From IMG/VR virus record IMGVR_UViG_3300010347_002008, positions 15,877-79,876 of that record: DNA of 64,000 bases; one strand, given 5' to 3'. Position numbers and translations under genes: made by a program. This document shows, piece by piece, positions 1 to 64,000 of the stretch. The DNA comes from a virus. Taxonomy: Duplodnaviria > Caudoviricetes. Under the pieces are notes generated by a model that saw only the letters and a list, made by a program, of their open reading frames with translations, had not been told where the DNA came from and made no database searches. Numbering within the stretch: position 1 is the stretch's first letter; the number at the start of each line of letters is the position of its first letter.

Positions 1-390
1 CCATTTTAATCTTGTTTCTTCTGAATATACGTTTGTTTTTCCTTTATTCCAAGATGGCTTTCCCTTTTTAGATAAACTCATTTTACGTTTAGATTCCTCG
101 GAATGAACACCTCCCCAATGTATTCCACCTGATGGTGAAATATTATATCCGTTTGGAATTAACGTATTAAATCTTTCTATATAAAACAATTAGGCTCCTT
201 CCGCTTCTTCCTTAGTATTAAATAGTTCTAAAATTTGTTTTGTAAAATTTTCTTTTCCGTATTTTTTAATAGCTTTTCTAAAGGCGACACCACTTCCCAA
301 ATAATTATCATTTAAATTATTTGAAGAGTGGTCGCCAATATATTGTTTACCATTGACAACATTAGTTGTTATGTAAACATAATGTATCAA
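1..390 (-). pseudogene. GIY-YIG homing endonuclease with NUMOD3 repeats, interrupted by an in-frame TAA at 190-192; runs off the window edge
   Basis: HYVYITTNVVNGKQYIG (GIY-YIG). The frame continues past the stop as LFYIERFNTLIPNGYNISPSGG...HSEESKRKMSLSKKGKPSWNKG (NUMOD3). Confidence 0.85.
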
Positions 391-680
391 TCTTCTAAAT
401 AAATTTTAGATACAGAAGATAAACAAACAACAGTTTTTGCAGTATTAGAAAATGGATTATTTTGTTCCCATATTTCTATGAATTTTTTATAAAAAACATC
501 AGTTGAATCGTTTGAAACTATATAAACAACACAAAGATCATCTCTTTCAGCTGATTTATAATAATTTCCAAATATACCAACACCTGATTCTGTTTTAACT
601 ACATCGCCATGTTTAAACCCCCATATAGGATATCGCTCTTCGTGAAGAGCGATATCCTCTTGTAATATTAAGGGATTCAT
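387..680 (-). CDS. hypothetical protein
   Basis: 97-aa ORF tightly packed between gp32 and the GIY-YIG gene; no recognised motif. Confidence 0.6.
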   Translation of the reverse strand: MNPLILQEDIALHEERYPIWGFKHGDVVKTESGVGIFGNYYKSAERDDLCVVYIVSNDSTDVFYKKFIEIWEQNNPFSNTAKTVVCLSSVSKIYLED

Positions 681-682
681 TT

Positions 683-1669
683 TTACAGATTATTTAGGAC
701 ATCATCAAGACTTCCTTGAATTCCTTGGTCTGAATCTAATTCAGGCATTGTTAGGTCAGGAAATTGTGTTGATTCCCCACCATCTTCAAGGTCATCAAGA
801 TTAAGTTCTTGTGATGTTATAGAAGCTGCATCTGCAGGAGCGCCTGTTTTGCTCTTCTCCTTATTTCCCTTTACGTCTGCAAAGTTCTGCGACTTAGTTG
901 CTTGACCAGTCACTGCGGCAATTACGTGATTAACGTATTCATAAGTATCTTCATCCCATTCCTGGAATGCATACTTACTAAGATCAGGAGAGTTTTCTTT
1001 AACCCATTCAAATACTTTTTTCTTATCACTTTTTGCAGTGATTGGAATAAGTTTGCCTTCTGCATTAGGAATACATAATGGAATCCTCTCTTTTTCTCCG
1101 CTAAGGAATTTTGACTGATCATAATTATTATAGCCAGAAACCTTAGTAATTACAAGCGCAAAAGCTTTTCCGGTGAGTATATCAAATGGATCATGCTTTT
1201 CACCTATAATAGGTTTAAGTTCGGCATTGATCTTTTCCCAGATCTTAACTCCATAACGATACACTAATATTTTACCTTCCAATTCTGGCTGCTGTTTATC
1301 TTGCAGAACTTGAATTAAGGAAGCAAATGTGTGTCGTCTAGAGAAAATAGCTGCTTTATTCTGCATAGCTACATTATCACTCTTCTTAAGTTTCCAATAC
1401 ATATCCTGAAGGATTGATTGTTTACCTACTGAAGATGGACAGTCTACTGTGCGACCTCGTTGAGTAACTGGATCTTCAAGCCATGCTACCCATTTTTCTT
1501 GAATCGAACCGTATGTGGGATCTTGCCACCAGGGTATAAATCTAATTATTGCGCGGTAGATTCCGCCTTGACCCTTGTCTGCTGATGGAGTATATTCCTC
1601 AGCGTTTTTCGAAGTTGGCTCTTTAATCTCTACATTAGGATTAAATAGAGCATCATAATTTTCATTCAT
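683..1669 (-). CDS. gp32: T4 gp32-like single-stranded DNA-binding protein
   Basis: AIIRFIP, TVDCPSS, GKILVYRYGVKIWEKI, PFDILTGKAF and GYNNYDQSKF blocks, plus an acidic C-terminal tail typical of gp32. Confidence 0.9.
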   Translation of the reverse strand: MNENYDALFNPNVEIKEPTSKNAEEYTPSADKGQGGIYRAIIRFIPWWQDPTYGSIQEKWVAWLEDPVTQRGRTVDCPSSVGKQSILQDMYWKLKKSDNVAMQNKAAIFSRRHTFASLIQVLQDKQQPELEGKILVYRYGVKIWEKINAELKPIIGEKHDPFDILTGKAFALVITKVSGYNNYDQSKFLSGEKERIPLCIPNAEGKLIPITAKSDKKKVFEWVKENSPDLSKYAFQEWDEDTYEYVNHVIAAVTGQATKSQNFADVKGNKEKSKTGAPADAASITSQELNLDDLEDGGESTQFPDLTMPELDSDQGIQGSLDDVLNNL

Positions 1670-1823
1670 CTTTTTACTCTTTTTAGTTTATTACTCTTAT
1701 TAGACTTTTAGGTACCTTATTAGTCCGTTTAATTATATTATATATTCACGAACCTGTCAAAAGTTTTCATTTTTCTGTTAAATTTTTTTAACAGATAATG
1801 ATTTAATATTAAATATATTGCAT

Positions 1824-1973
1824 CTATTTTTTAACAAATTTTTTGGTTGGTTTTTTACCTTTAAATGTTATTATAAAGTAGATGAATTTTACCATATTCC
1901 ATGCCATTGCACCTAGTAAAATAGCAAAAAATATGTAAACTGGTATGAACCAAGGATTTTGTAATTCAAACAT
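1824..1973 (-). CDS. 49-aa membrane peptide (below the ORF-track cutoff)
   Basis: Hand translation MFELQNPWFIPVYIFFAILLGAMAWNMVKFIYFIITFKGKKPTKKFVKK. The ATG overlaps the end of the upstream gene; hydrophobic core with a basic tail. Confidence 0.6.
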   Translation of the reverse strand: MFELQNPWFIPVYIFFAILLGAMAWNMVKFIYFIITFKGKKPTKKFVKK

Positions 1974-2370
1974 CTTCAAAAATTTTTTTTAAAATTTTAT
2001 CTTTGCCTATCATGATGGCAGTCAATCCTAAAGATCCTCCTTCAAGTATAGCAAATTCTTCTCCATAAATAAGTGCTTTATTAAAGCAACTTCCTCTTAC
2101 AGTAAAATCAACTTTTTTTCTAACTGAGTTTGTCATAAAACACCTTTGTACTAAAGTTCTGTATAATGAATTTTTATCACTTATAATATATATGTTGTCA
2201 GCCAGTTCATCTAGTTTTGATATTATATACGCATATGTTTTTAGTTCCCTCTTTACAGGTTTATAATCTTGAATGAATTTTTTTAATGGATACGCATCTT
2301 TTAAATATTCATTAATAGATTGTTCTATTTGTTCTTTTGTTTTAGGAACTAAAATATTTTCTATGCTCAT
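1966..2370 (-). CDS. hypothetical protein with N-terminal KPK-type module
   Basis: Starts MSIENILVPKTKEQI. Confidence 0.7.
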   Translation of the reverse strand: MSIENILVPKTKEQIEQSINEYLKDAYPLKKFIQDYKPVKRELKTYAYIISKLDELADNIYIISDKNSLYRTLVQRCFMTNSVRKKVDFTVRGSCFNKALIYGEEFAILEGGSLGLTAIMIGKDKILKKIFEDV

Positions 2371-4340
2371 GAGCCAAATCTAAAAAAGCCAATAATTCTA
2401 AGAAGAGGTGTAAAGCTCCCTGTCAATTTAAGTATTTTTTCATTATATTGAAAAACAATTCCTTCTACAGGAACAACAGAATGAATTCCTCCTGACTTTT
2501 CAAGACGCTCAAGATGCTTAACCATCTCTTTTATTTTTTTGTTAAATGCTTCAACACCTTCTACATCTTTTTTCTCCATAAAATGTTTTAGATGATCCAT
2601 TGCTCTACTTAATTTGTCTTGAATACTTTTAGTAGCCTTATCGGAATCCATGGTAGCAAGTCCTTCTAGGTTTTTTAGAACCGTTACTCCTAGGGTTGTG
2701 AATATGTCAACAAATGGTTCTAATATAGATTCTGTAAGATCCTTTACATCTTTCTCCTGTTCTTTAACCCATTTTTGTAAATCCTCGGATTTATCTTTTA
2801 ATAATTTGTTTATTGTTATAGTTTTATCTCCTTTCCCCCAACGTTTAGCAAGAGTTTGTTTAAATTCTTCATCCGCCTCTTCGGGTAAATTTTTATCAAT
2901 ATACTTTCTTGTTTCTGCTTCTATATAATCGGCTATTGTTGATGTATCTTCTAAATTGTTATCAGTTTGAAGTACCATTAATTTACGAATCAATCCTTCT
3001 CCTATATTATTTGAATCTGTTATATATTTTATAATTAGAGGATCTGTTTTTTTGATTAAGAAAGTATTATCTACTTCTCCTTCACGTTGTAGTCTATCTA
3101 TTTCTTCTATTAATTCAGTAAGTTTTCCTTTTTCAATTATCTTAACGATTTTGCCGTCTTTATCTAATTCTCTTAAATGATGAATTCGTAATTGATTTCT
3201 TTCATAAGGAATTACATTCTCATTATCAGTATAAAGAATTTCTATGTTTAACCAACGCACGCCTTCTCCAAAAATCTTTTTAAGGTTTATATGTGTTGAA
3301 TCAAAAATATTTTGAAAATCTTCCATTGCAGCAACGAACGCCTTTCTTACACTTTCTGGGGATCCTCGATCAGTAAAATAATAATCCATCTCATCAATGT
3401 CCATGGCTTCTTCACCAAAATTTTTTAAATGTTTGGTTGAACGTGCTGAATATACTACTCCATCTCTACATGTAATTAAGATGTTTTGACCATCTAACTT
3501 TTCAGTTATATTTTCTAACTCGCCATGAAGAGATTTATTTATAATATCTCTTAATTCTTCAAACGTTAAATCTGAAGCTTCCCATATATTTTGTATGTGT
3601 CCTGCTGCTCCGCCCATTTCGTAAATTCCTTTTATTGTTTTATATTTGTCTGATGGATAAATATCTTCTTTTCCTGTTCTAACACCTTCGCCAGCTTCTT
3701 CTAAATCATCAGGAAATACCGGGAAATCTGCCTCTTTATTATCTGATTTATTTAATGCATCCCAAATAAATTTTATCTTTTTATCGGGTAATTGCGGGTA
3801 ATTTTCTTTAAATTTTTCATAATCTCCAGAAGCTAAATCTTCTCTAGTTCTTGTTGCAGAAATTGGTTCTCCATTAGAATAAGTTAATGGATCTGCGTTT
3901 ATGAGTAGCTCTACAATTTCAACCCCCTTTGGAAGATTTTTCCCAAACTTTTCAGGAGAATAATTATTTACGAATTCTTTAACACGCTTATAATCGTTTC
4001 CCTTTGTTGAGGAAGCTAAAGCATATTTTCCAGGAGTTCTCTCGGGTTTTTCAATCCAGCGATAACATGATAAAATTGGAGAGTACGAATCTTTATCTAA
4101 TACTACATCAACATTCATTCCAGATAAAACATTTCGAGCAATATAATATGCCGTATCCGCAGAAATATCATCTCTTTTTCCTGGACTTATAAATAAAACA
4201 ACCTTCTTAACTTCTGGTTTTTCTAAATATCTTTTAATAAAATCAATATGAGCCCCTGTAAGAGGTTTAAAACCTCCTGGATAAAGGATCGTAATCCTCT
4301 CTAATTTATCACCATATTCCTTAAGAGATTCAAATTTCAT
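2367..4340 (-). CDS. cytidyltransferase-like (HxGH-type) domain fused to an ATP-dependent ligase-like nucleotidyltransferase domain
   Basis: N-terminal YPGGFKPLTGAH and ISATRTR. C-terminal ligase-type motifs EKLDG (I), NIEIL (III), EGIVF (IV) and KILKLTG (V). Confidence 0.7.
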   Translation of the reverse strand: MKFESLKEYGDKLERITILYPGGFKPLTGAHIDFIKRYLEKPEVKKVVLFISPGKRDDISADTAYYIARNVLSGMNVDVVLDKDSYSPILSCYRWIEKPERTPGKYALASSTKGNDYKRVKEFVNNYSPEKFGKNLPKGVEIVELLINADPLTYSNGEPISATRTREDLASGDYEKFKENYPQLPDKKIKFIWDALNKSDNKEADFPVFPDDLEEAGEGVRTGKEDIYPSDKYKTIKGIYEMGGAAGHIQNIWEASDLTFEELRDIINKSLHGELENITEKLDGQNILITCRDGVVYSARSTKHLKNFGEEAMDIDEMDYYFTDRGSPESVRKAFVAAMEDFQNIFDSTHINLKKIFGEGVRWLNIEILYTDNENVIPYERNQLRIHHLRELDKDGKIVKIIEKGKLTELIEEIDRLQREGEVDNTFLIKKTDPLIIKYITDSNNIGEGLIRKLMVLQTDNNLEDTSTIADYIEAETRKYIDKNLPEEADEEFKQTLAKRWGKGDKTITINKLLKDKSEDLQKWVKEQEKDVKDLTESILEPFVDIFTTLGVTVLKNLEGLATMDSDKATKSIQDKLSRAMDHLKHFMEKKDVEGVEAFNKKIKEMVKHLERLEKSGGIHSVVPVEGIVFQYNEKILKLTGSFTPLLRIIGFFRFGS

Positions 4341-6093
4341 TTTTTGATTCGTTTAATTTTGTCAAATTGTATTTTTCTATATTCTCTGACAAATATTTTA
4401 AAAATGGATAGTAATTATTTGATACATATGTTTCCGAATCTTTATAGTTTGGGTTAGCTGTCAATATTTGTTTATTTCTTTCTTTATGCATTCTTAAAAT
4501 ACCATCATCAACTAAATCATCAACAAATTTTAGTCCAAATTGATCTCCGCGAGTCACCCTAAAATCAGATCTATCAATTTGTCTATCAGTTCCGTCTAAC
4601 AAACGTAATACTGCCTTCACATGACTTGGCGGATAATGACTATTTTTATGATGATTAATATAATCTATTGCTTTTACGAAGAATAAAAATTGATTACGTT
4701 TAATTCTTTCTTGAACAATTCTAAATATAGATTTATGGGATAGTTTATAATATAATAATTCAATTATTTTTTCAAAGAAATATTTGTTATGAAGAAACTT
4801 AAACTCTTTCTCCATCTGTATCATTTCTTTGTGTCCCTGCCCCGAATATTTAGGTAAAACATATGGAAGATGTCCATATTTATTCATTAACTCTCCATAC
4901 TTGGCCTCATCTAATATTTTCTGATAATCTTCAGACGAAATATAATCTAATATCCAATCACTATAGGATTTGGCTAGATTAGTTGCTCTCCATCTATTTT
5001 TCAAATTTGTTTTAGCAGTATCGATGATAGTTTGTCTAACCTTTTCTTTAGGTAAAAGTTTTAACACTCCTGATCTGTGCAATTTTTCTAAATCATATAA
5101 TGTTAAGTTCTCTTTTTCAATATACTCATTTGCATCTTTAATAACGTCTTCTTCTGCTTTTGGTTTCAAGACATCATTTATTCCTTCAACAAGAAAAGGG
5201 TATTTTTCTGCCACCTCCAATGGCAGATCTTGTTTCATGCTCTTGAGATTAACTTGAAACTTGGTCATTATTTCGTTTAACCTAGCTTTATGAATAAAAT
5301 CTTTTCTATGAATTATTTCCCATAATGTTTCAAAAGAATTAGCAGAATCAGGTTTATAACCATCTCCTAAGGCAATATCAACTACATCTTGTGGATCATT
5401 TGTGATGAATTCTGATCCTAAAACTGTACCTTTTTGAACTATATTTCCCTTTTTGCCCATAAAAGATCTCTTAATGTTCCAAACTCCAGTCGGAAACCTT
5501 ATGGCTAATGAAGTATATTCTTCTGCCTGCCCCTCAAATAATTTAGTAACTTCTTTTGTGGATTCTGAAACTAGAGCCATTAACAGTGCATTTCTTGTGG
5601 CTCCTTTATATTTTGATTCCCCTTCTGCGAGATTTGGTGAATGATACATAAATTTAGCCCATTTTAAATCAGGAGAAGGCATTAAATCTACTTGAGCATA
5701 TCCTTTTGATTCATCACCACATATAGGAACTTTGACAGATACTTGGTCAAATCCTTTTAAAAGTGTAGTTTCAAAACCATGTTCTTCATTCAATATTTGA
5801 TTAATGGCTTCTGAAATTTCTTCAAATTTCATTCCATTATCCAAAAATCTTTTCGCATCAATAGCTACATCAATATCTCCAGATTTTTCCCCTTTAGGTT
5901 TTTTTCCATAAGATCCTATTGGAAGTGCTTCATTTCTTTCAATAAAAATAAGCGGAAGAATGTTTAGTTCTACCCATTCATATGTTGGTTGAACTTCATC
6001 TGTTTCTAATGGACGAACGTTCTTAACAGCTTTGCCACCCATCTTTTTTATCTTTTTTAATGTGTTAAAAATGTTATTTAAATATTGACCCAT
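4330..6093 (-). CDS. Pol-beta-superfamily nucleotidyltransferase plus a second module after an internal KPK motif
   Basis: IGSYGKK...SGDIDVAID (GS...DxD) and QVDLM (third Asp); internal LVEGINDVLKPKAEED. Confidence 0.7.
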   Translation of the reverse strand: MGQYLNNIFNTLKKIKKMGGKAVKNVRPLETDEVQPTYEWVELNILPLIFIERNEALPIGSYGKKPKGEKSGDIDVAIDAKRFLDNGMKFEEISEAINQILNEEHGFETTLLKGFDQVSVKVPICGDESKGYAQVDLMPSPDLKWAKFMYHSPNLAEGESKYKGATRNALLMALVSESTKEVTKLFEGQAEEYTSLAIRFPTGVWNIKRSFMGKKGNIVQKGTVLGSEFITNDPQDVVDIALGDGYKPDSANSFETLWEIIHRKDFIHKARLNEIMTKFQVNLKSMKQDLPLEVAEKYPFLVEGINDVLKPKAEEDVIKDANEYIEKENLTLYDLEKLHRSGVLKLLPKEKVRQTIIDTAKTNLKNRWRATNLAKSYSDWILDYISSEDYQKILDEAKYGELMNKYGHLPYVLPKYSGQGHKEMIQMEKEFKFLHNKYFFEKIIELLYYKLSHKSIFRIVQERIKRNQFLFFVKAIDYINHHKNSHYPPSHVKAVLRLLDGTDRQIDRSDFRVTRGDQFGLKFVDDLVDDGILRMHKERNKQILTANPNYKDSETYVSNNYYPFLKYLSENIEKYNLTKLNESKNEI

Positions 6094-6107
6094 TTTTTTG
6101 CTTATAT

Positions 6108-6764
6108 TTATTTCTTTTTAAAAGGTTTTGATTTGACAATACTATTTTTGTTTTGTTCTTTCTTTTTTTCTTCTAAATTTACAACTCTTCGAATTAATTC
6201 ATCTTTTTGACCATCTTTATGATATGAATAAACCCCTTTAACAAACAACACATCAAATGGCTCATCTAAAATTTTTTTATATTTTTTTCCTGTTCCTTTT
6301 TTTACATATGCTATTGTCATGTGTGGTTCATATTTTGGAAAGGTTTGTGTATTTGGAAATGATTTCATAAACATATCACGATAAGTCTGTAGTTGTGCTG
6401 TTACAGGAACATTATATTTTACAACATCATATTCAGGATTTTCAAAAATATCAATCTCTTTTATTTGTACTTTGACTGGTTTTAGTTTTTGTTCCATCAT
6501 GTCAACAATAACAGATGGGTCAATTTCATCTTCATGAATTCCATATAAAATAGTTATATGAGGATTTTCTTCTAATCCATAAGAATCATCACTAGGTTTT
6601 ATAAAAACATCGTCTTCTTCAATTCCGTTTAAATGGTTTTCTTTCCAATCTTTAATTTTATTTGGTTCCATCATGACACAACCATAAACTTGTTCTTCTT
6701 GATTTTTCTGTTCAAGAAGCCAATTATCAATAGTTAAAAATTTAGTCTTCATCATCTTCTTCAA
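6108..6764 (-). CDS. 2H phosphoesterase (T4 gp57B/Acb1-like or 2'-5' RNA ligase-like)
   Basis: Two HxT motifs, PHITILYG and PHMTIAYV, about 77 aa apart. Confidence 0.8.
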   Translation of the reverse strand: MKKMMKTKFLTIDNWLLEQKNQEEQVYGCVMMEPNKIKDWKENHLNGIEEDDVFIKPSDDSYGLEENPHITILYGIHEDEIDPSVIVDMMEQKLKPVKVQIKEIDIFENPEYDVVKYNVPVTAQLQTYRDMFMKSFPNTQTFPKYEPHMTIAYVKKGTGKKYKKILDEPFDVLFVKGVYSYHKDGQKDELIRRVVNLEEKKKEQNKNSIVKSKPFKKK

Positions 6765-7968
6765 AATCTGGGAAATTTGATTTAAAATCGTCTCTTACAT
6801 TTATTTCTTCATCATCGGTTATTTCTAATAACTTACTCTCTAATTCACTAGTAAATTCCCTTGGATCAGTATATAATGTGGTTTGTAATTGCGAACCATC
6901 TGTATTCATATAAAAGAAATCTGAATTTATTTCGGAATATCCGGATGCCTCATATTCATATTCTCCTGTTTTAATATTAACTATAAATTTTATGTATGTA
7001 GTTAATTGTAAATCTGAACCATCATCTTTATAAAAATTGAATACTAAGTTATCTCCTCTTAAAGAAATTGCATCTTTTTCAAAGACCCCTCCTGTGGCTG
7101 GGTCAGAAACTCCTTCACGAATGAATTTTAATATTCCTCCTGCTTGTTCAATAGCCTTCTCCATTTCTTCAGGAGATTTCGGTTTAAATACTTGTTCTGC
7201 TACACCTTCTGTTAATTCGTCTAAATATTGAATTGCATATTTTAAAAATAATTTATAAGCCTTTCCTCCCAATTCTTTATATGTTTTTAATAATGGATGA
7301 TCCGGTGGTCTTCTTAGCATTCTTCCTCTGAACATGGGGGGTCTCATCATTTCTGGAGGCGGCATCATACCTCTTGGAGGTGGGGGCATTCTCTTAGGTG
7401 GTCCTGGTTCATATGAAGCATCCTTTAACATTTTTAATATATCTTCTTTTGAATGAAACTCCGACATTTCTTGTACAAAACTAAAAGCCATGGCCATTAT
7501 TTCTTGTTTATTTCCAAAATAATCTTCTTTGGTTTTAAATGTAGGGTTTTGTTTAACTTTCATTCTATCAACTTGTTGCAAGTGTATAGTTTCGTGCCCA
7601 AATCCAGACCACAGTCTATTCAATAGAGAATCTAATCTAGCTCTAGACATCTTAACAATCTTATCATCAAAAGTTTTATCAACATAAAGAGTAATTTTAT
7701 TTGTTGAGGGGTCAAATCCTAATAAACGGATTCCTGCTTCAGGAACCATATTAGCTTTTTGAAATTCTCTTTTTTCTTCTGCAGGAATTGCAGCCATGTG
7801 TTCGTCAAAATCAACAAGACCTATACCCAATGGATTTAATTGTTGATTCAAATCATAAAATGGATCCCATGTTTCAGATGTTGCTACATTGACAAAAATC
7901 TCCTTAAATTGATTAAACAGATTTTCACTGGGACTTATTTTTGCTTCATTTATAAATTTAGCTCTCAT
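6742..7968 (-). CDS. two-module protein: HExxH zinc-peptidase-like domain, Pro/Met linker, KPK module
   Basis: MRAKFINEA leader; GHETIHLQQ followed by a downstream QEIMA; LTEGVAEQVFKPKSPEEM. Confidence 0.6.
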   Translation of the reverse strand: MRAKFINEAKISPSENLFNQFKEIFVNVATSETWDPFYDLNQQLNPLGIGLVDFDEHMAAIPAEEKREFQKANMVPEAGIRLLGFDPSTNKITLYVDKTFDDKIVKMSRARLDSLLNRLWSGFGHETIHLQQVDRMKVKQNPTFKTKEDYFGNKQEIMAMAFSFVQEMSEFHSKEDILKMLKDASYEPGPPKRMPPPPRGMMPPPEMMRPPMFRGRMLRRPPDHPLLKTYKELGGKAYKLFLKYAIQYLDELTEGVAEQVFKPKSPEEMEKAIEQAGGILKFIREGVSDPATGGVFEKDAISLRGDNLVFNFYKDDGSDLQLTTYIKFIVNIKTGEYEYEASGYSEINSDFFYMNTDGSQLQTTLYTDPREFTSELESKLLEITDDEEINVRDDFKSNFPDFEEDDED

Positions 7969-7998
7969 TAATCAAAGACTTTATTTTATTTATTCAAA

Positions 7999-8024
7999 AT
8001 AAAAAAGGAGTGTTTCCACTCCTT
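7999..8024 (-). terminator. rho-independent terminator after the endolysin
   Basis: aaggagtg-tttc-cactcctt stem followed by a T-run on the minus strand. Confidence 0.75.
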
Positions 8025-8760
8025 ATATTAAATTAGGAAGAGTTTTTAATAATGAAATTAGGTTTGGATCGGGGTGACAGTCTGATTTTTGAGGATATGG
8101 TCTATATGATACATGTGTCCAAACTCCTGGGGTACCTCCAAGGGCTCTTGGAGAAATATCCCACATGTCTTCATTATAGTTTAATGGAATGTTATATGTT
8201 TTATTCCATAAAAGTATTATTTCACCAAGAGAATGAAGTTGATTATAAGTATATGCTTCATATATTTGTGATCCTCTAAATCCCATTGGATAAACACTAG
8301 TAGGAACATCAACAACACTGTCATAAACTGTGTATAATTTACCATTACGTTCTGTTAGTTGTCCCCAATTATCAAGTTCTATTGCTATAGATCCTTTATC
8401 TAGGGAAGAATTTCCACAACCTAAATGATAACCCCAATATTTAGAAGAAAATAATTGATTTATTTTTCCATTTCTTTCAATAATTACACAAGTAGCAACA
8501 TGTTCTTTGAAGGTTTTCCAATGTTCTAAATCTCCACTAATTCCGGGTCCACTTATAGTGTGATGAATTACAATTTGTTTTTTAGTGAAATACTCTTTAT
8601 AATATTTCACCCATTCAACTTGAACCAAGTCTTTATCATCTAATGACAAAGGTTTAAGATCTGACCAATCCCAGGTTGCTTTCGGAGGTTCAATAGGAAC
8701 AGGTGGTGTAATAACAGGTTCGGGCATAGTTTTTTTATTAAATAGTGGTATGCAAAACAT
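8023..8760 (-). CDS. N-acetylmuramoyl-L-alanine amidase (endolysin, Amidase_2 type)
   Basis: IVIHHT, SIAIELDN and WTHVSYR...KSDCHP zinc-amidase motifs. Confidence 0.85.
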   Translation of the reverse strand: MFCIPLFNKKTMPEPVITPPVPIEPPKATWDWSDLKPLSLDDKDLVQVEWVKYYKEYFTKKQIVIHHTISGPGISGDLEHWKTFKEHVATCVIIERNGKINQLFSSKYWGYHLGCGNSSLDKGSIAIELDNWGQLTERNGKLYTVYDSVVDVPTSVYPMGFRGSQIYEAYTYNQLHSLGEIILLWNKTYNIPLNYNEDMWDISPRALGGTPGVWTHVSYRPYPQKSDCHPDPNLISLLKTLPNLI

Positions 8761-8765
8761 TTTTT

Positions 8766-8773
8766 TATTTATA
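8766..8773 (-). promoter_or_regulatory. T4-type late promoter TATAAATA
   Basis: Exact TATAAATA just upstream of the amidase start. Confidence 0.7.
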
Positions 8774-8815
8774 TATCAAAAATAAAGGGGTTTTAGCCCC
8801 TTTATTTTTGATATA
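8772..8815. terminator. 19-bp perfect inverted repeat / bidirectional terminator
   Basis: tatatcaaaaataaagggg-ttttag-cccctttatttttgatata. Confidence 0.75.
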
Positions 8816-8998
8816 AAAATTAATAATATTAAAGTTTCTCAAGTATTATTATTTGGTCTATATCACCTACACTTGTACCAGGATCCTGTAGTGCCAAATG
8901 AATCACTGTACCAAATGTTTCCTATAGCATAGTCGCCAGCAAAAATTCGATTGTTTACTTCAATGAGTGATTACGTATGCCATAAATTATGATTTATT

Positions 8999-9409
8999 TT
9001 ATTTATTCTTTCTTTTAATAAATCTTTCGCATTTTCCTTTCCAAGCGGAATTACCCCATGAATTAACTGCTAAGGTTTTTGTATTATTTAATATTCCCCT
9101 ATTTTCTGTCCAATCATCATCAAGATGCCAAATAAAATCTGTATTAGATTTAAAAAAAACCCATTTATCTATAAAATTAGTGAATATGATTCTATCTCTG
9201 GGAATTCCTAGTTTGTCTGCCACTTCAAAAAGGTCCCTATTTGCCATTTGAGCATATTCAGGAGTAGTATGATAAGCTACCAAATGATGTTCGAAATCAT
9301 AACGTGAAGTAACTATCCATACTTCTATTCCTCGTTCAATAAGTTCTCTGGCGTACTCTTGAATATGAGGCCTATCTAGGGTACTATCGAAATCAAATGA
9401 CACTTTCAT
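8999..9409 (-). CDS. HAD-superfamily phosphatase
   Basis: FDFDSTL (DxD motif I), IVTSR (motif II), HLDDD (motif IV). Confidence 0.8.
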   Translation of the reverse strand: MKVSFDFDSTLDRPHIQEYARELIERGIEVWIVTSRYDFEHHLVAYHTTPEYAQMANRDLFEVADKLGIPRDRIIFTNFIDKWVFFKSNTDFIWHLDDDWTENRGILNNTKTLAVNSWGNSAWKGKCERFIKRKNK

Positions 9410-9430
9410 AGTGACAAATATAATAAAAAA

Positions 9431-9742
9431 TTATGGAAGTCTTAACAATTTTTCTATTCTTTCTGAAACTTTATACCCCTCTTCTGTTCTTTCAATGAAG
9501 CCGTTTTCATAAAATATTTTAGCTGTGAACACGCCAATTTCTTTGGCGTCCTTAATAGCTTCCTTTATTTCTGTTTCAGACAATATTGGGGTTGCGTTTG
9601 TTTCATCTTTTTTTAATATTCTGGATTTTATTGATGAACGAATTAAATTTTTAGATACAAATATAGATACAGATTTGTCAAATTCACCATTTTGAATTCT
9701 TTCATCTATCTTTTTTAAGAATATTTTCGCTTGTTCAGTCAT
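9431..9742 (-). CDS. hypothetical protein
   Basis: 103-aa ORF, co-oriented and closely packed. Confidence 0.65.
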   Translation of the reverse strand: MTEQAKIFLKKIDERIQNGEFDKSVSIFVSKNLIRSSIKSRILKKDETNATPILSETEIKEAIKDAKEIGVFTAKIFYENGFIERTEEGYKVSERIEKLLRLP

Positions 9743-9890
9743 AGCGTTTTTATGTATTTATCTGGTTATATTGCTTTAACAGCAAATTATGTTAAAATTT
9801 AACAAAAATTTAACGAGGTTTTGAGAACCGTGGGCCCGAGATTCATAAAATAAGTACCTAAGCTCTCCAGGAAAAAACTACCTAAATATA

Positions 9891-10508
9891 TTACTTATGT
9901 ATCTTTTCCCGGAGGGTCTCGAGAGTCCAGTACGCATCAACAATATCGTCAAGATGAACAAGCCAGTTTCCTTTCTTAGTCTTAAATTCCTCCTCATTTC
10001 TTTTTAAATAATCACTAAATTCGGTGGGGGCATTTTTGAAGGCTTCAATCATATCTGCTTTCTTTTGTCCCTTTTTAGAACATCCAGCAGTTTTTTTGAT
10101 TGTGATAGGAGCATAAGTATACATATTATCTAAGGAAACCCTATCTGAAAGAACATCCATAAGAATGTATTTATACCCTCCTAATTGTAAAACCACATCT
10201 CCAGAAGATCCGTATGATAAACCTTCAAAAGCTAAATAAGTTTCATCATCGATAAAAGGTGAAATGGAATTTAGTATAAGTTTAGCTAAATATTTTGAAT
10301 TCTCAACTTCATAACGAAGTTTTTCTGAAACATTATCTCCTTTATCTTTATCATCAGTTCTTTCAACTAAAAGAATAGGAGCATCCTTATAAGTATTTTT
10401 ATTGGATTCCGATAATCCATAAGGCCACGATATAAAATAATATCGTTCATTTTTTAGAATACAAGCAGCTGGTTTATTGATTGAAAAGTCAAATCCTATT
10501 AATGTCAT
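9891..10508 (-). CDS. RuvC-like Holliday junction resolvase
   Basis: IGFDFSINKPA, FEGLSYG, IKKTAG and DDIVDAYW give the RNase H-fold RuvC acidic residues. Confidence 0.8.
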   Translation of the reverse strand: MTLIGFDFSINKPAACILKNERYYFISWPYGLSESNKNTYKDAPILLVERTDDKDKGDNVSEKLRYEVENSKYLAKLILNSISPFIDDETYLAFEGLSYGSSGDVVLQLGGYKYILMDVLSDRVSLDNMYTYAPITIKKTAGCSKKGQKKADMIEAFKNAPTEFSDYLKRNEEEFKTKKGNWLVHLDDIVDAYWTLETLREKIHK

Positions 10509-10519
10509 ATATTTGAATA

Positions 10520-10786
10520 TTAGATATTTATATTATAATAATTTGACATCAAAGTTTTGATTTCATCTATTAATTCTTCTTTAGATAAATTACTAAAGAA
10601 AATTTGAGGAGTCATTTTAATAAGTTCAGCCTTAGATATTAATTTATCATGATAAAGTTGCTCAGCAAAATTCCATAGAATATCTGCTAGTTGAATTTCA
10701 TCTAGTTTTTCAAGATCCTTAATTTTAATATTTGATTTAGGTTTTAAAATATCTTCTAATTTTTCAATAACAAGTTTGGTTGACAT
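10520..10786 (-). CDS. small KPK-module protein
   Basis: MSTKLVIEKLEDILKPKS. Confidence 0.7.
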   Translation of the reverse strand: MSTKLVIEKLEDILKPKSNIKIKDLEKLDEIQLADILWNFAEQLYHDKLISKAELIKMTPQIFFSNLSKEELIDEIKTLMSNYYNINI

Positions 10787-11106
10787 TATCTAAATTTATT
10801 TGGAAATATAGTTCTCCATTCATGCCCTCTAGGAACATCAGAAACCTTAACACCAAAAATTTTCTGTTCAGGACACGGATCATTACCATCTATTAAAAAA
10901 TTATTGTTGCAAGCCCAAGTTTCTATGTTTCTGCTTATTCTCTGTCCTACATTAAATGGAAATCTAATTCGTGAATTTAAATTATCTACTCTAGATATTC
11001 GTCCATCAAGATTTTTATACACAACAAAAGACAATGATGGATTTATTTTATGTGTAAAAGTAATTTTAACATCACTAAATCCTTCATTTACAAGTTTGGC
11101 TCTCAT
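10786..11106 (-). CDS. hypothetical protein with M(R/K)AKxVxE leader
   Basis: MRAKLVNEG. Confidence 0.7.
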   Translation of the reverse strand: MRAKLVNEGFSDVKITFTHKINPSLSFVVYKNLDGRISRVDNLNSRIRFPFNVGQRISRNIETWACNNNFLIDGNDPCPEQKIFGVKVSDVPRGHEWRTIFPNKFR

Positions 11107-12101
11107 TATAATTTAAATTTATTTTCATCAATAAATTTTCTTAAATCATCAGGAATTTCATCATTATGAGCATAATCTTTGTTCCACATATATTTAGGAA
11201 TATAAACAGCCCATACTCCAGATCCTTCTTGATGTTGATATTGATGTGCTGCTCTAATTTTCATCATCGGAACTTGTGATAAACTACCTGAATCATATTT
11301 ATTTAATTTAACTAAATTTTCAATTCCCATTCTTCTTTTATGAACTGTTTCTCCGCCAATTTCCTTTTCAATAAATTCAGGATAACCGATAAAAGCATAT
11401 ACATCATAATATTCATCTCTTAAAGCTTCTTCTTCAGAACGAGTTTCTCTATATAAAGATAATTTTAACTGTTCAATATCCTTCTTGTTAAATAATTTAT
11501 TATCTCCATATCTTCCACTCTCAGGGATAGTTATGTTTGCAGCTTTGTCAAGTATGTTACTTCTTCCATATTTTTCTCCCATTTCATGAATTAATTCTTG
11601 AAGATTATCAACTTCTCGACGATCTATAGCTCCTTTAATTTTAAATAGAAGCATTATTTGATTTGTTTCTGGGTCAACTCTTGGGTCATCTTCAACATCT
11701 CTAAATAAGTCAGGCCATGATTTAAAGAACCTCCAAACTAACATAGCCTTTTCATTAAAATCTTTTTTGTTTAAAATATAATCTTTTAATTCCTTTAATA
11801 ACCCATCATCTTTCATTCCTGAAAAAATATCAGGGAGTTGTTTTTCAATTTCTTCAATATAATTGACTTTTTCAATAACATCAATTTTTTGTAATTCTTT
11901 CTTTACTTCATTCCTAATATCTGCAACAACTTCAGGCTGCTGTAAAAGACCTTTATACATTTGCCCGTGTTGTTTCTGCATCTGTTGAATCCTTTTAATT
12001 TTTTCAGATACAGACATGTTTTTAATTTGATTTAAAACCTCCACTGCTGTTTTTGGTTTTAAAATATCTCCTAAGGCCTCATATACTTTTTGTGCTTTCA
12101 T
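11106..12101 (-). CDS. KPK-module protein (start re-assigned to the ATG at 12101)
   Basis: MKAQKVYEALGDILKPKTAVEV matches the family leader; the upstream track start overlaps the previous gene. Confidence 0.7.
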   Translation of the reverse strand: MKAQKVYEALGDILKPKTAVEVLNQIKNMSVSEKIKRIQQMQKQHGQMYKGLLQQPEVVADIRNEVKKELQKIDVIEKVNYIEEIEKQLPDIFSGMKDDGLLKELKDYILNKKDFNEKAMLVWRFFKSWPDLFRDVEDDPRVDPETNQIMLLFKIKGAIDRREVDNLQELIHEMGEKYGRSNILDKAANITIPESGRYGDNKLFNKKDIEQLKLSLYRETRSEEEALRDEYYDVYAFIGYPEFIEKEIGGETVHKRRMGIENLVKLNKYDSGSLSQVPMMKIRAAHQYQHQEGSGVWAVYIPKYMWNKDYAHNDEIPDDLRKFIDENKFKL

Positions 12102-12111
12102 ACTAAAAATA

Positions 12112-12900
12112 TTATTTATAAACATATCCTGCAATATGTCCTCCATAAGGAAGTATTAATTCTCTCATCCATTTCAAAGGAACATAATCAACCATTTGCC
12201 AACGCCCAATATTATTTCCATTTTGGTCATGATAGAAATTTTGTATTTGGCCAATTTGATAACTAGGTTTGGTGCCAGTTGTAAATAATAATCTATAATT
12301 AAAGAACTTTCTTTTTGTTAAATCAATTTCTTCTTTGGGTTTTGGCTTTAATATACTTGAAATTCCAGTTGATGGTGTTTCAACTCCTTGTAAATGAGTA
12401 TAATCATGACCCTTTGGATCCACCCATACTTCCACAGTACTATCAGGTTCCCATGTATCATAAACATTAAAAAGTGGACATTCGCCTGTTCTTAAATCAA
12501 CTTTTCCCAGAGGAAGTATAGCATTTCCTCTAAATCGACCACTTCTTCCTGAAACTTGGATCAGTATATAATGTGGTTTATATTGTTGTTCTTTAGGAAG
12601 TTTACTACCTAATATTGGATGATCTTTAAGAACCTCAAGTCTTTCAGCCGGTGGAGGCCCTTCATATCCTAATTCCTTTGCTTTATCATAGAATATTTGA
12701 ACTATTTCATTCCAACCACCATAAACCTCTGCAGCAGCTTCTGCTCTTCCAATTGCCTTATTAACATTAGTAAGAGTTTTTGCCATTTGACGTGCCAATG
12801 CAACTTCTTTTTCAAAATCTCCTCCAGATTTCTTAGCAAAGTCCTTCACACGTTTAAGATCTTTTGGTTCGTATGCTTCATTTACAAATTTAGCTCTCAT
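12112..12900 (-). CDS. leader-bearing protein with internal KPK motif
   Basis: MRAKFVNEA; internal ISSILKPKPKEEID. Confidence 0.7.
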   Translation of the reverse strand: MRAKFVNEAYEPKDLKRVKDFAKKSGGDFEKEVALARQMAKTLTNVNKAIGRAEAAAEVYGGWNEIVQIFYDKAKELGYEGPPPAERLEVLKDHPILGSKLPKEQQYKPHYILIQVSGRSGRFRGNAILPLGKVDLRTGECPLFNVYDTWEPDSTVEVWVDPKGHDYTHLQGVETPSTGISSILKPKPKEEIDLTKRKFFNYRLLFTTGTKPSYQIGQIQNFYHDQNGNNIGRWQMVDYVPLKWMRELILPYGGHIAGYVYK

Positions 12901-12934
12901 ATCATTGTTTATTTTTTACCAATTAATAATTATT

Positions 12935-13264
12935 TTATTTCCCAAGCGCAATACCCAATGCCGTAGTTACTAATCTGCTAGTCATTAATTTTCCTAATGT
13001 ACCATGTTCGTCAATTCCTAAAACTCTACAAATAGCTTTTCCAATAGCAGGACCAACTAGAACACCAACAACACCTCCTGCTATGGATCCTAAAACACCT
13101 TCATCAATTTCTTCTCCTTTTTCAAGTTTTTCAACTAGTATATTATATAGTTTTTCACCTTCTTGAATTTGTTCAGGGGTTAATCCTTTTACTTGTTCTG
13201 CTTCAAATATCTTCGTTGTAGAAGCATATTGAAAATCATAATAAGTTAATAGTTCTTTTGCCAT
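12935..13264 (-). CDS. small protein with acidic N-half and hydrophobic glycine-zipper C-half
   Basis: IDE/GVLGSIAGGVVGVLVGPAIG...TTALGIALG. Confidence 0.7.
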   Translation of the reverse strand: MAKELLTYYDFQYASTTKIFEAEQVKGLTPEQIQEGEKLYNILVEKLEKGEEIDEGVLGSIAGGVVGVLVGPAIGKAICRVLGIDEHGTLGKLMTSRLVTTALGIALGK

Positions 13265-13282
13265 AACTATAATTATTTTTTA

Positions 13283-14062
13283 TTAAAAATCATCATCATC
13301 TTCATAATTCCCAAAATGTGGTTCTCTTCTTTTGTTTCCAACACCAATCGAGTGTTTAGTAAGTAGAATATCCAAAACATCATTAACCTCTTCCGGATTT
13401 TCAGTTTCAAAATATTCTTTTAAGGCTTTATCAAATTGTTCATCATTTATATAATCTAAAAAATATTCAATTACATTTTGTTGATAAGGTATTAATTCTC
13501 TAATAATTTGTCTTAATTGTTCAGGCTCCATTTTTTCCATTAGAACCTCTACAAATATTTCTTCATCTGCCCCTGCATCTATTAAATATCTTACAACATC
13601 TTCAGGATTCATAAATTTATCTTTAACCGCCCGCATTTTTTCTTCAGCATCATATTGGTCAAGATACTTTTGAATGTCTTCTTTAGATTTGGGTTTCAAA
13701 ACATCTGTAATAGATCCCTCGTTAACCTCTTCTTCATATTGAACAAATCTTTCAAGAATATCTACGGCTTTGTCTAAATCTATTTGTTCAATATCATATC
13801 CTAATTGTTCAAGTGTACGGATAGCTAATCTTTCTAATTCTGATCTATCGCGAACATAATAATCTCTCAATCCTGCTGCAGCAGCATCACGTAATTGCCA
13901 TTGCCACCAAGTTTCATCCATATTTAACTTAGCTTCTTGGTTCAATTCCCATTTAAATATGGGATCTTGCCATTGCCACCAAGTTTCATCCATATTTAAC
14001 TTAGCTTCTTGGTTCAATTCCCATTTAAATATGGGATCTTCAGTTACATGTTTTGCTCTCAT
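13283..14062 (-). CDS. acidic two-module KPK protein with a 24-aa tandem duplication
   Basis: MRAKHVTE leader; internal VNEGSITDVLKPKSKEDI. Confidence 0.7.
   Translation of the reverse strand: MRAKHVTEDPIFKWELNQEAKLNMDETWWQWQDPIFKWELNQEAKLNMDETWWQWQLRDAAAAGLRDYYVRDRSELERLAIRTLEQLGYDIEQIDLDKAVDILERFVQYEEEVNEGSITDVLKPKSKEDIQKYLDQYDAEEKMRAVKDKFMNPEDVVRYLIDAGADEEIFVEVLMEKMEPEQLRQIIRELIPYQQNVIEYFLDYINDEQFDKALKEYFETENPEEVNDVLDILLTKHSIGVGNKRREPHFGNYEDDDDF
13895..14040. repeat. perfect 72-bp tandem duplication
   Basis: 13895-13966 is identical to 13967-14038. Confidence 0.9.
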
Positions 14063-14379
14063 CCTAAAGCTCTTTTCATTAATTCATCTGTGATTTCATT
14101 CACATGATCTTGTAAAATATCACTTAAAATCCAATGTATTTTTTCATTGTTTGTTCTTCTCGAGGAACCACTCCAAAAAGAAATATAAGTATCAATTAAA
14201 TCTTGGTCATCAATTCCTCTCTCAACAAATTCATCATACAATTTTTTCCAGTTTTCTCCAAATAATTCTACAACAATGGCATATTTATTCGTTATTGATC
14301 CTTTATCTATTAATTCTTCTACAATCTTTTTTGGATCCTTAGGTTTTAATATGTTAATGCTTTCTCTTACTAATTCCAT
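14059..14379 (-). CDS. small KPK-module protein
   Basis: MELVRESINILKPKDPKKI. Confidence 0.7.
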   Translation of the reverse strand: MELVRESINILKPKDPKKIVEELIDKGSITNKYAIVVELFGENWKKLYDEFVERGIDDQDLIDTYISFWSGSSRRTNNEKIHWILSDILQDHVNEITDELMKRALG

Positions 14380-15164
14380 TGTAAATCTAAATCAATTTTT
14401 TCTTTTTGCCAATCTTCTTGTACCCAAATATTAAGTAATATTTTAACACCTCCACTACAATTTGGACCTAGCCCATCAGATATAAAATTTCCTTCAATAT
14501 TTTCATCTATTGTATATACGGCAATTTGTCTTTTCCAATTATTTTTATATGCTTCTAAAACATAATCAATTAAATTATTAATTATGTTATCGGTGTTTTT
14601 AGAAAATTTTGTTAAATCCCAATCAGGTTCCCAAACATATAAAGCAATTAAGTTTCCTTTAGCTTTTTGTATTCTTTGCCTAATCGCGTCAATATCCATA
14701 ATCTCTCTAATATATTGATCTATTTCTTCTTGAGATTTAGGTTTTAAAACTTCTTTAACATTTTCAGACAAATATCCTGGAACTAATTTACTTAATGCTT
14801 TATCGATACTTTCTTCTGATAATGAAGATAACATCATCTCAACTAAGTCCATTGATCCCATTTTTGCTTTTAAATCTTCTTTAGAAAATACTAAATTTTC
14901 ATCATTATCAGCAAAAGGAGATTCGTCAAAGGCACTGTTATTATATAATTCTAATAATGTTTCCCAAATACCAGTATCACTTAATGTTTCATCTAAAAAA
15001 TCAAGAAAATCATCATAAGATCCCCAAAATTTTGACATACCTGTTTCAAAAAGAAGTTTCTCTTTTTCTTCAACATCCATACGAGAAAAGGCCTTTTTAA
15101 TTTCTGATTTAGGCTTGGGCTGTAAAATATCTTCTAATGATTCTTTGACAAACATTAAGGACAA
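14370..15164 (-). CDS. acidic two-module KPK protein
   Basis: FVKESLEDILQPKPKSEI and internal LSENVKEVLKPKSQEEI. Confidence 0.7.
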   Translation of the reverse strand: MSLMFVKESLEDILQPKPKSEIKKAFSRMDVEEKEKLLFETGMSKFWGSYDDFLDFLDETLSDTGIWETLLELYNNSAFDESPFADNDENLVFSKEDLKAKMGSMDLVEMMLSSLSEESIDKALSKLVPGYLSENVKEVLKPKSQEEIDQYIREIMDIDAIRQRIQKAKGNLIALYVWEPDWDLTKFSKNTDNIINNLIDYVLEAYKNNWKRQIAVYTIDENIEGNFISDGLGPNCSGGVKILLNIWVQEDWQKEKIDLDLQWN

Positions 15165-15182
15165 TATATTTTTTATTATATA

Positions 15183-15758
15183 TTATCTACCCTTAATATC
15201 ATAGTTATCATTGTCAATTCTTCTTTTAATCTTAAAACGGTTATAACGAAGATTTAAAGTGAAGGTGTTAAATTCTGCGGCAGTTGTTGCATAAGAAATA
15301 TCAAACTGGGACATACCGAGAGGAATTATTTTATCAAAAGAAAATGCGACTAATTCAAACCCATGATGATCCAAAAAAGAAACATACATTGGATCCCAAA
15401 AAGGCTTTTTAACTTCATAAATTTGAATGAACAATTCTATCTGTTCAAACAAAATCCAATATGTAATAAATCCTTCAGATAGTTTAAAAGTAAGTGTCAA
15501 ATTCTTATCAAATAACGGTTCAAGCTCCTTACCAGGGCGATAAGCAATACGAAACTGCTGTTGTCCTTGTTCAACAGGAGATAATTCGATAGAAGGAAAA
15601 GTAAGACTCTGTACAGACGCATTGATAAAGTCTTCCAAATTTTCATAAGGAAGTTTTAATCTCTTTACAACAGGAGTCCATTTCTGATGAATTTCTGGAT
15701 AAAAGAAACTCTTTGGGAATCGTATGATGAATTGGTTTTGTAAAGAATTTAAAATCAT
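15183..15758 (-). CDS. tail tube-fold protein (gp19/gp48/gp54-like)
   Basis: Size, and C-terminal pattern LDHHG...F...P..MS..DISY....FNTFTLNLRY resembling the gp19 fold; position at the end of the tail block. Confidence 0.5.
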   Translation of the reverse strand: MILNSLQNQFIIRFPKSFFYPEIHQKWTPVVKRLKLPYENLEDFINASVQSLTFPSIELSPVEQGQQQFRIAYRPGKELEPLFDKNLTLTFKLSEGFITYWILFEQIELFIQIYEVKKPFWDPMYVSFLDHHGFELVAFSFDKIIPLGMSQFDISYATTAAEFNTFTLNLRYNRFKIKRRIDNDNYDIKGR

Positions 15759-15792
15759 TTGACGATATATAATTTAAAATATATATCTTTGT

Positions 15793-16708
15793 ATGAAAAT
15801 TATTTGTCAAATTTGTAATAGAGAATTTTCTCGTCTTTCTGATCTTTCTAAACATGTAGGGGTTTTTCATAATTCTCAAAAAGATTATTATGATCTTTAC
15901 TTAAAATCTCCTGATGAGGGTATATGTGCTGAATGTGGAAACCCCACAAAATATTCTAATAAATGGCAACGAGGTTATCTTAAATATTGTTCTCAAGAAT
16001 GTGAAAACAAAGGATCATTTAAAGAATTTGAAAAAACTAATTTAATTAAATATGGAGTTAATAATCCAAATAAAATAAAATCTGTTAGAAATAAAATAAA
16101 ACAAACTAATATTAAAAAATATGGTAATTCTTGTCCTATGCAAAATGATAAAATTCAAAATGAAATAAGAAATAATAATCTTAAAAATTTAGGGGTTGAA
16201 TTGCCTTTTCAATCTAAAGAAATTCAAGAAAAATCTTCCTTAATAAGAGAACAAAAATACGGGGCTAAATATACTTTGCAAAATAGAGAATTGTATAATA
16301 AAGTAAAGTCATCTATAAATAAAAAGTATGGATGTGATTATTTGATGCAAAATACCGTTCTGTTTGAAAAAGCTTTTAAAACTAGAATAAAATTAAAATC
16401 TTATAAAAATACTGAATTATTATATCAAGGTTCGTATGAATTAGATTTTTTTAGAAAAATATTATGATAAATTTAATATTTAGCGAGGTCCGTCAATAAA
16501 ATATAAACATAATAAAAAACAAAAAATTTATCATAGTGATTTTTTAATTCCATCCAAAAATTTGATAGTAGAATGTAAAAACTCTTATTTAGCTAAAAGA
16601 GATAAAAATATTTTAATAAAAAAGAAAAAAGCCTCCTTAAGAGAAGGCTTTAAATGGATTATGATAATCGATAAAAACTATTCAAAATTTGAAAAAATTA
16701 TTGATTAG
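15793..16708 (+). pseudogene. zinc-finger plus PD-(D/E)xK homing-endonuclease-like gene, broken by one extra T (T7 run 16446-16452) and an in-frame TAG (16481-16483)
   Basis: CQIC..H...H and CAEC...YCSQEC fingers. The shifted frame continues LEKYYDKFNI*RGPSIKY...YHSDFLIPSKNLIVECKNSY to a TAG at 16706-16708. Confidence 0.75.
16620..16652 (-). terminator. terminator for the minus-strand tail operon
   Basis: aaagcct...aggcttt stem with a T-run on the minus strand, downstream of 16698. Confidence 0.55.
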
Positions 16709-18503
16709 CTTTTAATGCAGCATTTTCTTCTTGCAAAGATTTTACTTGTGTTTCAAGATCTGCAATTTTTGTATTTAAACTATTTACATCATATATTTCT
16801 TGATACTGTAATACAACTTGATCATAGTTTCTATAACTGTAGAATAATCCTTCATAGAAAATATATTGTGTACCATCAGAATTTTTAATTATGATTGAAT
16901 AACCATTATTAGTTTGACTCAATAATTTTGCAACTTGATCAGCCATTAATTTAAATTCTAATTGTCCTAATGTGGTATTCATATTTGTTGAATAAGTTGG
17001 ATTCACTTCTATTTTAGTTTTATCATCTAATGTGAATGATAAAGCATAATTATAAACACCAGATAAATCAACATTTTCTCTTTGAATAGGATCTGTGTTT
17101 TGATTTAATCTTTCAAATTTAAACAAATAGGTTGAATCACCATCCTTAAGGAATAATGGTCCCGTCCCTTGGGGGAGGACTTCGTTATTCATGTTTAGCA
17201 CCACATTAGTTGTGTCATAAAAGATCTTTACATACTTAGTTTTTTGTGGTCCTGCACCTGAAACAATGTTTGCAACTTCACCAGGAATCTTGTTAAATAC
17301 TTTATAAGGAATATAATTGTCAATGTTTATTCTTGTAAATGTTCTTCCATACTTTTTAGGATCTGTAGATGAAAAAGAAGCTTTGCGAATGATTTGTGAA
17401 CCATCCATTCTGTTCATTAATCTACAAATGTATTCAATATTATATGAAGAAGCAATATCAGAGTTGATAATAATTGGTCTAAACTTATTAGGTGTCATAA
17501 AGTTACTCTCTTGAGTAAACTGAAATCTTTGTGTCATCAAGGTTGTTCCAGGAGGAATCAATTCATAAACTTGTATTTCATGAATTAACACCCATTTAGC
17601 AGCCTCTGTTCCATACTCTTCTGTAAATTCTTGATAATTGTCATTTGGGTTATTTGAAGTGAATAAAGGAATTCTGCCACTTTCAATATCGCCCATGTAT
17701 TCACCAATTATAGTATCTTTCCATGTAGCATAATATTCAATGTAATCTCCGGCTGTAGATTCCGCAATAAAACAATTGAAATTATCTGCATTAGAAGTAA
17801 CCGGCAATTGTAATTGAACTTTTTCTGAAATAACATATTGATAGTTATCAATCTCAGGAATTGTACTATATTGAATATAAACATCTGACAACTCTTGTAT
17901 TTCTAATGAATCTTCAATTGGAATTCCTGTAGGATATGATGAAACTTGATGTCCCAAATGTTGTATAGAAGGAACTTTAAATTCTACATATTTGTCATAA
18001 AATCTGTTTCCTAAGTATAAAGGTTCAACAGCAAATTTAACTACATAATTTCCTCTAACTTGTTTTATCCAAGTAAAGTTCGATAAATCAACTAAATAAC
18101 CTGATACATCTTCTGCACGAATTTGTAAAAGAAAACCTGCTATATCATCAAAATTATATCCAGAAACAATATGAACTTTTATAGTATCGTGAGCATAAGG
18201 AAGAATTTGTCCAATATTTACTGATGAATCAAAATACGAATAATAAAGTGATGGATCAAAAGGATCATCATTATTAATGTACCAAGTTGATCTACTTGAA
18301 TTAGTAGGAACAGACTGCGTGGAAAGCATATTGTTTGTATTTCCAGGAGCCTCGTTTGTATAATATTGTTTTACACCCCAAACTGTTTCAGCTAAAAAAG
18401 GATTACCACAATTTATTGCAACATCATCACGATTGAATTCATACTCTAAAAGTAAGAAATCATTGAGCTGTACATATTTGGAAATATTTGTAGCCATAAT
18501 CAA
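16698..18503 (-). CDS. putative virion structural protein
   Basis: 601 aa, beta-rich composition, C-terminal coiled coil, within the tail block. Confidence 0.55.
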   Translation of the reverse strand: MIMATNISKYVQLNDFLLLEYEFNRDDVAINCGNPFLAETVWGVKQYYTNEAPGNTNNMLSTQSVPTNSSRSTWYINNDDPFDPSLYYSYFDSSVNIGQILPYAHDTIKVHIVSGYNFDDIAGFLLQIRAEDVSGYLVDLSNFTWIKQVRGNYVVKFAVEPLYLGNRFYDKYVEFKVPSIQHLGHQVSSYPTGIPIEDSLEIQELSDVYIQYSTIPEIDNYQYVISEKVQLQLPVTSNADNFNCFIAESTAGDYIEYYATWKDTIIGEYMGDIESGRIPLFTSNNPNDNYQEFTEEYGTEAAKWVLIHEIQVYELIPPGTTLMTQRFQFTQESNFMTPNKFRPIIINSDIASSYNIEYICRLMNRMDGSQIIRKASFSSTDPKKYGRTFTRINIDNYIPYKVFNKIPGEVANIVSGAGPQKTKYVKIFYDTTNVVLNMNNEVLPQGTGPLFLKDGDSTYLFKFERLNQNTDPIQRENVDLSGVYNYALSFTLDDKTKIEVNPTYSTNMNTTLGQLEFKLMADQVAKLLSQTNNGYSIIIKNSDGTQYIFYEGLFYSYRNYDQVVLQYQEIYDVNSLNTKIADLETQVKSLQEENAALKANQ

Positions 18504-19163
18504 TTAATTTTTTAATTTAAATGAAAGTTCAAATTCTTCGAAAATTTGACCCTCATCATATTCATCAAATGAAATAAAACTCTCGTTAGCTTTATCTTTT
18601 TTATTTTTAACTTTATCTTTAGAATCCTTCCATAATCCTGTAAGATCATTTAAAAAAATCCCGCCTTTTGATAATATTTTATGTATAACTCTTAAAACAA
18701 AAAGTATAATAGCGATTTTTAAGAATAACATACCTCCCCAGTGCCATTCATTTTCGGCTCCTCTAAGAACTTTATCCATAAAATCCGCCTTTACAACATA
18801 TGTATTCTGTATAAATCCCCAAACTCCAGCAACAAGAGAGGCAATAGTTCCAACATTTAATATTTGCTGCATTCTCTTTGCTTTTTTTCTACTAACTAAA
18901 GATGTTCCGGCAGTTTTAAGCACATCGTTGGCTGTATCAAGAACTTTTCCAGCAATTTCCTTTCTTTTTTGTTTTCCCTTATCAGTGCCCCATTCCTCTT
19001 CAGAAACTCCAAGTTCTTGCTGAACTTTTCTTAATAAATCTTTTAATTCTTTTTCATGTTGACGAAGTTGTTCTTGTCTTTCTGGATCAAGATCATCATC
19101 ACCTCTTAATGATGTTTGTTTTTCTTCTTTTTCGTCTTCAATATCTAATAAATCTCCTGCCAT
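18504..19163 (-). CDS. two-TM membrane protein (possible lysis accessory)
   Basis: Hydrophobic segments ILNVGTIASLVAGVWGFI and GGMLFLKIAIILFVLRVI with charged termini. Confidence 0.55.
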   Translation of the reverse strand: MAGDLLDIEDEKEEKQTSLRGDDDLDPERQEQLRQHEKELKDLLRKVQQELGVSEEEWGTDKGKQKRKEIAGKVLDTANDVLKTAGTSLVSRKKAKRMQQILNVGTIASLVAGVWGFIQNTYVVKADFMDKVLRGAENEWHWGGMLFLKIAIILFVLRVIHKILSKGGIFLNDLTGLWKDSKDKVKNKKDKANESFISFDEYDEGQIFEEFELSFKLKN

Positions 19164-19177
19164 TACATTTAATTATT

Positions 19178-20041
19178 TTACCATTGATAAATTGTATAGC
19201 CAAATGAAGGACCAACAACAATTGTAGGTTTCTTCTGAATAAAATCGTATGTTGGCATAATACCCAAATTAACACTAAACCCAGTAAACCAGTGTGAACG
19301 TTTTGGAACATCTAATAAAACCCCTTGCATATTTGTTACACTAAATCCAGGATATTTACTATTTGCAAAAACTCTTAATCTTCCATTTTCCCATTTCTGA
19401 CCCCATACTAACTCTATCTGTGTTGCTCTGGAAGTCATTTCGGTTCCTAGATGTTTAACTTCTACATCTCCTAATTCAAAATTAGATCTTGCAAAAATAG
19501 CTGGTTCATTATCAGGAGTTAATAAATATCTATCCTTAGCCCATACTAATCTAACCTTTGTTTGTCCTTTAAATAAATCATAATTTGTTGTATCTTTGTC
19601 ATAAATATAATGAAGAGTCCATGGAACTAAATATGTGGAGTCGTTTAATTTTATAGGTTCTTCTAATAAATCTTTAAGATGTGCAATATACTTTCTAAGA
19701 TCAGTCGTATCCTGTTGTAATAGAATAACAATTTTGTTTAATGATATAACCTTTCCTTTTTGTTTTTGTAACTCATCATACAAATCCTTATTAAGTTTTT
19801 TCAATTCCTTTTCAGAAGCTATGAAACCGTCAATTGTAAATTGAAGTTCCCCTGTTTTAAGTCTTTCTTTCTTAAGAGTATCTGTCAAAGCAGAATTATT
19901 TTGTTCAGTTCTCTCTAAATCTTCTCTTAATTCTCTATTTCGCTGACACATAGTAGCCAAGAATATAACTAAAACAATAGCTACAACATATCCAAAAAAT
20001 TTTGAATTAATAAAGTTCCAAATTGCTTTTAAAAATTTCAT
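19178..20041 (-). CDS. spanin-like membrane-anchored coiled-coil protein
   Basis: N-terminal TM (FFGYVVAIVLVIFLA), coiled coil, C-terminal amphipathic beta strands ending in Trp. Confidence 0.5.
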   Translation of the reverse strand: MKFLKAIWNFINSKFFGYVVAIVLVIFLATMCQRNRELREDLERTEQNNSALTDTLKKERLKTGELQFTIDGFIASEKELKKLNKDLYDELQKQKGKVISLNKIVILLQQDTTDLRKYIAHLKDLLEEPIKLNDSTYLVPWTLHYIYDKDTTNYDLFKGQTKVRLVWAKDRYLLTPDNEPAIFARSNFELGDVEVKHLGTEMTSRATQIELVWGQKWENGRLRVFANSKYPGFSVTNMQGVLLDVPKRSHWFTGFSVNLGIMPTYDFIQKKPTIVVGPSFGYTIYQW

Positions 20042-20051
20042 ATATAATTTT

Positions 20052-22127
20052 TTAATTTGCTTGAATTATTATCAACATAGGATAACCATCTACACCACCA
20101 GCACTACAATCCATTTGTCCATATCCAGATGCTGGGTATGACCCAACAAATGTTGGTCCCCACCCCTCTCCGGATCCAGTTAGATCGTATATTGTTACTC
20201 CGCTAATAGAAGGAGTAGGAAGAGACCACTGCCAATCAATTGGAGCACTATCTGTAAATCTCATCGATGTATATAAAGTATCACCATAATAAATAGTTCC
20301 ATAATCAACTTGCCAATATCCAGATCCACCATATGATGATTGATAATTAAGATTTATAGGAAGACTATACTCTGTTCCTCCAATTTCTATCCAGACCTCA
20401 ACACCCCTTTGATATATTGTTAAAGAACCTACAGGGGTTGTGCCACTAACAAATTCAATAGTACCATATCTCTGATATTCAATGTCATTGTCTTCATCCA
20501 ATGTTATTGTAATAGGAGTTAAAGTTCCAGCAGGACCTGACATCGGAGAAATTGAAACCCATGGAGGATATGAATCTATAGACCATGGACATGCAGCATT
20601 TGCTGAAACATCAACAGTCCAAGGATTGGAACCTCCAACATTTCCATTTCTAGAAGCATCAATGTAATAATATGGCCATGAATATGAATAAAGTTTTGAA
20701 TTTCCAGTTAACCATAATTCAGGACCTATAGCTCCTCTTGGTTGGTAAATTGAAACATCTTTATAAATTGTATTTCCTGGTAATAGATGAACTCTAATTT
20801 TTCCAACACGTGAATTTATAGATTCATTAGCTATTACGTCAACTAAAATTGATCCATCTAATCCTCCAATACTTGTGCATCTAATATTATACATAAAATC
20901 AGATGGATTAGATAAAATAGAGGCATTCCAAGTAAAGTTTGCGTCAACATCAAATCCTAAATCAAACGCAGCATCCGATGCACTTAATACATAACTACTT
21001 GGATTAACATAAATGGCGCCTTTAAATAAATTCTGCACTTCAGAATTTCTTGTCCATCCAGTATCTGTATATAATTTCATGTAATATGCGTATGTTTTTG
21101 CCGGAGATAGTCCTGTTATAGTTACATAACTTCCGGGAGTGCTTGAAACATTTGAAAATATTAAAGGTCTTAATGATACATCATTTATGAAACTAAATGT
21201 TTTTCCATTATAGGGATAATTATTTTCATAGAAATATAAATCACCATAAACATTTGTTGCTCCATTTACAAAATCAGATAAATTCCAGTTTATTGAACAA
21301 TTAGTAGTTCCCATTGTTCCGTAAAAACTGGTTGGAGACGATTGAAAATTAGGATCAAATATTGAATTGGCTTTTATTTCATAATTTGTTAAAATCGCAC
21401 CTACACAAGTATCTTGAGTAAAGGTATTTTTTCCTAATTCTTTCTTTTGACGTAATAATGAAACATCAAAAATTAAGTTAGTATTTCTTAATAAACCAGT
21501 ATTATCCAAGTTTCCAATATGAAAAGCTTTTTCTACTTCATTGTAAACTATAGCTAATGCTTTATGATTATCTTGAGGAGCATTTTCCCCAGATGTATAT
21601 ACTGTAAATGCATTATATTTTAAAGCAGCGTCCGATTTAATATTTGTATATTCAATTCTTGCAAAATTCTTGGGTTGAACATCATAAATATTTTCTGGAA
21701 CAGCTGTATAATCAATAGCACCTGAAACAGTATAAACATTATCAATGATAAATTTTGGAGATGAATTACTATTAAAATATCTTTCAAATCCATTACTTGT
21801 ATCTTTGCCTAGAGGAACAAAAAAACCTCCCATATTTAAGCTAGCAAATTTGTATTGATATGTATCAGTTTCGGCATTTATTTCATATGCTAAACCATCA
21901 CTATCAAAAAACAAATCTCCTGTAACATAAACACGCCCATCAGGTAAAGGTTCATCTGCAGGCCAGAGAGTTAAATTGTTTGCTATTTTATTATTAATAA
22001 TTGTAGTTTGTGTATTTGGATTTAAGCTTGTAAAATACATAGCAAGGCCTTGGCGACCATCTTCTCCTCGGTCTCCTTTTGTACCATATCCAGGTTTACC
22101 TGGTGCGTATTTGAATTTTTCGCTCAT
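20052..22127 (-). CDS. tail-associated protein with two BACON-like Ig domains
   Basis: VDANFTW...RVGKIRV...VSIYQ and VSAN..PW....PWVSISPMSG...RYGTIEF...LTIYQ; short Gly-X-Y N-terminus. Confidence 0.65.
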   Translation of the reverse strand: MSEKFKYAPGKPGYGTKGDRGEDGRQGLAMYFTSLNPNTQTTIINNKIANNLTLWPADEPLPDGRVYVTGDLFFDSDGLAYEINAETDTYQYKFASLNMGGFFVPLGKDTSNGFERYFNSNSSPKFIIDNVYTVSGAIDYTAVPENIYDVQPKNFARIEYTNIKSDAALKYNAFTVYTSGENAPQDNHKALAIVYNEVEKAFHIGNLDNTGLLRNTNLIFDVSLLRQKKELGKNTFTQDTCVGAILTNYEIKANSIFDPNFQSSPTSFYGTMGTTNCSINWNLSDFVNGATNVYGDLYFYENNYPYNGKTFSFINDVSLRPLIFSNVSSTPGSYVTITGLSPAKTYAYYMKLYTDTGWTRNSEVQNLFKGAIYVNPSSYVLSASDAAFDLGFDVDANFTWNASILSNPSDFMYNIRCTSIGGLDGSILVDVIANESINSRVGKIRVHLLPGNTIYKDVSIYQPRGAIGPELWLTGNSKLYSYSWPYYYIDASRNGNVGGSNPWTVDVSANAACPWSIDSYPPWVSISPMSGPAGTLTPITITLDEDNDIEYQRYGTIEFVSGTTPVGSLTIYQRGVEVWIEIGGTEYSLPINLNYQSSYGGSGYWQVDYGTIYYGDTLYTSMRFTDSAPIDWQWSLPTPSISGVTIYDLTGSGEGWGPTFVGSYPASGYGQMDCSAGGVDGYPMLIIIQAN

Positions 22128-22135
22128 ATTTACTT

Positions 22136-22156
22136 TATTTATATATTTTATTTATA
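22136..22156 (-). promoter_or_regulatory. tandem T4-type late promoters
   Basis: TATAAATA on the minus strand at 22136-22143 and 22149-22156. Confidence 0.7.
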
Positions 22157-22171
22157 AAAACATATCATCTA

Positions 22172-24148
22172 TTATGGAAAATGTGATGGATGTGAAGTAT
22201 TTGTAGATCCAGCTCCCCTTGTAGTAGAACAACTGTTATAAGCATTAAGATATTTTTTCCAATAATAATATCTATTTGTTCCTATTTGAACATTTCCAGT
22301 TCCTGAAATTTTTGAAATACTCGAAATATATGCATATCCCATTGACTGTACCCATCGATCACTTTCGTAATCACAAGAAGGTCCTTGTACAATCGGATGA
22401 TCGTAAGACCCCTCTCTCCAATAACTTTTTATATAAACACTTGTGTCAATTGAAGGAGATATAGTAAATGTATTAGTCACTAAATTATATCCAGTTTGAT
22501 TTGGATCAAAATTTGGATCTCTTCCACTATTTTGTGAAGAAATATTTGCTTCCGCAACATTTGTTTGCTTCGTCCAAATACCCCCACTTTTTCTCCATGT
22601 TTCAACCCATATATGAACTCTACGACCAGTAGTTACTCCCCCTGCTGCAGCTCCCCACGCACCCATTTGAATGGTTACAGACGCAGATACATCAATAGTA
22701 GCCGATGGGGAACTTGTAAATACTAATTTTCCGTATGAATCAAATGCTACATAAACTTCTAATGGTGTCTGATTAACCGTTATTATTTGAGGAGAAGCTT
22801 CTGAATAAACATTAATATAACCTGTTCTGGATGTAGTGCCAGTAAGTTTAACTAAACTCACATCAAATGTAAATTCTCCAGGTCCAGCGCCTGAACCTCC
22901 TGACACATCAATCCACGTATAACTTCCTCGGTTGGCATTCCATCCTGTAAATGAATCTGTTGAAATATCAACACCATAAACATAAGTTCCTTTGTATGAT
23001 TCGTATGGTGTAAATTCTCCTAAATAATTAGCATTTAATATTTTAGATGCCGGATCTAAAATTGTCATAGTTGCAGGAGATCCAGTTTCTATAGTTTCTA
23101 TTTTTAGAGATTGTCTTTCCCACCCGTCCTTTTTAAGTATCATATAATATTCATAAGTTGTTCCGATACTTAAATCATTTATGATTACATAACCGGAAGG
23201 ATCAACATCATGAATAATTAAAGGCTTAAATATAGAAGCATTAATGGCCCAAGTTCCACTTGCTGCTTGTTTTTTATTAAAAACAATGGTACCTTTAATA
23301 GATGGATCATAATATCCTGGAGTAAAATCTTCAAGATTCCAGACTAAACGAGCATATTCACCAAGAGGCTGAAGAATAAATGAAGCTGGTTGCTCCTCAA
23401 ATATTGGATCAAATAAAATATTTGTAGCCTTTTCTGCATTTGATATTACAGTTCCACTTGGAGTATTTGTTTTAAATCTATTTGAATCTTGACGGTTTAC
23501 TAATAATAATGAAACATCCAATGTTAAATTAGTGTCTCTAAGATTTCCACTTTCTAAATTTCCAATTCTAAAACCATCATTATCTTTAAAAATAGCTAAC
23601 GCTTTATGCTCATCAATATCTGCTTGTTCAGCGCATGAATATAATGTAAAAGCTGATACATCTGTAAATTCAATACGAGTGAAGTCTTGCAAATTAATTC
23701 CATAAATATTTCCCAGAACTAAATAACTAGATTTTGTCGAAAAATTATTATCTATCAAATAATTAGTTGAGGCACTATGAATATTTGAATATCTTTCAAA
23801 TCCTGTGATAGTATCATATATAGGGGGAACGTGAGATTCAAAAAATTCTGACTTTGATAACGCTGCTCCTGTATTTGTAAATTCATCCTCTGAAGCATCA
23901 ATTTGATAAATATAACCTCTTGAACTTACAAATAAATCACCAGATTGATAAACTCTTCCTCCAGGAAGCTTTACTCCGGGGGTTGATGACCACATAACAT
24001 AATCATTACGTATGCAATCTTCAATGCGTAATAAATCAAATACAGGATCAAAGTCTGTGAAATACAATGCAAGACCTTGAAGGCCTGCAGATCCATCTCC
24101 TCCTTTAGCTCCGTATCCTAATAATCCTGGTGAATATTGAAATTTCAT
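22172..24148 (-). CDS. paralog of 20052-22127 with one BACON-like domain
   Basis: Shared N-terminus (Y.PG..GYG.KG..G..G.QGLA.YFT); W.DVSGGSG...SRTGYINV...ITVNQ. Confidence 0.65.
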   Translation of the reverse strand: MKFQYSPGLLGYGAKGGDGSAGLQGLALYFTDFDPVFDLLRIEDCIRNDYVMWSSTPGVKLPGGRVYQSGDLFVSSRGYIYQIDASEDEFTNTGAALSKSEFFESHVPPIYDTITGFERYSNIHSASTNYLIDNNFSTKSSYLVLGNIYGINLQDFTRIEFTDVSAFTLYSCAEQADIDEHKALAIFKDNDGFRIGNLESGNLRDTNLTLDVSLLLVNRQDSNRFKTNTPSGTVISNAEKATNILFDPIFEEQPASFILQPLGEYARLVWNLEDFTPGYYDPSIKGTIVFNKKQAASGTWAINASIFKPLIIHDVDPSGYVIINDLSIGTTYEYYMILKKDGWERQSLKIETIETGSPATMTILDPASKILNANYLGEFTPYESYKGTYVYGVDISTDSFTGWNANRGSYTWIDVSGGSGAGPGEFTFDVSLVKLTGTTSRTGYINVYSEASPQIITVNQTPLEVYVAFDSYGKLVFTSSPSATIDVSASVTIQMGAWGAAAGGVTTGRRVHIWVETWRKSGGIWTKQTNVAEANISSQNSGRDPNFDPNQTGYNLVTNTFTISPSIDTSVYIKSYWREGSYDHPIVQGPSCDYESDRWVQSMGYAYISSISKISGTGNVQIGTNRYYYWKKYLNAYNSCSTTRGAGSTNTSHPSHFP

Positions 24149-24153
24149 AATTA

Positions 24154-27100
24154 TTATTTTTCAGTTAAAGTAAATGATACAAAATATGAAAAACTTCCAG
24201 TTTTAGGAATAGTTATCTTATAAATGTATTCGTCATTTTCATAAACTAATTGGCCATTAAAATTCTGTTTATTGTCATTTATAAACCCAGTTCCTAAAGT
24301 GTAATATAATACTTTAGAATCATAAGGTTTATAATAAAAGTTGACAAGTATTTTTGGCTGACTAATATTATAATAAGTTAAAACGGTGTTTTTTACATAA
24401 CCATCAATTATATTGTCTGTATTAGAAAATTCGGACCAATTAGATAAGAATGTATTATTTGTTTTGAACATTGATAAAATGGCTCTTGTTAAATTATAGG
24501 AAAAAACATATTCTGTTGAACTTTCAGTATAAGTAGCCAAAGTAACATCCCAGTTTTGTAGTGTAATTTGGTTCGGAAATTTTGGTAATTTAGATCCAAA
24601 AAATGAAGGTAACTCATCTAAAGATTCATATCCACTTACATCAGTTACTATTGAACCATTCCACAATTTAAAATAATTAGCATCCCATAAAGCTTTAAAC
24701 ACGTTAAAATTAGATACGTAAGAAATAGCATTTCCGGCACTAACATCTGCTTGTGTAACTTCTTCAACAACTTTATTATACCATAATTGCGGAATATTAT
24801 TGTAAGCACGCAAATTTGTATTACTAAAGGTAAAGTCTCTATCAACAATATTTACAAAATCTGCATTTTCGTCTGATTTAAATTCAAGAATGTTATTGAA
24901 ACTAGGTTTAAACCATCCGTTATATGTTGTCATTCCCATATATGATCTTGGTGGATTTATCTTTATAGTTATAGGATTAATGTTTGAACCAAAATCAAAA
25001 CTATTATAAACTTCATTTCCTCTAATTATATAGTACATGACATAATTATATGAAGTTGATAACAAAAATTTTAATGTTGCAATATTTGTTGTATTGTTTA
25101 CATACCAGTTCTTATTGTTATTGTAGTTATATCCGTAGTTTAGAACGTAATTTCCATATGTATTTGAATTTTGGAAGTAATTGTAATCTACATATTGTGA
25201 GAATGTTTGATAATTTTTGTGTGAATCCACATTGAATGTTAATCCTGATAAAGTATTGGTTCCAAATGCGTTCCATGCAGAATTAAACAACCCCTTGTTT
25301 AACTGAGCATATGGCTGAACAGTTCCATTATTATATGTAAGTGCAACATCATAATATCTTTCAATTCCTTTATTAATTGTGGAGTTATTTACTATAAACG
25401 GGGTTTTTACAAAACAATATGTTGATGATTCAATAGTTGTGCCTGTAACAAATCCTAAATCTGATGGATCTAATAAAGATTTCCCTGGTAAAAATGTGGA
25501 GTAACGAATATTATAATTAAGCTCATCATTACCCTGATACCAGATCATCAAGATAGTCTTTGTATTTTCATTTATAATAACTTCTATAGGACGCTTATTA
25601 TCTTTATTTCTTGAAGGAGTTGAAATAAATGAGAATCTATATCGATCATATGACTTTATATCCAATGTATTTTTTGCCGCATTTTCAACCTTTATTGATA
25701 AATTCAATCCCATGAAAATAACATCTATAGTATTTTTATATTGATTGTAGTAAACAATAGATGATCTTGTTTTTGTTGCATCTACATTATAATTAGAATA
25801 AACTAATTTTGAAAAATAATCATCATAAGGATATTTAAACATCAATTCCTTAAAGGTGTAGTAATCAGTTCCATCATAAACTACATCATTAATATCATAA
25901 AATACATAATCTTGCCAAGCTCTTCCACATGGTGTTAAATATTTAAACACAGGATAAGAAATTTCCTGAGTGAAATTCTCATCGTCAGGGATAAAGTTAG
26001 TACTTACATCAAGTATATTATCATTTAAAATTAATCTAAATGGATTATTACGACAGTCATTTCCCAAACCATTCCATTTTGAAACTAAAGGAATAGTTAA
26101 TCCATAAGTTAAAAGTGTACTAGAATCATAGTAATCAGCAATATTTTCTTCATTTCCAGCTGCTCCACTCTTATAGCTCTTATATGTATAAGATCCATTA
26201 AGTATACCATAAGTAATTATAGTGTTTGATGTTGCCTCGAAATAAATACTAGAATCAAAGGTATTCATCAATGTTAATGGGGTATATGGAGTAGTTATCC
26301 CATTTTGAGTTTTATTTCCATCTCCTGTTTGTACAATATAAGATCCTGGCAATTCCAATGTATAATTAGAACCAGCAGCAATTGAAATGGAGTAAGTACT
26401 TAGGTCACAATCTCTATTGTATTTGTATTGACTAGTAAATCCTAAATTTTGATTATCATAAACAGTATAATCAATATCTTTAACAGGGTTTATACCCATT
26501 AATGATAAGTTCAATGGATAAATGTTGTATGCATTAAATTTAGATTTAACTAATTGTATTTCATATGAGGTCATGACTAATACCTTGTCAGTCTCATGAA
26601 GAGGATCTTTAACATATTGATAATAATTATTCGATACGTCAAAGTGTAATAATCTTCGATACCATAAATCTGTTCCTTGATATAATGTTGGTTCCTCAAA
26701 TTTATCTAATACATTTTTAGAAGCGTCGAAACTATAAAGGTTGTTTGTTTGGCGATCAATAAAATCAACAATTATATTTTGACGATTTCCATAAATTTCA
26801 AAATCTATAGGTCCGTATAATGCACTAATATCAATAATGTCAAAATCACTTGAAGATGGTGTAAATACTCCAAAGAAAGTAATATCTTCAGGTTTGGCAG
26901 CAGTATTGAATCCAGAACATGGATCGCTAAAATCATTTAACGTTGGGGCAGAAATTCTTTGGAATTTCCATCCGTCACTTGTACAAGCATCATCATTTAA
27001 AATAATTGAAACCCAATTATTTCCTCTTATTCCTGATCTAAAATATGTTCCTTCGTAATCCCCAAACCTGTCAAATGCATTTTCAATTTGTTTAATCTGA

Positions 27101-28842
27101 TATTGAATGTCACCATTCATATCAAAATATGTACGATAAACAGTTGGATGATAACCATTTTCGTCTATAGACGTTGTACAATATGGTTCACATTCCATTC
27201 CGCTAGCGTCTATGCTATAAACTTCCCATATTTTATTTTGAGCCACATTGATAACTCTTAAATGTTCACCCTGTTCAAGTGGGTTATTTAGTGTTAAAGT
27301 AATAAATGGATTTATATTGGTCTTTTCTGCAGTAACGCTGAATAGGTTTTTATATGGTTTACTTACATAAGGATTCGAAATGTTAGTTTCGTTTACTTGA
27401 TTAACATTTGTAATTCTTCGTAATTGAACTTCATCGTTTAATACAAATATTCTATTTCGATATTCATCTGTTACATAACCATTTATTGGATCAAATATAA
27501 CAGAAGAGTTCATAAATACGCTGCTGTCTTTACCGTCCAAAGATATAATCTCAATAGGACCCGATGATGAATCTGAATAATATGCAAGCTTATATAATAC
27601 GTTTTCTGTTAAATAAAATCCAAAATATCTATGCATTGTATATAGACTAACGTCTTCATCACTAAATACATACTCAAGATTTACGATATTAGGACATAAC
27701 AACGTATTTCTTTCAAACCCCTGAGATACAAAAGCATTTAAATCTGTGAAATTTTGTGCCTTTTGATTAAAGAAATATGTTGTTTCAGATCTTCCCGTAA
27801 CAATACCTTTATCTACAGCTATGCCATACCAAGTATTTGGATCTGATTCGGCCTTTACAAGACTTGGATCAGTTAAAGATAAGAATACCGGAGCCTGAAT
27901 TTTAACAACATCTGCCATATGTGTTGCTAAATATTTTCCTAGAGGAGCCTCAGGTTTTAAACTCCAACTTCTTATTAAATCACTATCTTCTAAATATTTA
28001 AAGGCTAAATCTTCTAAATTTGAACTTGTATATGTTGATGGATTGTATACACCTCCTAATCTAAAAATTGCAAAATAATCTGGCAATTTAGAATTTATCC
28101 ATAGAGGCGCTAATAAACCGTTATCCTCAGGATATAATTCATCACGAATTAATCTAGCACCATAATTATAAGTTACGTTATATTGATTTTTGTAATCAGT
28201 TTTTGGAATTCCTATTTCTAAGGTATTTTCAACGTCTACACGATAAAGTTCTCCTAATGGAAGCGTTGAAAAAACATTTCGAATATCCCCAGCCAAAGCG
28301 CTGTTTCCAGAAACAACTTGATGACGATATTTTTTATTGGAAAGAATATCAGAAACTTTAAATGTGTCAAGATATAAATAATTACTAGGATCAATAACAA
28401 GCTTAATATTCCCTGTAAATTTAGGATTGGTTCGCATCAACATATATGATGCTTCGTCATCAATTAAAAGATCTTCATTTGTGTAAGTATTAATAATTCC
28501 TTCACCTACAATAAATGGTCTGTTTTTTATTGATACATCTATTGTTTCAATTTTATTTGAAAAATCGGAACTATCATAAATATTGAAACTTAATATCGTA
28601 TCAAATTTGTAATTTTTATTTGTGAAAATTTGAAATGAAGCAGCGTCCATCAAGGAGTTTAACACAAGTGAAAATCCTAAAGAAACCTCATATTTATTAA
28701 TGTCCAAACCATTAACATATAAAATATTTTCTCCGATATTACAAGAAGGACAAATCCATTGTTCTGTTCCATCGAAAATAAAATTTAAAAATGCTTCCGG
28801 ATTTTTGGAAGTTAATATTGCAGTGTTATTAAATAGCTTCAT
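24154..28842 (-). CDS. large (1562 aa) tail/baseplate structural protein
   Basis: Size, aromatic and beta-rich composition, tail-block context; no specific family recognised. Confidence 0.55.
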   Translation of the reverse strand: MKLFNNTAILTSKNPEAFLNFIFDGTEQWICPSCNIGENILYVNGLDINKYEVSLGFSLVLNSLMDAASFQIFTNKNYKFDTILSFNIYDSSDFSNKIETIDVSIKNRPFIVGEGIINTYTNEDLLIDDEASYMLMRTNPKFTGNIKLVIDPSNYLYLDTFKVSDILSNKKYRHQVVSGNSALAGDIRNVFSTLPLGELYRVDVENTLEIGIPKTDYKNQYNVTYNYGARLIRDELYPEDNGLLAPLWINSKLPDYFAIFRLGGVYNPSTYTSSNLEDLAFKYLEDSDLIRSWSLKPEAPLGKYLATHMADVVKIQAPVFLSLTDPSLVKAESDPNTWYGIAVDKGIVTGRSETTYFFNQKAQNFTDLNAFVSQGFERNTLLCPNIVNLEYVFSDEDVSLYTMHRYFGFYLTENVLYKLAYYSDSSSGPIEIISLDGKDSSVFMNSSVIFDPINGYVTDEYRNRIFVLNDEVQLRRITNVNQVNETNISNPYVSKPYKNLFSVTAEKTNINPFITLTLNNPLEQGEHLRVINVAQNKIWEVYSIDASGMECEPYCTTSIDENGYHPTVYRTYFDMNGDIQYQIKQIENAFDRFGDYEGTYFRSGIRGNNWVSIILNDDACTSDGWKFQRISAPTLNDFSDPCSGFNTAAKPEDITFFGVFTPSSSDFDIIDISALYGPIDFEIYGNRQNIIVDFIDRQTNNLYSFDASKNVLDKFEEPTLYQGTDLWYRRLLHFDVSNNYYQYVKDPLHETDKVLVMTSYEIQLVKSKFNAYNIYPLNLSLMGINPVKDIDYTVYDNQNLGFTSQYKYNRDCDLSTYSISIAAGSNYTLELPGSYIVQTGDGNKTQNGITTPYTPLTLMNTFDSSIYFEATSNTIITYGILNGSYTYKSYKSGAAGNEENIADYYDSSTLLTYGLTIPLVSKWNGLGNDCRNNPFRLILNDNILDVSTNFIPDDENFTQEISYPVFKYLTPCGRAWQDYVFYDINDVVYDGTDYYTFKELMFKYPYDDYFSKLVYSNYNVDATKTRSSIVYYNQYKNTIDVIFMGLNLSIKVENAAKNTLDIKSYDRYRFSFISTPSRNKDNKRPIEVIINENTKTILMIWYQGNDELNYNIRYSTFLPGKSLLDPSDLGFVTGTTIESSTYCFVKTPFIVNNSTINKGIERYYDVALTYNNGTVQPYAQLNKGLFNSAWNAFGTNTLSGLTFNVDSHKNYQTFSQYVDYNYFQNSNTYGNYVLNYGYNYNNNKNWYVNNTTNIATLKFLLSTSYNYVMYYIIRGNEVYNSFDFGSNINPITIKINPPRSYMGMTTYNGWFKPSFNNILEFKSDENADFVNIVDRDFTFSNTNLRAYNNIPQLWYNKVVEEVTQADVSAGNAISYVSNFNVFKALWDANYFKLWNGSIVTDVSGYESLDELPSFFGSKLPKFPNQITLQNWDVTLATYTESSTEYVFSYNLTRAILSMFKTNNTFLSNWSEFSNTDNIIDGYVKNTVLTYYNISQPKILVNFYYKPYDSKVLYYTLGTGFINDNKQNFNGQLVYENDEYIYKITIPKTGSFSYFVSFTLTEK

Positions 28843-28852
28843 TCTTTATTTT

Positions 28853-31141
28853 TTAAGATAATGCTTCATATACTGAAGGATCTAAATTAACGAGTGCTTG
28901 GATCCATTGTTGCAATGTTTTTGTTAATTGATCAGGCTCTGACAATGGAAGTCCGGTTGGTTTAGTTATTGTAATATATGTATTTGGGGCTAAAGAAGAT
29001 AATTGACTTTGTAAGTCAGTTGTTTTTACTTCTGATACTATTCCCGCAGAATCTTTGACGGGAAGGTCATATGAAATATTAACAGCCTGATGTTTGAAAT
29101 ATGTTCCAGACCCGGCTAATGGGTTTGGAATACTATCATTTAAGTGAGTATAAACTCCTGCTGAATTTAATGTTTCATCTAATTTTATGGCTTGTTCATC
29201 TGCCGCTGCATCTTCTAATATATTTACAACTTGATCTGATCCTTCAAGATTAGACGGAAACTCCATAATAACAGTGCTTGACCAATCAGATTTTAATGGA
29301 TTTAATGGCCATCCAGCTTCAGAAATAGATCTAATCTTTATTTCAACCTTTTCTCCTTTTGTTATTGGAATATCTACTTGATTAATATTTACTTGTTCAC
29401 CATCTGCAATATCTTCTTCTTCCCAAGAATATGTTCCTGTACTTGCATCTAAAACTTTTTTCTTAATTGGAGATGATACGATTGTCCAGTCTGTAAATGT
29501 CCCTCTAACAATCTGTCCAGTACTTGGGTCGGCATGTTCAAAGGTGTTTAGGGAAATTCCAGTGTTATCTAACTTTAAGTATCTATATGCTATTTCAAAT
29601 TGAATAACTTGTTGTGGAGGTGTTCCCTTAGGATCTGGGATAGAAAAGAATCCTCTTATCCTATATTTAGGATCAGCCATCACAGCTGAATTTTCGTATG
29701 CAATTGTGGCAAGAGATCTAACTAATGATTGATATTCGACTGTTTTCTTTGATAAATCATTAATATTAGCTGTTATTTTTGAATTCAAGTCAGCTCTTTG
29801 AGCTACATCAGTTAATTCAACTAATTGAGCTTTTTGTTGTGCAATAGTAGTTTTTAAACTATTGATAATTGTTTTTGTAGATTCTATTTGTGTTTGTGTA
29901 TTTTTGATTGCCTCTGTATCAAGAGCGGCATTCATCTGAGTGTTTATCTGTTTAACTGCAAAATCACTAGCCGTAAATGTTGGAGCATCCGGTTTTACAC
30001 CATAGAATGCAGGAATAAATTTTTCTTTTGCTTGTCCTTCAAGTTGTTTTCCAAAATCAGAAACTGTATTAAAATAATATGTTGCAAAATCAGTTGTACT
30101 ATCCACAAGGGTTAAATCATTTGTGTAGAAATTAACTGATGTACCCCAGTTGTCTGCAATAACGTTAAAATCATCATTAACACCTTTGAAGAAAATTATA
30201 TCACATTCATTATATCCTACCGGAACTTGAACTAATTTTTCTTCAAATGGAGTCGAGTATATGTAAAAATAATCATTAATGGTTGGTTTGCCCATTCCCA
30301 CAAGAGCAATAAGTTTAACTCTTTTCTCAGTAATTTCAATAGATTCAATTTTGTAAATACTGTCTCCATATCTCAATTGATCACCTATTTTCAATTCAAC
30401 GTTATTAACAACTGTAAAATCTGTTGTTAATCCAAAATTAACTGTATCTAAATAGAACCATTCAGCATTATTAATAACACCCTTATTAACGATTAAAAAT
30501 TTACCTGTATATTCAGTAGGTTTTAATGGAAGTTCTTCAACTTGTTCATCAAGCCAGTATCTCTTTCCATTAACATTCATTATATTAACAACTTCTTCAT
30601 ATGTAAATTGCTTTCCAATGAAAGTGTCTTTAAACCATTGTGTTTGTTCATCATTATAATTATCAAATATAACTCTTCTAACAACTACTCTATCAGAACG
30701 ATCATCTATTTTCCCCTTTAATTCAAATTCAACATAAAGTTGAGGTTCCATCATTGATTCAAAGAACCAATTACTTCTAGCATTGAATTTTGTAGGTGCA
30801 GGTATTGCAGTTATTGGTGCAGGAGATTTTGCAACGGGAACCGTAGTAACTTCTCTATAAGTTCCATCATTTAATAAGACAACTCCTTGACCACTAACAA
30901 ATACATCAACAGTATTCGAAATTCTATTTAATTGATTTAAAATATAGTGATATGAAGGAATGCTATATGTATAAATAGAAGCATCTCCAGTTATCGGGTC
31001 ATTCCCTGCAACTTCAACTACAACTGAATCATTTTCAGTTGTGAGCGAGTTATTTAACTCAACCATCGAATTAAGAGCTATATTGACGTTGTTTGTAAGG
31101 TCAATAACTGATTGAGCAAATGAGTTAGTACTGTTTAACAT
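28853..31141 (-). CDS. putative baseplate/tail structural protein with central coiled coil
   Basis: 762 aa; heptad segment IKNTQTQIESTK...LSKKTVEYQSLV; FN3-like EIKIRSISEAGWP. Confidence 0.5.
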   Translation of the reverse strand: MLNSTNSFAQSVIDLTNNVNIALNSMVELNNSLTTENDSVVVEVAGNDPITGDASIYTYSIPSYHYILNQLNRISNTVDVFVSGQGVVLLNDGTYREVTTVPVAKSPAPITAIPAPTKFNARSNWFFESMMEPQLYVEFELKGKIDDRSDRVVVRRVIFDNYNDEQTQWFKDTFIGKQFTYEEVVNIMNVNGKRYWLDEQVEELPLKPTEYTGKFLIVNKGVINNAEWFYLDTVNFGLTTDFTVVNNVELKIGDQLRYGDSIYKIESIEITEKRVKLIALVGMGKPTINDYFYIYSTPFEEKLVQVPVGYNECDIIFFKGVNDDFNVIADNWGTSVNFYTNDLTLVDSTTDFATYYFNTVSDFGKQLEGQAKEKFIPAFYGVKPDAPTFTASDFAVKQINTQMNAALDTEAIKNTQTQIESTKTIINSLKTTIAQQKAQLVELTDVAQRADLNSKITANINDLSKKTVEYQSLVRSLATIAYENSAVMADPKYRIRGFFSIPDPKGTPPQQVIQFEIAYRYLKLDNTGISLNTFEHADPSTGQIVRGTFTDWTIVSSPIKKKVLDASTGTYSWEEEDIADGEQVNINQVDIPITKGEKVEIKIRSISEAGWPLNPLKSDWSSTVIMEFPSNLEGSDQVVNILEDAAADEQAIKLDETLNSAGVYTHLNDSIPNPLAGSGTYFKHQAVNISYDLPVKDSAGIVSEVKTTDLQSQLSSLAPNTYITITKPTGLPLSEPDQLTKTLQQWIQALVNLDPSVYEALS

Positions 31142-31152
31142 ATTTTATTTTT

Positions 31153-31665
31153 TTATATTATTGATCCATCAGGTGTAAACGTAAATCCCACGCTTGAGTC
31201 ATTAAACGATAAGAATAAATTACTTCCATCTAATGTAAATTTCCAAAGTCCTAATCCAAATGATGTTGTGAATGTCGGTTGATCGACAGGGGCCTTTAAA
31301 CCAATGGAAGCTTCTAAATAATCTATAGCAGCTTCAGCGTACGAGGCATCTGCTTTATTAATATCTTCATCGTTAATGTTCTCCATAAAGAAATCCATTT
31401 CAGCATTTAAAGACGAATCATCCCAAACAAATCCTTGACCCGCAACTTGATCTATTTTTGAACGTAAAATAGCTCCGTGTAATGCAGAATTATTGAACAG
31501 GTCAATTAAAACATCAGGATATTGAGTTTCATTATCTGTATCAAGATAGGGAATCCAATCTTTTCCTCTTTGAGCCTTAAAAATAGGAGCAGAATTTTTA
31601 GGGTCTAAAGCTTGAGAGAGATAAATATCCTGTGCTTCGATTGGTATCATTTCATTAAATTCCAT
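31153..31665 (-). CDS. chimeric ORF: portal-like N-terminal fragment plus fibre-like C-terminus
   Basis: RGKDWIPY...YPDVLIDLFNNSALHGAILRSKIDQVAGQG resembles the N-terminus of Bacteroidota siphophage portals as recalled; only 170 aa. Confidence 0.5.
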   Translation of the reverse strand: MEFNEMIPIEAQDIYLSQALDPKNSAPIFKAQRGKDWIPYLDTDNETQYPDVLIDLFNNSALHGAILRSKIDQVAGQGFVWDDSSLNAEMDFFMENINDEDINKADASYAEAAIDYLEASIGLKAPVDQPTFTTSFGLGLWKFTLDGSNLFLSFNDSSVGFTFTPDGSII

Positions 31666-31678
31666 AGTTTTAATTTTA

Positions 31679-31686
31679 TATTTATA
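31679..31686 (-). promoter_or_regulatory. T4-type late promoter
   Basis: TATAAATA 14 nt upstream of the start at 31665. Confidence 0.6.
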
Positions 31687-31701
31687 AGGCTAAAGCCATT
31701 T

Positions 31702-33162
31702 TTAACCTTTTACCGTCCATCCTTTAGATGTTGCTATTGTTGCATCATATCCTCCAACACCTATTCCTGGATTTCCTTTTATATAAATTGATTTAGATGT
31801 GACAGTTGGTAATGAAGCAAATAAAGCGTTTAGTGCTGTATCATCTAAATTACAATATCTTACATAACAATGTTGAGCAAACTGGCCTGCTGTCGAGTTT
31901 ACTAATACGGATCTTGTCACATTATTTGCATATGTATCTCCAGATTCAACACCTATTAATAATTTAGAACATAAACAATTTATTGAAACATCTAATAATG
32001 AATCATTGTTTGTTAATCTAAATAATCTTGCAGTTGATGTGGTTAAAACATCAAAGTTAGCAGTTTCTAAAGCTGTATTTGAATAAACTTGGCATCCTGT
32101 TGTGGGTGTTGATGTGAATGTAATATTTTTTAATTTTATATTATTGTAAATATTAAATGAAGCGCCAGCAGAACTTAATGATGGAACTGTTAAATCAGTT
32201 AAAGATGTATTTGTTAAATTGAAATTAGTACAGGCAGGCAAATCTGAAGGTAAAATCAATTCTTCTACATCCGGTCCTGCTGGATTTACAGTTGTTGCTG
32301 CTGTTAAATCGTCAACAGTTATTTTTCTAACACCAGAAATACCAGTAATAGAAAATGATGTTGCATTTGCCACTCCAGTAAAACTTAATTCTGAGGCATC
32401 TGAAATACAAACAAATGGATTTAACATTGATGTAATAGCCCCAAAGGTTGTCGGAATATTAAATTTTAATTTAGGGCATTGTAAAAAATAATCTAAATTA
32501 GTGACACTTGTCCAATCAATTGTAGGTAAAACTAATTCTTCAAGTTCAGCAGCCCCATAAAGCATATATGATAAATCAGTCACACTATTTTCAAAATCTT
32601 TAAATTTTACAGATTTTAAATAAGGACAACCAACTCCTCCACTTATATTAGAATCTATTGATTGTCCAAACATATAAGAAAAATTTGTAAAGGCTTGTAA
32701 ATCTAATTCAGAATAAGCAGCTAAAACAGGAACAGTTGTTACATAATGATTAATCCCATTTGTAATAAATCTGAAGAATGTAAATATATCTTTTCCAGAT
32801 ATTCCATCTAATGGTTCTATCACACATTTATAAGTTGTATATCCTTCAGAACAAGGGGTTCCTTCTCCTTTTACATATGTATGTGTTATAGGCACTCCAC
32901 TACCTGCATTTTCAATTAACCCATCACCCCAATCAATTTGATATTCAGGATAAACTGCAGTTGTTGCAAAAAATGCAAACATAACAGGTTCATCTCTAAA
33001 TAAGAAAACAAGTTTACCATCGCCTTCTTCATATATTGATGGCCAATCACTTGGATATGTCCAACCACAAGATGGACAAGGCGTAGGTGTTGAAGTTGAC
33101 ACACTCAAGATTTGATCGTTATACTTGAGTATTTGATCGTTATATTTTAATATTGAACTCAT
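31702..33162 (-). CDS. surface/adhesin-like protein with PKD-like motif and BspA/LRR-like repeats
   Basis: IDWGDG...HTY; repeated SVTDLSYM/SVTNLDYF/LxxLxLP units. Confidence 0.6.
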   Translation of the reverse strand: MSSILKYNDQILKYNDQILSVSTSTPTPCPSCGWTYPSDWPSIYEEGDGKLVFLFRDEPVMFAFFATTAVYPEYQIDWGDGLIENAGSGVPITHTYVKGEGTPCSEGYTTYKCVIEPLDGISGKDIFTFFRFITNGINHYVTTVPVLAAYSELDLQAFTNFSYMFGQSIDSNISGGVGCPYLKSVKFKDFENSVTDLSYMLYGAAELEELVLPTIDWTSVTNLDYFLQCPKLKFNIPTTFGAITSMLNPFVCISDASELSFTGVANATSFSITGISGVRKITVDDLTAATTVNPAGPDVEELILPSDLPACTNFNLTNTSLTDLTVPSLSSAGASFNIYNNIKLKNITFTSTPTTGCQVYSNTALETANFDVLTTSTARLFRLTNNDSLLDVSINCLCSKLLIGVESGDTYANNVTRSVLVNSTAGQFAQHCYVRYCNLDDTALNALFASLPTVTSKSIYIKGNPGIGVGGYDATIATSKGWTVKG

Positions 33163-33169
33163 TAGTTAT

Positions 33170-33177
33170 TATTTATA
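33170..33177 (-). promoter_or_regulatory. T4-type late promoter
   Basis: TATAAATA 8 nt upstream of the start at 33162. Confidence 0.6.
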
Positions 33178-33394
33178 TTTCAATTTTTTCTCCAATAAAT
33201 CCAGGAATTTCAACTTTAAAATATTTTTCATTCCCTGTTAAATCATAATCATTATATGAATCTGTCAAATCATTTTCAAATTGCCAACGACCAATAAGAC
33301 CATCCGTAGGAAAAGCAGGCGCAGCAGCTACTTCCATCCAAGTATATTGATGATTTATCTGAGCAAATTCATTATTATAAAGTCCGTAACTCAT
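33173..33394 (-). CDS. truncated LamG/concanavalin-like protein
   Basis: PTDGLIGRWQFENDLTDS is a LamG domain start, but the ORF ends about 30 aa later. Confidence 0.45.
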   Translation of the reverse strand: MSYGLYNNEFAQINHQYTWMEVAAAPAFPTDGLIGRWQFENDLTDSYNDYDLTGNEKYFKVEIPGFIGEKIEI

Positions 33395-33408
33395 TGAATA
33401 TTAATATT

Positions 33409-34218
33409 TTAATATTTAGTATCGTAAACCCATTTAATTGTCTCCGCATCTAATACGCAAGGCCATATTCGTATTCTCTCCATTGTTCCTCTTGTAAAAA
33501 ATTGTTCATCCCAATCCTGACAATTTATAAATAATCTTTTTGCAATTAAATTACTTTCGTGCACATCTAAAGGCGGCCCCACATCAACATATTTCCATCC
33601 CATTGCACCATATGTTTGAGTTTGAGCCCATAAACTTCCATCAATATAAAGTTTGATATAATTTTCTGTTTTTGTTGACCCATCCCACGTTGCGGTCAAC
33701 ATATGTGGTCCCGTATTATGAAAATTAAAACTTGCATCAGCTATAAAATATGGTGTATCATAAGATGTATGTATTTTAGCTCTTGGATGATTTCCTGTAT
33801 ATGTGTCTAAAGTAAATCCTATTTTTTCCCCTAATGATGTATCACCCCATAAATAACCCATACTATTATTAATATGTGATGTTGTTGTTTGACCTTCTCT
33901 AACCCAAATTGAATATGTAAATCCTTTATTTGCATCAAAACAAGCCATTGTCGATGCGTTTGTCCCTGCAATCCAATAATATCCTGATACATCAACATCA
34001 ATATAAAGAGATGATGTATCATCTAAAATAGCACTTTCTCCAAAGACATATTCAATTCCTGTTTCTGTTCGTAAACTTGCTCCTTGATTATTAATTCTTG
34101 TATAATCTCCATCTAAATCCCATCCATAAGCAAGACAAGTTGTATAAAATGAAGAATCAGGAGTAAAAGGAATAATCCTATTTTGTTCCAAAATTCCGTG
34201 TCTTAAAAATTGACTCAT
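33409..34218 (-). CDS. LamG/concanavalin A-like domain protein
   Basis: FTYSIWV, HMLTATWDGS, KLYIDG, GTMERIRIW...I..VY. Confidence 0.7.
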   Translation of the reverse strand: MSQFLRHGILEQNRIIPFTPDSSFYTTCLAYGWDLDGDYTRINNQGASLRTETGIEYVFGESAILDDTSSLYIDVDVSGYYWIAGTNASTMACFDANKGFTYSIWVREGQTTTSHINNSMGYLWGDTSLGEKIGFTLDTYTGNHPRAKIHTSYDTPYFIADASFNFHNTGPHMLTATWDGSTKTENYIKLYIDGSLWAQTQTYGAMGWKYVDVGPPLDVHESNLIAKRLFINCQDWDEQFFTRGTMERIRIWPCVLDAETIKWVYDTKY

Positions 34219-34228
34219 TTTCTAATAA

Positions 34229-37200
34229 TTATTTAAGATTTCCCCATCCATAGAATACTCCACTTCCTTTATGAACAACTGAAGCACTTGCATATCTGTC
34301 TCTTAAAACAACTGAACTATCTGTCGTTAATAATGTTGACGCATTTAAAGTGATATTTCCACCACCAATATTAACAATTGTTGATTGAAATCCTGTTGCT
34401 AAACTATTTGGATATGTTAATGTAAATGTTCCTGAAGCTTCAATTATAAATCCATTACAAGATGCTTCAACTGTATAAGCTGATGTTTTATAAACAAATC
34501 CTGTATTGCTACCTACAGCACCTTGACTTCCAATAGTTCCTTGTGCTCCTATAGTTCCCTGTGCACCTACTGAACCTTGGCTACCTACAGCACCTTGACT
34601 TCCAATAGCACCTTGAACCCCAGATGCTCCTTGAATTCCTTGTGCACCTTCAGTTCCTGCAGTTCCTTGAGCGCCTTCAGTTCCAGCAGTTCCTTGTGCT
34701 CCTACTTCTCCTTGAGTTCCTTGAGCACCTTCAGTTCCAGCAGTTCCTTGAGCACCTTCAGCACCTTGAATACCAGCTAAACCTTGAGCACCTGCTTCTC
34801 CTTGAGTTCCTTGTGCGCCAACTTCACCTTGAGTTCCTTGTATTCCTTCTACAGATGATGCAATAAATATTTCATTAGCTGTTTGAGAAACTATAATCCC
34901 TGTACTTGCATTTATAGATCTTGCATAAAGAATTGGTGCTGTTGTTGCATTAAAAATTTGTGCATCACCAACTTCGTTATAAACAGAAGTGACAGCTTCT
35001 CCAACATTTAATTTATTAGCTAATGAAGCATCAACATATCCTTTATGAATTAAAGAAAGTTCAGCTAAATCATCAGGAGCTGCTACTGTATATTCTAATT
35101 TTTTATCAATATAAGTGGCTCCAGGTGTGACATTAACTGTATTTACACTTGGTGTTCCACTTGAATATTGAGTGGCTGTTAACGAAATAGAAGCCTGTTC
35201 ACCACTTTGTTGATCACTACCCTGAAGATATAAACTACCTACGCCACAATTATCTCCGTCAACCCCTCCTTTTGCATCAAGCAAATACGTTGGTCTCTTG
35301 ATATAATCAGGCGCTTGATTATAAATAGTTTTTGACTCATTTATATAATTTAAATCAGGCTCATCTTCATTAAAGATTTTATTGGCGACGATAAAGTTGT
35401 TAGCGTCATCAGTGACAACATTGTATTTGTTTAAATATGAAGGGTCATAAACTGTGCTTGGAATCTCAGCATCTAATTTTGTTGAATAAAGATCAACTAT
35501 TGATGGGTCTTGACCAATATGTGCAAAACTCGCATCTATTTGTTCTTTTGTATAGAATGAAGCATCTATTTCATCTTTAGTATAGAAATAATCTTCAGCA
35601 TCAAGTAAAAGAGTACTAATATCTTGTGTTGAAACATCTAATGAACCTTCATCCCAATAAAAATCTGTTCCAAGACTTGTTTCTTTAACAAATGTATTTT
35701 TCGCATATCCTTTTGATATTAATGCAGATGTATCAGTTGTATTTTCATCAACCCCTTCATAATGTATAGCAGCATTAGCTTCTATCCTCTCATTATTTAA
35801 TATGAACCAAGGACCATTTGAAGCATCTTCATCATTGTAAATTTTAACTCTATTTAAATCATTTGAAATTTCAATTCCGTTTACAAAATAAGTTTCTGCA
35901 TCATATCCATACATTGATATTGTATCACCGTCATTAACAATTTGTGTTACGTGGGTTTCGCCATTATTCCATTTATAAACATCTACTTTATTAGAATACA
36001 AATCATCTATTGAAGCATCACGCACTGCATTAATAGTCACTGAATATTCAGAATCATCAAAAGTTATTCCATCCCCAGCAATTAAACCTTTAGCAACTGC
36101 AGTTGCCTTGTTATCTACAACATCTAAATATAAAAGACCAACATCTCCTGAACCATTTCCAACTCCAAATAATGCAGTATCGTAAAGATCTTGAATAGAT
36201 GGGTCTTGACCTGATGGTCCTATTTCATCAATTCTTGTGCTTAGGTCTAAAGTATAATCATATAAATAAGGTATTGAAGCATCTTGACCAGATGGACCTA
36301 TTTCATCAATTCTTGTCGAAAGATCTAAAGTATAATCATATAAATAAGGTATTGAAGCATCTTGATCAGGACTAAAGTTGTCTATTCTTGTCGAAAGATC
36401 TAAAGTATAATCATATAAATAAGGTATTGAAGCATCTTGACCTGAAGGACCTATTTCATCAATTCTTGTGCTTAAGTCTAAAGTATAATCATAAAGGTTT
36501 TCAATAGAAGAATCTATTTCTGAATATCTTTCTAAAATATCATCAATAGAGGCATCCCTTGCTAATAAACTTCCATCAATATAATTATAATCCATTGAAG
36601 TCACACTTACATCCAAGTAGCCTGAAGCATCCCAAACAAAGCCTGGGCCTAATGCTGCAGTTCCGGTAATATCTCTTGCAATATCATTTACTTGATATTT
36701 AAGAGCAGTAACATCATTCATCAATTGGGTTTGTTGTCCTTGAAGAAGAACATATTGTCCAGAGATGTAATTTAAAGTTGAGTTTTGTTGTGTTAAAATA
36801 CTAACCGCACTTGAAAGATTTTGGAAAGCAGCTTGCCATTGATCAGCCATTATTTGATCGCTTGTTGCAGCATCAACAACTATGGCACCCGTATCATCAA
36901 TCATATTGTCGGTCTTAATATTAAGACGTAATGAATATGATGTTCCGAAACCAGTAGGGCCACTTTGTATTTTTTCAAGAGATGGAAGCAAAATTCCTTC
37001 ATATCCTTCGACAATTTGAGATGAATTTCCAGAAGGAGCATCAAGGAACATAACTCCTAATAAATTTGTTGCTAATATGGCATCTCTTGTAGAGTTATAA
37101 ATTGAATAATAAATTAATACAGCATTAAAATTAAATCTATCATTAACTGCGTGGGTTGTGGCTAAGGTGTCAAATGTTAATGTTGAATCTCCAAATATTG

Positions 37201-38191
37201 TTCGTAAATTATCAATCCCAAATTCGAGATTTATACAATCAACTTTAGACCTTTTAAAATCTATAGTGTTAGGTCCCGTATATCTTAATACAGTATTATA
37301 AACCCCTGAATTTATATAATTTGAAGAGTCTGTTAGATACGCATTTTTTGCAGAAATAGGATCCTTTCCTTCTGCAGAATACCACCATCCTGGGTATGTT
37401 CCTGTTGAGTCATCATATTCCATATAATATGGTTCAGGACCAACTTGAGTTGATGAATCAACAAAATCATAATAAGCTAAATAACTTAAACCGTCTGGGT
37501 GGGGTCTTGTATATGATTCTCGTCCTAATATATTTTCTCCTAGATCTCCTATTTCCATTCCATGACGATAATTATCATCTTCTACTTGTTTAAAGTATGC
37601 TCTCGTCTGTCCATGAGAAGTAGGAACTAAAACATAAGTTTCATTATAAGTTCCAAATGTATCAACTCTAACATTTCCTGCTGATACTGGTCCAATATAT
37701 TGTACAACACGGCTATAATCACTTGAATCTACTTCTTCCGTCCAATAACGTACACCATTTCCAGCAATTGACGGATCTGCCCATCTTATAGCCCCGGTTT
37801 CTTTTAACCATTTCCAAAATACACGTTCTGAAACTGTATTACTTAATTCAGGATTGTAAGTTTCTTGATTTAATAAATTTGCTTCTAAATTTAAAGCATA
37901 GTTTTGAAAAGACTCAGCAATAAGAACACGACCATCTTTTATAGAAGTTGTTCCTTGCTCATATTCCCAACAACCTACAATATTTCTGATATTAAAAGTA
38001 TTGAAAATAGTTCCTGTACTTGCCTCAGCAATGTTTGGTATATTTAAAAGTGCAAAGTGAGAGATCTTAACGACGTTGTTTCGCTCATTAATATTTAGGC
38101 CAATGTCCTCAACAGCAGAACTGAATGTGTAAATAGTTCCGCCTGTAGCTCTCATTCTCTTCACAAAAGGTGTAACTCGATTATTAGCCAT
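34229..38191 (-). CDS. long tail fibre-like protein with tandem repeats and a collagen-like segment
   Basis: 1320 aa; 25-26-aa repeats; (GxQ GTx)n collagen triplets near the C-terminus. Confidence 0.7.
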   Translation of the reverse strand: MANNRVTPFVKRMRATGGTIYTFSSAVEDIGLNINERNNVVKISHFALLNIPNIAEASTGTIFNTFNIRNIVGCWEYEQGTTSIKDGRVLIAESFQNYALNLEANLLNQETYNPELSNTVSERVFWKWLKETGAIRWADPSIAGNGVRYWTEEVDSSDYSRVVQYIGPVSAGNVRVDTFGTYNETYVLVPTSHGQTRAYFKQVEDDNYRHGMEIGDLGENILGRESYTRPHPDGLSYLAYYDFVDSSTQVGPEPYYMEYDDSTGTYPGWWYSAEGKDPISAKNAYLTDSSNYINSGVYNTVLRYTGPNTIDFKRSKVDCINLEFGIDNLRTIFGDSTLTFDTLATTHAVNDRFNFNAVLIYYSIYNSTRDAILATNLLGVMFLDAPSGNSSQIVEGYEGILLPSLEKIQSGPTGFGTSYSLRLNIKTDNMIDDTGAIVVDAATSDQIMADQWQAAFQNLSSAVSILTQQNSTLNYISGQYVLLQGQQTQLMNDVTALKYQVNDIARDITGTAALGPGFVWDASGYLDVSVTSMDYNYIDGSLLARDASIDDILERYSEIDSSIENLYDYTLDLSTRIDEIGPSGQDASIPYLYDYTLDLSTRIDNFSPDQDASIPYLYDYTLDLSTRIDEIGPSGQDASIPYLYDYTLDLSTRIDEIGPSGQDPSIQDLYDTALFGVGNGSGDVGLLYLDVVDNKATAVAKGLIAGDGITFDDSEYSVTINAVRDASIDDLYSNKVDVYKWNNGETHVTQIVNDGDTISMYGYDAETYFVNGIEISNDLNRVKIYNDEDASNGPWFILNNERIEANAAIHYEGVDENTTDTSALISKGYAKNTFVKETSLGTDFYWDEGSLDVSTQDISTLLLDAEDYFYTKDEIDASFYTKEQIDASFAHIGQDPSIVDLYSTKLDAEIPSTVYDPSYLNKYNVVTDDANNFIVANKIFNEDEPDLNYINESKTIYNQAPDYIKRPTYLLDAKGGVDGDNCGVGSLYLQGSDQQSGEQASISLTATQYSSGTPSVNTVNVTPGATYIDKKLEYTVAAPDDLAELSLIHKGYVDASLANKLNVGEAVTSVYNEVGDAQIFNATTAPILYARSINASTGIIVSQTANEIFIASSVEGIQGTQGEVGAQGTQGEAGAQGLAGIQGAEGAQGTAGTEGAQGTQGEVGAQGTAGTEGAQGTAGTEGAQGIQGASGVQGAIGSQGAVGSQGSVGAQGTIGAQGTIGSQGAVGSNTGFVYKTSAYTVEASCNGFIIEASGTFTLTYPNSLATGFQSTIVNIGGGNITLNASTLLTTDSSVVLRDRYASASVVHKGSGVFYGWGNLK
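34510..34846 (-). repeat. collagen-like Gly-X-Y repeat
   Basis: GIQGTQGEVGAQGTQGEAGAQ...GSQGAVG. Confidence 0.9.
36200..36500 (-). repeat. four tandem 75-78 bp coding repeats
   Basis: (IPY)LYDYTLDLSTRIDEIGPSGQDAS x4 with near-identical DNA. Confidence 0.9.
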
Positions 38192-38240
38192 ATTATTATA
38201 TTAGTTTTTTTATATATTCAATAGTATCAAAAAGTCACAT

Positions 38241-39560
38241 TTATCCAGCTAATCCAACTTGGCCGACAACAGCATATCTTTTTGACGGAGGTTTACCGTC
38301 TGGATATATCAAACTTAAATCAATTGTGCCAATAGTATCTTTCCAAGCCGTCTCGATATTTCCCGAAGGATCTCCTTTATAAAAATGTTCCCCATTTAAA
38401 TCTAAGTTCCACAAAGTGAAATTTTTAATATTTGTCCAACTAACTGAATCCCATCCTCCAATCCAAGTAGATCCTCTTGAAGATCCCGTTCCTGCATTAA
38501 CTTTGCTCTGAATAGCTCCATTAATATAAAGACTAACATCACCAGCTGCAGATGCTCCGTTATAATAAAAATCTATATGATTTTTTTGATTTGGAAGAAA
38601 AATAGGACATTGTTTAACTGTCGAGCCATAATAATATTGTATAGAGGTGTCAGAAATAAATCTTACTCCCATATTATTAGTTCCTCCTAATACTATCATA
38701 ACAGAGGTGCCAGTTCCGATGTTTGTAGAGGTGTCCATATAACAATCAAAGGAAATTCTATAATCTGAAGCAGAAGGAGGTGCTAAGCTAGTATTCGATT
38801 TCAAAAATACACTTCCATCAAATTTTAATAATTGTGTTGGTCCATAATTAATTAAAACAGAAACATCATACGCTGTTGACGAACTAAAAATATTTAATAT
38901 CTTTGCTATATTGGCATTGGAAGAACCGTCTGTGGGTGGAGAGTTTCGATATTTATCGAGCCATATTGCAGTTGTATAATTAGGCAAAACTTGATTCCAT
39001 CTAGTTGCTAATTTATCAAGTATGTTATCTACAGTTGTTGTATCTAATGAACAACTTACACAATTAATTTGGAAAAAATGTCGGTTTAATGTTGTTGGGA
39101 ATATAATAGTCTGCAAATTTTTATTTCCATATATTTGTGATGAAATAGGGTTTTTTATCTGCATAAGATCGGGGTTAGTATTAGCATCAAATACTCCACC
39201 TAAATTACTTAATGTTGATAGATCTAATACACCAACTATTTTATCATTATCTATTCCGATTTCTAAAATTCCGACACTTCCAGTTGTAGATCCTTGATAA
39301 ACTTTTACAGTTTTATTTCCGCTCAATGAATAAACATGAGTAAATTTATTGGAATTCAATATTGATCCATCACCCAAATCCCACCATAACGTTCCAGATG
39401 ATGTAGCAACTGAAGGATCAAACGAAGACCCACCAACATCGTTAGTCACAAATTGCAAAAGCAGAGGACCATAGTCAATAGGAGGAGTATAGTCCAAACA
39501 AATTGGAATTTTTCCAATTGATAACGGAATTCCCCCTATATGTAATATTGTTTTACTCAT
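38241..39560 (-). CDS. adhesin-like protein (PKD-like, LRR-like and LamG-like segments)
   Basis: WDLGDG...HVY; LDLSTLSNL; HIDFYY...SLYING...KNFTLWN. Confidence 0.55.
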   Translation of the reverse strand: MSKTILHIGGIPLSIGKIPICLDYTPPIDYGPLLLQFVTNDVGGSSFDPSVATSSGTLWWDLGDGSILNSNKFTHVYSLSGNKTVKVYQGSTTGSVGILEIGIDNDKIVGVLDLSTLSNLGGVFDANTNPDLMQIKNPISSQIYGNKNLQTIIFPTTLNRHFFQINCVSCSLDTTTVDNILDKLATRWNQVLPNYTTAIWLDKYRNSPPTDGSSNANIAKILNIFSSSTAYDVSVLINYGPTQLLKFDGSVFLKSNTSLAPPSASDYRISFDCYMDTSTNIGTGTSVMIVLGGTNNMGVRFISDTSIQYYYGSTVKQCPIFLPNQKNHIDFYYNGASAAGDVSLYINGAIQSKVNAGTGSSRGSTWIGGWDSVSWTNIKNFTLWNLDLNGEHFYKGDPSGNIETAWKDTIGTIDLSLIYPDGKPPSKRYAVVGQVGLAG

Positions 39561-39577
39561 ATTTTAATCTTCATTTT

Positions 39578-40837
39578 CTAAAAATTAATAAATATTCCTG
39601 CTGCGGTACTTCCATCAAAATAATGAGTCCAAGAGTTCATATAATCATCACTACGATAAACACCGCCGCCATGAGAAGCAGAAGAATCTGTAACGAAAAC
39701 ATATTTTCCTGACTTAGACATGGCAACATCATAATATATTGAAGCGGGTAATTCAGTTATTCGACTCCATGTTGCCCCATAATTAATAGATTTATAACAA
39801 TATCCGACTACATAACCTCCTCCACTGCTGCCTCCTCCACCATAAGCAATCATATATTTACCATCAGCCGACATAGCACATCCTCCCCAAAATTGACTAT
39901 AACCCACATCTTTTAATGTCCATGTGCTTCCATAATTAGTAGAAAGATTCAAATATGGTTGAGGGGCATTTGATCTATCTGATGAGGGTATTAAAATATA
40001 TTTACCATCATAAGAAATAGCACCTACAGCTGGCATTCTTTGAGACACTGTTGTTGAGTTCCATGTTGTCCAATCTGTACTAACATAAACAACTGCATTT
40101 CCGCTAGAATGATATTGTTCCCAAACTACTATTCGACTTCCATCTCCGGAAACAACCGCACCTCCCATTGGAGATCCTGAAGGAATTTGTGTAAAATTAT
40201 TCCATGTTATCCCATAATCACTAGAATATTTAGTCTGCATTATTCCTGTTTCAGACCCTGTACCACCAATGATCATATTTTTTCCTGATTTATCAACATA
40301 TCCGGCTGTATAACGCATAGATGCTCCTGATAAATTAACAGAGACATCTTGACCAAAATTTCTTGAAGTAATTACTGTTCCATCTATATAATAAGTACAA
40401 GAAGAAGCCATTAAATATTTTCCGTCTTGAGATCCCCACATAAAAGAGCCGGGGCTTGTTGATCCGGGTGTAAATGGAAGCGAAACATCTCTAGTCCAAG
40501 TATTTCCACTATCCTCAGATAATGCAAGATACACTGTTCCTCTAATGGTTCCGGAATCGTTATATATAGATGCGTTTGTTACAGCATAGAAAATATTGTT
40601 TGTAGAAATATTTAAATTATAAGCGGTAATGGTAGGAAATGTCGCGGGTAACTCAGTATAAGTAATTCCTAAATCTTCTGATTCATATGTTTTTCCCGCA
40701 ACAGAAACAATAATTTTTTGATTAGAACCGATCATTAATTTTAATCTTCTGGCATTTTGATTATTACCAGAATCATTCATAATCTTCATTCTATTACTTC
40801 CTTTAATACCACCATCCTGTATAATTATTCTACTCAT
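39578..40837 (-). CDS. BNR/Asp-box beta-propeller protein
   Basis: Repeated S.D/N.G.TW boxes (SEDSGNTW, SSDYGITW, STNYGSTW, SINYGATW, SDDYMNSW). Confidence 0.8.
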   Translation of the reverse strand: MSRIIIQDGGIKGSNRMKIMNDSGNNQNARRLKLMIGSNQKIIVSVAGKTYESEDLGITYTELPATFPTITAYNLNISTNNIFYAVTNASIYNDSGTIRGTVYLALSEDSGNTWTRDVSLPFTPGSTSPGSFMWGSQDGKYLMASSCTYYIDGTVITSRNFGQDVSVNLSGASMRYTAGYVDKSGKNMIIGGTGSETGIMQTKYSSDYGITWNNFTQIPSGSPMGGAVVSGDGSRIVVWEQYHSSGNAVVYVSTDWTTWNSTTVSQRMPAVGAISYDGKYILIPSSDRSNAPQPYLNLSTNYGSTWTLKDVGYSQFWGGCAMSADGKYMIAYGGGGSSGGGYVVGYCYKSINYGATWSRITELPASIYYDVAMSKSGKYVFVTDSSASHGGGVYRSDDYMNSWTHYFDGSTAAGIFINF

Positions 40838-40840
40838 AAA

Positions 40841-42478
40841 TTATTCAAATTTTCCAGATTCAATCCATTTACCACCACTATCTCTTTTTTCAAAAATTAA
40901 TTTTCCATTTGAGGCATCATCAGCAATATATAATCGCCAACATCTATTTGTAGCAGGGGCTGATGCAGGATCTCCTATATAGAAATAATTCATAACAGCA
41001 ATACCCTGAGATCCGTCTAGGGCTCCTGATCCATTAGCAACGCCGTAAACTTTTAATTGGGTATTTCCATCCAAATTAAATTTATAACCCTGCTCGGTAT
41101 TACCAGCCGATGCAGTAATATTTTTTTCAATAAGAGTAGCCACTCCAGCATCTGCTTCTAACTCAATATAATCATAAAATAATACATTTGAGCAAGGATC
41201 ATCAACTGTAATTTCATTATTAGATTCTCTCCATATTCTAGGAACAAATTCCAATCCTGTACATGCATCATTAGCCGCAACTAATTTGCCTGCTTGATAC
41301 GAACTTGGAGTATCATAAAGTCCAAGGAATGTTGAAGCATTATTAACAATTGTTCTTAATGTTGTGATAGAAGAATCTTGTGCAGAATTCCATGTATATA
41401 GATAATTAAGAGATGCATCTGGAGCATTACCATATGTTAATTTTTTAGAGGTGGTATCATAATAAACTGTATAGTTTGTTTTAGTATTATCCATTCCTGA
41501 AATGAATAGATCGCTAGAAATACTTACATCTCCTATAACTGTTAATCTTGCTGCTGGATCATGATCCGGAGCGCTTGTATCTCCTAGTACAATATTACCA
41601 TTGCTTGCACAGTATATAACATATTTAGTTCCACCCGCCCTATTATAAAGCATGAAATCGTTTCTTCCATCATTTGTATCATCGGTAACCCAAATCCATG
41701 ACCAATCCGGGTTGTGTCGACTAGCAAATTTTAATGATGTGGTTGTTGCTCCAGTTGGGTTTTCATTATAAAGTTGCCATGATTGTTCTCCTGTGCCACT
41801 TACTTTAAATACCGGGTTAACTCCCCCAGGCCCATATACATGAAGATAAGAAGAAGGGTTTGCAGTTCCAATACCTAAATTAAGTCCAGTAAAATATAAA
41901 CTAGATTCGGCTACAATTGATCCATCTCCTGCAGCAGTTAATATTTGATTATTAGATCCAACTACACCATTAAACCATCCAACAGTTCCGCCACCCCCAC
42001 CGCCTTGAACACTTGGTTCTAAATAACCTCCATTCCATTTAAAATAAACATCATTAAAACTGACTTCAGGAATAAAAATATCAGCAACACTTAAAGGTTT
42101 AACAGCATGCCATTTACTTGCGTCGTTAGCAGATGGGTCATATACTAATATATAGCCAGAAGAAATATCAGCACTAATTGAGACATCCAACAAAGCCGAA
42201 AGATAAGATGCCCCTCCAACTGAAAAAACTTCCCATGATGGATCTCCTGTTGCATTATATTGATATATTTGTCGTTGTCCTCCTGCTTCTGCAGAATTAA
42301 GAACACAAACTAACATACCATTTTCTAATCTAGCGGTATAAATCGAGTTTCTAGATACATCAGTTTGTACAGTTTGATAACCTCCTCTCAATTCATTTGC
42401 AAACGCAGATGGAAAAGTATCTGTATCGGCCCAAGGTCGTATTGCTGCAACAACTAATGTTCCTTGATTGTTTGCCAT
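40841..42478 (-). CDS. tail fibre-like protein
   Basis: Shares its N-terminal domain with 42503-44002; GIGT.NP fibre knob motif. Confidence 0.6.
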   Translation of the reverse strand: MANNQGTLVVAAIRPWADTDTFPSAFANELRGGYQTVQTDVSRNSIYTARLENGMLVCVLNSAEAGGQRQIYQYNATGDPSWEVFSVGGASYLSALLDVSISADISSGYILVYDPSANDASKWHAVKPLSVADIFIPEVSFNDVYFKWNGGYLEPSVQGGGGGGTVGWFNGVVGSNNQILTAAGDGSIVAESSLYFTGLNLGIGTANPSSYLHVYGPGGVNPVFKVSGTGEQSWQLYNENPTGATTTSLKFASRHNPDWSWIWVTDDTNDGRNDFMLYNRAGGTKYVIYCASNGNIVLGDTSAPDHDPAARLTVIGDVSISSDLFISGMDNTKTNYTVYYDTTSKKLTYGNAPDASLNYLYTWNSAQDSSITTLRTIVNNASTFLGLYDTPSSYQAGKLVAANDACTGLEFVPRIWRESNNEITVDDPCSNVLFYDYIELEADAGVATLIEKNITASAGNTEQGYKFNLDGNTQLKVYGVANGSGALDGSQGIAVMNYFYIGDPASAPATNRCWRLYIADDASNGKLIFEKRDSGGKWIESGKFE

Positions 42479-42502
42479 ATTAAATAGTTTTTATTTTATT
42501 CA

Positions 42503-44002
42503 TTAAGTAACTACAACTGTTATATTGGATCCAGACTGTGTGTTAAGGCTTCTATAGGTATAAAAGTTTTCTGTATATGGAACTGCAGTTAAGTTTGTGA
42601 CTAATAAGGATGATTCTAAGAATGTCGTAGCAAATCCACCAACAGTAAAGGCCGTTGCTTGTCCAAATCTTGTAGGATAACAATACCAGATATATTCTCC
42701 CCCACCATTTGCTATTGTAAATGTTCTTCCTCTCGCAGTTGCTAAAGCACTTGTATCAAGACCAGTAACATCAGATGATTCACCAAATGAAGTTTGTGGA
42801 TCTGTGCCCCAATAAGCCTTATTTTGACCAGTAATAGTATTTGTGGCGCTTGCGCTTCCTGCAACTCTTAAATAATCTAATGATGAAGAAGGAACGCCTT
42901 TATTATTATAATAAGTACCTGTTCCTGCGCCCCAGCTTGCATTTACCGTCCATGTATTTGTTCCAAGAGCAATTGAAACGTCTGTAGGATTATGAGTTTG
43001 TGTATTTGATGTAGCCGTATAAACACCATCAACAGTATTTCCAGGAATTCTAAATACAAATTGCAAAGCTGCTCCTGTTAAGCTTCCATCAGTTGTTCCA
43101 TCACCATTCGTTATTCTACCTGAGTTATATGTAGCAGTTAATGTTGGACCATATAATGTACCAACTTCTAAGGTTCCACTTATACCACTTAATCCTAAAC
43201 TGTTTAAAAGTCCTACAGTTGCATCTACAGTTGGGAACAATAAATCAGTCCAAATTTCATCATATGTTTTACCCCTTAAACCACCAGCTGACGTATCCTT
43301 TGGTATACCTCCTACAGCCACAGGCATTATAATATTATCAGCTACTGTTGGAGTATATCTTGATGTATCGGTTGTTGATACAAAAATACTTACATCAATT
43401 TTACCATCTACCCAATATAAACCATATCCAATTGATGATGATTTTACAAATTGATCAAGTCCATAAACAGATCCCAAACTAACTTCAAGAGATCCATTAT
43501 TCCAAACAAAATCATCACTTAATGAAGCATTTGGAATAAAAGCTGCTCTAATATATGCTAAAGATGAATCTTGAACAACTTGCCATGCTGATAAATTTCC
43601 TAAAGATGTATCAAGTCCTTGATTCCATACAGTTAAATTTCCTAATGAAGTTTCATGGTTTGAAACCCACGAATTTAAACTACTGATAGAACTATCTCTA
43701 AGTTGTAATGATCCATCAACATAAGCTAATGTTACTCCTCCGGGATTAAATAGCTCCCAAGTTGTTCCATTCAATTGATACATAGTTCTTGCACCTCCAT
43801 TTGAAGCAGAACTAAGAACATATACTAACATACCATCTTCTTTTCTATCAGAATATGTAGTTAGCAATAAGTTTCTTGAAGTGTCATTGGCAACGATATG
43901 TAAACCTCCTCGAATTTCATTCGCAAATGCAGAGGCAAATACGTCGGTATCAGCCCAAGGGCGAATCGCTGCTATAACTAATGTTCCTGAATTATTTGCC
44001 AT
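42503..44002 (-). CDS. tail fibre-like protein
   Basis: N-terminus paralogous to 40841; C-half paralogous to 44027. Confidence 0.6.
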   Translation of the reverse strand: MANNSGTLVIAAIRPWADTDVFASAFANEIRGGLHIVANDTSRNLLLTTYSDRKEDGMLVYVLSSASNGGARTMYQLNGTTWELFNPGGVTLAYVDGSLQLRDSSISSLNSWVSNHETSLGNLTVWNQGLDTSLGNLSAWQVVQDSSLAYIRAAFIPNASLSDDFVWNNGSLEVSLGSVYGLDQFVKSSSIGYGLYWVDGKIDVSIFVSTTDTSRYTPTVADNIIMPVAVGGIPKDTSAGGLRGKTYDEIWTDLLFPTVDATVGLLNSLGLSGISGTLEVGTLYGPTLTATYNSGRITNGDGTTDGSLTGAALQFVFRIPGNTVDGVYTATSNTQTHNPTDVSIALGTNTWTVNASWGAGTGTYYNNKGVPSSSLDYLRVAGSASATNTITGQNKAYWGTDPQTSFGESSDVTGLDTSALATARGRTFTIANGGGEYIWYCYPTRFGQATAFTVGGFATTFLESSLLVTNLTAVPYTENFYTYRSLNTQSGSNITVVVT

Positions 44003-44026
44003 TTTATATTTTTTATTATTTTATTT

Positions 44027-45883
44027 TTAAGTTATTACAATTGAAATATTAGTTCCACTTTGAAGCCCATCTGTTCTCCATACGTTGTAATTTTCTGTAT
44101 GACCATAACTATTGGTTACAGAAACAGGACCAATATTATGAATACCAGTAAATGTTAAACCACCAACTGTAAATACTGGAGTTCCTGGAATTGATGATGG
44201 ATAACAATAATAAATGTATTCAGCTGTAGGTGAAACATAGAATAATGTTTTTGTGTAAGTATTTGAGAATTCACTACTGTCTAATGTAATAATTTCATTG
44301 CTTGTTAATGAAGAGTTTGAACTAACACCCCAATATCTCTTATTTCTACTTGTAATAGCTCCTGAAACTTGAGATATTGTTGCTGCCACTCTTTGTGCAT
44401 CTAAGTTAGTTCCAACATTTCCTTTATTATCATAATAAGTTCCTGTTCCAATAGCATGACTAACGTCAACTGACCAAGTATATGTTGCCCCGACATTTCC
44501 AATTAAAATAGGAGTTGTAAATACATGTGTTGATGAGTTTAAAGTCCAACTACCTTCTGCTTCAATTGTTCCACCAGGAAGCTTAAATGTATAATAGTAA
44601 GCGTCACCAGTTAAATTAGGTCCTGGGGTTCCATTACCATTCTGTATTGCTCCAGGATTAAATGCAGCAACAAGTGTTGGTGTGTATGACGAGCTAGGCT
44701 CAGCATATGCGCTTAGTAATCCAGAATACGAAAGACTCTTAGGAGTAGAAACCGAAGCATAAACAGTTGGGAATAATAAATCCATAAATATTTGTTCTAT
44801 AGTTTTTCCTCTTAGATCTCCAACTGTGGTACCAGCAGGGATTCCTCCAACCGTATATGGCATTGATAATGAATCAGGAGCTGTAGGATCAAAAATTGCT
44901 GGTCCTACTTCTTGACCATTTAATATAATTGATCCATCAACATAAATATTTCCTGTTGTAGAAATATCTTGGGTAATTAATAATCCTTCGATCCATGCGT
45001 TTGGACCGTAAATGCAAACATCTCTAACTGCTAAAGGATCATTTATTTGTAATGGAGACCCATATCCTATAAGAATATTATCAGATGAATCCCTTAAGGC
45101 ATTGTTAATTTGAATATCTCTTGCAATTAATTCATCACCATCCATATAAAGTGACGAATCCCTTACTGTTGTAGTAGCAGTAAATCTTGGAATATGATTA
45201 ATAGTTCCTGGACCTACAATTCCGGTTCCACCCCCACCTCCGCCAGTTCCACTAGCTTCAACACTGTATTTATATTGAGTCCATGTTGTACCCCATGATG
45301 GATCGTATGCAATAGCAATAAATTCTTCATAAGCCGCTCCTGCCCCGCTTGCGTCGACAATATAACTTATATTGTTGCATGGATCCAATAAAACTTCAAG
45401 TTGATTAATCCCAATTAAAGATGAATCAAAATAAATTCCTACAACTTGTGAAAGATTATCATTTGCTAAGAAAATTGGATTTGCGTTTGAAACCTTATAA
45501 TATGGTTTCATTACGTCTATGACTTTATATCCTGCTGGTTCATAAGGAAATTTCCATGATGATGTATCAATTCCATATGTACAAGGATCTCTACCAACGG
45601 TCACGGGATCCACATACATTCTATAGAAATTGTAATCAGCAGTGGTATTATTATCGTATAAATTAGTGAATTGTCTCTTTACAATTAAATTATCTACGAC
45701 TGCAGTAACAAATTCTCCCCTTGTGCCTTTTATTCTACCAGTTGTCTCTAATGGAACAGTTAGAATCCCTAAACTACCATCAAAAAATACATCAATATAT
45801 CTCTCAAATGATAAGAAGTTTGTGTTTAAAATCTTAGGAAGTTGAGGTACTGGTGTATGCAGATTTAATTGGGTCCAAATCAT
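44027..45883 (-). CDS. tail fibre-like protein
   Basis: MPYTVGGIP..LRGKT..DLLFPTV and YIYYCYP...FTVGG modules shared with 42503. Confidence 0.6.
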   Translation of the reverse strand: MIWTQLNLHTPVPQLPKILNTNFLSFERYIDVFFDGSLGILTVPLETTGRIKGTRGEFVTAVVDNLIVKRQFTNLYDNNTTADYNFYRMYVDPVTVGRDPCTYGIDTSSWKFPYEPAGYKVIDVMKPYYKVSNANPIFLANDNLSQVVGIYFDSSLIGINQLEVLLDPCNNISYIVDASGAGAAYEEFIAIAYDPSWGTTWTQYKYSVEASGTGGGGGGTGIVGPGTINHIPRFTATTTVRDSSLYMDGDELIARDIQINNALRDSSDNILIGYGSPLQINDPLAVRDVCIYGPNAWIEGLLITQDISTTGNIYVDGSIILNGQEVGPAIFDPTAPDSLSMPYTVGGIPAGTTVGDLRGKTIEQIFMDLLFPTVYASVSTPKSLSYSGLLSAYAEPSSSYTPTLVAAFNPGAIQNGNGTPGPNLTGDAYYYTFKLPGGTIEAEGSWTLNSSTHVFTTPILIGNVGATYTWSVDVSHAIGTGTYYDNKGNVGTNLDAQRVAATISQVSGAITSRNKRYWGVSSNSSLTSNEIITLDSSEFSNTYTKTLFYVSPTAEYIYYCYPSSIPGTPVFTVGGLTFTGIHNIGPVSVTNSYGHTENYNVWRTDGLQSGTNISIVIT

Positions 45884-45896
45884 AATATTAGAGTTT

Positions 45897-45951
45897 TATT
45901 TATATATCCACTCTCTATCAAAACTTCCTCCATGGGAAAAATATATAGATA
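45897..45951. promoter_or_regulatory. divergent late-type promoters at the strand switch
   Basis: TATAAATA (minus, 45897-45904) and variant TATAGATA (plus, 45944-45951). Confidence 0.6.
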
Positions 45952-45985
45952 AACACTTAGTATTAACGCAAAAACTAAAATAAGT

Positions 45986-47221
45986 ATGAATAATTTTGAA
46001 GATTTCAACTGGGCGGAATTTGAAGGAAATCATCGAGGTGGAAACCGACTAATTCCAAACGAGAAAATCAAAGGTCAAGACAATCACAACATCTGTTATT
46101 CAAGAGCCCCCTACGCTCAAAAAATGTTTGACCTCCTCTCTGACAACAATTCCCAAACAATTAAAAAAGATTTAACGAAAGGAGACTGCGTTGTAATTAC
46201 CGACATCTATAACGTTAGGTTAGATAAAATGTCAATAGAGCTATCTGGCGGTTTATCTGTGGATATTGATTTAAGTCGAGAAAAGAGATTTCTACAAATA
46301 TTTGGTTATAATACAGTTGACCAATTTGTGGAAGATATATTAAAGCCTCAATTTAAAGTTAAATTTTTAGAACAAGGTATTTATGCATATGTAATAGAAT
46401 CTTCTCCAACAATTAAAATTTCATTATGGCAAGGCCATTTGAAAAAGATAAGAGAAGAATTTATGAAAGAAATAGAATCACCTTCTAAAGCTTATGTTGC
46501 AAAAGTAATGGAAGCCAATAAAGGTGGTTATTTTGTTGAGGTACAAGGAATAGAGGCATTTATGCCTGGTTCATTAGCAGCTCCAAATAAGATCATTGAT
46601 TTCCGAACATTAGTTGGAAAAGAAGTTATAGTGATGGTTGAAGATTTCTTAAAGGAAATGAATTCATTCATTGTTTCTCATAAGAAATATATCGAACATG
46701 TTCTTCCAAGAAAAATAGCTGAATTAGATCTAAATCATAAATACACAGGAAATATAACAGGAACTTCTAAGTATGGAATATTTGTGGAATTTGGGGACAT
46801 ATTTACTGGATTATTACATAATTCTAAAATGAAAGAAGATACTTTAAGAGATTTTAGAAATAGAAAATATAATCCAGGAGATCAAATAAGTTTTTACATC
46901 AACGAAATAACTAAAGACAATCGAATTATTTTAACTGAAGAAAGCCCGGAAGAAAAAAGAGAAAAATTCACTAAATTCATTTTAGAAAACAAAGAAAAAG
47001 TTATTGATGCTGAAGTAGCAGCAGTCATGAACTTTGGAGTAATTGTAAATGTTGGAGAGCTTTCTGGCTTAGTACCAAATAAAGAATTCAAACGAAGAAA
47101 AATAGCAGTTAAAAATTATGTAGTCGGCGATAAATTCAAAGTAAAAATAGCGGACTTTAAAGACGATAAGTTAGTCTTCGACTTAATTAGCGAAGATAAA
47201 AAACAAGAAGAGGGAGTTTAA
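45986..47221 (+). CDS. ribosomal protein S1-like protein (three S1 RNA-binding domains)
   Basis: AKVMEANKGGYFVEVQGIEAFMPGS, GNITGTSKYGIFVEFG...GLLH, AEVAAVMNFGVIV...GLVP. Confidence 0.85.
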   Translation: MNNFEDFNWAEFEGNHRGGNRLIPNEKIKGQDNHNICYSRAPYAQKMFDLLSDNNSQTIKKDLTKGDCVVITDIYNVRLDKMSIELSGGLSVDIDLSREKRFLQIFGYNTVDQFVEDILKPQFKVKFLEQGIYAYVIESSPTIKISLWQGHLKKIREEFMKEIESPSKAYVAKVMEANKGGYFVEVQGIEAFMPGSLAAPNKIIDFRTLVGKEVIVMVEDFLKEMNSFIVSHKKYIEHVLPRKIAELDLNHKYTGNITGTSKYGIFVEFGDIFTGLLHNSKMKEDTLRDFRNRKYNPGDQISFYINEITKDNRIILTEESPEEKREKFTKFILENKEKVIDAEVAAVMNFGVIVNVGELSGLVPNKEFKRRKIAVKNYVVGDKFKVKIADFKDDKLVFDLISEDKKQEEGV

Positions 47222-47235
47222 CACTCCCTTTTTTA
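47211..47235 (+). terminator. rho-independent terminator
   Basis: agggag-tttaaca-ctccct followed by a T-run. Confidence 0.75.
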
Positions 47236-47265
47236 TTTTGAATAAATAAAATAAATCGTTGATCA

Positions 47266-49131
47266 ATGCAAGCTAACTTTGTATACGAAGCTTTACAAGA
47301 TATATTAAAACCTAAATCCAAGGAAGAAGTTACCGCGGCTTATAAAAAAATCGAAACCGATAAGGCTTTAGAATTGGCGGTGGAACATAAAAATTTAGAA
47401 GGGGTTTTTGATGCTTTACGAAGAGGAGCTTCATGGAATAAAAATGATTCTTATCAGAGTTTAGAAGATAGTTTGCTTTTATTTTTGTCAAAAAATAAAC
47501 AAGAAATTTTATCAGGTAATCCATCCCATAAAACATTAGGTGTTTTATTAAAGCGGGCTTCTCAAAACGGATTTATTGATTTAATTAAATGGGCTTTAGA
47601 CAAAGGGGCCCCTATAAATTTTCAAGATCAAAATGGAAGTACTCCACTTTATTATGCTGCTAAGTATGGTCATTTTGAAGCCCTTAAATTTTTGATTGAA
47701 AACGGGGCAGATTTAGAATTAGAAAATAATGAAGGGTTTACTCCCCTATTAGCATCATTAAATCCTATTCAAACCGGACCAAATTCTAATTTCATAAATC
47801 CGCAAAGTGTGTGGTATTTAATTGATAACGGTGCTGATATAACCCATAAATTAAAAAATGGGTCCAGCATTTATGTATTTTTAAAAGGAAAATTATTGGA
47901 TAGATTTTTGGATGAAACAGATTTAAAACCTAGTGATGAAGAAACGATTTATATAATTCATCGAGGTTCCATTAAAAATATAAAAAAATTATTAGATAAA
48001 GGATATTTAGATCTAAATAAACCCATATACATTAAATATTCCAAATGGGACAACAAACCCAATAAACCATTACTGCCAATAGATCATATTAAATTTGAGG
48101 ATGAAACAGGACCAGGAAAAATGAAATTTATGTTGCAGAATGGTAGTCCATTTCCTAATAAATCAACTATAAAAGCCATAAGAAATCAACTTCGAAATTC
48201 AAGATATAGTTATGGGCCAGATGAAAAATGGCGTAAACTTATAAATTATTTTATAGAAACAAAACAAATATCCGAATCAGTTGGTGACGTATTAAAGCCT
48301 AAAGGTAAAAAACAAATTATTGAAGATTTAGCTCAAGAAATGTATTTAAGCCTATTAGAAAATAAAGCCTTAAGTTTCTTTGAACCTTTATTTAGTGAAG
48401 GCCCACATAGAATGACAATAGCATGGGACAATATAGATTATTCCTTCAACCAATACCATAAAAAATATGGATCTGGATTATATGTTATGTCAATGTTAGT
48501 AAAAGAACAAGATGCAAATCCATTAGAACACATATACCCAGTCAAAGCCGTTTATAAGCAAGCAGGAGTAATAGTTTATGATATTCAAAGAAGTTCTTTA
48601 GAAACAGCGATCAAAGAATTAATAGCACAAGTTATTGCAGGTATATTTGGAAATGGATTTCATATAAAATATTTTGATCCTATTAACGAATCAAGTCATG
48701 GGGTTTTTAAACCCAAACGTGTAGAAGATATTCTCGATAGTATTGTAAATAATATTTTGAGAGATTATTCTGATCACACAATGCATTTTCATAAAGATGA
48801 ATATTGGAGGGATCCTCCTGTAAAATTATCCCATCATTCTGGTGATGGATTTATGAATCAATTATACAAAAAATATGGAAATGTAAATGGTATCTATGTT
48901 CATGTTGAAGATAATGACCCGACAGAATCTAAAGGAGAAAATCTAAACTTATTACGAAAATATTTACATAATTTGAACGTAAGATACACGCCGATAGGGC
49001 ATAATACGATCATCATCAGAGATGATGATCAAGAAAGAAGAATAATAGCTAAATTATGTCGTGAAGTTTACAATAAAGTGCTTCCATCAATAATGGTTAG
49101 AAAGTTTGGAAGGCCAATTAATATGAAATAA
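47266..49131 (+). CDS. three-module KPK protein; first module has ankyrin repeats
   Basis: GSTPLYYAAKYGHFEALKFLIENGAD and GFTPLL ankyrin repeats; KPK motifs at the N-terminus and twice internally. Confidence 0.8.
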   Translation: MQANFVYEALQDILKPKSKEEVTAAYKKIETDKALELAVEHKNLEGVFDALRRGASWNKNDSYQSLEDSLLLFLSKNKQEILSGNPSHKTLGVLLKRASQNGFIDLIKWALDKGAPINFQDQNGSTPLYYAAKYGHFEALKFLIENGADLELENNEGFTPLLASLNPIQTGPNSNFINPQSVWYLIDNGADITHKLKNGSSIYVFLKGKLLDRFLDETDLKPSDEETIYIIHRGSIKNIKKLLDKGYLDLNKPIYIKYSKWDNKPNKPLLPIDHIKFEDETGPGKMKFMLQNGSPFPNKSTIKAIRNQLRNSRYSYGPDEKWRKLINYFIETKQISESVGDVLKPKGKKQIIEDLAQEMYLSLLENKALSFFEPLFSEGPHRMTIAWDNIDYSFNQYHKKYGSGLYVMSMLVKEQDANPLEHIYPVKAVYKQAGVIVYDIQRSSLETAIKELIAQVIAGIFGNGFHIKYFDPINESSHGVFKPKRVEDILDSIVNNILRDYSDHTMHFHKDEYWRDPPVKLSHHSGDGFMNQLYKKYGNVNGIYVHVEDNDPTESKGENLNLLRKYLHNLNVRYTPIGHNTIIIRDDDQERRIIAKLCREVYNKVLPSIMVRKFGRPINMK

Positions 49132-49184
49132 TTTACAAAACTGATTAAAAATATATGAATTTATACGAAAATATATGAAATTAT

Positions 49185-50597
49185 ATGAGAAGAGCAAAAA
49201 CATACAGTTCAAAAGAAGTTTATGATGCAGCAATGTTAGGATTCGTTTTTGAATTCTATTGTTCTAAAGAACCATCATTTATTGTTGAGGATCTCAAAAA
49301 AATATCTGGAAAAAGCGTGGTTATTACAGATCAAACAACCATAAAACCTAGTTTTTCTACATGTATCTTAGTGAAAGAATATGATGGAAAAAGACCACGT
49401 TACCAATTTAAAATTGGCGAACAAAAATATAATGAAGTATCTACATTTTTAAATACTATTTTATTTTGGATAAATGAGAATGCATCATTAGACAAAAATA
49501 CTTTGATGAAAGTGAATCTTAATTACAGTAGCGAACTTCAGACTCTTACAAATATTTCGCACATGGATGTCGGTAAACTTGTTTTAAAGATGGATGAGAA
49601 CTTTGTTTATCAAAGATTTCCAGAAATGAAAGGCTGCCCATTTGCCGCCTCTGTAAAAAAGATTGTACCATTTAATATGAGTTCTAACGCATCAAATGTT
49701 GTTAACTTAGTTAGTGAATTTCAAATGCCAGTTGATACATTTTATGGAATAGATTTAACTGAACAGACAAGAGGAGAATTAACGTTTAATTATATCGGGG
49801 GATATAAATATTCAGAAAAAGTAAAAGAGATTTATGAACTTCTTGAGTATTATGTTTTCACAACATATCAAGTTTTAAATGCAGAAGAATACACTCCTTC
49901 GATGATTAATGAACTTAATAAATTAACTGAAGAATATAGAATATTTAGAAAATGTTACTATAAGTATGATTTATTTGAGTCTACATATAAAGATTTCGTT
50001 ATCTATATCGACCTTAATAAAGGACATCAATTGATCGAAACACAATGGTTTCAACTGAGAGATCACATTGCTAAACTAATTCTAGAAAGCAATCTTAAGA
50101 AATGTAAATTCAATTGGGACACTGAATTTGGAACATTCCAGATTAAAGATGCTGAAATAAATGCATCGAGAGTAAAAGGATTCCAATTAGTTAATTGTAC
50201 AATCAATGGTATAGTTGAAAATTGTCACTTATGGGGTACTAAATTAAACAATTCAAGGATTTTAAATTCAACTCTTGTAAACGGCAATAATGTTTCTGAA
50301 TCTTATTTACAAAGAGTTCGGGCTGACAGAGAAAACAAAATCGAAGAATCAATGATTGTTAATTCTGGAGAGATTATTAATTGTGACCTAAATGGTTGTG
50401 TAATAAAAAATGCAGGATTAGGAGATAAAGCTAAATTAGATGAAAATTGTTTAGTGATAAGTCCTAAAGAAAAACTTTCACAACCCTCTTTAAATGGAAT
50501 TGAAGTTAAAGAAATACGCGATTATAAATGGATTAAATCTTTAAGAGATCCAAATTATTCTGATAAAGGATTTCAAAATGAATATAAAGAAGAATAA
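49185..50597 (+). CDS. degenerate amidoligase-like protein with C-terminal beta-helix-like repeats
   Basis: GFVFEFY resembles the amidoligase G.E.E motif; C-terminal pentapeptide-like NC/NS repeats. Confidence 0.45.
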   Translation: MRRAKTYSSKEVYDAAMLGFVFEFYCSKEPSFIVEDLKKISGKSVVITDQTTIKPSFSTCILVKEYDGKRPRYQFKIGEQKYNEVSTFLNTILFWINENASLDKNTLMKVNLNYSSELQTLTNISHMDVGKLVLKMDENFVYQRFPEMKGCPFAASVKKIVPFNMSSNASNVVNLVSEFQMPVDTFYGIDLTEQTRGELTFNYIGGYKYSEKVKEIYELLEYYVFTTYQVLNAEEYTPSMINELNKLTEEYRIFRKCYYKYDLFESTYKDFVIYIDLNKGHQLIETQWFQLRDHIAKLILESNLKKCKFNWDTEFGTFQIKDAEINASRVKGFQLVNCTINGIVENCHLWGTKLNNSRILNSTLVNGNNVSESYLQRVRADRENKIEESMIVNSGEIINCDLNGCVIKNAGLGDKAKLDENCLVISPKEKLSQPSLNGIEVKEIRDYKWIKSLRDPNYSDKGFQNEYKEE

Positions 50598-50891
50598 ATG
50601 ATTGCCAAAAAAATATACGAAACATTAAAGGATTATGGATTTTCTGATGAAGATGTTATCAGATTTATAAAATCTCAATATGGCGATATAATTACTATAG
50701 AACTTGAATATGAGAAAAAATCTTGGGAAGATTGTACAGATGATATATTTCGTATGTTCGGCAATAATGTTGAAATCCATGCTTCTGCGTCACAAATAGA
50801 AGATTTTGATATAGGACATAGTAAATTTCTTACCTTTACTGTTAACGGGAAAGTTGAAGATGTTATTGATGCACTAAATAATGCAGGATAG
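50598..50891 (+). CDS. hypothetical protein (may extend through TAG to 50945)
   Basis: 97 aa to TAG; the frame stays open 17 more codons to a TGA overlapping the next ATG. Confidence 0.6.
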   Translation: MIAKKIYETLKDYGFSDEDVIRFIKSQYGDIITIELEYEKKSWEDCTDDIFRMFGNNVEIHASASQIEDFDIGHSKFLTFTVNGKVEDVIDALNNAG

Positions 50892-50941
50892 CTGTGGTCA
50901 ACGGATGATCCGGCAAAGTTTATAAAAAATCATATTGTTAT

Positions 50942-51289
50942 ATGAAAATATTAGTTAAACCTGGATTTGTAAGAACCATTACTTTGGGTTTTGCTGCGGC
51001 AATTACGTTGTGGCCATTTGGTATTTTTTTATTAAAAGATAAATATTTAAACAATGCGATTCTCATAAATCATGAGGCAATACATTGGAAACAAAGTCAA
51101 GAGTTATTAGGCATTTTATTTTATATAATTTATGTATTAGAATGGTTTATTAAACTATTCATTTATGGAAAGAATGCATATTATAACATATCATTTGAAA
51201 GAGAAGCAAATTATTATGAAAACAATTTAGAATATACAAAAACACGAAAACATTTTAAATGGATAAAATTTATTTTTAAGAAATGTTAG
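50942..51289 (+). CDS. small membrane-associated HExxH protein
   Basis: AAITLWPFGIF, NHEAIHWKQ, ISFEREA. Confidence 0.65.
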   Translation: MKILVKPGFVRTITLGFAAAITLWPFGIFLLKDKYLNNAILINHEAIHWKQSQELLGILFYIIYVLEWFIKLFIYGKNAYYNISFEREANYYENNLEYTKTRKHFKWIKFIFKKC

Positions 51290-51552
51290 TAAGAGAATCA
51301 CTAGAAGATATATTAAAACCAAAATCTAAAGAAGAAGTTAATCAAAACTTCAAAGAATTAGAACAAAGAGTACGAAACATTCCAATAAAAGAGGATGCAA
51401 TATTTGAGGTTGCGCGTTTATTAGGAGGAGAAGAATTCGATTGGAGTTATAGCGATGTTTCTCGTGAGATTATTGATTATATAAGTGACAATGAATTTTA
51501 CGATGCTCTTATCTACGTATTAAAAAACAATATAGGATTTGAATTAGAATAA
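51283..51552 (+). CDS. small KPK-module protein
   Basis: MLVRESLEDILKPKSKEEV. Confidence 0.7.
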   Translation: MLVRESLEDILKPKSKEEVNQNFKELEQRVRNIPIKEDAIFEVARLLGGEEFDWSYSDVSREIIDYISDNEFYDALIYVLKNNIGFELE

Positions 51553-51566
51553 TATAAAAGAAAGAT

Positions 51567-52301
51567 ATGACCAGAGTTGAATTAATAAAGGAGGTCCAAA
51601 ATGCTTTAACTGCTTGTGCTGCACTTCCGTATGCACCCCCAGACGCGGAAATAGATCGTTTGATTGGTGTTGAAATGAAGTGGTTATTTCGTGAGTACAG
51701 AACATTATGGCAGGATCAAATTTATCTCTTAAATAAAAAATATTATACTACTAAAGAGTGGCGTAATACAAGAACATTCCAATTACCAGAGTGTGTTGTA
51801 GGTATTAAGATTGTATGGGAAATGACGCATGGAAGCCGCGTATTTGGTATTAATGACCCTGACCTGAACTTCGACAGATTAATGGCATCGGATCTTTATT
51901 TGACACCATTATCTTCAGACCAAATAACATATAGAACAATTCAGTGGTCATTCTGGGACCTTGCAAGAGCATTTAACTTAAGAGATATAAATCACAATTT
52001 CAACTTAAATACAAAACGATTGGTGATAACAGGGAGAACTCCTGTTGAATCATTATTCATTTTAAGTCAAGTACAAATTCCTGATGAAGATGCATTTGAA
52101 GATCCTTTAGTTTTAAAATGGATGATCGCGCAAGGAAAAAGATCTTTAGCAAGAATTCTTGGAGCGTTCAATTATCAATTATTAGGAAATGTTACGATAA
52201 ACTTCGAACAAATAAGAACAGAAGGAAACGAAGAATTAGCAGAATTAAAAGAAAAAATAAAGACCGACGACGTAGCCGACTGGTTCTTACTATTCCCATA
52301 A
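51567..52301 (+). CDS. gp13: neck protein (T4 gp13-like)
   Basis: C-terminal AQGKRSLARILGAF..QLLGNVTIN..IRTEG.EEL matches the gp13 pattern (LPGGVTIDG..L.EEA). Confidence 0.7.
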   Translation: MTRVELIKEVQNALTACAALPYAPPDAEIDRLIGVEMKWLFREYRTLWQDQIYLLNKKYYTTKEWRNTRTFQLPECVVGIKIVWEMTHGSRVFGINDPDLNFDRLMASDLYLTPLSSDQITYRTIQWSFWDLARAFNLRDINHNFNLNTKRLVITGRTPVESLFILSQVQIPDEDAFEDPLVLKWMIAQGKRSLARILGAFNYQLLGNVTINFEQIRTEGNEELAELKEKIKTDDVADWFLLFP

Positions 52302-52393
52302 TGAAAGCACAAAAAGTATATGAAGCAATAGGTGATGTTTTAAAACCTAAAACATTAGAAGATATGGAAAAAGCTATCGCAGCACTCATGTAG
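52301..52393 (+). CDS. 30-aa minigene consisting almost only of the leader plus KPK module
   Basis: MKAQKVYEAIGDVLKPKTLEDMEKAIAALM; the ATG overlaps the gp13 TAA. Confidence 0.65.
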   Translation: MKAQKVYEAIGDVLKPKTLEDMEKAIAALM

Positions 52394-52414
52394 AAATAAT
52401 TAGAACTTTTTAAT

Positions 52415-52600
52415 ATGGCAAAATTTTTTAGAAGAAACGATGATGATAGAGTCATTGCAGGAATATGTGGTGGCTTAGGTAAATACACAAATACCGATCC
52501 AGTAATGTGGAGATTAGCAGCTGTATTGCTACTTTTATTTACAGCATCTGCAATAGGTTTAGTTTATTTAATAACATGGATTATACTACCAAAAGAATAA
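52415..52600 (+). CDS. pspC: PspC-domain membrane protein
   Basis: RRNDDDRVIAGICGGLGKY...DPVMWRL...YLITWIILP. Confidence 0.85.
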   Translation: MAKFFRRNDDDRVIAGICGGLGKYTNTDPVMWRLAAVLLLLFTASAIGLVYLITWIILPKE

Positions 52601-52605
52601 AGTAA

Positions 52606-52848
52606 ATGAAAGCTATGACAGTAAATGAGACATTAAAAAGTGGATGGGCAGTCCTCATACTACATCCATCATTTAAAGAACCTAAATATTTAAAAGATTA
52701 TGGAGATTATCACAGAGGTGAAATTTTAAAATTAACATCTAAAATGAAAAGATCTCAATGTTTTAAATATTTACAACAAGCACAAATAGCAGCAAAAATG
52801 TTGGAGCTTAGATTTAAAGAAGGAATAATAAAAATAATAAAAGTATGA
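52606..52848 (+). CDS. hypothetical protein with leader
   Basis: MKAMTVNET. Confidence 0.6.
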   Translation: MKAMTVNETLKSGWAVLILHPSFKEPKYLKDYGDYHRGEILKLTSKMKRSQCFKYLQQAQIAAKMLELRFKEGIIKIIKV

Positions 52849-53460
52849 AGGCAAAATTTGTATATGAATCAATACAAGAAGGAGTAGCCGATAAATACGC
52901 ATCTGCTAGGTTTGGAATTACAGACCCAGATGAGGAATTTGAATTGCAATGGGCAGGACGTCAATTATCTGGGCAGGCTCTTACTTGGATTCATGGCTAT
53001 CCACTTATAAAAAATCCTAAATCATTTGGAACATTTTGTTCCAAATGCTAGAGCCGTTATTTTGGCAAATGGAGATTTGTATGTCATTTCAGACGCATTA
53101 CATATTATTCATACTAAAATGTTGGGAAGGATGAAAGAACTGGATATAATTGATGAAAAGACAACAGGATGGGAAGATCCGTTTGAGCGAAATCCCGATC
53201 AATTTATTGCGGTCCAAAGAGTTTGGAATAAAAATGCATTTGCTTTAAGCGAATCATATGTAATTCCTAAGAGAAAGAAGGGGGAACCAGCAAGTCCTGA
53301 AAGACTTGAGGCTCTTCGTTTGTTTTTTCCATTTCTAAAAGCTGCCGCACACAAGTTTCCTCAATATCAATTTGTTCCAGAACAAATTATGGCTGCTTCT
53401 AGAGAAATGCTATCAGACTTAGAATTACAAAGACAAAAACAATATAAAGCCGGGTTATGA
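52845..53460 (+). pseudogene. leader-bearing gene split by one extra T at about 53025 (track ORFs 52845-53051 and 53026-53460)
   Basis: Removing one T gives ...KNPKSLEHFVPNAR... in one continuous frame from MKAKFVYESIQE. Confidence 0.65.
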
Positions 53461-53810
53461 AGCTTGTAAAAGAATCTGTTGAAGATATATTAAAACCAAA
53501 AAATTTAATTGGAAAAAAATTCTATGTTCGTAGTGACGCAACTGGAATGATAGAATTTATTATCGAAATACATGATATTCACGACGAACAGTTAGACGTT
53601 AAGGTTATTTATAATAATCATATGATTGAAGGCCCTGCTATTTTTTCTCTTGAGGAAGGAGAATTTTCTGGCGCTAAAGATATATATTTTGATTTTGATG
53701 ATTTTCAATATTATGGATTTAAAGAATTAAATGAGGAGGCCTTTATAGAATTAGATAAAAAAATAAAGGAATTACAAAATTTTAAAAAATATTTACGATC
53801 TATTTTATGA
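53457..53810 (+). CDS. KPK-module protein
   Basis: MKLVKESVEDILKPKN. Confidence 0.7.
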   Translation: MKLVKESVEDILKPKNLIGKKFYVRSDATGMIEFIIEIHDIHDEQLDVKVIYNNHMIEGPAIFSLEEGEFSGAKDIYFDFDDFQYYGFKELNEEAFIELDKKIKELQNFKKYLRSIL

Positions 53811-55636
53811 AAGCAAAAAAAGTTTCTGATATTTTAAAGCCTAAACCCGACGATGACATCATGTCAGAACTTTTAGAAGTTGAACCTGACAAACTAGATG
53901 TTATGCTTTCTATCTATAAAAAATGGAAGCCTATATTTAAAAAAGAAATAAATCGTCCAGAATTATCTTCTTTTGGAGATAAAGTGCGTGCATTTAAAAG
54001 AGATTTGGAAATAGAACAAAATGCAATTAAAGGAACTGGTTATCGCGAAGGAGGAAGCACTGGTTTTAGGGGTTTATTACGTTTGATTAATTGGTGGGAA
54101 AGTGGCAGATACTCTTCTGACATGTTAGAAGAAATGATTGATCAATGGATAAAAACCGTTGAAGTAGCTCTAAAACACTTTAAAACGATGGCTAAACGTG
54201 AATATCATCCAATCAAAGAGGAAGTCTTAGATATTTTTAAACCAAAATCTCAAGAAGAACTTATTCCATTAATTCGCGATAAATTTCCCATATTTCTAGA
54301 AGTTTATAATGCCCTTTTCCCTGATTATAAATTGAATATAAATCCGGGCGGCGTATCTTGTGAATTTGATACAAAATATTTTACAATATGGTTTCATCAA
54401 GATGAAGAACAACCATTTCCTAGGATTGATATGGGGGCTTATCGTAAAGAAACACCAAGAGTATTTTCTCCATATAAAATAGTCAAAAATGTAAAAGATG
54501 CCAAAGATTTTATAGATATGGTATATGATATTGAAAAACAAATTATTAACATTAAAAAAACAAGACCAAATCAAGTACATTCTATTACAATCACTGAACT
54601 ATCAAATATATTTTCACAATATCCTCAATATTTTTCTGATAAAACAGTTAAAGATTTAGTTTATTTTTTTAGATCATTTGGTCATCACAAATATCTTAAT
54701 GAATCAATTAGTGATATTTTGAAACCTAAATCAGAAAAAGAAATTGAAAAAGAAATGGGTAAGCTTTCTGGAGATGAATTATGGGATTTATGGAAAGATA
54801 CAGGACAAAAAGAATATTTAAGGCGAGCATTAAAAAAGAATTTAACATTTCCTATAGGTAGCGAAGATATAGCAGAAGCAATTCAGCAATTTCCTGATTC
54901 TACTGAAATCCTGTTTCCCCTTATAGTTAAGAATTTTCCGTATAAATTAAAAAAGGAAGGACAAAAATATATTCTTTATGCTGATTGGTATGATGAATTT
55001 TCGGATTTATTTATGGAAGGTAATGACATATCTAAAGAATCTATTGAAAAGATATTATCAGGGGATTCATGGGATTTATTTGAGAGATATGGGTCAGAGG
55101 GTATGAATTTAGATGATGAAATATATGCCATCCAAAAAATGGAAAAGGATAAAGGAGTTACATATTTTAAATCATTAACAGAAGAATTAGTAACTAAATT
55201 ATTAGAGGATTTTAATTGGCTTGATTATGATAATACAATGGAGATTAAAAATTTAAAAACTTTAACAGATGTAGCCAAATTTTTAATAAAATATCAAGAT
55301 GAAAGAGACCTAGAAGAATATATTGACGCATTTGAAAAGGCTTTAAATGAAACACAAGGTATTGCTGATGAATCACAAGCCTTCAATGAATTAAAAAATT
55401 TATTAGAAAAAGAATTAGGATTTAAATTTGAAACAAAATATTATAGTGAAAAGGATAAATGTTATAAAATTCCTCTTTCAAAGGATTCTATAATAGAGAT
55501 CTTTAAAAAGGCGAATATAGATGATAACAAAATAAGATACAACCCACCTTATTACTATAATGGAAACATTTATGATCATCCAGATGTTTTTAATGATAGC
55601 TTAAGTAATAGTATTTCTGAAATAGATGAAGGCTAA
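53807..55636 (+). CDS. three-module KPK protein
   Basis: KKVSDILKPKPDDDI; PIKEEVLDIFKPKSQEEL; LNESISDILKPKSEKEI. Confidence 0.75.
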   Translation: MKAKKVSDILKPKPDDDIMSELLEVEPDKLDVMLSIYKKWKPIFKKEINRPELSSFGDKVRAFKRDLEIEQNAIKGTGYREGGSTGFRGLLRLINWWESGRYSSDMLEEMIDQWIKTVEVALKHFKTMAKREYHPIKEEVLDIFKPKSQEELIPLIRDKFPIFLEVYNALFPDYKLNINPGGVSCEFDTKYFTIWFHQDEEQPFPRIDMGAYRKETPRVFSPYKIVKNVKDAKDFIDMVYDIEKQIINIKKTRPNQVHSITITELSNIFSQYPQYFSDKTVKDLVYFFRSFGHHKYLNESISDILKPKSEKEIEKEMGKLSGDELWDLWKDTGQKEYLRRALKKNLTFPIGSEDIAEAIQQFPDSTEILFPLIVKNFPYKLKKEGQKYILYADWYDEFSDLFMEGNDISKESIEKILSGDSWDLFERYGSEGMNLDDEIYAIQKMEKDKGVTYFKSLTEELVTKLLEDFNWLDYDNTMEIKNLKTLTDVAKFLIKYQDERDLEEYIDAFEKALNETQGIADESQAFNELKNLLEKELGFKFETKYYSEKDKCYKIPLSKDSIIEIFKKANIDDNKIRYNPPYYYNGNIYDHPDVFNDSLSNSISEIDEG

Positions 55637-56105
55637 AAAAGTATACGAGTCAAGTATTTTGAAACCTAAAACGACTGATGAAATAGTCAGCTCATTTATC
55701 AATCTGTCTATAAGCGAGCAGGTTGAATTTTTAGATGATTATGAAAACAGACACATAATCCCATTCGAAAACTGGCCATTAATTCTACAAATAAAAGAAC
55801 AATTAAAGAACAATCCACAATTTGATAGTATGTTTAGAGTAACATCTAATGATGCACTCAATCAATTTGCCTGGTCATTTAGTCCTGATGAACAAATAGG
55901 TACAAAATTTAAAATCTATAGCAGGCTCAGTAATAATATTCAACCGATTAACGTTGAACAATATAATAGTGAACCAGACACCATCCACGTATACGAAGAA
56001 GCCGATACTGCGAATGAACAAGTCATCGAATCATACGACGGGTTTATTAAATGGTTAAATGATGATTATCTTTGGAAAAAAGATAAAATCCAAATAAATC
56101 CTTAA
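55626..56105 (+). CDS. KPK-module protein
   Basis: MKAKKVYESSILKPKTTDEI. Confidence 0.7.
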   Translation: MKAKKVYESSILKPKTTDEIVSSFINLSISEQVEFLDDYENRHIIPFENWPLILQIKEQLKNNPQFDSMFRVTSNDALNQFAWSFSPDEQIGTKFKIYSRLSNNIQPINVEQYNSEPDTIHVYEEADTANEQVIESYDGFIKWLNDDYLWKKDKIQINP

Positions 56106-56180
56106 ATTTGTCATTTTTGTCATATTTTTTCTAAATTTTTGTCATTTTTGTCATATTTTTTATTTTGGCATTTTATTTGA
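56104..56180 (+). promoter_or_regulatory. four TGTCA boxes plus a sigma54-like -24/-12 element upstream of hsp20
   Basis: TGTCA at 56109, 56118, 56140 and 56149 (31-bp direct repeat); TGGCA-N6-TTGA at 56166-56180. Confidence 0.5.
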
Positions 56181-56225
56181 AATATTTAGCATTGATAATT
56201 TAATGTTAAACTAAAATAAAATTAA

Positions 56226-56621
56226 ATGCCTATGTTACCAGTAATTAGAAATTCAAGAAACAACAATCTATCTTTAGTTGACGATTTATTTGACACCTTC
56301 ATTAGAACTTGGGATGATCGTCAAGAATTATCATCTTATTATTATGATGAACAAACAAAAGATCATGTCATTACAGTTCAAGCACCTGGATTCAAGAAAG
56401 ATGATATTGAAATAGAAGTAGATAATAGAGGAATTTCTATTAAGGGAGAAATAAAGGATGAAAAAACTAAAGGTAGACTTCGTAGAAACACATTCCATTA
56501 TGCGATGACCCATTATGGAATTGATTCTAAAACAGTAGATGCTTCTTTAGAAGACGGAATTTTAACTATTAAATTTAAAAACGAAAAAGATAAACTATCA
56601 AAAAAGATTGAAATCAAATAA
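56226..56621 (+). CDS. hsp20: small heat-shock protein (Hsp20/alpha-crystallin)
   Basis: APGFKKDDIEIEV, SIKGE, VDASLEDGILTI. Confidence 0.9.
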   Translation: MPMLPVIRNSRNNNLSLVDDLFDTFIRTWDDRQELSSYYYDEQTKDHVITVQAPGFKKDDIEIEVDNRGISIKGEIKDEKTKGRLRRNTFHYAMTHYGIDSKTVDASLEDGILTIKFKNEKDKLSKKIEIK

Positions 56622-56650
56622 GAAAGAGGGATTATTTCCCTCTTTTTTTA
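56622..56650. terminator. bidirectional terminator between convergent genes
   Basis: aaagaggga-ttatt-tccctcttt with flanking A/T runs. Confidence 0.75.
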
Positions 56651-57084
56651 TCTTTAAATTTATTGTAGATTATATCTCGAACTTTTATTCCAGATCCTTT
56701 ATGAACATTTTTTCTAAATAGCGTTTCTGCTTTATTGGCAATTTCATGCGCATCATCATATGAAACCCCGTGATTTTTCATTAGATTTCTCTCAACTAAT
56801 TCATGTAAAATAATAGCTTGCAAATCATTAGGTTTTAATAAATGAACGTCGTCAATCCATATTTCATCTTCAGGTATATATTTTTTATAGCCAGGATAGC
56901 TAGTTGGATAATGACTTCCTCCTTCTACAAATTGTGGAAAATCTAATCCAGGATCTTTGTCTCTAACATAATCTCCATTAACAGCATAAATTTTTATGCC
57001 ATCTTTATCTTCAATAAGTCTTTTGTGAAGAGTCTTTTCTTTTGATAGAGCATCTTCTAAACTTTCGCTTACTAACTTTTTCAT
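56632..57084 (-). CDS. leader-bearing hypothetical protein, possible metal-binding HE..E...H
   Basis: MKKLVSESLED; ILHELVER...YDDAHEIA. Confidence 0.65.
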   Translation of the reverse strand: MKKLVSESLEDALSKEKTLHKRLIEDKDGIKIYAVNGDYVRDKDPGLDFPQFVEGGSHYPTSYPGYKKYIPEDEIWIDDVHLLKPNDLQAIILHELVERNLMKNHGVSYDDAHEIANKAETLFRKNVHKGSGIKVRDIIYNKFKDKKRGK

Positions 57085-58157
57085 GGATAATTTACTCTCA
57101 TAAAATCTTCAAGATACCATTTATTGCCGTTTTCATCTTGAAAAAATGCTTTTGATTCTCTTTCATCTTCGTCAGTCAACCCAACATCCTCTTCTTCATC
57201 TTCACGAAAATCACACTCTATTTCAGCACCATGTGGAACTATTTCGCCTGTAAAACGATATTCGACACCATCTCCGCTTTCAACAATCTTTAATTCTATG
57301 CCGCCCATATTTGTTAAAGCCAAAACTCCGTCTGGATTCCAATCATTTTGATAATATGTTTGTATTATTTTTTGTGCTACCTCGGCTGGCGGTATCTTAT
57401 CTTTAAACCCTTCATCTACAAATTCGCGATATTTACTAAAAATAGTATCATCACCAAACATAACTCTTTGCCGGTCAATTTCTTTATCAACCATATCTGT
57501 ATATTCATCTACCTCCGTATATTCAAGAGCCTTTTGTATTTCTTCTCTTGATTTTGGTCTTAAAATATCTCCCAGCGACTCTTTTATAGATTTATGTTTT
57601 TCCAACCAAGGAATCAAAATATCTAACGTATCTTGATAACCTGACCAAGCAGATGATCCCCAATCTATATCAACTAATTTAATAGCATTATGAACATCTT
57701 GGTATGTAGTTTCTTTAAAATTTTCTAATATCCATTTCATCACCTTTTTCATACCCATATAAAGGGTTTTTTGCAAAACAGACTCTCTAAATCTTGGATA
57801 TTTTTTATATAATCCCGTTATTTGTTTTGATTTCAACATTTCAATAATTAAATCCTGTGTTTCTTCGGCATCTCCCATACTATTATAAGCAGCCCATAAA
57901 TTACCGCTAGATCCATTGGTTTTAGGAACATAAGTATATAGAGGTTTTGCTCCGTGTTTAAGAGCATATTTTGCATATGAAACATTTCTTCGATTTATAG
58001 CTGCTAATAAGTGTTCTGTCGCGCTCTTTTTATCTCCTATTTTGTAATCAGGATCATTTGTAAGATTTTTTTCAATTTCCTCTTCAGATTTAGGTTTGAA
58101 AACATCTCCAACAGCTTCTTTAAACAATTCAGATTCAGTTATGAATTTAGCCTTCAC
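57081..58157 (-). CDS. two-module KPK protein (first module ankyrin-like)
   Basis: GTG start; FKEAVGDVFKPKSEEEI; HLLAAI....YAKYALKHGA; internal IKESLGDILRPKSREEI. Confidence 0.7.
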   Translation of the reverse strand: MKAKFITESELFKEAVGDVFKPKSEEEIEKNLTNDPDYKIGDKKSATEHLLAAINRRNVSYAKYALKHGAKPLYTYVPKTNGSSGNLWAAYNSMGDAEETQDLIIEMLKSKQITGLYKKYPRFRESVLQKTLYMGMKKVMKWILENFKETTYQDVHNAIKLVDIDWGSSAWSGYQDTLDILIPWLEKHKSIKESLGDILRPKSREEIQKALEYTEVDEYTDMVDKEIDRQRVMFGDDTIFSKYREFVDEGFKDKIPPAEVAQKIIQTYYQNDWNPDGVLALTNMGGIELKIVESGDGVEYRFTGEIVPHGAEIECDFREDEEEDVGLTDEDERESKAFFQDENGNKWYLEDFMRVNYP

Positions 58158-58211
58158 TAATCAAAGTTTATTTTATATATCAATTTTCTAACTATTTCCA
58201 AGTTTAGAATA

Positions 58212-58219
58212 TATAAATA
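58212..58219 (+). promoter_or_regulatory. T4-type late promoter
   Basis: TATAAATA 12 nt upstream of the gp25-like start. Confidence 0.7.
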
Positions 58220-58230
58220 AAAATCATTAG

Positions 58231-58596
58231 ATGATTCGAGAAATATACAATCGAAGCCCTCAAGATCCTAATTTTAAATATGGTGTGTTAGAACACTCCG
58301 ATCCTATTGAGAGCATCATTTCGAAAATAAAAATGATATTAGGAACGAGTCAAGGACAAGTTCTCGGAGACCTTAATTTTGGTGTTGGGTTAGAGGATCT
58401 TATTTTCGAAACTCGTATCAATAAAATGGAACTTGAAGAAAGAATCAAAGCACAAATAATGCAATATGTTGATGAATCAAAAGACTATCAAATAAGCCCA
58501 AGTGTTTCATTTGGAAGGGCTCCTGAAGGATATGATTATGCGGTAGTTGACATCTTCATAAATAATCAAAAGATAATTGGAGTATTAGTACAATAA
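58231..58596 (+). CDS. gp25: baseplate wedge protein gp25-like
   Basis: IKMILGTSQGQVLGDLNFGVGLEDLIFE matches the gp25 pattern (I..IL.T..GER...P.FG..L..L.FE). Confidence 0.8.
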   Translation: MIREIYNRSPQDPNFKYGVLEHSDPIESIISKIKMILGTSQGQVLGDLNFGVGLEDLIFETRINKMELEERIKAQIMQYVDESKDYQISPSVSFGRAPEGYDYAVVDIFINNQKIIGVLVQ

Positions 58597-58886
58597 TGAA
58601 AGCACAAAAAATATATGAGAATATTTTAAAACCTAAATCCGGAGACGAGGTTACACAAGCCCTTATTACTAAATATAATAATATGGATCCAGAAATTTTT
58701 AATTTTTTAAATGATTTAGATTATAAATTTGTAAATTCTGAAAAATTGGTTTTTAAAGCAGAAAAAGAAGCAACTTTAACATTATATGTATTAAATTTTT
58801 ATAAACCTATTGCAGGAAAAACACTACGTGTATTATTAACAGATACTCTAAATGATGTTAAAAAGAAAGTTTATAGACAACTATAA
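58596..58886 (+). CDS. KPK-module protein inserted in the baseplate operon
   Basis: MKAQKIYENILKPKSGDEV. Confidence 0.7.
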   Translation: MKAQKIYENILKPKSGDEVTQALITKYNNMDPEIFNFLNDLDYKFVNSEKLVFKAEKEATLTLYVLNFYKPIAGKTLRVLLTDTLNDVKKKVYRQL

Positions 58887-58901
58887 AATTAAATTAAAGT
58901 A

Positions 58902-60821
58902 ATGGCAAATAGTAACAACCAAAGATTTGAATTTTTTAAGACATCACGAATTCGTTTTAGCGAATTATATCAAGATGCTCTTAATTTTATAAAGGCAAGT
59001 TATGAAGATGTAGGTCAATATTTTACAATGGCTTCTCCTATGGGCCAATTGTTACAGATTACTCTTCATCTTGGAAGAATGATACTCTTCTATATTGAAG
59101 ATGCTATCACTGAATTAAATATAAACACAGCGTCTCGTCCTGCAAGTGTAAAGGGAATCGCAGCTATAACAGGCCACAATCCTTCAAGGGCTATGGCCGC
59201 ACGAGGAACCTTGCGTCTTACATACAATGGACAAAAAATCAATATGTACGGAAACACCGTAACGATTCCTAATTATACTCAATTGACATCTGTTACTAAT
59301 GGCCTTATATACACTATAGTTTTACCTGGAGAAGAAATTAGATTAGACTTAACAAGCATAACAAACTATATAGACGTAAATGTTATGCAAGGAAAACTTG
59401 AATATCAACAAGCCACAGGAACAGGAGACCCATTGCAATCATATAATTTCCAAAATAAAAAGGGAGCAGGAATTGATAATTATTTTGTTAATGTTTACGT
59501 TGACGGAAAAAGATGGGAAACAAGACCATCCATTCTTGATATGGGATTCAATGAAGAGTCTGTAATGGTTAAAACTGGACAAACAGGGGGGATTGATATT
59601 TTCTTTGGCACCGGATATAATGGCAAACCCCCAAGAATGGGATCAACAATACTTGTCGAGTATCTTTTGACAGACGGTGAACCTGGCAATATTAAAAGCC
59701 CTGCAACTGAATCAGAGGCTAGTTGGAAATTTGTAACTCAAGGATATTCATTAAATGGTGAGGATATTGATTTAAATAAGATTCTAAAAGTTTCGATTAA
59801 GAATGATATTCTATTTGGAACATTGGAAGAACCTCTTTATCTTACCCGATTATTAGCTCCTCATATGTCAAGATCATTTACTCTTGCAAATGCTGACAAC
59901 TACATTTATTTCTTACGTAAATTAAATATGTTCACAATTGTCGATGCGATTCCTGGGTTTGCAACCTTTGAGGACAGATATGCGTTAGACAAATATAATC
60001 AAGCAAAGGATAATTACGAAATAGTAAGTGAACAATATAGATCACTGTTATCTACTGTTGGAGCTAATTCAGAATTATCGATGAATAAGAAAATAGAATT
60101 AGATAATGCTCAAAATGAAGTTTATAAATGGCAAGGAATTCTAGAAGAACAAAAGAAAGATGATAATACTGTTTATTTGTTCTTAGTTCCAGATGTAAAC
60201 AAAAGAATTTCTGCAGCTCAAAACTATTATACTTGTGCGTTGGATTCATTCCAACTTACTGATAATGAAAAGACAGCCATCCTGGACCTCATAGAGGACA
60301 GCGGGCAAAGAATTATTACAGTGGATAATGCTATTATGACTCTAAAATACCCACGATTTGTGCTTAATCTAACATTAATAATTTATGAAGGGTTTGATTT
60401 TGATTCTATAAGAGAATCTATAATTTCTAAAACTTCAGAATATTTCTTAAAAAATACACGTAGAGATAGAATACCAGTTTCAGATATAGTTCGTATTGTT
60501 GAGGCTATTGAAGGTGTTGACTCTGTATCTGCCTGGTTTGACGCAGATAAAAATAACCTAACTATTTATGGAGATCATTATGGGTTAGATGATTATGGGG
60601 ATATAATTCTTGAACGTTATGTTTATGATGCGTTTGGAAACAAGGTCCCAGTTAAAGATATTTACCCCTTAATTCGTGGCGGATTCGAATCTTTTAATAG
60701 TGTTTATTATGATGATTCAACAGAAAAGAATAAACTGTCTACTTTGAATATAAATCTAAGGGGAACAACTCCCGTAGATTTCAATTCAAAGAACAATAAA
60801 ACTATTGTAAGTAACATCTAA
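58902..60821 (+). CDS. gp6: baseplate wedge protein gp6-like
   Basis: 639 aa; GHNPSRAMAARGTL, GGIDIFFGTG...P..GSTILVEYLLTDGEPGN, RSFTLANADNY; follows gp25. Confidence 0.75.
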   Translation: MANSNNQRFEFFKTSRIRFSELYQDALNFIKASYEDVGQYFTMASPMGQLLQITLHLGRMILFYIEDAITELNINTASRPASVKGIAAITGHNPSRAMAARGTLRLTYNGQKINMYGNTVTIPNYTQLTSVTNGLIYTIVLPGEEIRLDLTSITNYIDVNVMQGKLEYQQATGTGDPLQSYNFQNKKGAGIDNYFVNVYVDGKRWETRPSILDMGFNEESVMVKTGQTGGIDIFFGTGYNGKPPRMGSTILVEYLLTDGEPGNIKSPATESEASWKFVTQGYSLNGEDIDLNKILKVSIKNDILFGTLEEPLYLTRLLAPHMSRSFTLANADNYIYFLRKLNMFTIVDAIPGFATFEDRYALDKYNQAKDNYEIVSEQYRSLLSTVGANSELSMNKKIELDNAQNEVYKWQGILEEQKKDDNTVYLFLVPDVNKRISAAQNYYTCALDSFQLTDNEKTAILDLIEDSGQRIITVDNAIMTLKYPRFVLNLTLIIYEGFDFDSIRESIISKTSEYFLKNTRRDRIPVSDIVRIVEAIEGVDSVSAWFDADKNNLTIYGDHYGLDDYGDIILERYVYDAFGNKVPVKDIYPLIRGGFESFNSVYYDDSTEKNKLSTLNINLRGTTPVDFNSKNNKTIVSNI

Positions 60822-61216
60822 TGAGAGCAAAAATCATACAAGAAGCAATGAAAGATATTCTTGTTCCTAAAACGAGACAAGAAATTAAAAGAGGTGTGAA
60901 AGAAAGCAACAATCCTTCTATAGTTTTAAAATTTAAGATAAAAGAAGCATGTAAAGAATATTGGAAAAATAAAGGGGTTAAATTTGGCAAGCCAAATTCA
61001 CCTGAAATATTTTATGATGAAAAGGGAGACTTTCGTTACGAATTTGGTTTTAGCTCATCTAAATTACTAAATGGTACTCCATTTATAGCAGAATATGCAG
61101 ATATTATAGGAACACAAATGGGGGCGTTTAATCAATTATATGGTCGTTTTATGTTAAAGGGAGGAAAGTGGTCTAATTCAACTCAATCCATTATTTACAT
61201 GAAAATTAATGAATAA
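60821..61216 (+). CDS. KPK-module protein inserted in the baseplate operon
   Basis: MRAKIIQEAMKDILVPKTRQEI. Confidence 0.7.
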   Translation: MRAKIIQEAMKDILVPKTRQEIKRGVKESNNPSIVLKFKIKEACKEYWKNKGVKFGKPNSPEIFYDEKGDFRYEFGFSSSKLLNGTPFIAEYADIIGTQMGAFNQLYGRFMLKGGKWSNSTQSIIYMKINE

Positions 61217-61219
61217 TAA

Positions 61220-61522
61220 ATGGCAGCAAATACTCAAATAAACAATCCAAGAAAAGGTGTTTATGCAAGAAATACTTATAAAGTTCGTTTGCCTTATTTT
61301 TATCAGGCTAAACACAATAATGACCAGTTTAAGAATTTAGGTTACAATTATCAAGGAAAAATCTTGAGAAGTATAACCTCTCCTGAATTATGGGCTAACC
61401 CTTTACAAACATCTCTAATTGGACAAATTGAGTCAATGATGACATATGTTTTAGAACAAGCAAAATCCATAAAAAAATGGTTCAGTATTGCTCACGATAA
61501 AGATACTCTTAATGTTTCGTGA
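61220..61522 (+). CDS. small hypothetical (possible baseplate) protein
   Basis: 100 aa between the gp6-like and gp7-like genes. Confidence 0.55.
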   Translation: MAANTQINNPRKGVYARNTYKVRLPYFYQAKHNNDQFKNLGYNYQGKILRSITSPELWANPLQTSLIGQIESMMTYVLEQAKSIKKWFSIAHDKDTLNVS

Positions 61523-61526
61523 GATA

Positions 61527-61534
61527 TATAAAAT
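61527..61534 (+). promoter_or_regulatory. T4-type late promoter
   Basis: TATAAATA immediately upstream of the GIY-YIG gene. Confidence 0.65.
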
Positions 61535-61539
61535 AAAAC

Positions 61540-62262
61540 ATGAAAGAAAAGAAAAATTTTATATATGTTACAACTAATTTAATTAATGGAAAACAATATA
61601 TTGGATCACATTATGGAATAGAAAATGATTCATATTTAGGAAGCGGAACAATTTTTAAAAATGCACTTAAAAAATATGGAAAAGAAAATTTTAGAAGAGA
61701 TATTTTAATAGAGTGCGAAATAAATAACAATCTTATTTTAGAACAAAAATACATATCTGATTTAAATACTCTATATCCAAATGGATATAATTTAACTAAA
61801 AATGGTGGTTTTAATATTTTTACAGAAGAATTAAGAAGTAAATTAAGTGATAAGAAGAAAGGAAGAGTTAGCCCAAATAAAGGAAAAAAATTTTCTAAAG
61901 AAACTAGACAGAAAATGTGTGAAGCAAGAAAAGGAATAAAACTTGGTCCTTGTTCTGAAGAAATAAAAGAAAAAATCAGACAAAGTAATTTAGGAAAAAA
62001 ACGATCTATAGAAACAAAACAAAAACTTTCAAAATCTTTAAGTGGAAGAAAACTTTCTGAACAGACAAAGGAAAAAATGAGTAACTTTCAGAAAGGAAGA
62101 ATTAAATCTGAAGAAGAAAGAAAAAATATTTCTGAATCAAAAAAGGGACAAAAAAATCCAATATATGGAAAAAATCCTTGGAACAAAGGAAAAACTGGAT
62201 TCAAACATTCTGAAAAAACAAAACAAAAAATGAGAGAATCCCATAAAAGAAACTATAATTAA
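61540..62262 (+). CDS. intact free-standing GIY-YIG homing endonuclease with NUMOD3 repeats (Seg-like)
   Basis: FIYVTTNLINGKQYIG...YLGSG...EQKYI..NTLYPNGYNL; repeated SEETK.K.S/GKK motifs. Confidence 0.9.
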   Translation: MKEKKNFIYVTTNLINGKQYIGSHYGIENDSYLGSGTIFKNALKKYGKENFRRDILIECEINNNLILEQKYISDLNTLYPNGYNLTKNGGFNIFTEELRSKLSDKKKGRVSPNKGKKFSKETRQKMCEARKGIKLGPCSEEIKEKIRQSNLGKKRSIETKQKLSKSLSGRKLSEQTKEKMSNFQKGRIKSEEERKNISESKKGQKNPIYGKNPWNKGKTGFKHSEKTKQKMRESHKRNYN

Positions 62263-64000
62263 TGAGACCAGAACTTTGGAGAATATACGACAAAAAGGGT
62301 AGTAATTTAAACTTAAACGCTGATTCATACATCAACTTAATATTTGCTTCTGATATTGGTCAAGATGCAGAAGGTTATGCAGTCACAGACCCATCAGGGA
62401 ACATTATTAGAACTGTAATAACTAATAGTGGTTGGAATTATGATAATGAGACTCAAGTCTTAATTGATTTTACATTTAGTGAATTGGGTACTCCATATGA
62501 TGTGTCAGCAAACATCACCTATAAGGATGTTTCTGTGTTTAATCCAGATGGCCACAATTCTCAAGCTATTGGGGATGTTACAATTAATTTTCCTGATTCT
62601 TCTAATTATATGTACCCAGGTGCCACTTATGTAGGTGCATTATTCTTAGATCCAATTTCACAAGGCCTTGTTGAAACAGAACATTTAACAATACTCGAAG
62701 AAATATCAACAAATATATTTGTTACTCCATATGATACTTCTAATTCAACTCTGATATTTAGAATGGTTGGAGAAGAAGATGTTATACAATTTTTTGATGT
62801 TGATCCTCATTCGCAAGAAGTTATATGGACAGATGAAATAATTTATGATGTTAGTCAATATCAATTAAATAAAGGAATTCAATTAAATATCGGATTTAGA
62901 TCTGATGATGAAGGTGTTTATGAAAGAAAAATTGTGGCATACCATCGTATTGGAGATACAGATATGCCTATTTTAGAAATAGTAGTCAATGCTCAATCAA
63001 TCGGCCAAGATGAACGTTTTGACACCTTACTTGAAAACTTTGGGTTATTTAAACCAAAATCTATTCCTACGTTATTTAAAGAAGCTGATATTAATGAAGA
63101 TTTACCTGACTGGCAATTATTAAATTACAAAGCAAAACACATTATACTAGAGCATGATAAAATCATGCCATTTATTGGAACTTATAAAGGCCTTATAAAT
63201 GCCATAAAGTGGTTAGGTTATGATGATATTTATGTAAAGGAATGGTTTAAAGATGTCAAAGAAAGCAAACGAATTTCTTTATATGTTCCTTATGATGCAG
63301 ATGGAAGAAAGAGAACTATAAAATATTTTACTCCAGAAGAAAGAAAGAATCTTAAGAAATTAAATCAACTTTCTTTATGTTATTGTATTACAAGAGAAAC
63401 TGGTGAGGTTGACGAATGGGGAAATCCAATTACTGAAAATTGTTATGAATATAATTTGAATGAAATATTAATTAAACTATATTCACTTAAAGTTTGGTTA
63501 GAGAAAAACATTATCGGTGTTAATGCCCGTATTTATGATTTAACTGGAGAGGGTATATATTTTGAAAGATATAGAAATTTAATTTATGGTACCTCAAATG
63601 TTGGAACAGAAGCTATTTACGAACAGTCGTTAACCCCTACATCCGTTAACCCAGATTCAGAATTAGTGACTGGTGATGCAAGTATGCTACTAACATTAAA
63701 GGAATACAACCAACAGAATGCTATTCAAGATATAAATTGTACATTATTAGAATTGGCTAGATTTGGTTGGGATCCTTGTAATGGATTATTTTCACCAGCA
63801 GATTATTATAATCTACCTTATGTTGATCCTTCAGCTATATTCTTTGGATCTCCATTTATTGCCCCATTTAAAGATCTTTATGATATTCAATGGAAAGTTA
63901 CTGTTGAAAAAGAATATGGTGTTTTAACTAGCCACTTTGTAACTAATCCATTATTCATTTATGAAAACGAAATAAAATTCTATAATACTTTTGACACATC
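62262..64000 (+). CDS. large baseplate wedge protein (gp7-like), partial and absent from the ORF track because it runs off the window
   Basis: Open frame from the ATG at 62262: MRPELWRIYDKKG...PFIGTYKGLINAIKWLGYDDIYVKEW (GT..GL..A...LGY-type wedge motif). Confidence 0.7.
   Translation, partial: MRPELWRIYDKKGSNLNLNADSYINLIFASDIGQDAEGYAVTDPSGNIIRTVITNSGWNYDNETQVLIDFTFSELGTPYDVSANITYKDVSVFNPDGHNSQAIGDVTINFPDSSNYMYPGATYVGALFLDPISQGLVETEHLTILEEISTNIFVTPYDTSNSTLIFRMVGEEDVIQFFDVDPHSQEVIWTDEIIYDVSQYQLNKGIQLNIGFRSDDEGVYERKIVAYHRIGDTDMPILEIVVNAQSIGQDERFDTLLENFGLFKPKSIPTLFKEADINEDLPDWQLLNYKAKHIILEHDKIMPFIGTYKGLINAIKWLGYDDIYVKEWFKDVKESKRISLYVPYDADGRKRTIKYFTPEERKNLKKLNQLSLCYCITRETGEVDEWGNPITENCYEYNLNEILIKLYSLKVWLEKNIIGVNARIYDLTGEGIYFERYRNLIYGTSNVGTEAIYEQSLTPTSVNPDSELVTGDASMLLTLKEYNQQNAIQDINCTLLELARFGWDPCNGLFSPADYYNLPYVDPSAIFFGSPFIAPFKDLYDIQWKVTVEKEYGVLTSHFVTNPLFIYENEIKFYNTFDT

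Follow-up and report, generated by a model that had tools for sequence, protein, structure and literature searches.

The module and its copies in the window

The window analysed here, a stretch of 64,000 nucleotides, is a piece of a Lak-related phage of about 400 kb whose host probably belongs to the Bacteroidota. A peptide module of about 20 residues recurs along it, in which a cutting motif of the T4 head-protease type (hereafter the junction) is followed by a lineage-specific tag (KPK). Searching all six frames with a profile HMM of the copies gave 24 matches (E 1.6e-10 to 1.6e-4) in 18 ORFs, recovering exactly the copies and ORFs listed in a preliminary description of this DNA; the ORFs at 14370 and 57081 hold two copies each and those at 47266 and 53807 three each. 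All 24 matches lie inside an ORF on its coding strand, the next-best match elsewhere in the window has E > 1, and the tail/fibre block at 16698-45883 contains no copy in any of the six frames. Two further copies were found in the 15.9 kb upstream of the window in the same record. The features are:

2272-2370 (-): KPK tag, V-P-K variant, no leader, N-terminus of ORF 1966-2370 (HMM E 1.3e-7)
5089-5202 (-): internal junction and KPK tag, ORF 4330-6093, after a nucleotidyltransferase-like unit of ~300 aa (E 1.6e-6)
7108-7221 (-): internal junction and KPK tag, ORF 6742-7968, which also has an 8-residue leader at 7945-7968 (E 2.4e-6)
10667-10786 (-): leader and KPK tag, N-terminal, ORF 10520-10786 (E 3.3e-6)
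10786-11106 (-): ORF with an 8-residue leader and no tag
11982-12101 (-): leader and KPK tag, ORF 11106-12146, true start likely 12101 (E 3.2e-7)
12271-12384 (-): internal KPK tag without Glu, ORF 12112-12900, a ~36-aa insertion in a domain conserved in the sister clade (HMM, sister-clade comparison)
13619-13732 (-): internal junction and KPK tag, ORF 13283-14062, with a leader at 14039-14062 (E 1.9e-8)
14269-14379 (-): leader and KPK tag, N-terminal, ORF 14059-14379 (E 1.6e-4)
14667-14780 (-): internal junction and KPK tag, ORF 14370-15164 (E 1.1e-8)
15045-15158 (-): leader and KPK tag, Q-P-K-P-K variant, N-terminal, ORF 14370-15164 (E 1.2e-8)
15172-15184 (-): late-promoter-like motif heading the tag-gene array from 15164 down to ~9891 (motif scan)
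47266-47385 (+): leader and KPK tag, N-terminal, 621-aa ankyrin protein 47266-49131 (HMM, domain scan, predicted structure)
48259-48372 (+): internal junction and KPK tag, same protein, in a coil/low-confidence linker between predicted domains (HMM, predicted structure)
48673-48786 (+): second internal junction and KPK tag, same protein, pLDDT <50 between two alpha/beta domains (HMM, predicted structure)
50598-50891 (+), 52606-52848 (+), 52845-53051 (+) and 56632-57084 (-): other leader-only ORFs
51283-51393 (+): leader and KPK tag, N-terminal, ORF 51283-51552, the best copy (E 1.6e-10)
52301-52393 (+): 30-codon remnant ORF consisting of leader and KPK tag only, a decayed tag gene (HMM)
53457-53570 (+): leader and KPK tag, N-terminal, ORF 53457-53810 (HMM)
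53807-53914 (+): KPK tag, N-terminal, 609-aa ORF 53807-55636 (HMM)
54203-54316 (+): internal junction and KPK tag, ORF 53807-55636 (HMM)
54686-54799 (+): internal junction and KPK tag, ORF 53807-55636 (HMM)
55626-55739 (+): leader and KPK tag, N-terminal, ORF 55626-56105 (HMM)
57483-57596 (-): internal junction and tag, R-P-K variant, ORF 57081-58157 (E 2e-7)
58020-58157 (-): leader and KPK tag, N-terminal, ORF 57081-58157 (HMM)
58173-58181 (-): late-promoter-like motif upstream of tag gene 57081-58157 (motif scan)
58208-58220 (+): late-promoter-like motif at the head of the baseplate operon with tag genes 58596-58886 and 60821-61216 (motif scan)
58596-58706 (+): leader and KPK tag, ORF 58596-58886, overlapping the stop of a gp25-like gene and upstream of a gp6-like gene (HMM, baseplate annotation)
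60821-60940 (+): leader and tag, V-P-K variant, ORF 60821-61216, overlapping the stop of a gp6-like baseplate wedge gene (HMM, baseplate annotation)

Among aligned copies, 90% have Glu at position -7 from the first Lys, the residue two before this Glu is Ile, Leu or Val, and the tag, which would be the retained part, is better conserved than the leader. At conserved positions with the same residue, codon identity was 0.60, against 0.53 expected (range 0.48-0.59), and tracks genome-wide usage; selection therefore acts on the peptide, as had been claimed from the variety of synonymous codons. Codon choice is as free as genome usage permits, which rules out a DNA-level repeat or a promoter/leader cassette, and no DNA repeats lie beneath the copies. 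A signal peptide or secretion reading was likewise rejected, given the hydrophilic character of the module and its internal copies. No Pfam or PHROGs family matched the module in any of the 20 scanned tag proteins, and a known domain was therefore rejected. AF2 models the tag as an ordinary helix start, all database relatives of the tag (31/31) are metagenomic proteins, and searches with the motif strings and for N-terminal motifs of Lak and huge phages found no relevant published work.

Distribution of the module and exchange of the tag

A near-identical record of 260 kb contains 63 copies in 52 of its 333 ORFs; about one gene in six of this uncultured phage starts with the module or joins domains through it. 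The aliphatic-x-Glu junction is common to four sister clades and the peptide that follows it is clade-specific, being KPK here and one of three related "DP…MGIG" tags in the other clades, one of which occurs in about 85 copies in a complete genome of 405 kb. Homologous cargo bears the tag of its own clade, and in a distant relative all five copies carry a drifted tag. The module is a genome-wide feature of the whole phage group and is not confined to the 18 ORFs of the window, and the suggestion that the retained KPK peptide is a signal separate from the junction gains support from a tag that is swapped in sister clades while the junction stays constant. By sheath, capsid and baseplate the lineage is T4/Lak-like; no cultured relative was found to bear the tag, the named relatives Lak-C1, Lak-A1 and Flavobacterium phage MaF61 lack it, and a BLASTN search with 8 kb against 50,697 phage records gave no match.

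Cargo and gene neighbourhood

When the tags were masked, 70 units of the 260-kb relative fell into 63 BLASTP groups, which mostly rules out that the tag is just the conserved beginning of a single repeated domain; the cargos are largely unrelated, in line with the first description, and a few small families exist. The 20 tag proteins scanned against Pfam and PHROGs (57-621 residues) showed ankyrin and helicase domains only, and no MuF, Rhs or secretion-marker domain. The ankyrin repeats proposed from the window were confirmed by this domain scan. Language-model look-alikes, and nothing further, echo the proposed nucleotidyltransferase, and the HExxH motif is present in ORF 6742-7968, which matches no peptidase family. 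The XPD/DinG-like helicase among the bearers is not obvious cargo, and counts against the reading, developed below, that the bearers are loaded into the capsid. Turnover of the cargo is fast, with reciprocal best hits between clades found for core genes but for hardly any tag genes.

The late-promoter-like motif has six matches in the window against 0.54 expected, and also precedes sheath, tube, fibre and gp25-like genes. Tag genes lie in late-like operons among baseplate genes, some of which they overlap. Two aspects of this placement count against a capsid reading, namely that many tag genes sit amid tail and baseplate genes rather than head genes, and that 53 kb around head genes hold only about two tags. 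No tag gene was found within 10 kb of the capsid gene at 42 loci.

Leaders, junctions and internal copies

Leaders have 5-8 residues and terminate in [ILV]-x-Glu, after which comes Ser, Ala or Gly. In the 260-kb relative this pattern occurs within residues 2-10 of 16.6% of ORFs as compared with 2.8% of internal windows, an N-terminal enrichment of about 6-fold, and leaderless genes start precisely at the predicted new N-terminus, directly with the tag. Of the 63 copies in this relative, 20 lie inside proteins and 43 at N-termini; Glu is kept at the same spacing, with Ile, Leu or Val two before it, in 16 of the internal copies, and the four without a clear junction count against a capsid reading. 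Nearly every junction-bearing copy has Ile, Leu or Val three residues before the predicted cut, which does not fit the phiKZ-type (Ser/Ala/Gly)-x-Glu rule. Aliphatic-x-Glu is a weak motif, found about 18 times per 1000 residues genome-wide, and this too weighs against a capsid reading.

In predicted structures the internal tags fall in coil or in low-pLDDT interdomain linkers. Relatives differ in whether a given cargo has a further unit joined ahead of it via a junction, and an orthologue ends right where a junction begins. Genes have fused and split at junctions, and at the positions of internal copies relatives have separate or shorter genes. In ORF 4330-6093, the unit before the internal tag resembles stand-alone viral proteins of about 320 aa (language-model look-alikes). 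The proposal that internal copies mark polyprotein junctions is supported by these linkers and unit borders and fails at least for the copy at 12271-12384, an insertion without Glu in a conserved domain, which also counts against a capsid reading. If the junctions are cut, fused genes would give several tagged products.

The exchange of units at junctions could also mean that the leader and junction are mainly an evolutionary device, a shared linker for recombinational shuffling of cassettes with little biochemical role, comparable to the leader of the T-even internal-protein locus or to polymorphic toxin junctions. Fast cargo turnover, fusions and fissions at these sites and decayed remnants such as 52301-52393 would all be expected. 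We nevertheless consider this very improbable: codons that vary to the limit of genome usage leave no DNA-level conservation to drive recombination, repeats are missing under the copies, and purifying selection on about 20 residues over 60-85 copies needs a protein function.

The prohead protease and the capsid protein

An S77 protease-scaffold fusion and a gp23-like capsid protein are encoded by Lak-C1 and the sister clades; the sister-clade fusion scores 53 bits on Peptidase_S77. Neither the window nor the 260-kb relative contains an intact prohead protease, the latter having only a frameshifted, diverged S77-like frame, and IMG/VR profile scans with Lak-type proteases returned no KPK-clade locus. 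The contig of the 260-kb relative stops about 3 kb before the protease gene, and walking off its end led to contig G010, which encodes the KPK clade's own protease-scaffold protein (47708-50059, 783 aa, 60% identical to the sister-clade protein) and gp23-like capsid protein.

In an alignment of eight protease homologues, Asn-Glu and a small residue after it are invariant near the N-terminus, as is Glu-Ser just past the catalytic domain. ALNE followed by AAMGG in the KPK-clade capsid protein aligns with FLTE then AEIGG of T4 gp23, the point at which the solved mature T4 gp23 chain begins. The density of [ILV]-Asn-Glu in the protease-scaffold proteins is 5-8 times the genome-wide value, and 54 of the 213 such tripeptides in the complete genome G008 are tag junctions. 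Judged from these alignments, the KPK clade's protease and capsid protein likely follow the junction rule (aliphatic-x-Glu, then Ser or Ala) at their maturation sites, and this is the likely cutting rule of the protease.

The same sites might be cut in the cytoplasm, by polyprotein processing with a phage protease other than that of the head (for example a second, diverged S77-like gene), the tag serving in substrate recognition or later localisation. The S77-like frame of the 260-kb relative is short and lies among replication genes, SPN3US-like phages are known to have diverged prohead-protease paralogues (PMC5694885), and conserved residues C-terminal to a cut would fit an exosite. That frame, however, is frameshift-split and altered in the region of the catalytic Ser, the S77 enzymes that have been studied work inside proheads, and tailed phages offer no known precedent for cytoplasmic polyprotein processing, which makes this reading unlikely.

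Proposed mechanism and comparison with known systems

We tentatively propose, with a confidence that falls a little short of even, that the module bearers are prohead-protease substrates loaded into the capsid and that the retained tag is a clade-specific docking signal. The module would then comprise two consecutive signals. The junction, aliphatic-x-Glu and a small residue, would be the cut site of the phage's T4-type (S77) prohead protease, placed either at the end of the 5-8-residue N-terminal leader or between two domains. The tag past the cut, predicted to fold as a single helical turn, then a kink at Lys-Pro-Lys and a helix with a Ser cap, would remain on the product as a lineage-specific docking tag, probably for the scaffold, the core or some other component inside the prohead. 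Late synthesis would be followed by uptake into the prohead, cutting at the junction or junctions and delivery with the DNA.

Capsid loading on this scale implies that 13-23% of all genes encode cargo, far beyond any studied phage, which counts against it. It is also possible, though on balance improbable, that the module is uncut and unrelated to the capsid, a short interaction tag on fast-evolving accessory domains that binds one common partner in the infected cell, such as a phage hub protein, a chaperone, a host factor or the receptor for import into a compartment built by the phage. Such a tag would account for conservation that peaks in the retained peptide and not in the leader, for leaderless genes that open with it, for the Glu-less insertion at 12271-12384, for the presence among the bearers of a helicase and of several proteins with ankyrin repeats, typical binders inside cells, for an ordinary helix start in the AF2 model and for drift in concert within a genome, as in co-evolution with one partner. 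It leaves unexplained the fixed spacing of aliphatic-x-Glu and a small residue across four clades with differing tags, the match of the junction to the maturation sites of protease and capsid protein, and the leaders that resemble that of T4 gp24; the late-like operon context also argues otherwise.

The capsid-loading reading has its closest parallel in T4, where capsid targeting leaders of 10-20 residues are found on gp24 and the internal proteins (PMC5694885, PMC3012670) and the cargo is a hypervariable set of anti-defence proteins (PMC3012670). The leaders of T4 IPI, IPII, IPIII, Alt and gp24, removed by gp21, are likewise short, end in aliphatic-x-Glu and precede unrelated proteins; the leaders here are close in form to those of gp24 and the IPs, and the S77 protease and gp23-like capsid protein are shared, with a capsid site that aligns at the sequence level. 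T4, however, has about five such genes as against 50-65 per genome here, and lacks the conserved post-cut tag of about 14 residues; in T4 it is the leader, lost on cleavage, that holds the targeting information, but the part conserved best here would stay on the product, which counts against a capsid reading. Copies inside proteins and wholesale replacement of the tag between sister clades also differ from T4.

The giant phages phiKZ, 201phi2-1 and SPN3US, whose head and ejection proteins are cut by gp175/gp245, have about 50 head proteins and cuts after Glu with Ser preferred next, as well as propeptides with multiple cuts, paralogue families, C-terminal self-cleavage of the protease and a diverged protease paralogue (PMC10052503, PMC5694885); in SPN3US the ejection proteins exceed 40 MDa in a head of ~50 proteins (PMC7411985, PMC10052503). 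Their proteases require Ala, Ser or Gly three before the cut, as opposed to Ile, Leu or Val here, their propeptides are mostly 100-250 residues without a shared retained tag, and their lineage is unrelated to this phage.

Polymorphic toxins and polyvalent proteins likewise have a short peptide between a constant part and interchangeable cargo, fast turnover and sometimes cleavage at the border. Here, by contrast, the motif is N-terminal on units of about 90-150 residues, and the likeness is one of logic, not sequence; the tag proteins are not the very large multidomain proteins with a MuF/head-morphogenesis anchor by which polyvalent proteins are recognised. Viral polyproteins, for example those cut by 3C-type proteases, share repeated junction motifs in linkers between folding units and a virus-encoded enzyme, but here most units are also separate genes and cleavage at the junctions is predicted. 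To our knowledge, a polyprotein strategy is not known in tailed phages. What is new is the putatively retained tag that is swapped between clades, and the internal copies of the junction.

Implications

In its fullest form, which we regard as doubtful, the capsid-loading reading would give this group of ~400-kb phages a two-part address system on 13-23% of genes, in which the junction exposes a retained tag that co-evolves with a clade-specific prohead receptor, four dialects exist and fused genes are polyproteins cut in the capsid; this would be the largest known, and a programmable, virion cargo system. If the capsid reading is true, dozens of pre-made effectors would enter the cell (ankyrin binders, nucleotidyltransferases, a helicase and many proteins without assignment), and the large 'dark' gene content of huge phages would be read differently. 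A simple sequence rule would then serve to spot injected proteins in metagenomes, and the swappable tag, with its receptor, would lend itself to use as a natural and orthogonal packaging handle when phage capsids are engineered to deliver proteins. Even if it is wrong, a 20-residue peptide that is selected in 60-85 genes per genome and swapped in concert points to a central partner worth finding.

The phage and its relatives

The window belongs to a T4/Lak-like phage of about 400 kb and 30% GC, probably of Bacteroidota, as judged from a tail sheath 42-44% identical to that of Prevotella Lak megaphages, a related complete genome of 405 kb with terminal repeats, BACON domains in fibre proteins, and a T4-like baseplate wedge and SSB. 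The standard code is used, 96% of the sequence being coding under table 11. The parent record is a 79.9-kb fragment; a second IMG/VR record, G001 (259,840 bp, completeness rating 64%), is 90-99% identical to it in reversed orientation. A paralogous fibre-like pair (window 20052-22127 and 22172-24148) with BACON domains and collagen-like Gly-rich N-termini points likewise to a Bacteroidota host. Within the tail-fibre block, neighbouring paralogues of 500-545 aa (40841-42478 and 42503-44002) share near-identical N-termini, and no family match was found for this pair. GIY-YIG homing-endonuclease genes are numerous (1-390 and 61540-62262, with more in G001); the one at the window start forms two ORFs (1-189 and 190-390) and is unsplit in the near-identical relative.

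Distribution of the module

The module consists of a short leader ending in aliphatic-x-Glu (the junction, a putative prohead-protease cut) and a KPK tag. Its core reads aliphatic, x, Glu, small, two residues, Asp, Ile/Val, Leu/Phe, Lys-Pro-Lys, Ser/Thr, x, Glu, Glu, Ile/Val, in which Pro and the second Lys never vary; 90% of copies have the upstream Glu. A six-frame scan of the window with a profile made from the copies returned 24 matches (E 1.6e-10 to 1.6e-4), all in ORFs on the coding strand, reproducing the 24 copies in the same 18 ORFs reported in the preliminary description. The scan gave nothing further with E < 1 in the window, and zero matches in the tail/fibre block (16698-45883). 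The matches include:

57081-58157, ORF containing an R-P-K variant of the tag
52301, 30-codon remnant ORF with the module

G001 carries 63 copies in 52 of its 333 ORFs, 43 inside the first 30 residues and 20 internal. About 25 further ORFs have the leader alone, and aliphatic-x-Glu plus a small residue occurs at residues 2-10 in 16.6% of ORFs versus 2.8% of internal windows. Some genes are leaderless, their first residue being exactly the predicted post-cut N-terminus. The AF2 model from the paralogue alignment (mean pLDDT 78) runs from coil through a one-turn helix to a kink at Lys-Pro-Lys and then a long helix.

Internal copies had been proposed to mark polyprotein junctions. Most have a sequence that would fit this: in 16 of the 20 in G001 the spacing of Glu is unchanged and Ile/Leu/Val stands two positions ahead of it. 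It failed for the copy at 12271-12384, which has no Glu and is an insertion within a conserved domain. In a 621-aa ankyrin protein, both internal junctions lie in coil or sub-50-pLDDT stretches between three predicted domains. Processing at such junctions might also be cytoplasmic, which we consider unlikely.

Same-residue codon identity at conserved positions was 0.60 against 0.53 expected, codons tracking genome usage, in agreement with the earlier view that selection acts on the protein and not the DNA. The downstream cargos are largely unrelated, as had been described: BLASTP of 70 tag-masked units (median ~114 residues) yielded 63 groups. That the module is a mere recombination linker between such units appears very improbable. 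Four tag proteins contain ankyrin repeats, and an XPD/DinG-type helicase bears a leaderless N-terminal KPK tag (L069:14397-16172; G001 194397-196172). Language-model look-alikes suggest that one cargo is a nucleotidyltransferase; these are stand-alone proteins of ~320 aa, a length fitting the segment of ORF 4330-6093 ahead of its internal tag.

One junction, several tags

Across 59 IMG/VR loci surrounding the gene for the gp6-like baseplate protein, the KPK tag was present only where this protein is >=79% identical. In a sister clade (73-75% identity), leaders and junction are alike and occupy the same kinds of sites, but the post-junction peptide differs, with the consensus NFERGxDPKxxMGIG (34-38 copies in a 133-kb record, up to 5 per protein). 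A third clade has Ser-Gly-Leu-Ser...Ile-Gly-Ile-Gly, and the complete 405-kb genome Lys-Phe-x-Glu-Glu-Ser-Asp-Pro...Met-Gly-Ile-Gly, the latter in ~85 copies spread over 64 of 498 ORFs, with aliphatic-Asn-Glu before almost every copy. In a more distant relative, all five copies show a drifted KPK-like tag. Core genes are reciprocal best hits across clades, tag genes almost never; homologous cargo, as in a helical-repeat family, wears its own clade's tag. The members of one cross-clade orthologue pair are 70% identical up to a common Leu-Val-Lys-Glu-Ser junction, past which the KPK-clade protein goes on into its KPK tag and then a unit of 70 residues, and its sister-clade counterpart into a truncated tag of its own and then a stop. 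With the junction constant and the tag clade-specific even on homologous cargo, the two are separable at the sequence level, and the tag behaves like a dialect obligatory for all copies in one genome.

Gene context

Genes for sheath, tube, fibre and the gp25-like protein, as well as arrays of tag genes, are preceded at 14-30 nt by the motif RATATATAAATAA, which is similar to the T4 late promoter and has 6 window matches versus 0.5 expected:

8765-8777, minus strand, candidate late promoter
15172-15184, minus strand, candidate late promoter
22135-22147, minus strand, candidate late promoter
38206-38218, minus strand, candidate late promoter
45896-45908, minus strand, candidate late promoter
58208-58220, plus strand, candidate late promoter

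The same motif stands before several GIY-YIG endonuclease genes of G001. Two tag genes overlap the stop codons of baseplate genes, and head-gene neighbourhoods are nearly devoid of tags.

Prohead protease and predicted capsid maturation sites

In Lak-C1, as in sister clades, a Peptidase_S77 domain is fused to an acidic tail resembling a scaffold; Lak-C1 also encodes a gp23-like capsid protein. Among eight diverse protease homologues, Asn-Glu near the N-terminus and Glu-Ser right after the catalytic domain are invariant. G001 lacks the protease-scaffold gene only because its contig stops ~3 kb before it. Extension past the contig end led to G010, a contig of the same clade with KPK tags, whose genes include those for a protease-scaffold protein of 783 aa and a capsid protein of 585 aa. 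Past its protease domain stand Val-Asn-Glu/Ser and, 15 residues on, Leu-Asn-Glu/Ser. The capsid protein has ALNE then AAMGG, where T4 gp23 has FLTE then AEIGG, the Ala after FLTE being the first residue of the solved mature T4 chain. Protease-scaffold proteins contain aliphatic-Asn-Glu at 5-8 times the genome-wide density, and 54 of all 213 such tripeptides in the complete genome G008 are tag junctions.

Immediately upstream of the protease-scaffold gene of G010 is a patatin-like phospholipase gene (L256:5997-7533; G010 45997-47533), itself preceded by a leaderless KPK-tag gene. A second, short S77-like gene lies outside the window between UvsX-like and DnaB-like genes (L170:1382-1935; G001 186440-186935); it occupies two frames with the catalytic-Ser region altered, which may mean a pseudogene, a gene with a frameshift, or a paralogue that has diverged like the one reported for SPN3US-type phages. 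A 176-aa protein (L066:17737-18267), whose gene also opens the 79.9-kb record upstream of the window and has a late-like promoter, begins with a 6-residue leader ending Met-Asn-Glu, after which its sequence copies ~35 residues from the start of the N-arm of the mature capsid protein. It may mimic the capsid arm, or be a minor component of the shell or core.

Discussion

The simplest account, which we favour at somewhat short of an even chance, would be a T4-like "load and trim" capsid-cargo system, greatly scaled up, whose products keep a clade-specific tag for which T4 has no counterpart. The 10-residue leader of T4 gp24 is a capsid targeting sequence (PMC5694885). It ends Leu-Arg-Glu then Ser, the same form as many leaders of this phage. 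The cargo numbers are not absurd, given that the heads of giant phages have room for ~50 proteins and for ejection proteins totalling >40 MDa (PMC7411985, PMC10052503). Counting against capsid cargo are the weakness of the junction motif by itself, the Glu-less insertion at 12271-12384, the tag on a helicase and the nearly tag-free surroundings of head genes. The module might instead be an interaction tag in the infected cell that is never cut, a possibility we rate as clearly less probable, though well ahead of cytoplasmic processing.

None of the papers searched contains these motifs or describes tags of this kind in phages of the Lak or Jug groups, and all database relatives of the tag are metagenomic proteins. 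A common leader on diverse cargo is already known from T4; what is new is the retained tag, its concerted replacement from clade to clade, and the internal junction copies.

Follow-up and report, generated by a model that had tools for sequence, protein, structure and literature searches.

The outer baseplate and fiber proteins encoded in the DNA analyzed here carry a three- to sixfold excess of tripeptides in which Asp is followed by a small residue and then by Ser (or Cys), and this excess is clade-specific. We suggest, tentatively and with slightly less than even confidence, that the D-x-S(/C) tripeptide is a sequon for Ser/Cys-directed modification, probably glycosylation. The window comprises 64,000 nt of virus record IMGVR_UViG_3300010347_002008, and the pooled fiber set consists of the products of 13 consecutive minus-strand ORFs (positions 20052–45883; 8438 aa). 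Relative to per-protein shuffles that keep composition, D-x-S occurs 148 times in this set against 51.2 expected (2.9-fold, z 13.5) and is the sole outlier among all gapped residue pairs with gaps of 1–4, the runner-up having a z of 4.8. In the same ORFs the narrower form D-[VAPSGT]-S reaches 121 versus 22 expected (5.5-fold, z 22–24), and D-x-S-[AILVMT] is found 92 times versus 19 expected. The sites are internal, not located in C-terminal tails, and occur in the fibers at about 1.75 per 100 residues.

Two residues after Asp, Ser is enriched 2.89-fold and Cys 2.33-fold across the 13 fiber ORFs, and every other residue is at or below 1.16-fold. Thr is not favored (D-x-T, 47 versus 49.6 expected, 0.95-fold), nor are the turn residues Asn (0.81-fold), Asp (0.74-fold) and Gly (0.60-fold). 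There is likewise no enrichment in these ORFs for the reversed order (S-x-D, 0.94-fold), for the shifted spacing D-x-x-S (0.78-fold) or for other D..S spacings. The initial annotation had listed NAS and EAS as variants of the motif, but neither N-x-S (1.05-fold) nor E-x-S (1.28-fold) is enriched. Small, uncharged residues fill position x; N, Q, E, H and M never occur there, and K and Y are each seen once. Leu is present there in just 10 of the 148 sites, which argues against LRR (LxxLDLSxN) or pentapeptide (ADLSG) repeats as a general source.

The enriched block starts at 20052 rather than at 16698, where it had first been placed: the 601-aa ORF at 16698–18503 (minus strand) is borderline (6 versus 2.6 expected, p 0.03), and neither of the two ORFs that follow before 20052, ORF 18504–20041 among them, contains any D-x-S. 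Within the block, a 691-aa fiber ORF with a BACON domain (20052–22127) has eight D-x-S and one D-x-C (4.0 expected), a 658-aa fiber ORF with a weak BACON match (22172–24148) has 12 D-x-S (4.3 expected) and a 1562-aa protein of Ig-like β-sandwich domains (24154–28842) has 20 D-x-S and two D-x-C (8.7 expected). These are followed by a 762-aa conserved tail protein, phrog_29329 (28853–31141; 7 D-x-S versus 3.8), a 170-aa ORF (31153–31665; 6 versus 1.6), a 486-aa ORF with no enrichment (31702–33162; 3 versus 2.7) and a 269-aa protein with a Laminin_G_3 (ConA-like) lectin domain (33409–34218; 7 versus 1.4). The 1320-aa fiber at 34229–38191 (31 D-x-S versus 9.3) combines collagen repeats with a 26-aa tandem repeat that spans residues ~515–670 and supplies two D-x-S per copy. 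At 38241–39560, a 439-aa protein that has an LRR-like module and PKD matches too weak to pass the cut-off has 11 D-x-S (3.3 expected), and a 419-aa protein with weak BNR-like matches (39578–40837) has seven (2.9 expected). The block closes with a 545-aa fiber ORF (40841–42478; 14 D-x-S plus DAC and DPC, 3.5 expected), its 499-aa N-terminal paralog (42503–44002; 11 versus 3.0) and a 618-aa fiber ORF (44027–45883; 11 D-x-S and three D-x-C, 3.0 expected).

On the plus strand, a large baseplate protein downstream of gp6, which is gp7-like by position only and is cut by the window end (62262–63998), has eight D-x-S and one D-x-C versus 2.6 expected; its complete 1224-aa copy in a near-identical 260-kb contig has 27 versus 7.5. 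The gp6-like baseplate wedge protein (58902–60821, plus strand) serves as an internal negative control, with 1 versus 2.9. The hand counts in the initial annotation were exact for this ORF (1 of 44 Asp), for 42503–44002 (11 of 28) and for 40841–42478 (14 of 37, plus two D-x-C), and the excess is limited to the fibers and the gp7-like protein. Fold contexts that bear the motif in this one genome are BACON, Ig-like, ConA-like, PKD/LRR, collagen/S74 and coiled-coil.

Outside the fibers the ratio is 0.77-fold among the 11 non-fiber ORFs of at least 325 aa tested, and the remainder of each of two whole contigs stands at about 1.0-fold. In those contigs, where capsid and sheath genes were not individually identified, no ORF is significant outside the fiber, gp7-like and related classes, so that the earlier phrase 'exposed virion surfaces' is too broad. 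We also note that the enriched ORF 233754–235418 of the 260-kb contig has a weak, below-cut-off Pfam pentapeptide match (E 5e-8); pentapeptide-type repeats probably explain its excess.

All clade members tested are enriched (D-x-S, 2.1–3.2-fold), and D-[VAPSGT]-S reaches 5.5–5.75-fold in the window and in genome G002. Prevotella Lak megaphages show a weaker excess (Lak-A1, 2.75-fold, z 7). No excess is found in the fibers of T4, crAss001, MaF61, pT24, PAU, LR756500 and LR745206, two huge phages included (0.5–1.3-fold). The motif is not equally frequent in unrelated phage fibers, a possibility raised at the outset: eight unrelated or outgroup fiber sets are at 0.7–1.16-fold, and the homologs of the same proteins that they include likewise lack an excess. 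Among the 120 homologs listed for the 1562-aa protein, mostly full-length, D-x-S is enriched 2.18-fold overall and D-x-T is not (993 versus 1038 expected).

Asp and Ser are conserved as a pair. The ratio of their joint conservation to the product of the two individual values is 1.54, and no other of the 12 motifs tested scores as high. Individual sites are short-lived, with 35% persisting at 40–50% identity and about two thirds (65%) turning over, yet the density holds at 2–3-fold across the 120 homologs listed, which points to continuing selection for the exact pair in many unrelated folds. When a motif Ser is lost, it is mostly replaced by the classic turn residues N, D and G. Of the residues that replace a motif Ser, 4.0% are Cys, versus 0.6% at control Ser columns (6.7 times), and D-x-C is seen in 14 of 65 motif columns in apparently independent events; the Ser/Cys interchange proposed earlier is thus real. 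In the 762-aa family, DRS, DLS, DPS and DAS sites are fixed in 8–9 of 9 clade sequences, whereas outgroup homologs show DDA, NDI, ELQ, DQN, DGN or DVN at those columns.

In a structural model (pLDDT 80), 11 of 13 motif Ser residues in confident parts are in loop states, and Asp is the first residue past a strand in 4 of 13 motif cases versus 3 of 42 other Asp residues. The model places sites at strand ends, in hairpin loops and at helix N-termini. The sites are predicted to sit mostly just after β-strands, in loops rather than within the strands themselves, with some at helix starts. A minority are ordinary structural motifs, namely LRR-type LDLS and ancient turns common to outgroups; two sites of the 762-aa family (DWS and DPS) are retained as far away as PAU and pT24. 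The LRR-like module accounts for one site in ORF 38241–39560 and for much of the excess in distant homologs of that ORF.

The main rival explanation, unlikely though by no means far-fetched, is purely structural: D-x-S would be the clade's preferred Asx-turn, β-turn or capping sequence in fiber modules, kept by the needs of fold stability or anti-aggregation, with no modification. An Asx-turn or type I β-turn also has Asp at i and Ser at i+2 directly past a strand. The modeled positions of the sites, the loss of Ser mainly to N, D and G and the turns shared with PAU and pT24 are all consistent with this explanation, as are recognizable repeats in subsets of sites (LRR-like TLDLS, shaft-like FVWDxSG and coiled-coil starts DxSIxxLY). 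Generic turn statistics, however, predict an excess of N-x-S, D-x-T, D-x-N, D-x-D and D-x-G, and these companion sequences are found at 0.6–1.05-fold. Type I turns favor E and K at i+1, but both are virtually missing at x. The clade specificity of the excess is also difficult to reconcile with a general turn preference, as the β-rich fibers of T4, crAss001 and others are at about 1-fold and outgroup members of the same families do not have the motif at the corresponding columns, and the maintenance of density through 65% site turnover weighs in the same direction. A non-covalent function, which we consider quite improbable, would have the neighboring Asp carboxylate and Ser hydroxyl on exposed loops bind a cation or a host-surface glycan through many weak sites, or would make the motif a recognition element for a clade-specific fiber assembly factor. 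Such a role would suit a motif that is co-conserved as an Asp and Ser pair, specific to the clade and found only in receptor-facing proteins whose domains are of lectin type (BACON, ConA-like, PKD). Thr and Asn should be equal hydrogen-bonding ligands, though, and show no excess; the one favored substitute is Cys, which binds hard cations or sugars poorly; the second Ser of the MIDAS motif D-x-S-x-S, at +4, is not enriched (5 versus 4.7 expected); and no candidate partner was found.

An artifact of composition, internal repeats, paralogy or a DNA-level signal is extremely improbable. The tandem repeat of one ORF does contribute 13 sites, and some fiber ORFs are N-terminal paralogs, but the excess anticipated to vanish under such controls survives them: z is 13–24 under per-protein shuffles (13.5 for D-x-S), and about 2.7-fold remains without the repeat. 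The absence of an excess at other spacings or in reverse order speaks against the artifact too, as do the 300 distinct alignment positions with the motif in one orthologous family (96 sequences). Motif Ser codons, both AGY and TCN, follow background usage, so the signal lies at the protein level and is not a DNA motif. The modification sequon proposed in the initial annotation is partly supported by these sequence-level tests and by the Ser/Cys exchange. It is weakened by the replacement of lost Ser with turn residues, by the ancient and LRR-type sites and by a link between enzyme and motif that amounts to a single contrast.

From this pattern we infer that the motif Ser or Cys may be modified. 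The sequon would be Φ-D-[V/A/P/S/G/T]-S(/C)-[I/L/T/A/V], specific to the clade and situated, in the outer baseplate and fiber proteins of this uncultured, Lak-related jumbo phage of Bacteroidota, in the loops that follow β-strands and at the start of some helices. Tail proteins would be assembled in the cytoplasm, where a phage-encoded enzyme may modify the unbranched Ser/Cys nucleophile, with O-/S-glycosylation as the leading candidate chemistry. Glycosyltransferase and sugar-nucleotide genes, whose co-occurrence had been suggested as a check, are indeed found in the same genome. The 260-kb contig encodes a GDP-mannose 4,6-dehydratase (E 3e-139) and an adjoining epimerase/reductase-like protein, a probable GDP-6-deoxyhexose pathway, and the attached sugar may be a deoxyhexose. 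A 275-aa GT-A protein could be the writer, or else a different glycosyltransferase of the phage. The GT-A protein has an invariant DAD motif (D105-A-D107; AF2 model pLDDT 84), is the most conserved of 104 ortholog pairs between two clade genomes (78% versus a median of 50%) and, among 50,697 phage records, occurs outside the clade only in the 15 Lak genomes. Its top structural neighbor is the glycocin glycosyltransferase ThuS (Z 12.4, rmsd 3.3, 165 aligned residues, 12% identity), with SunS at Z 11.3, but GT-A neighbors overall score Z 10–12.4 and the ThuS match is tied with SpsA, TarP, GalS1 and other generic GT-A enzymes. The GT-A is limited to the clade and Lak, as is the motif (5.5-fold in the clade and 2.75-fold in Lak), which is one independent phylogenetic contrast. 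Many other genes must share this distribution. Because its gene adjoins a thymidylate-synthase gene in both genomes, the GT-A could instead act in DNA modification, and a T4 β-glucosyltransferase-like gene is present too. A GT2+GT25 fusion in the 260-kb contig, whose GT2 half matches annotated glycosyltransferases of Mycobacterium prophages and phages, is not conserved in a 405-kb relative, and PAU has sugar-nucleotide genes but not the motif.

Several known systems resemble the proposed modification in part. Bacteroidota O-glycosylation acts on exported proteins, whereas virions would assemble in the cytoplasm. Its general sequon, D-(S/T)-(A/I/L/V/M/T) (PMC8550257), shares with the phage motif the host phylum, an Asp that precedes the hydroxyl residue and a small or hydrophobic one that follows, but the phage register is shifted by one residue and Thr is not accepted. 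The host sequon D[ST][AILVMT] is in fact depleted in the fibers (22 versus 37.5 expected, 0.59-fold), the Bacteroides phage crAss001 has no D-x-S excess, and the N-glycosylation sequon N.[ST] is at background in the fibers (112 versus 113.0 expected). The autotransporter heptosyltransferases Aah and TibC are cytoplasmic and carry out Ser-preferring O-glycosylation at many sites of β-rich adhesins, on short strand-loop-strand elements; the Ser preference and the multi-site, β-rich substrates match the situation here. They are, however, GT-B-type iron-containing dodecamers that use ADP-heptose, as opposed to the candidate GT-A, and we know of no rule for Asp at −2 in their targets. The glycocin glycosyltransferases ThuS and SunS, GT-A enzymes of the cytoplasm, attach sugar to Ser and/or Cys located in loops, although on small leader-bearing peptides and not on large virion proteins, and to our knowledge they follow no D-x-S rule. 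Glycans have been described on mycobacteriophage capsids and tail tubes (Freeman et al. 2023, as cited in PMC12619734). Mycobacteriophage glycans are on C-terminal tails of the subunits, whereas the motif here is internal and confined to baseplate-periphery and fiber proteins. Chloroviruses themselves encode the GDP-sugar enzymes used to make their capsid glycans (PMC9614988), and the phage described here similarly encodes glycosyltransferases together with a GDP-mannose dehydratase/epimerase pair.

The tripeptide D-x-S (Asp, any residue, Ser) is strongly over-represented in the fibre block, a set of 13 minus-strand ORFs (window 20052–45883; 8438 aa) in which 148 copies are observed and 51.2 are expected from each protein's own composition. 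The initial annotation had proposed the motif as a virion modification sequon on the basis of hand counts, all of which were exact on recount. Among all residue pairs at gaps of 1 to 4, D-x-S is the sole outlier (z 13.5; the runner-up reaches 4.8). The related patterns D-x-T (47 versus 49.6 expected), N-x-S (1.05x), S-x-D (0.94x) and D-x-x-S (0.78x) show no such excess in the block, nor are the Campylobacter-type D-x-N-x-S/T motif, the N-glycan sequon or MIDAS enriched there. At +2 from Asp, enrichment is limited to Ser (2.89x) and Cys (2.33x), all other residues lying at or below 1.16x, and upstream of x-Ser, Asp alone stands out (Glu 1.28x). Position x favours V, A, P, S, G or T and is never N, Q, E, H or M; K and Y are each seen there once. 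Asp is mostly preceded by a hydrophobic residue, and Ser is mostly followed by I, L or T. The sharper forms are correspondingly stronger, with 121 copies of D-[VAPSGT]-S (22 expected, z 22–24) and 92 of D-x-S-[AILVMT] (19 expected).

A tandem repeat in ORF 34229–38191 supplies 13 of the sites, and an excess of ~2.7x is left after its removal. Composition and repeat artefacts are rejected by the composition-based expectation together with this removal, and an artefact of any kind is highly improbable. A DNA-level motif is also ruled out: both Ser codon boxes occur at motif positions in background proportions, and the signal therefore lies at the protein level. The repeat itself (residues ~515–670) comprises about five to six tandem 26-aa units (…QDASIPYLYDYTLDLSTRIDEIGPSG…) with two D-x-S per unit and lies upstream of a collagen-like region.

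The window has a G+C content of ~30% and belongs to a 79.9-kb viral contig that is near-identical to a 260-kb IMG/VR contig, G001 (IMGVR_UViG_3300044580_000214; CheckV completeness 64%), and related to G002, a 405-kb genome that is complete and has terminal repeats. G001 and its relatives come from anaerobic digester or sediment samples. Among named phages, Prevotella Lak megaphages carry the nearest relatives (~40% identity) of the gp6-type baseplate wedge protein (window 58902–60821) and of the 762-aa tail protein (28853–31141, minus strand). Farther relatives occur in the huge phages LR7565xx and LR745206, in Tenacibaculum, Chryseobacterium and Flavobacterium jumbo phages and in Sphingomonas phage PAU. 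By blastn, the fibre block matched none of 50,697 phage records. Two window fibre ORFs carry BACON domains, and G001 encodes a 531-aa right-handed beta-helix/disaggregatase-related protein (237209–238804; locus L038:17209–18804) with a C-terminal type IX secretion sorting domain (Por_Secre_tail, E 9e-9), which the phage may export through the host's Bacteroidota-specific T9SS. These domains point to a Bacteroidota host. The fibre genes flanking one segment are 99–100% identical between the window contig and G001 and enclose different cassettes (window 31153–39560, ORFs of 439, 1320, 269, 486 and 170 aa; G001 84456–91872, ORFs of 891, 703 and 848 aa); recent cassette exchange between these near-identical genomes is suggested. 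Two genes on the other strand (window 45986–47221 and 47266–49131) directly adjoin the fibre block; one product has three S1 RNA-binding domains, the other ankyrin repeats, and G001 has a second ankyrin protein at 26464–27264.

Within these genomes, the excess is confined to a few protein classes. Non-fibre ORFs of the window stand at 0.77x. Two small ORFs of the fibre block are dense in sites: 33409–34218 (269 aa) has 7 and 31153–31665 (170 aa) has 6. Across G001, significance is reached by the gp7-like protein (1224 aa; named by position only; its window copy, 62262–63998, plus strand, is cut by the window end), the fibre block and one pentapeptide-repeat-like ORF, and 253 D-x-S are present outside the 60–112 kb tail block, with 235 expected. 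The enriched ORFs of G002 encode giant fibre-class proteins with collagen and S74 chaperone, PKD/DUF285 or fn3 domains; in the rest of that genome, 356 copies are found and 331 expected. No other ORF on either whole contig reaches significance, capsid and sheath presumably among them.

Among the phages compared, the motif excess is likewise restricted to one clade, the Lak-related Bacteroidota jumbo phages, and, more weakly, to Lak itself. Fibre ORFs of every related IMG/VR locus show 2.1–3.0x enrichment, with neighbouring genes at ~1x. For the 1562-aa fibre protein (window 24154–28842, minus strand), the 120 homologues listed, which are 41–91% identical and not phylogenetically independent, together contain 3169 D-x-S versus 1454 expected and 993 D-x-T versus 1038. 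In shuffle tests for D-[VAPSGT]-S on sets of fibre and tail ORFs, observed/expected ratios were 5.5x for the window (z 24), 5.75x for G002 (z 30) and 2.75x for Lak-A1 (z 7), compared with 1.34x for LR756500, 0.47x for LR745206, 1.02x for pT24, 1.20x for PAU, 1.19x for MaF61, 1.19x for T4 (gp7–12, wac and gp34–37) and 1.29x for crAss001 (gp22–26). Equal abundance in unrelated fibres, the outcome that the initial annotation had named as telling against its proposal, is thus not observed: outgroups lie at ~1x and the window at 5.5x. A general property of phage fibres is ruled out by T4, crAss001, MaF61, pT24, PAU, MA9V-1, LR756500 and LR745206. A host-phylum effect is ruled out as well: no excess is seen in phages of Bacteroides, Flavobacterium, Tenacibaculum or Chryseobacterium, and a Bacteroidota host as such is no explanation. 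The 762-aa family illustrates the pattern at the level of single sites. DRS, DLS, DPS and DAS/DVS/DSS are fixed in 8–9 of 9 clade sequences, and the aligned residues in Lak, huge-phage, pT24, PAU and MA9V-1 homologues are DDA, NDI, ELQ, DQN, DGN or DVN. Two further sites (DWS and DPS) are ancient, being common to the clade and those outgroups.

Site evolution was followed in an alignment of 96 orthologues of the 1562-aa protein, whose counts are not phylogenetically independent. Motif Asp and motif Ser are each conserved above other Asp and Ser residues, and joint conservation divided by the product of the single values is 1.54, the highest of 12 control motifs. At 40–50% identity only 35% of sites persist, and across the orthologues the sites occupy 300 different positions, of which 133 are seen in a single sequence. 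With density held through this turnover, the alignment argues that density is upheld by continuing gain and retention, beyond inheritance alone. Where Ser is lost and Asp kept, the replacements are, in order, N, D, T, G and A. Cys accounts for 4.0% of replacements at motif Ser columns versus 0.6% at control Ser columns, and is present in 14 of 65 motif and 32 of 283 control columns. The only orthologue without an excess, P0034 from a 6.7-kb Logan contig (8 versus 9.1 expected), shows loss of Ser at several sites that are kept in 60–88 of the 96 sequences (DKK, EVD, DDD, DLD and DGQ) and may represent a lineage with relaxed constraint; as a mere 2.3 SD outlier on a short contig, it was set aside as a natural knock-out.

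The 1562-aa protein was the sole fibre-class protein modelled. An AlphaFold model of residues 1–1000 (68 sequences, mean pLDDT 80.5) is a chain of Ig-like beta-sandwich domains, for which Foldseek returned generic Ig-like arrays only. In the confident parts of the model, 11 of 13 motif Ser are in a loop state, and 4 of 13 motif Asp directly follow a strand, versus 3 of 42 other Asp; two motifs lie inside strands and one directly before a helix. The motif in this model marks turns directly after strands and, with exposure read from secondary structure alone, is equally compatible with an exposed acceptor loop or a turn-forming role. Clearly structural subclasses also exist: an LRR-like TLDLS module, shaft-like FVWDxSG and helix starts of the form DxSIxxLY. 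The ~50-aa LRR-like module (ORF 38241–39560, residues ~24–150; consensus C-n-L-t-G-T-L-D-l-S-g-L-t-g-L-G-G) recurs up to ~30 times within metagenomic proteins, the longest of 2782 aa; 150 matches together contain 879 copies. Remote homologues of this ORF were discarded as a same-fold control, their excess coming largely from the module.

Candidate enzymes for a modification are encoded outside the window, on the near-identical G001 contig. G001 carries a GDP-mannose 4,6-dehydratase (E 3e-139) with an adjoining epimerase/reductase, and a third protein of the epimerase family. It also encodes a protein resembling T4 beta-glucosyltransferase, and its second thymidylate-synthase-like gene would fit modification of DNA. 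The glucosyltransferase-like gene, the dehydratase and epimerase/reductase pair and the second thymidylate-synthase-like gene (15144–16334, 27892–30106 and 30819–31700; loci L027 and L028) together suggest that the phage may carry out both DNA hypermodification and GDP-6-deoxyhexose synthesis. G001 also encodes a GT2+GT25 fusion (L019:490–2040, minus strand), whose GT2 half weakly matches annotated glycosyltransferases of Mycobacterium prophages and phages and which has no close counterpart in G002, and a 275-aa GT2-like (GT-A) protein (L039:3876–4703, minus strand). The latter has an invariant D-A-D motif and a modelled GT-A fold (pLDDT 84). In structural comparison it comes closest to ThuS, a glycocin glycosyltransferase (Z 12.4), but several generic GT-A enzymes tie with that match at scores within one Z unit of it, and many more lie at Z 10–11.3. 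It is the most conserved of 104 G001–G002 orthologue pairs (78.4% identity; median 50.3%), adjoins thymidylate synthase in both genomes and occurs, among the 50,697 phage records, only in 15 Lak genomes. Its distribution matches that of the motif, a correspondence amounting to one phylogenetic contrast. A PDB sequence search with it gave nothing useful, ESM Atlas gave only viral hypothetical clusters (32% GT2 labels), and neither phage genome yielded NTP_transferase or GT1 (PF00534) families.

How is the motif best explained? Our tentative preference, plausible if short of probable, is that D-x-S could be an acceptor site for modification of an unbranched nucleophile, with glycosylation the most economical candidate because the phage has sugar-nucleotide genes and glycosyltransferases. 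A trans-acting, clade-specific factor would recognise the motif and act on that nucleophile. A clade-specific structural preference for D-x-S is a serious rival, if on balance an unlikely one, and draws on the strand-end location of sites, the N/D/G replacement spectrum and the recognisable structural subclasses. Recognition by a factor is favoured over a generic structural turn because of five features that are difficult to square with the latter: (i) the profile is Ser/Cys-only, with Thr excluded; (ii) a small, uncharged middle residue is required; (iii) the motif spans many unrelated folds in a single clade; (iv) it is absent from homologous proteins outside the clade and (v) its density is kept through site turnover. 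That the motif serves instead in non-covalent binding or assembly recognition seems improbable.

The acceptor-site reading can be extended, more doubtfully, to a previously unknown glycosylation code. Here a cytoplasmic phage GT-A, the clade's most conserved gene, would O- or S-glycosylate Ser/Cys in Phi-D-[small]-S/C-Phi at >100 loop sites per genome, sugar-coating the baseplate periphery and every tail fibre, possibly with a GDP-derived 6-deoxyhexose from its own dehydratase and epimerase. Literature searches turned up nothing relevant on a D-x-S sequon or fibre glycosylation in Lak-type phages. If D-x-S is a modification sequon, no acceptor code for phage tail-fibre modification would have been defined before it, either in phages at large or in the Lak megaphages of gut and anaerobic Bacteroidota. 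The virus would be able to set a dense coat of glycan or another adduct specifically on its receptor-binding apparatus, which would matter for host recognition, for evasion of proteases and antibodies, and for the engineering of fibres. Although the phages are uncultured, the simplicity of the sequon allows direct testing. If purely structural, it would still be a striking lineage-wide, fold-independent tripeptide preference, for which motif-based PTM predictions must control.

The host's own O-glycosylation uses the sequon D-(S/T)-hydrophobic (PMC8550257). In the fibre proteins (window 20052–45883), D-(S/T)-(A/I/L/V/M/T) is under-represented (22 versus 37.5 expected, 0.59x, z −2.8), a shortfall that may stem from avoidance or simply follow from the preference for D-x-S. 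Because the host sequon is depleted in the fibres, we reject D-x-S as a variant reading of the host O-glycosylation system.
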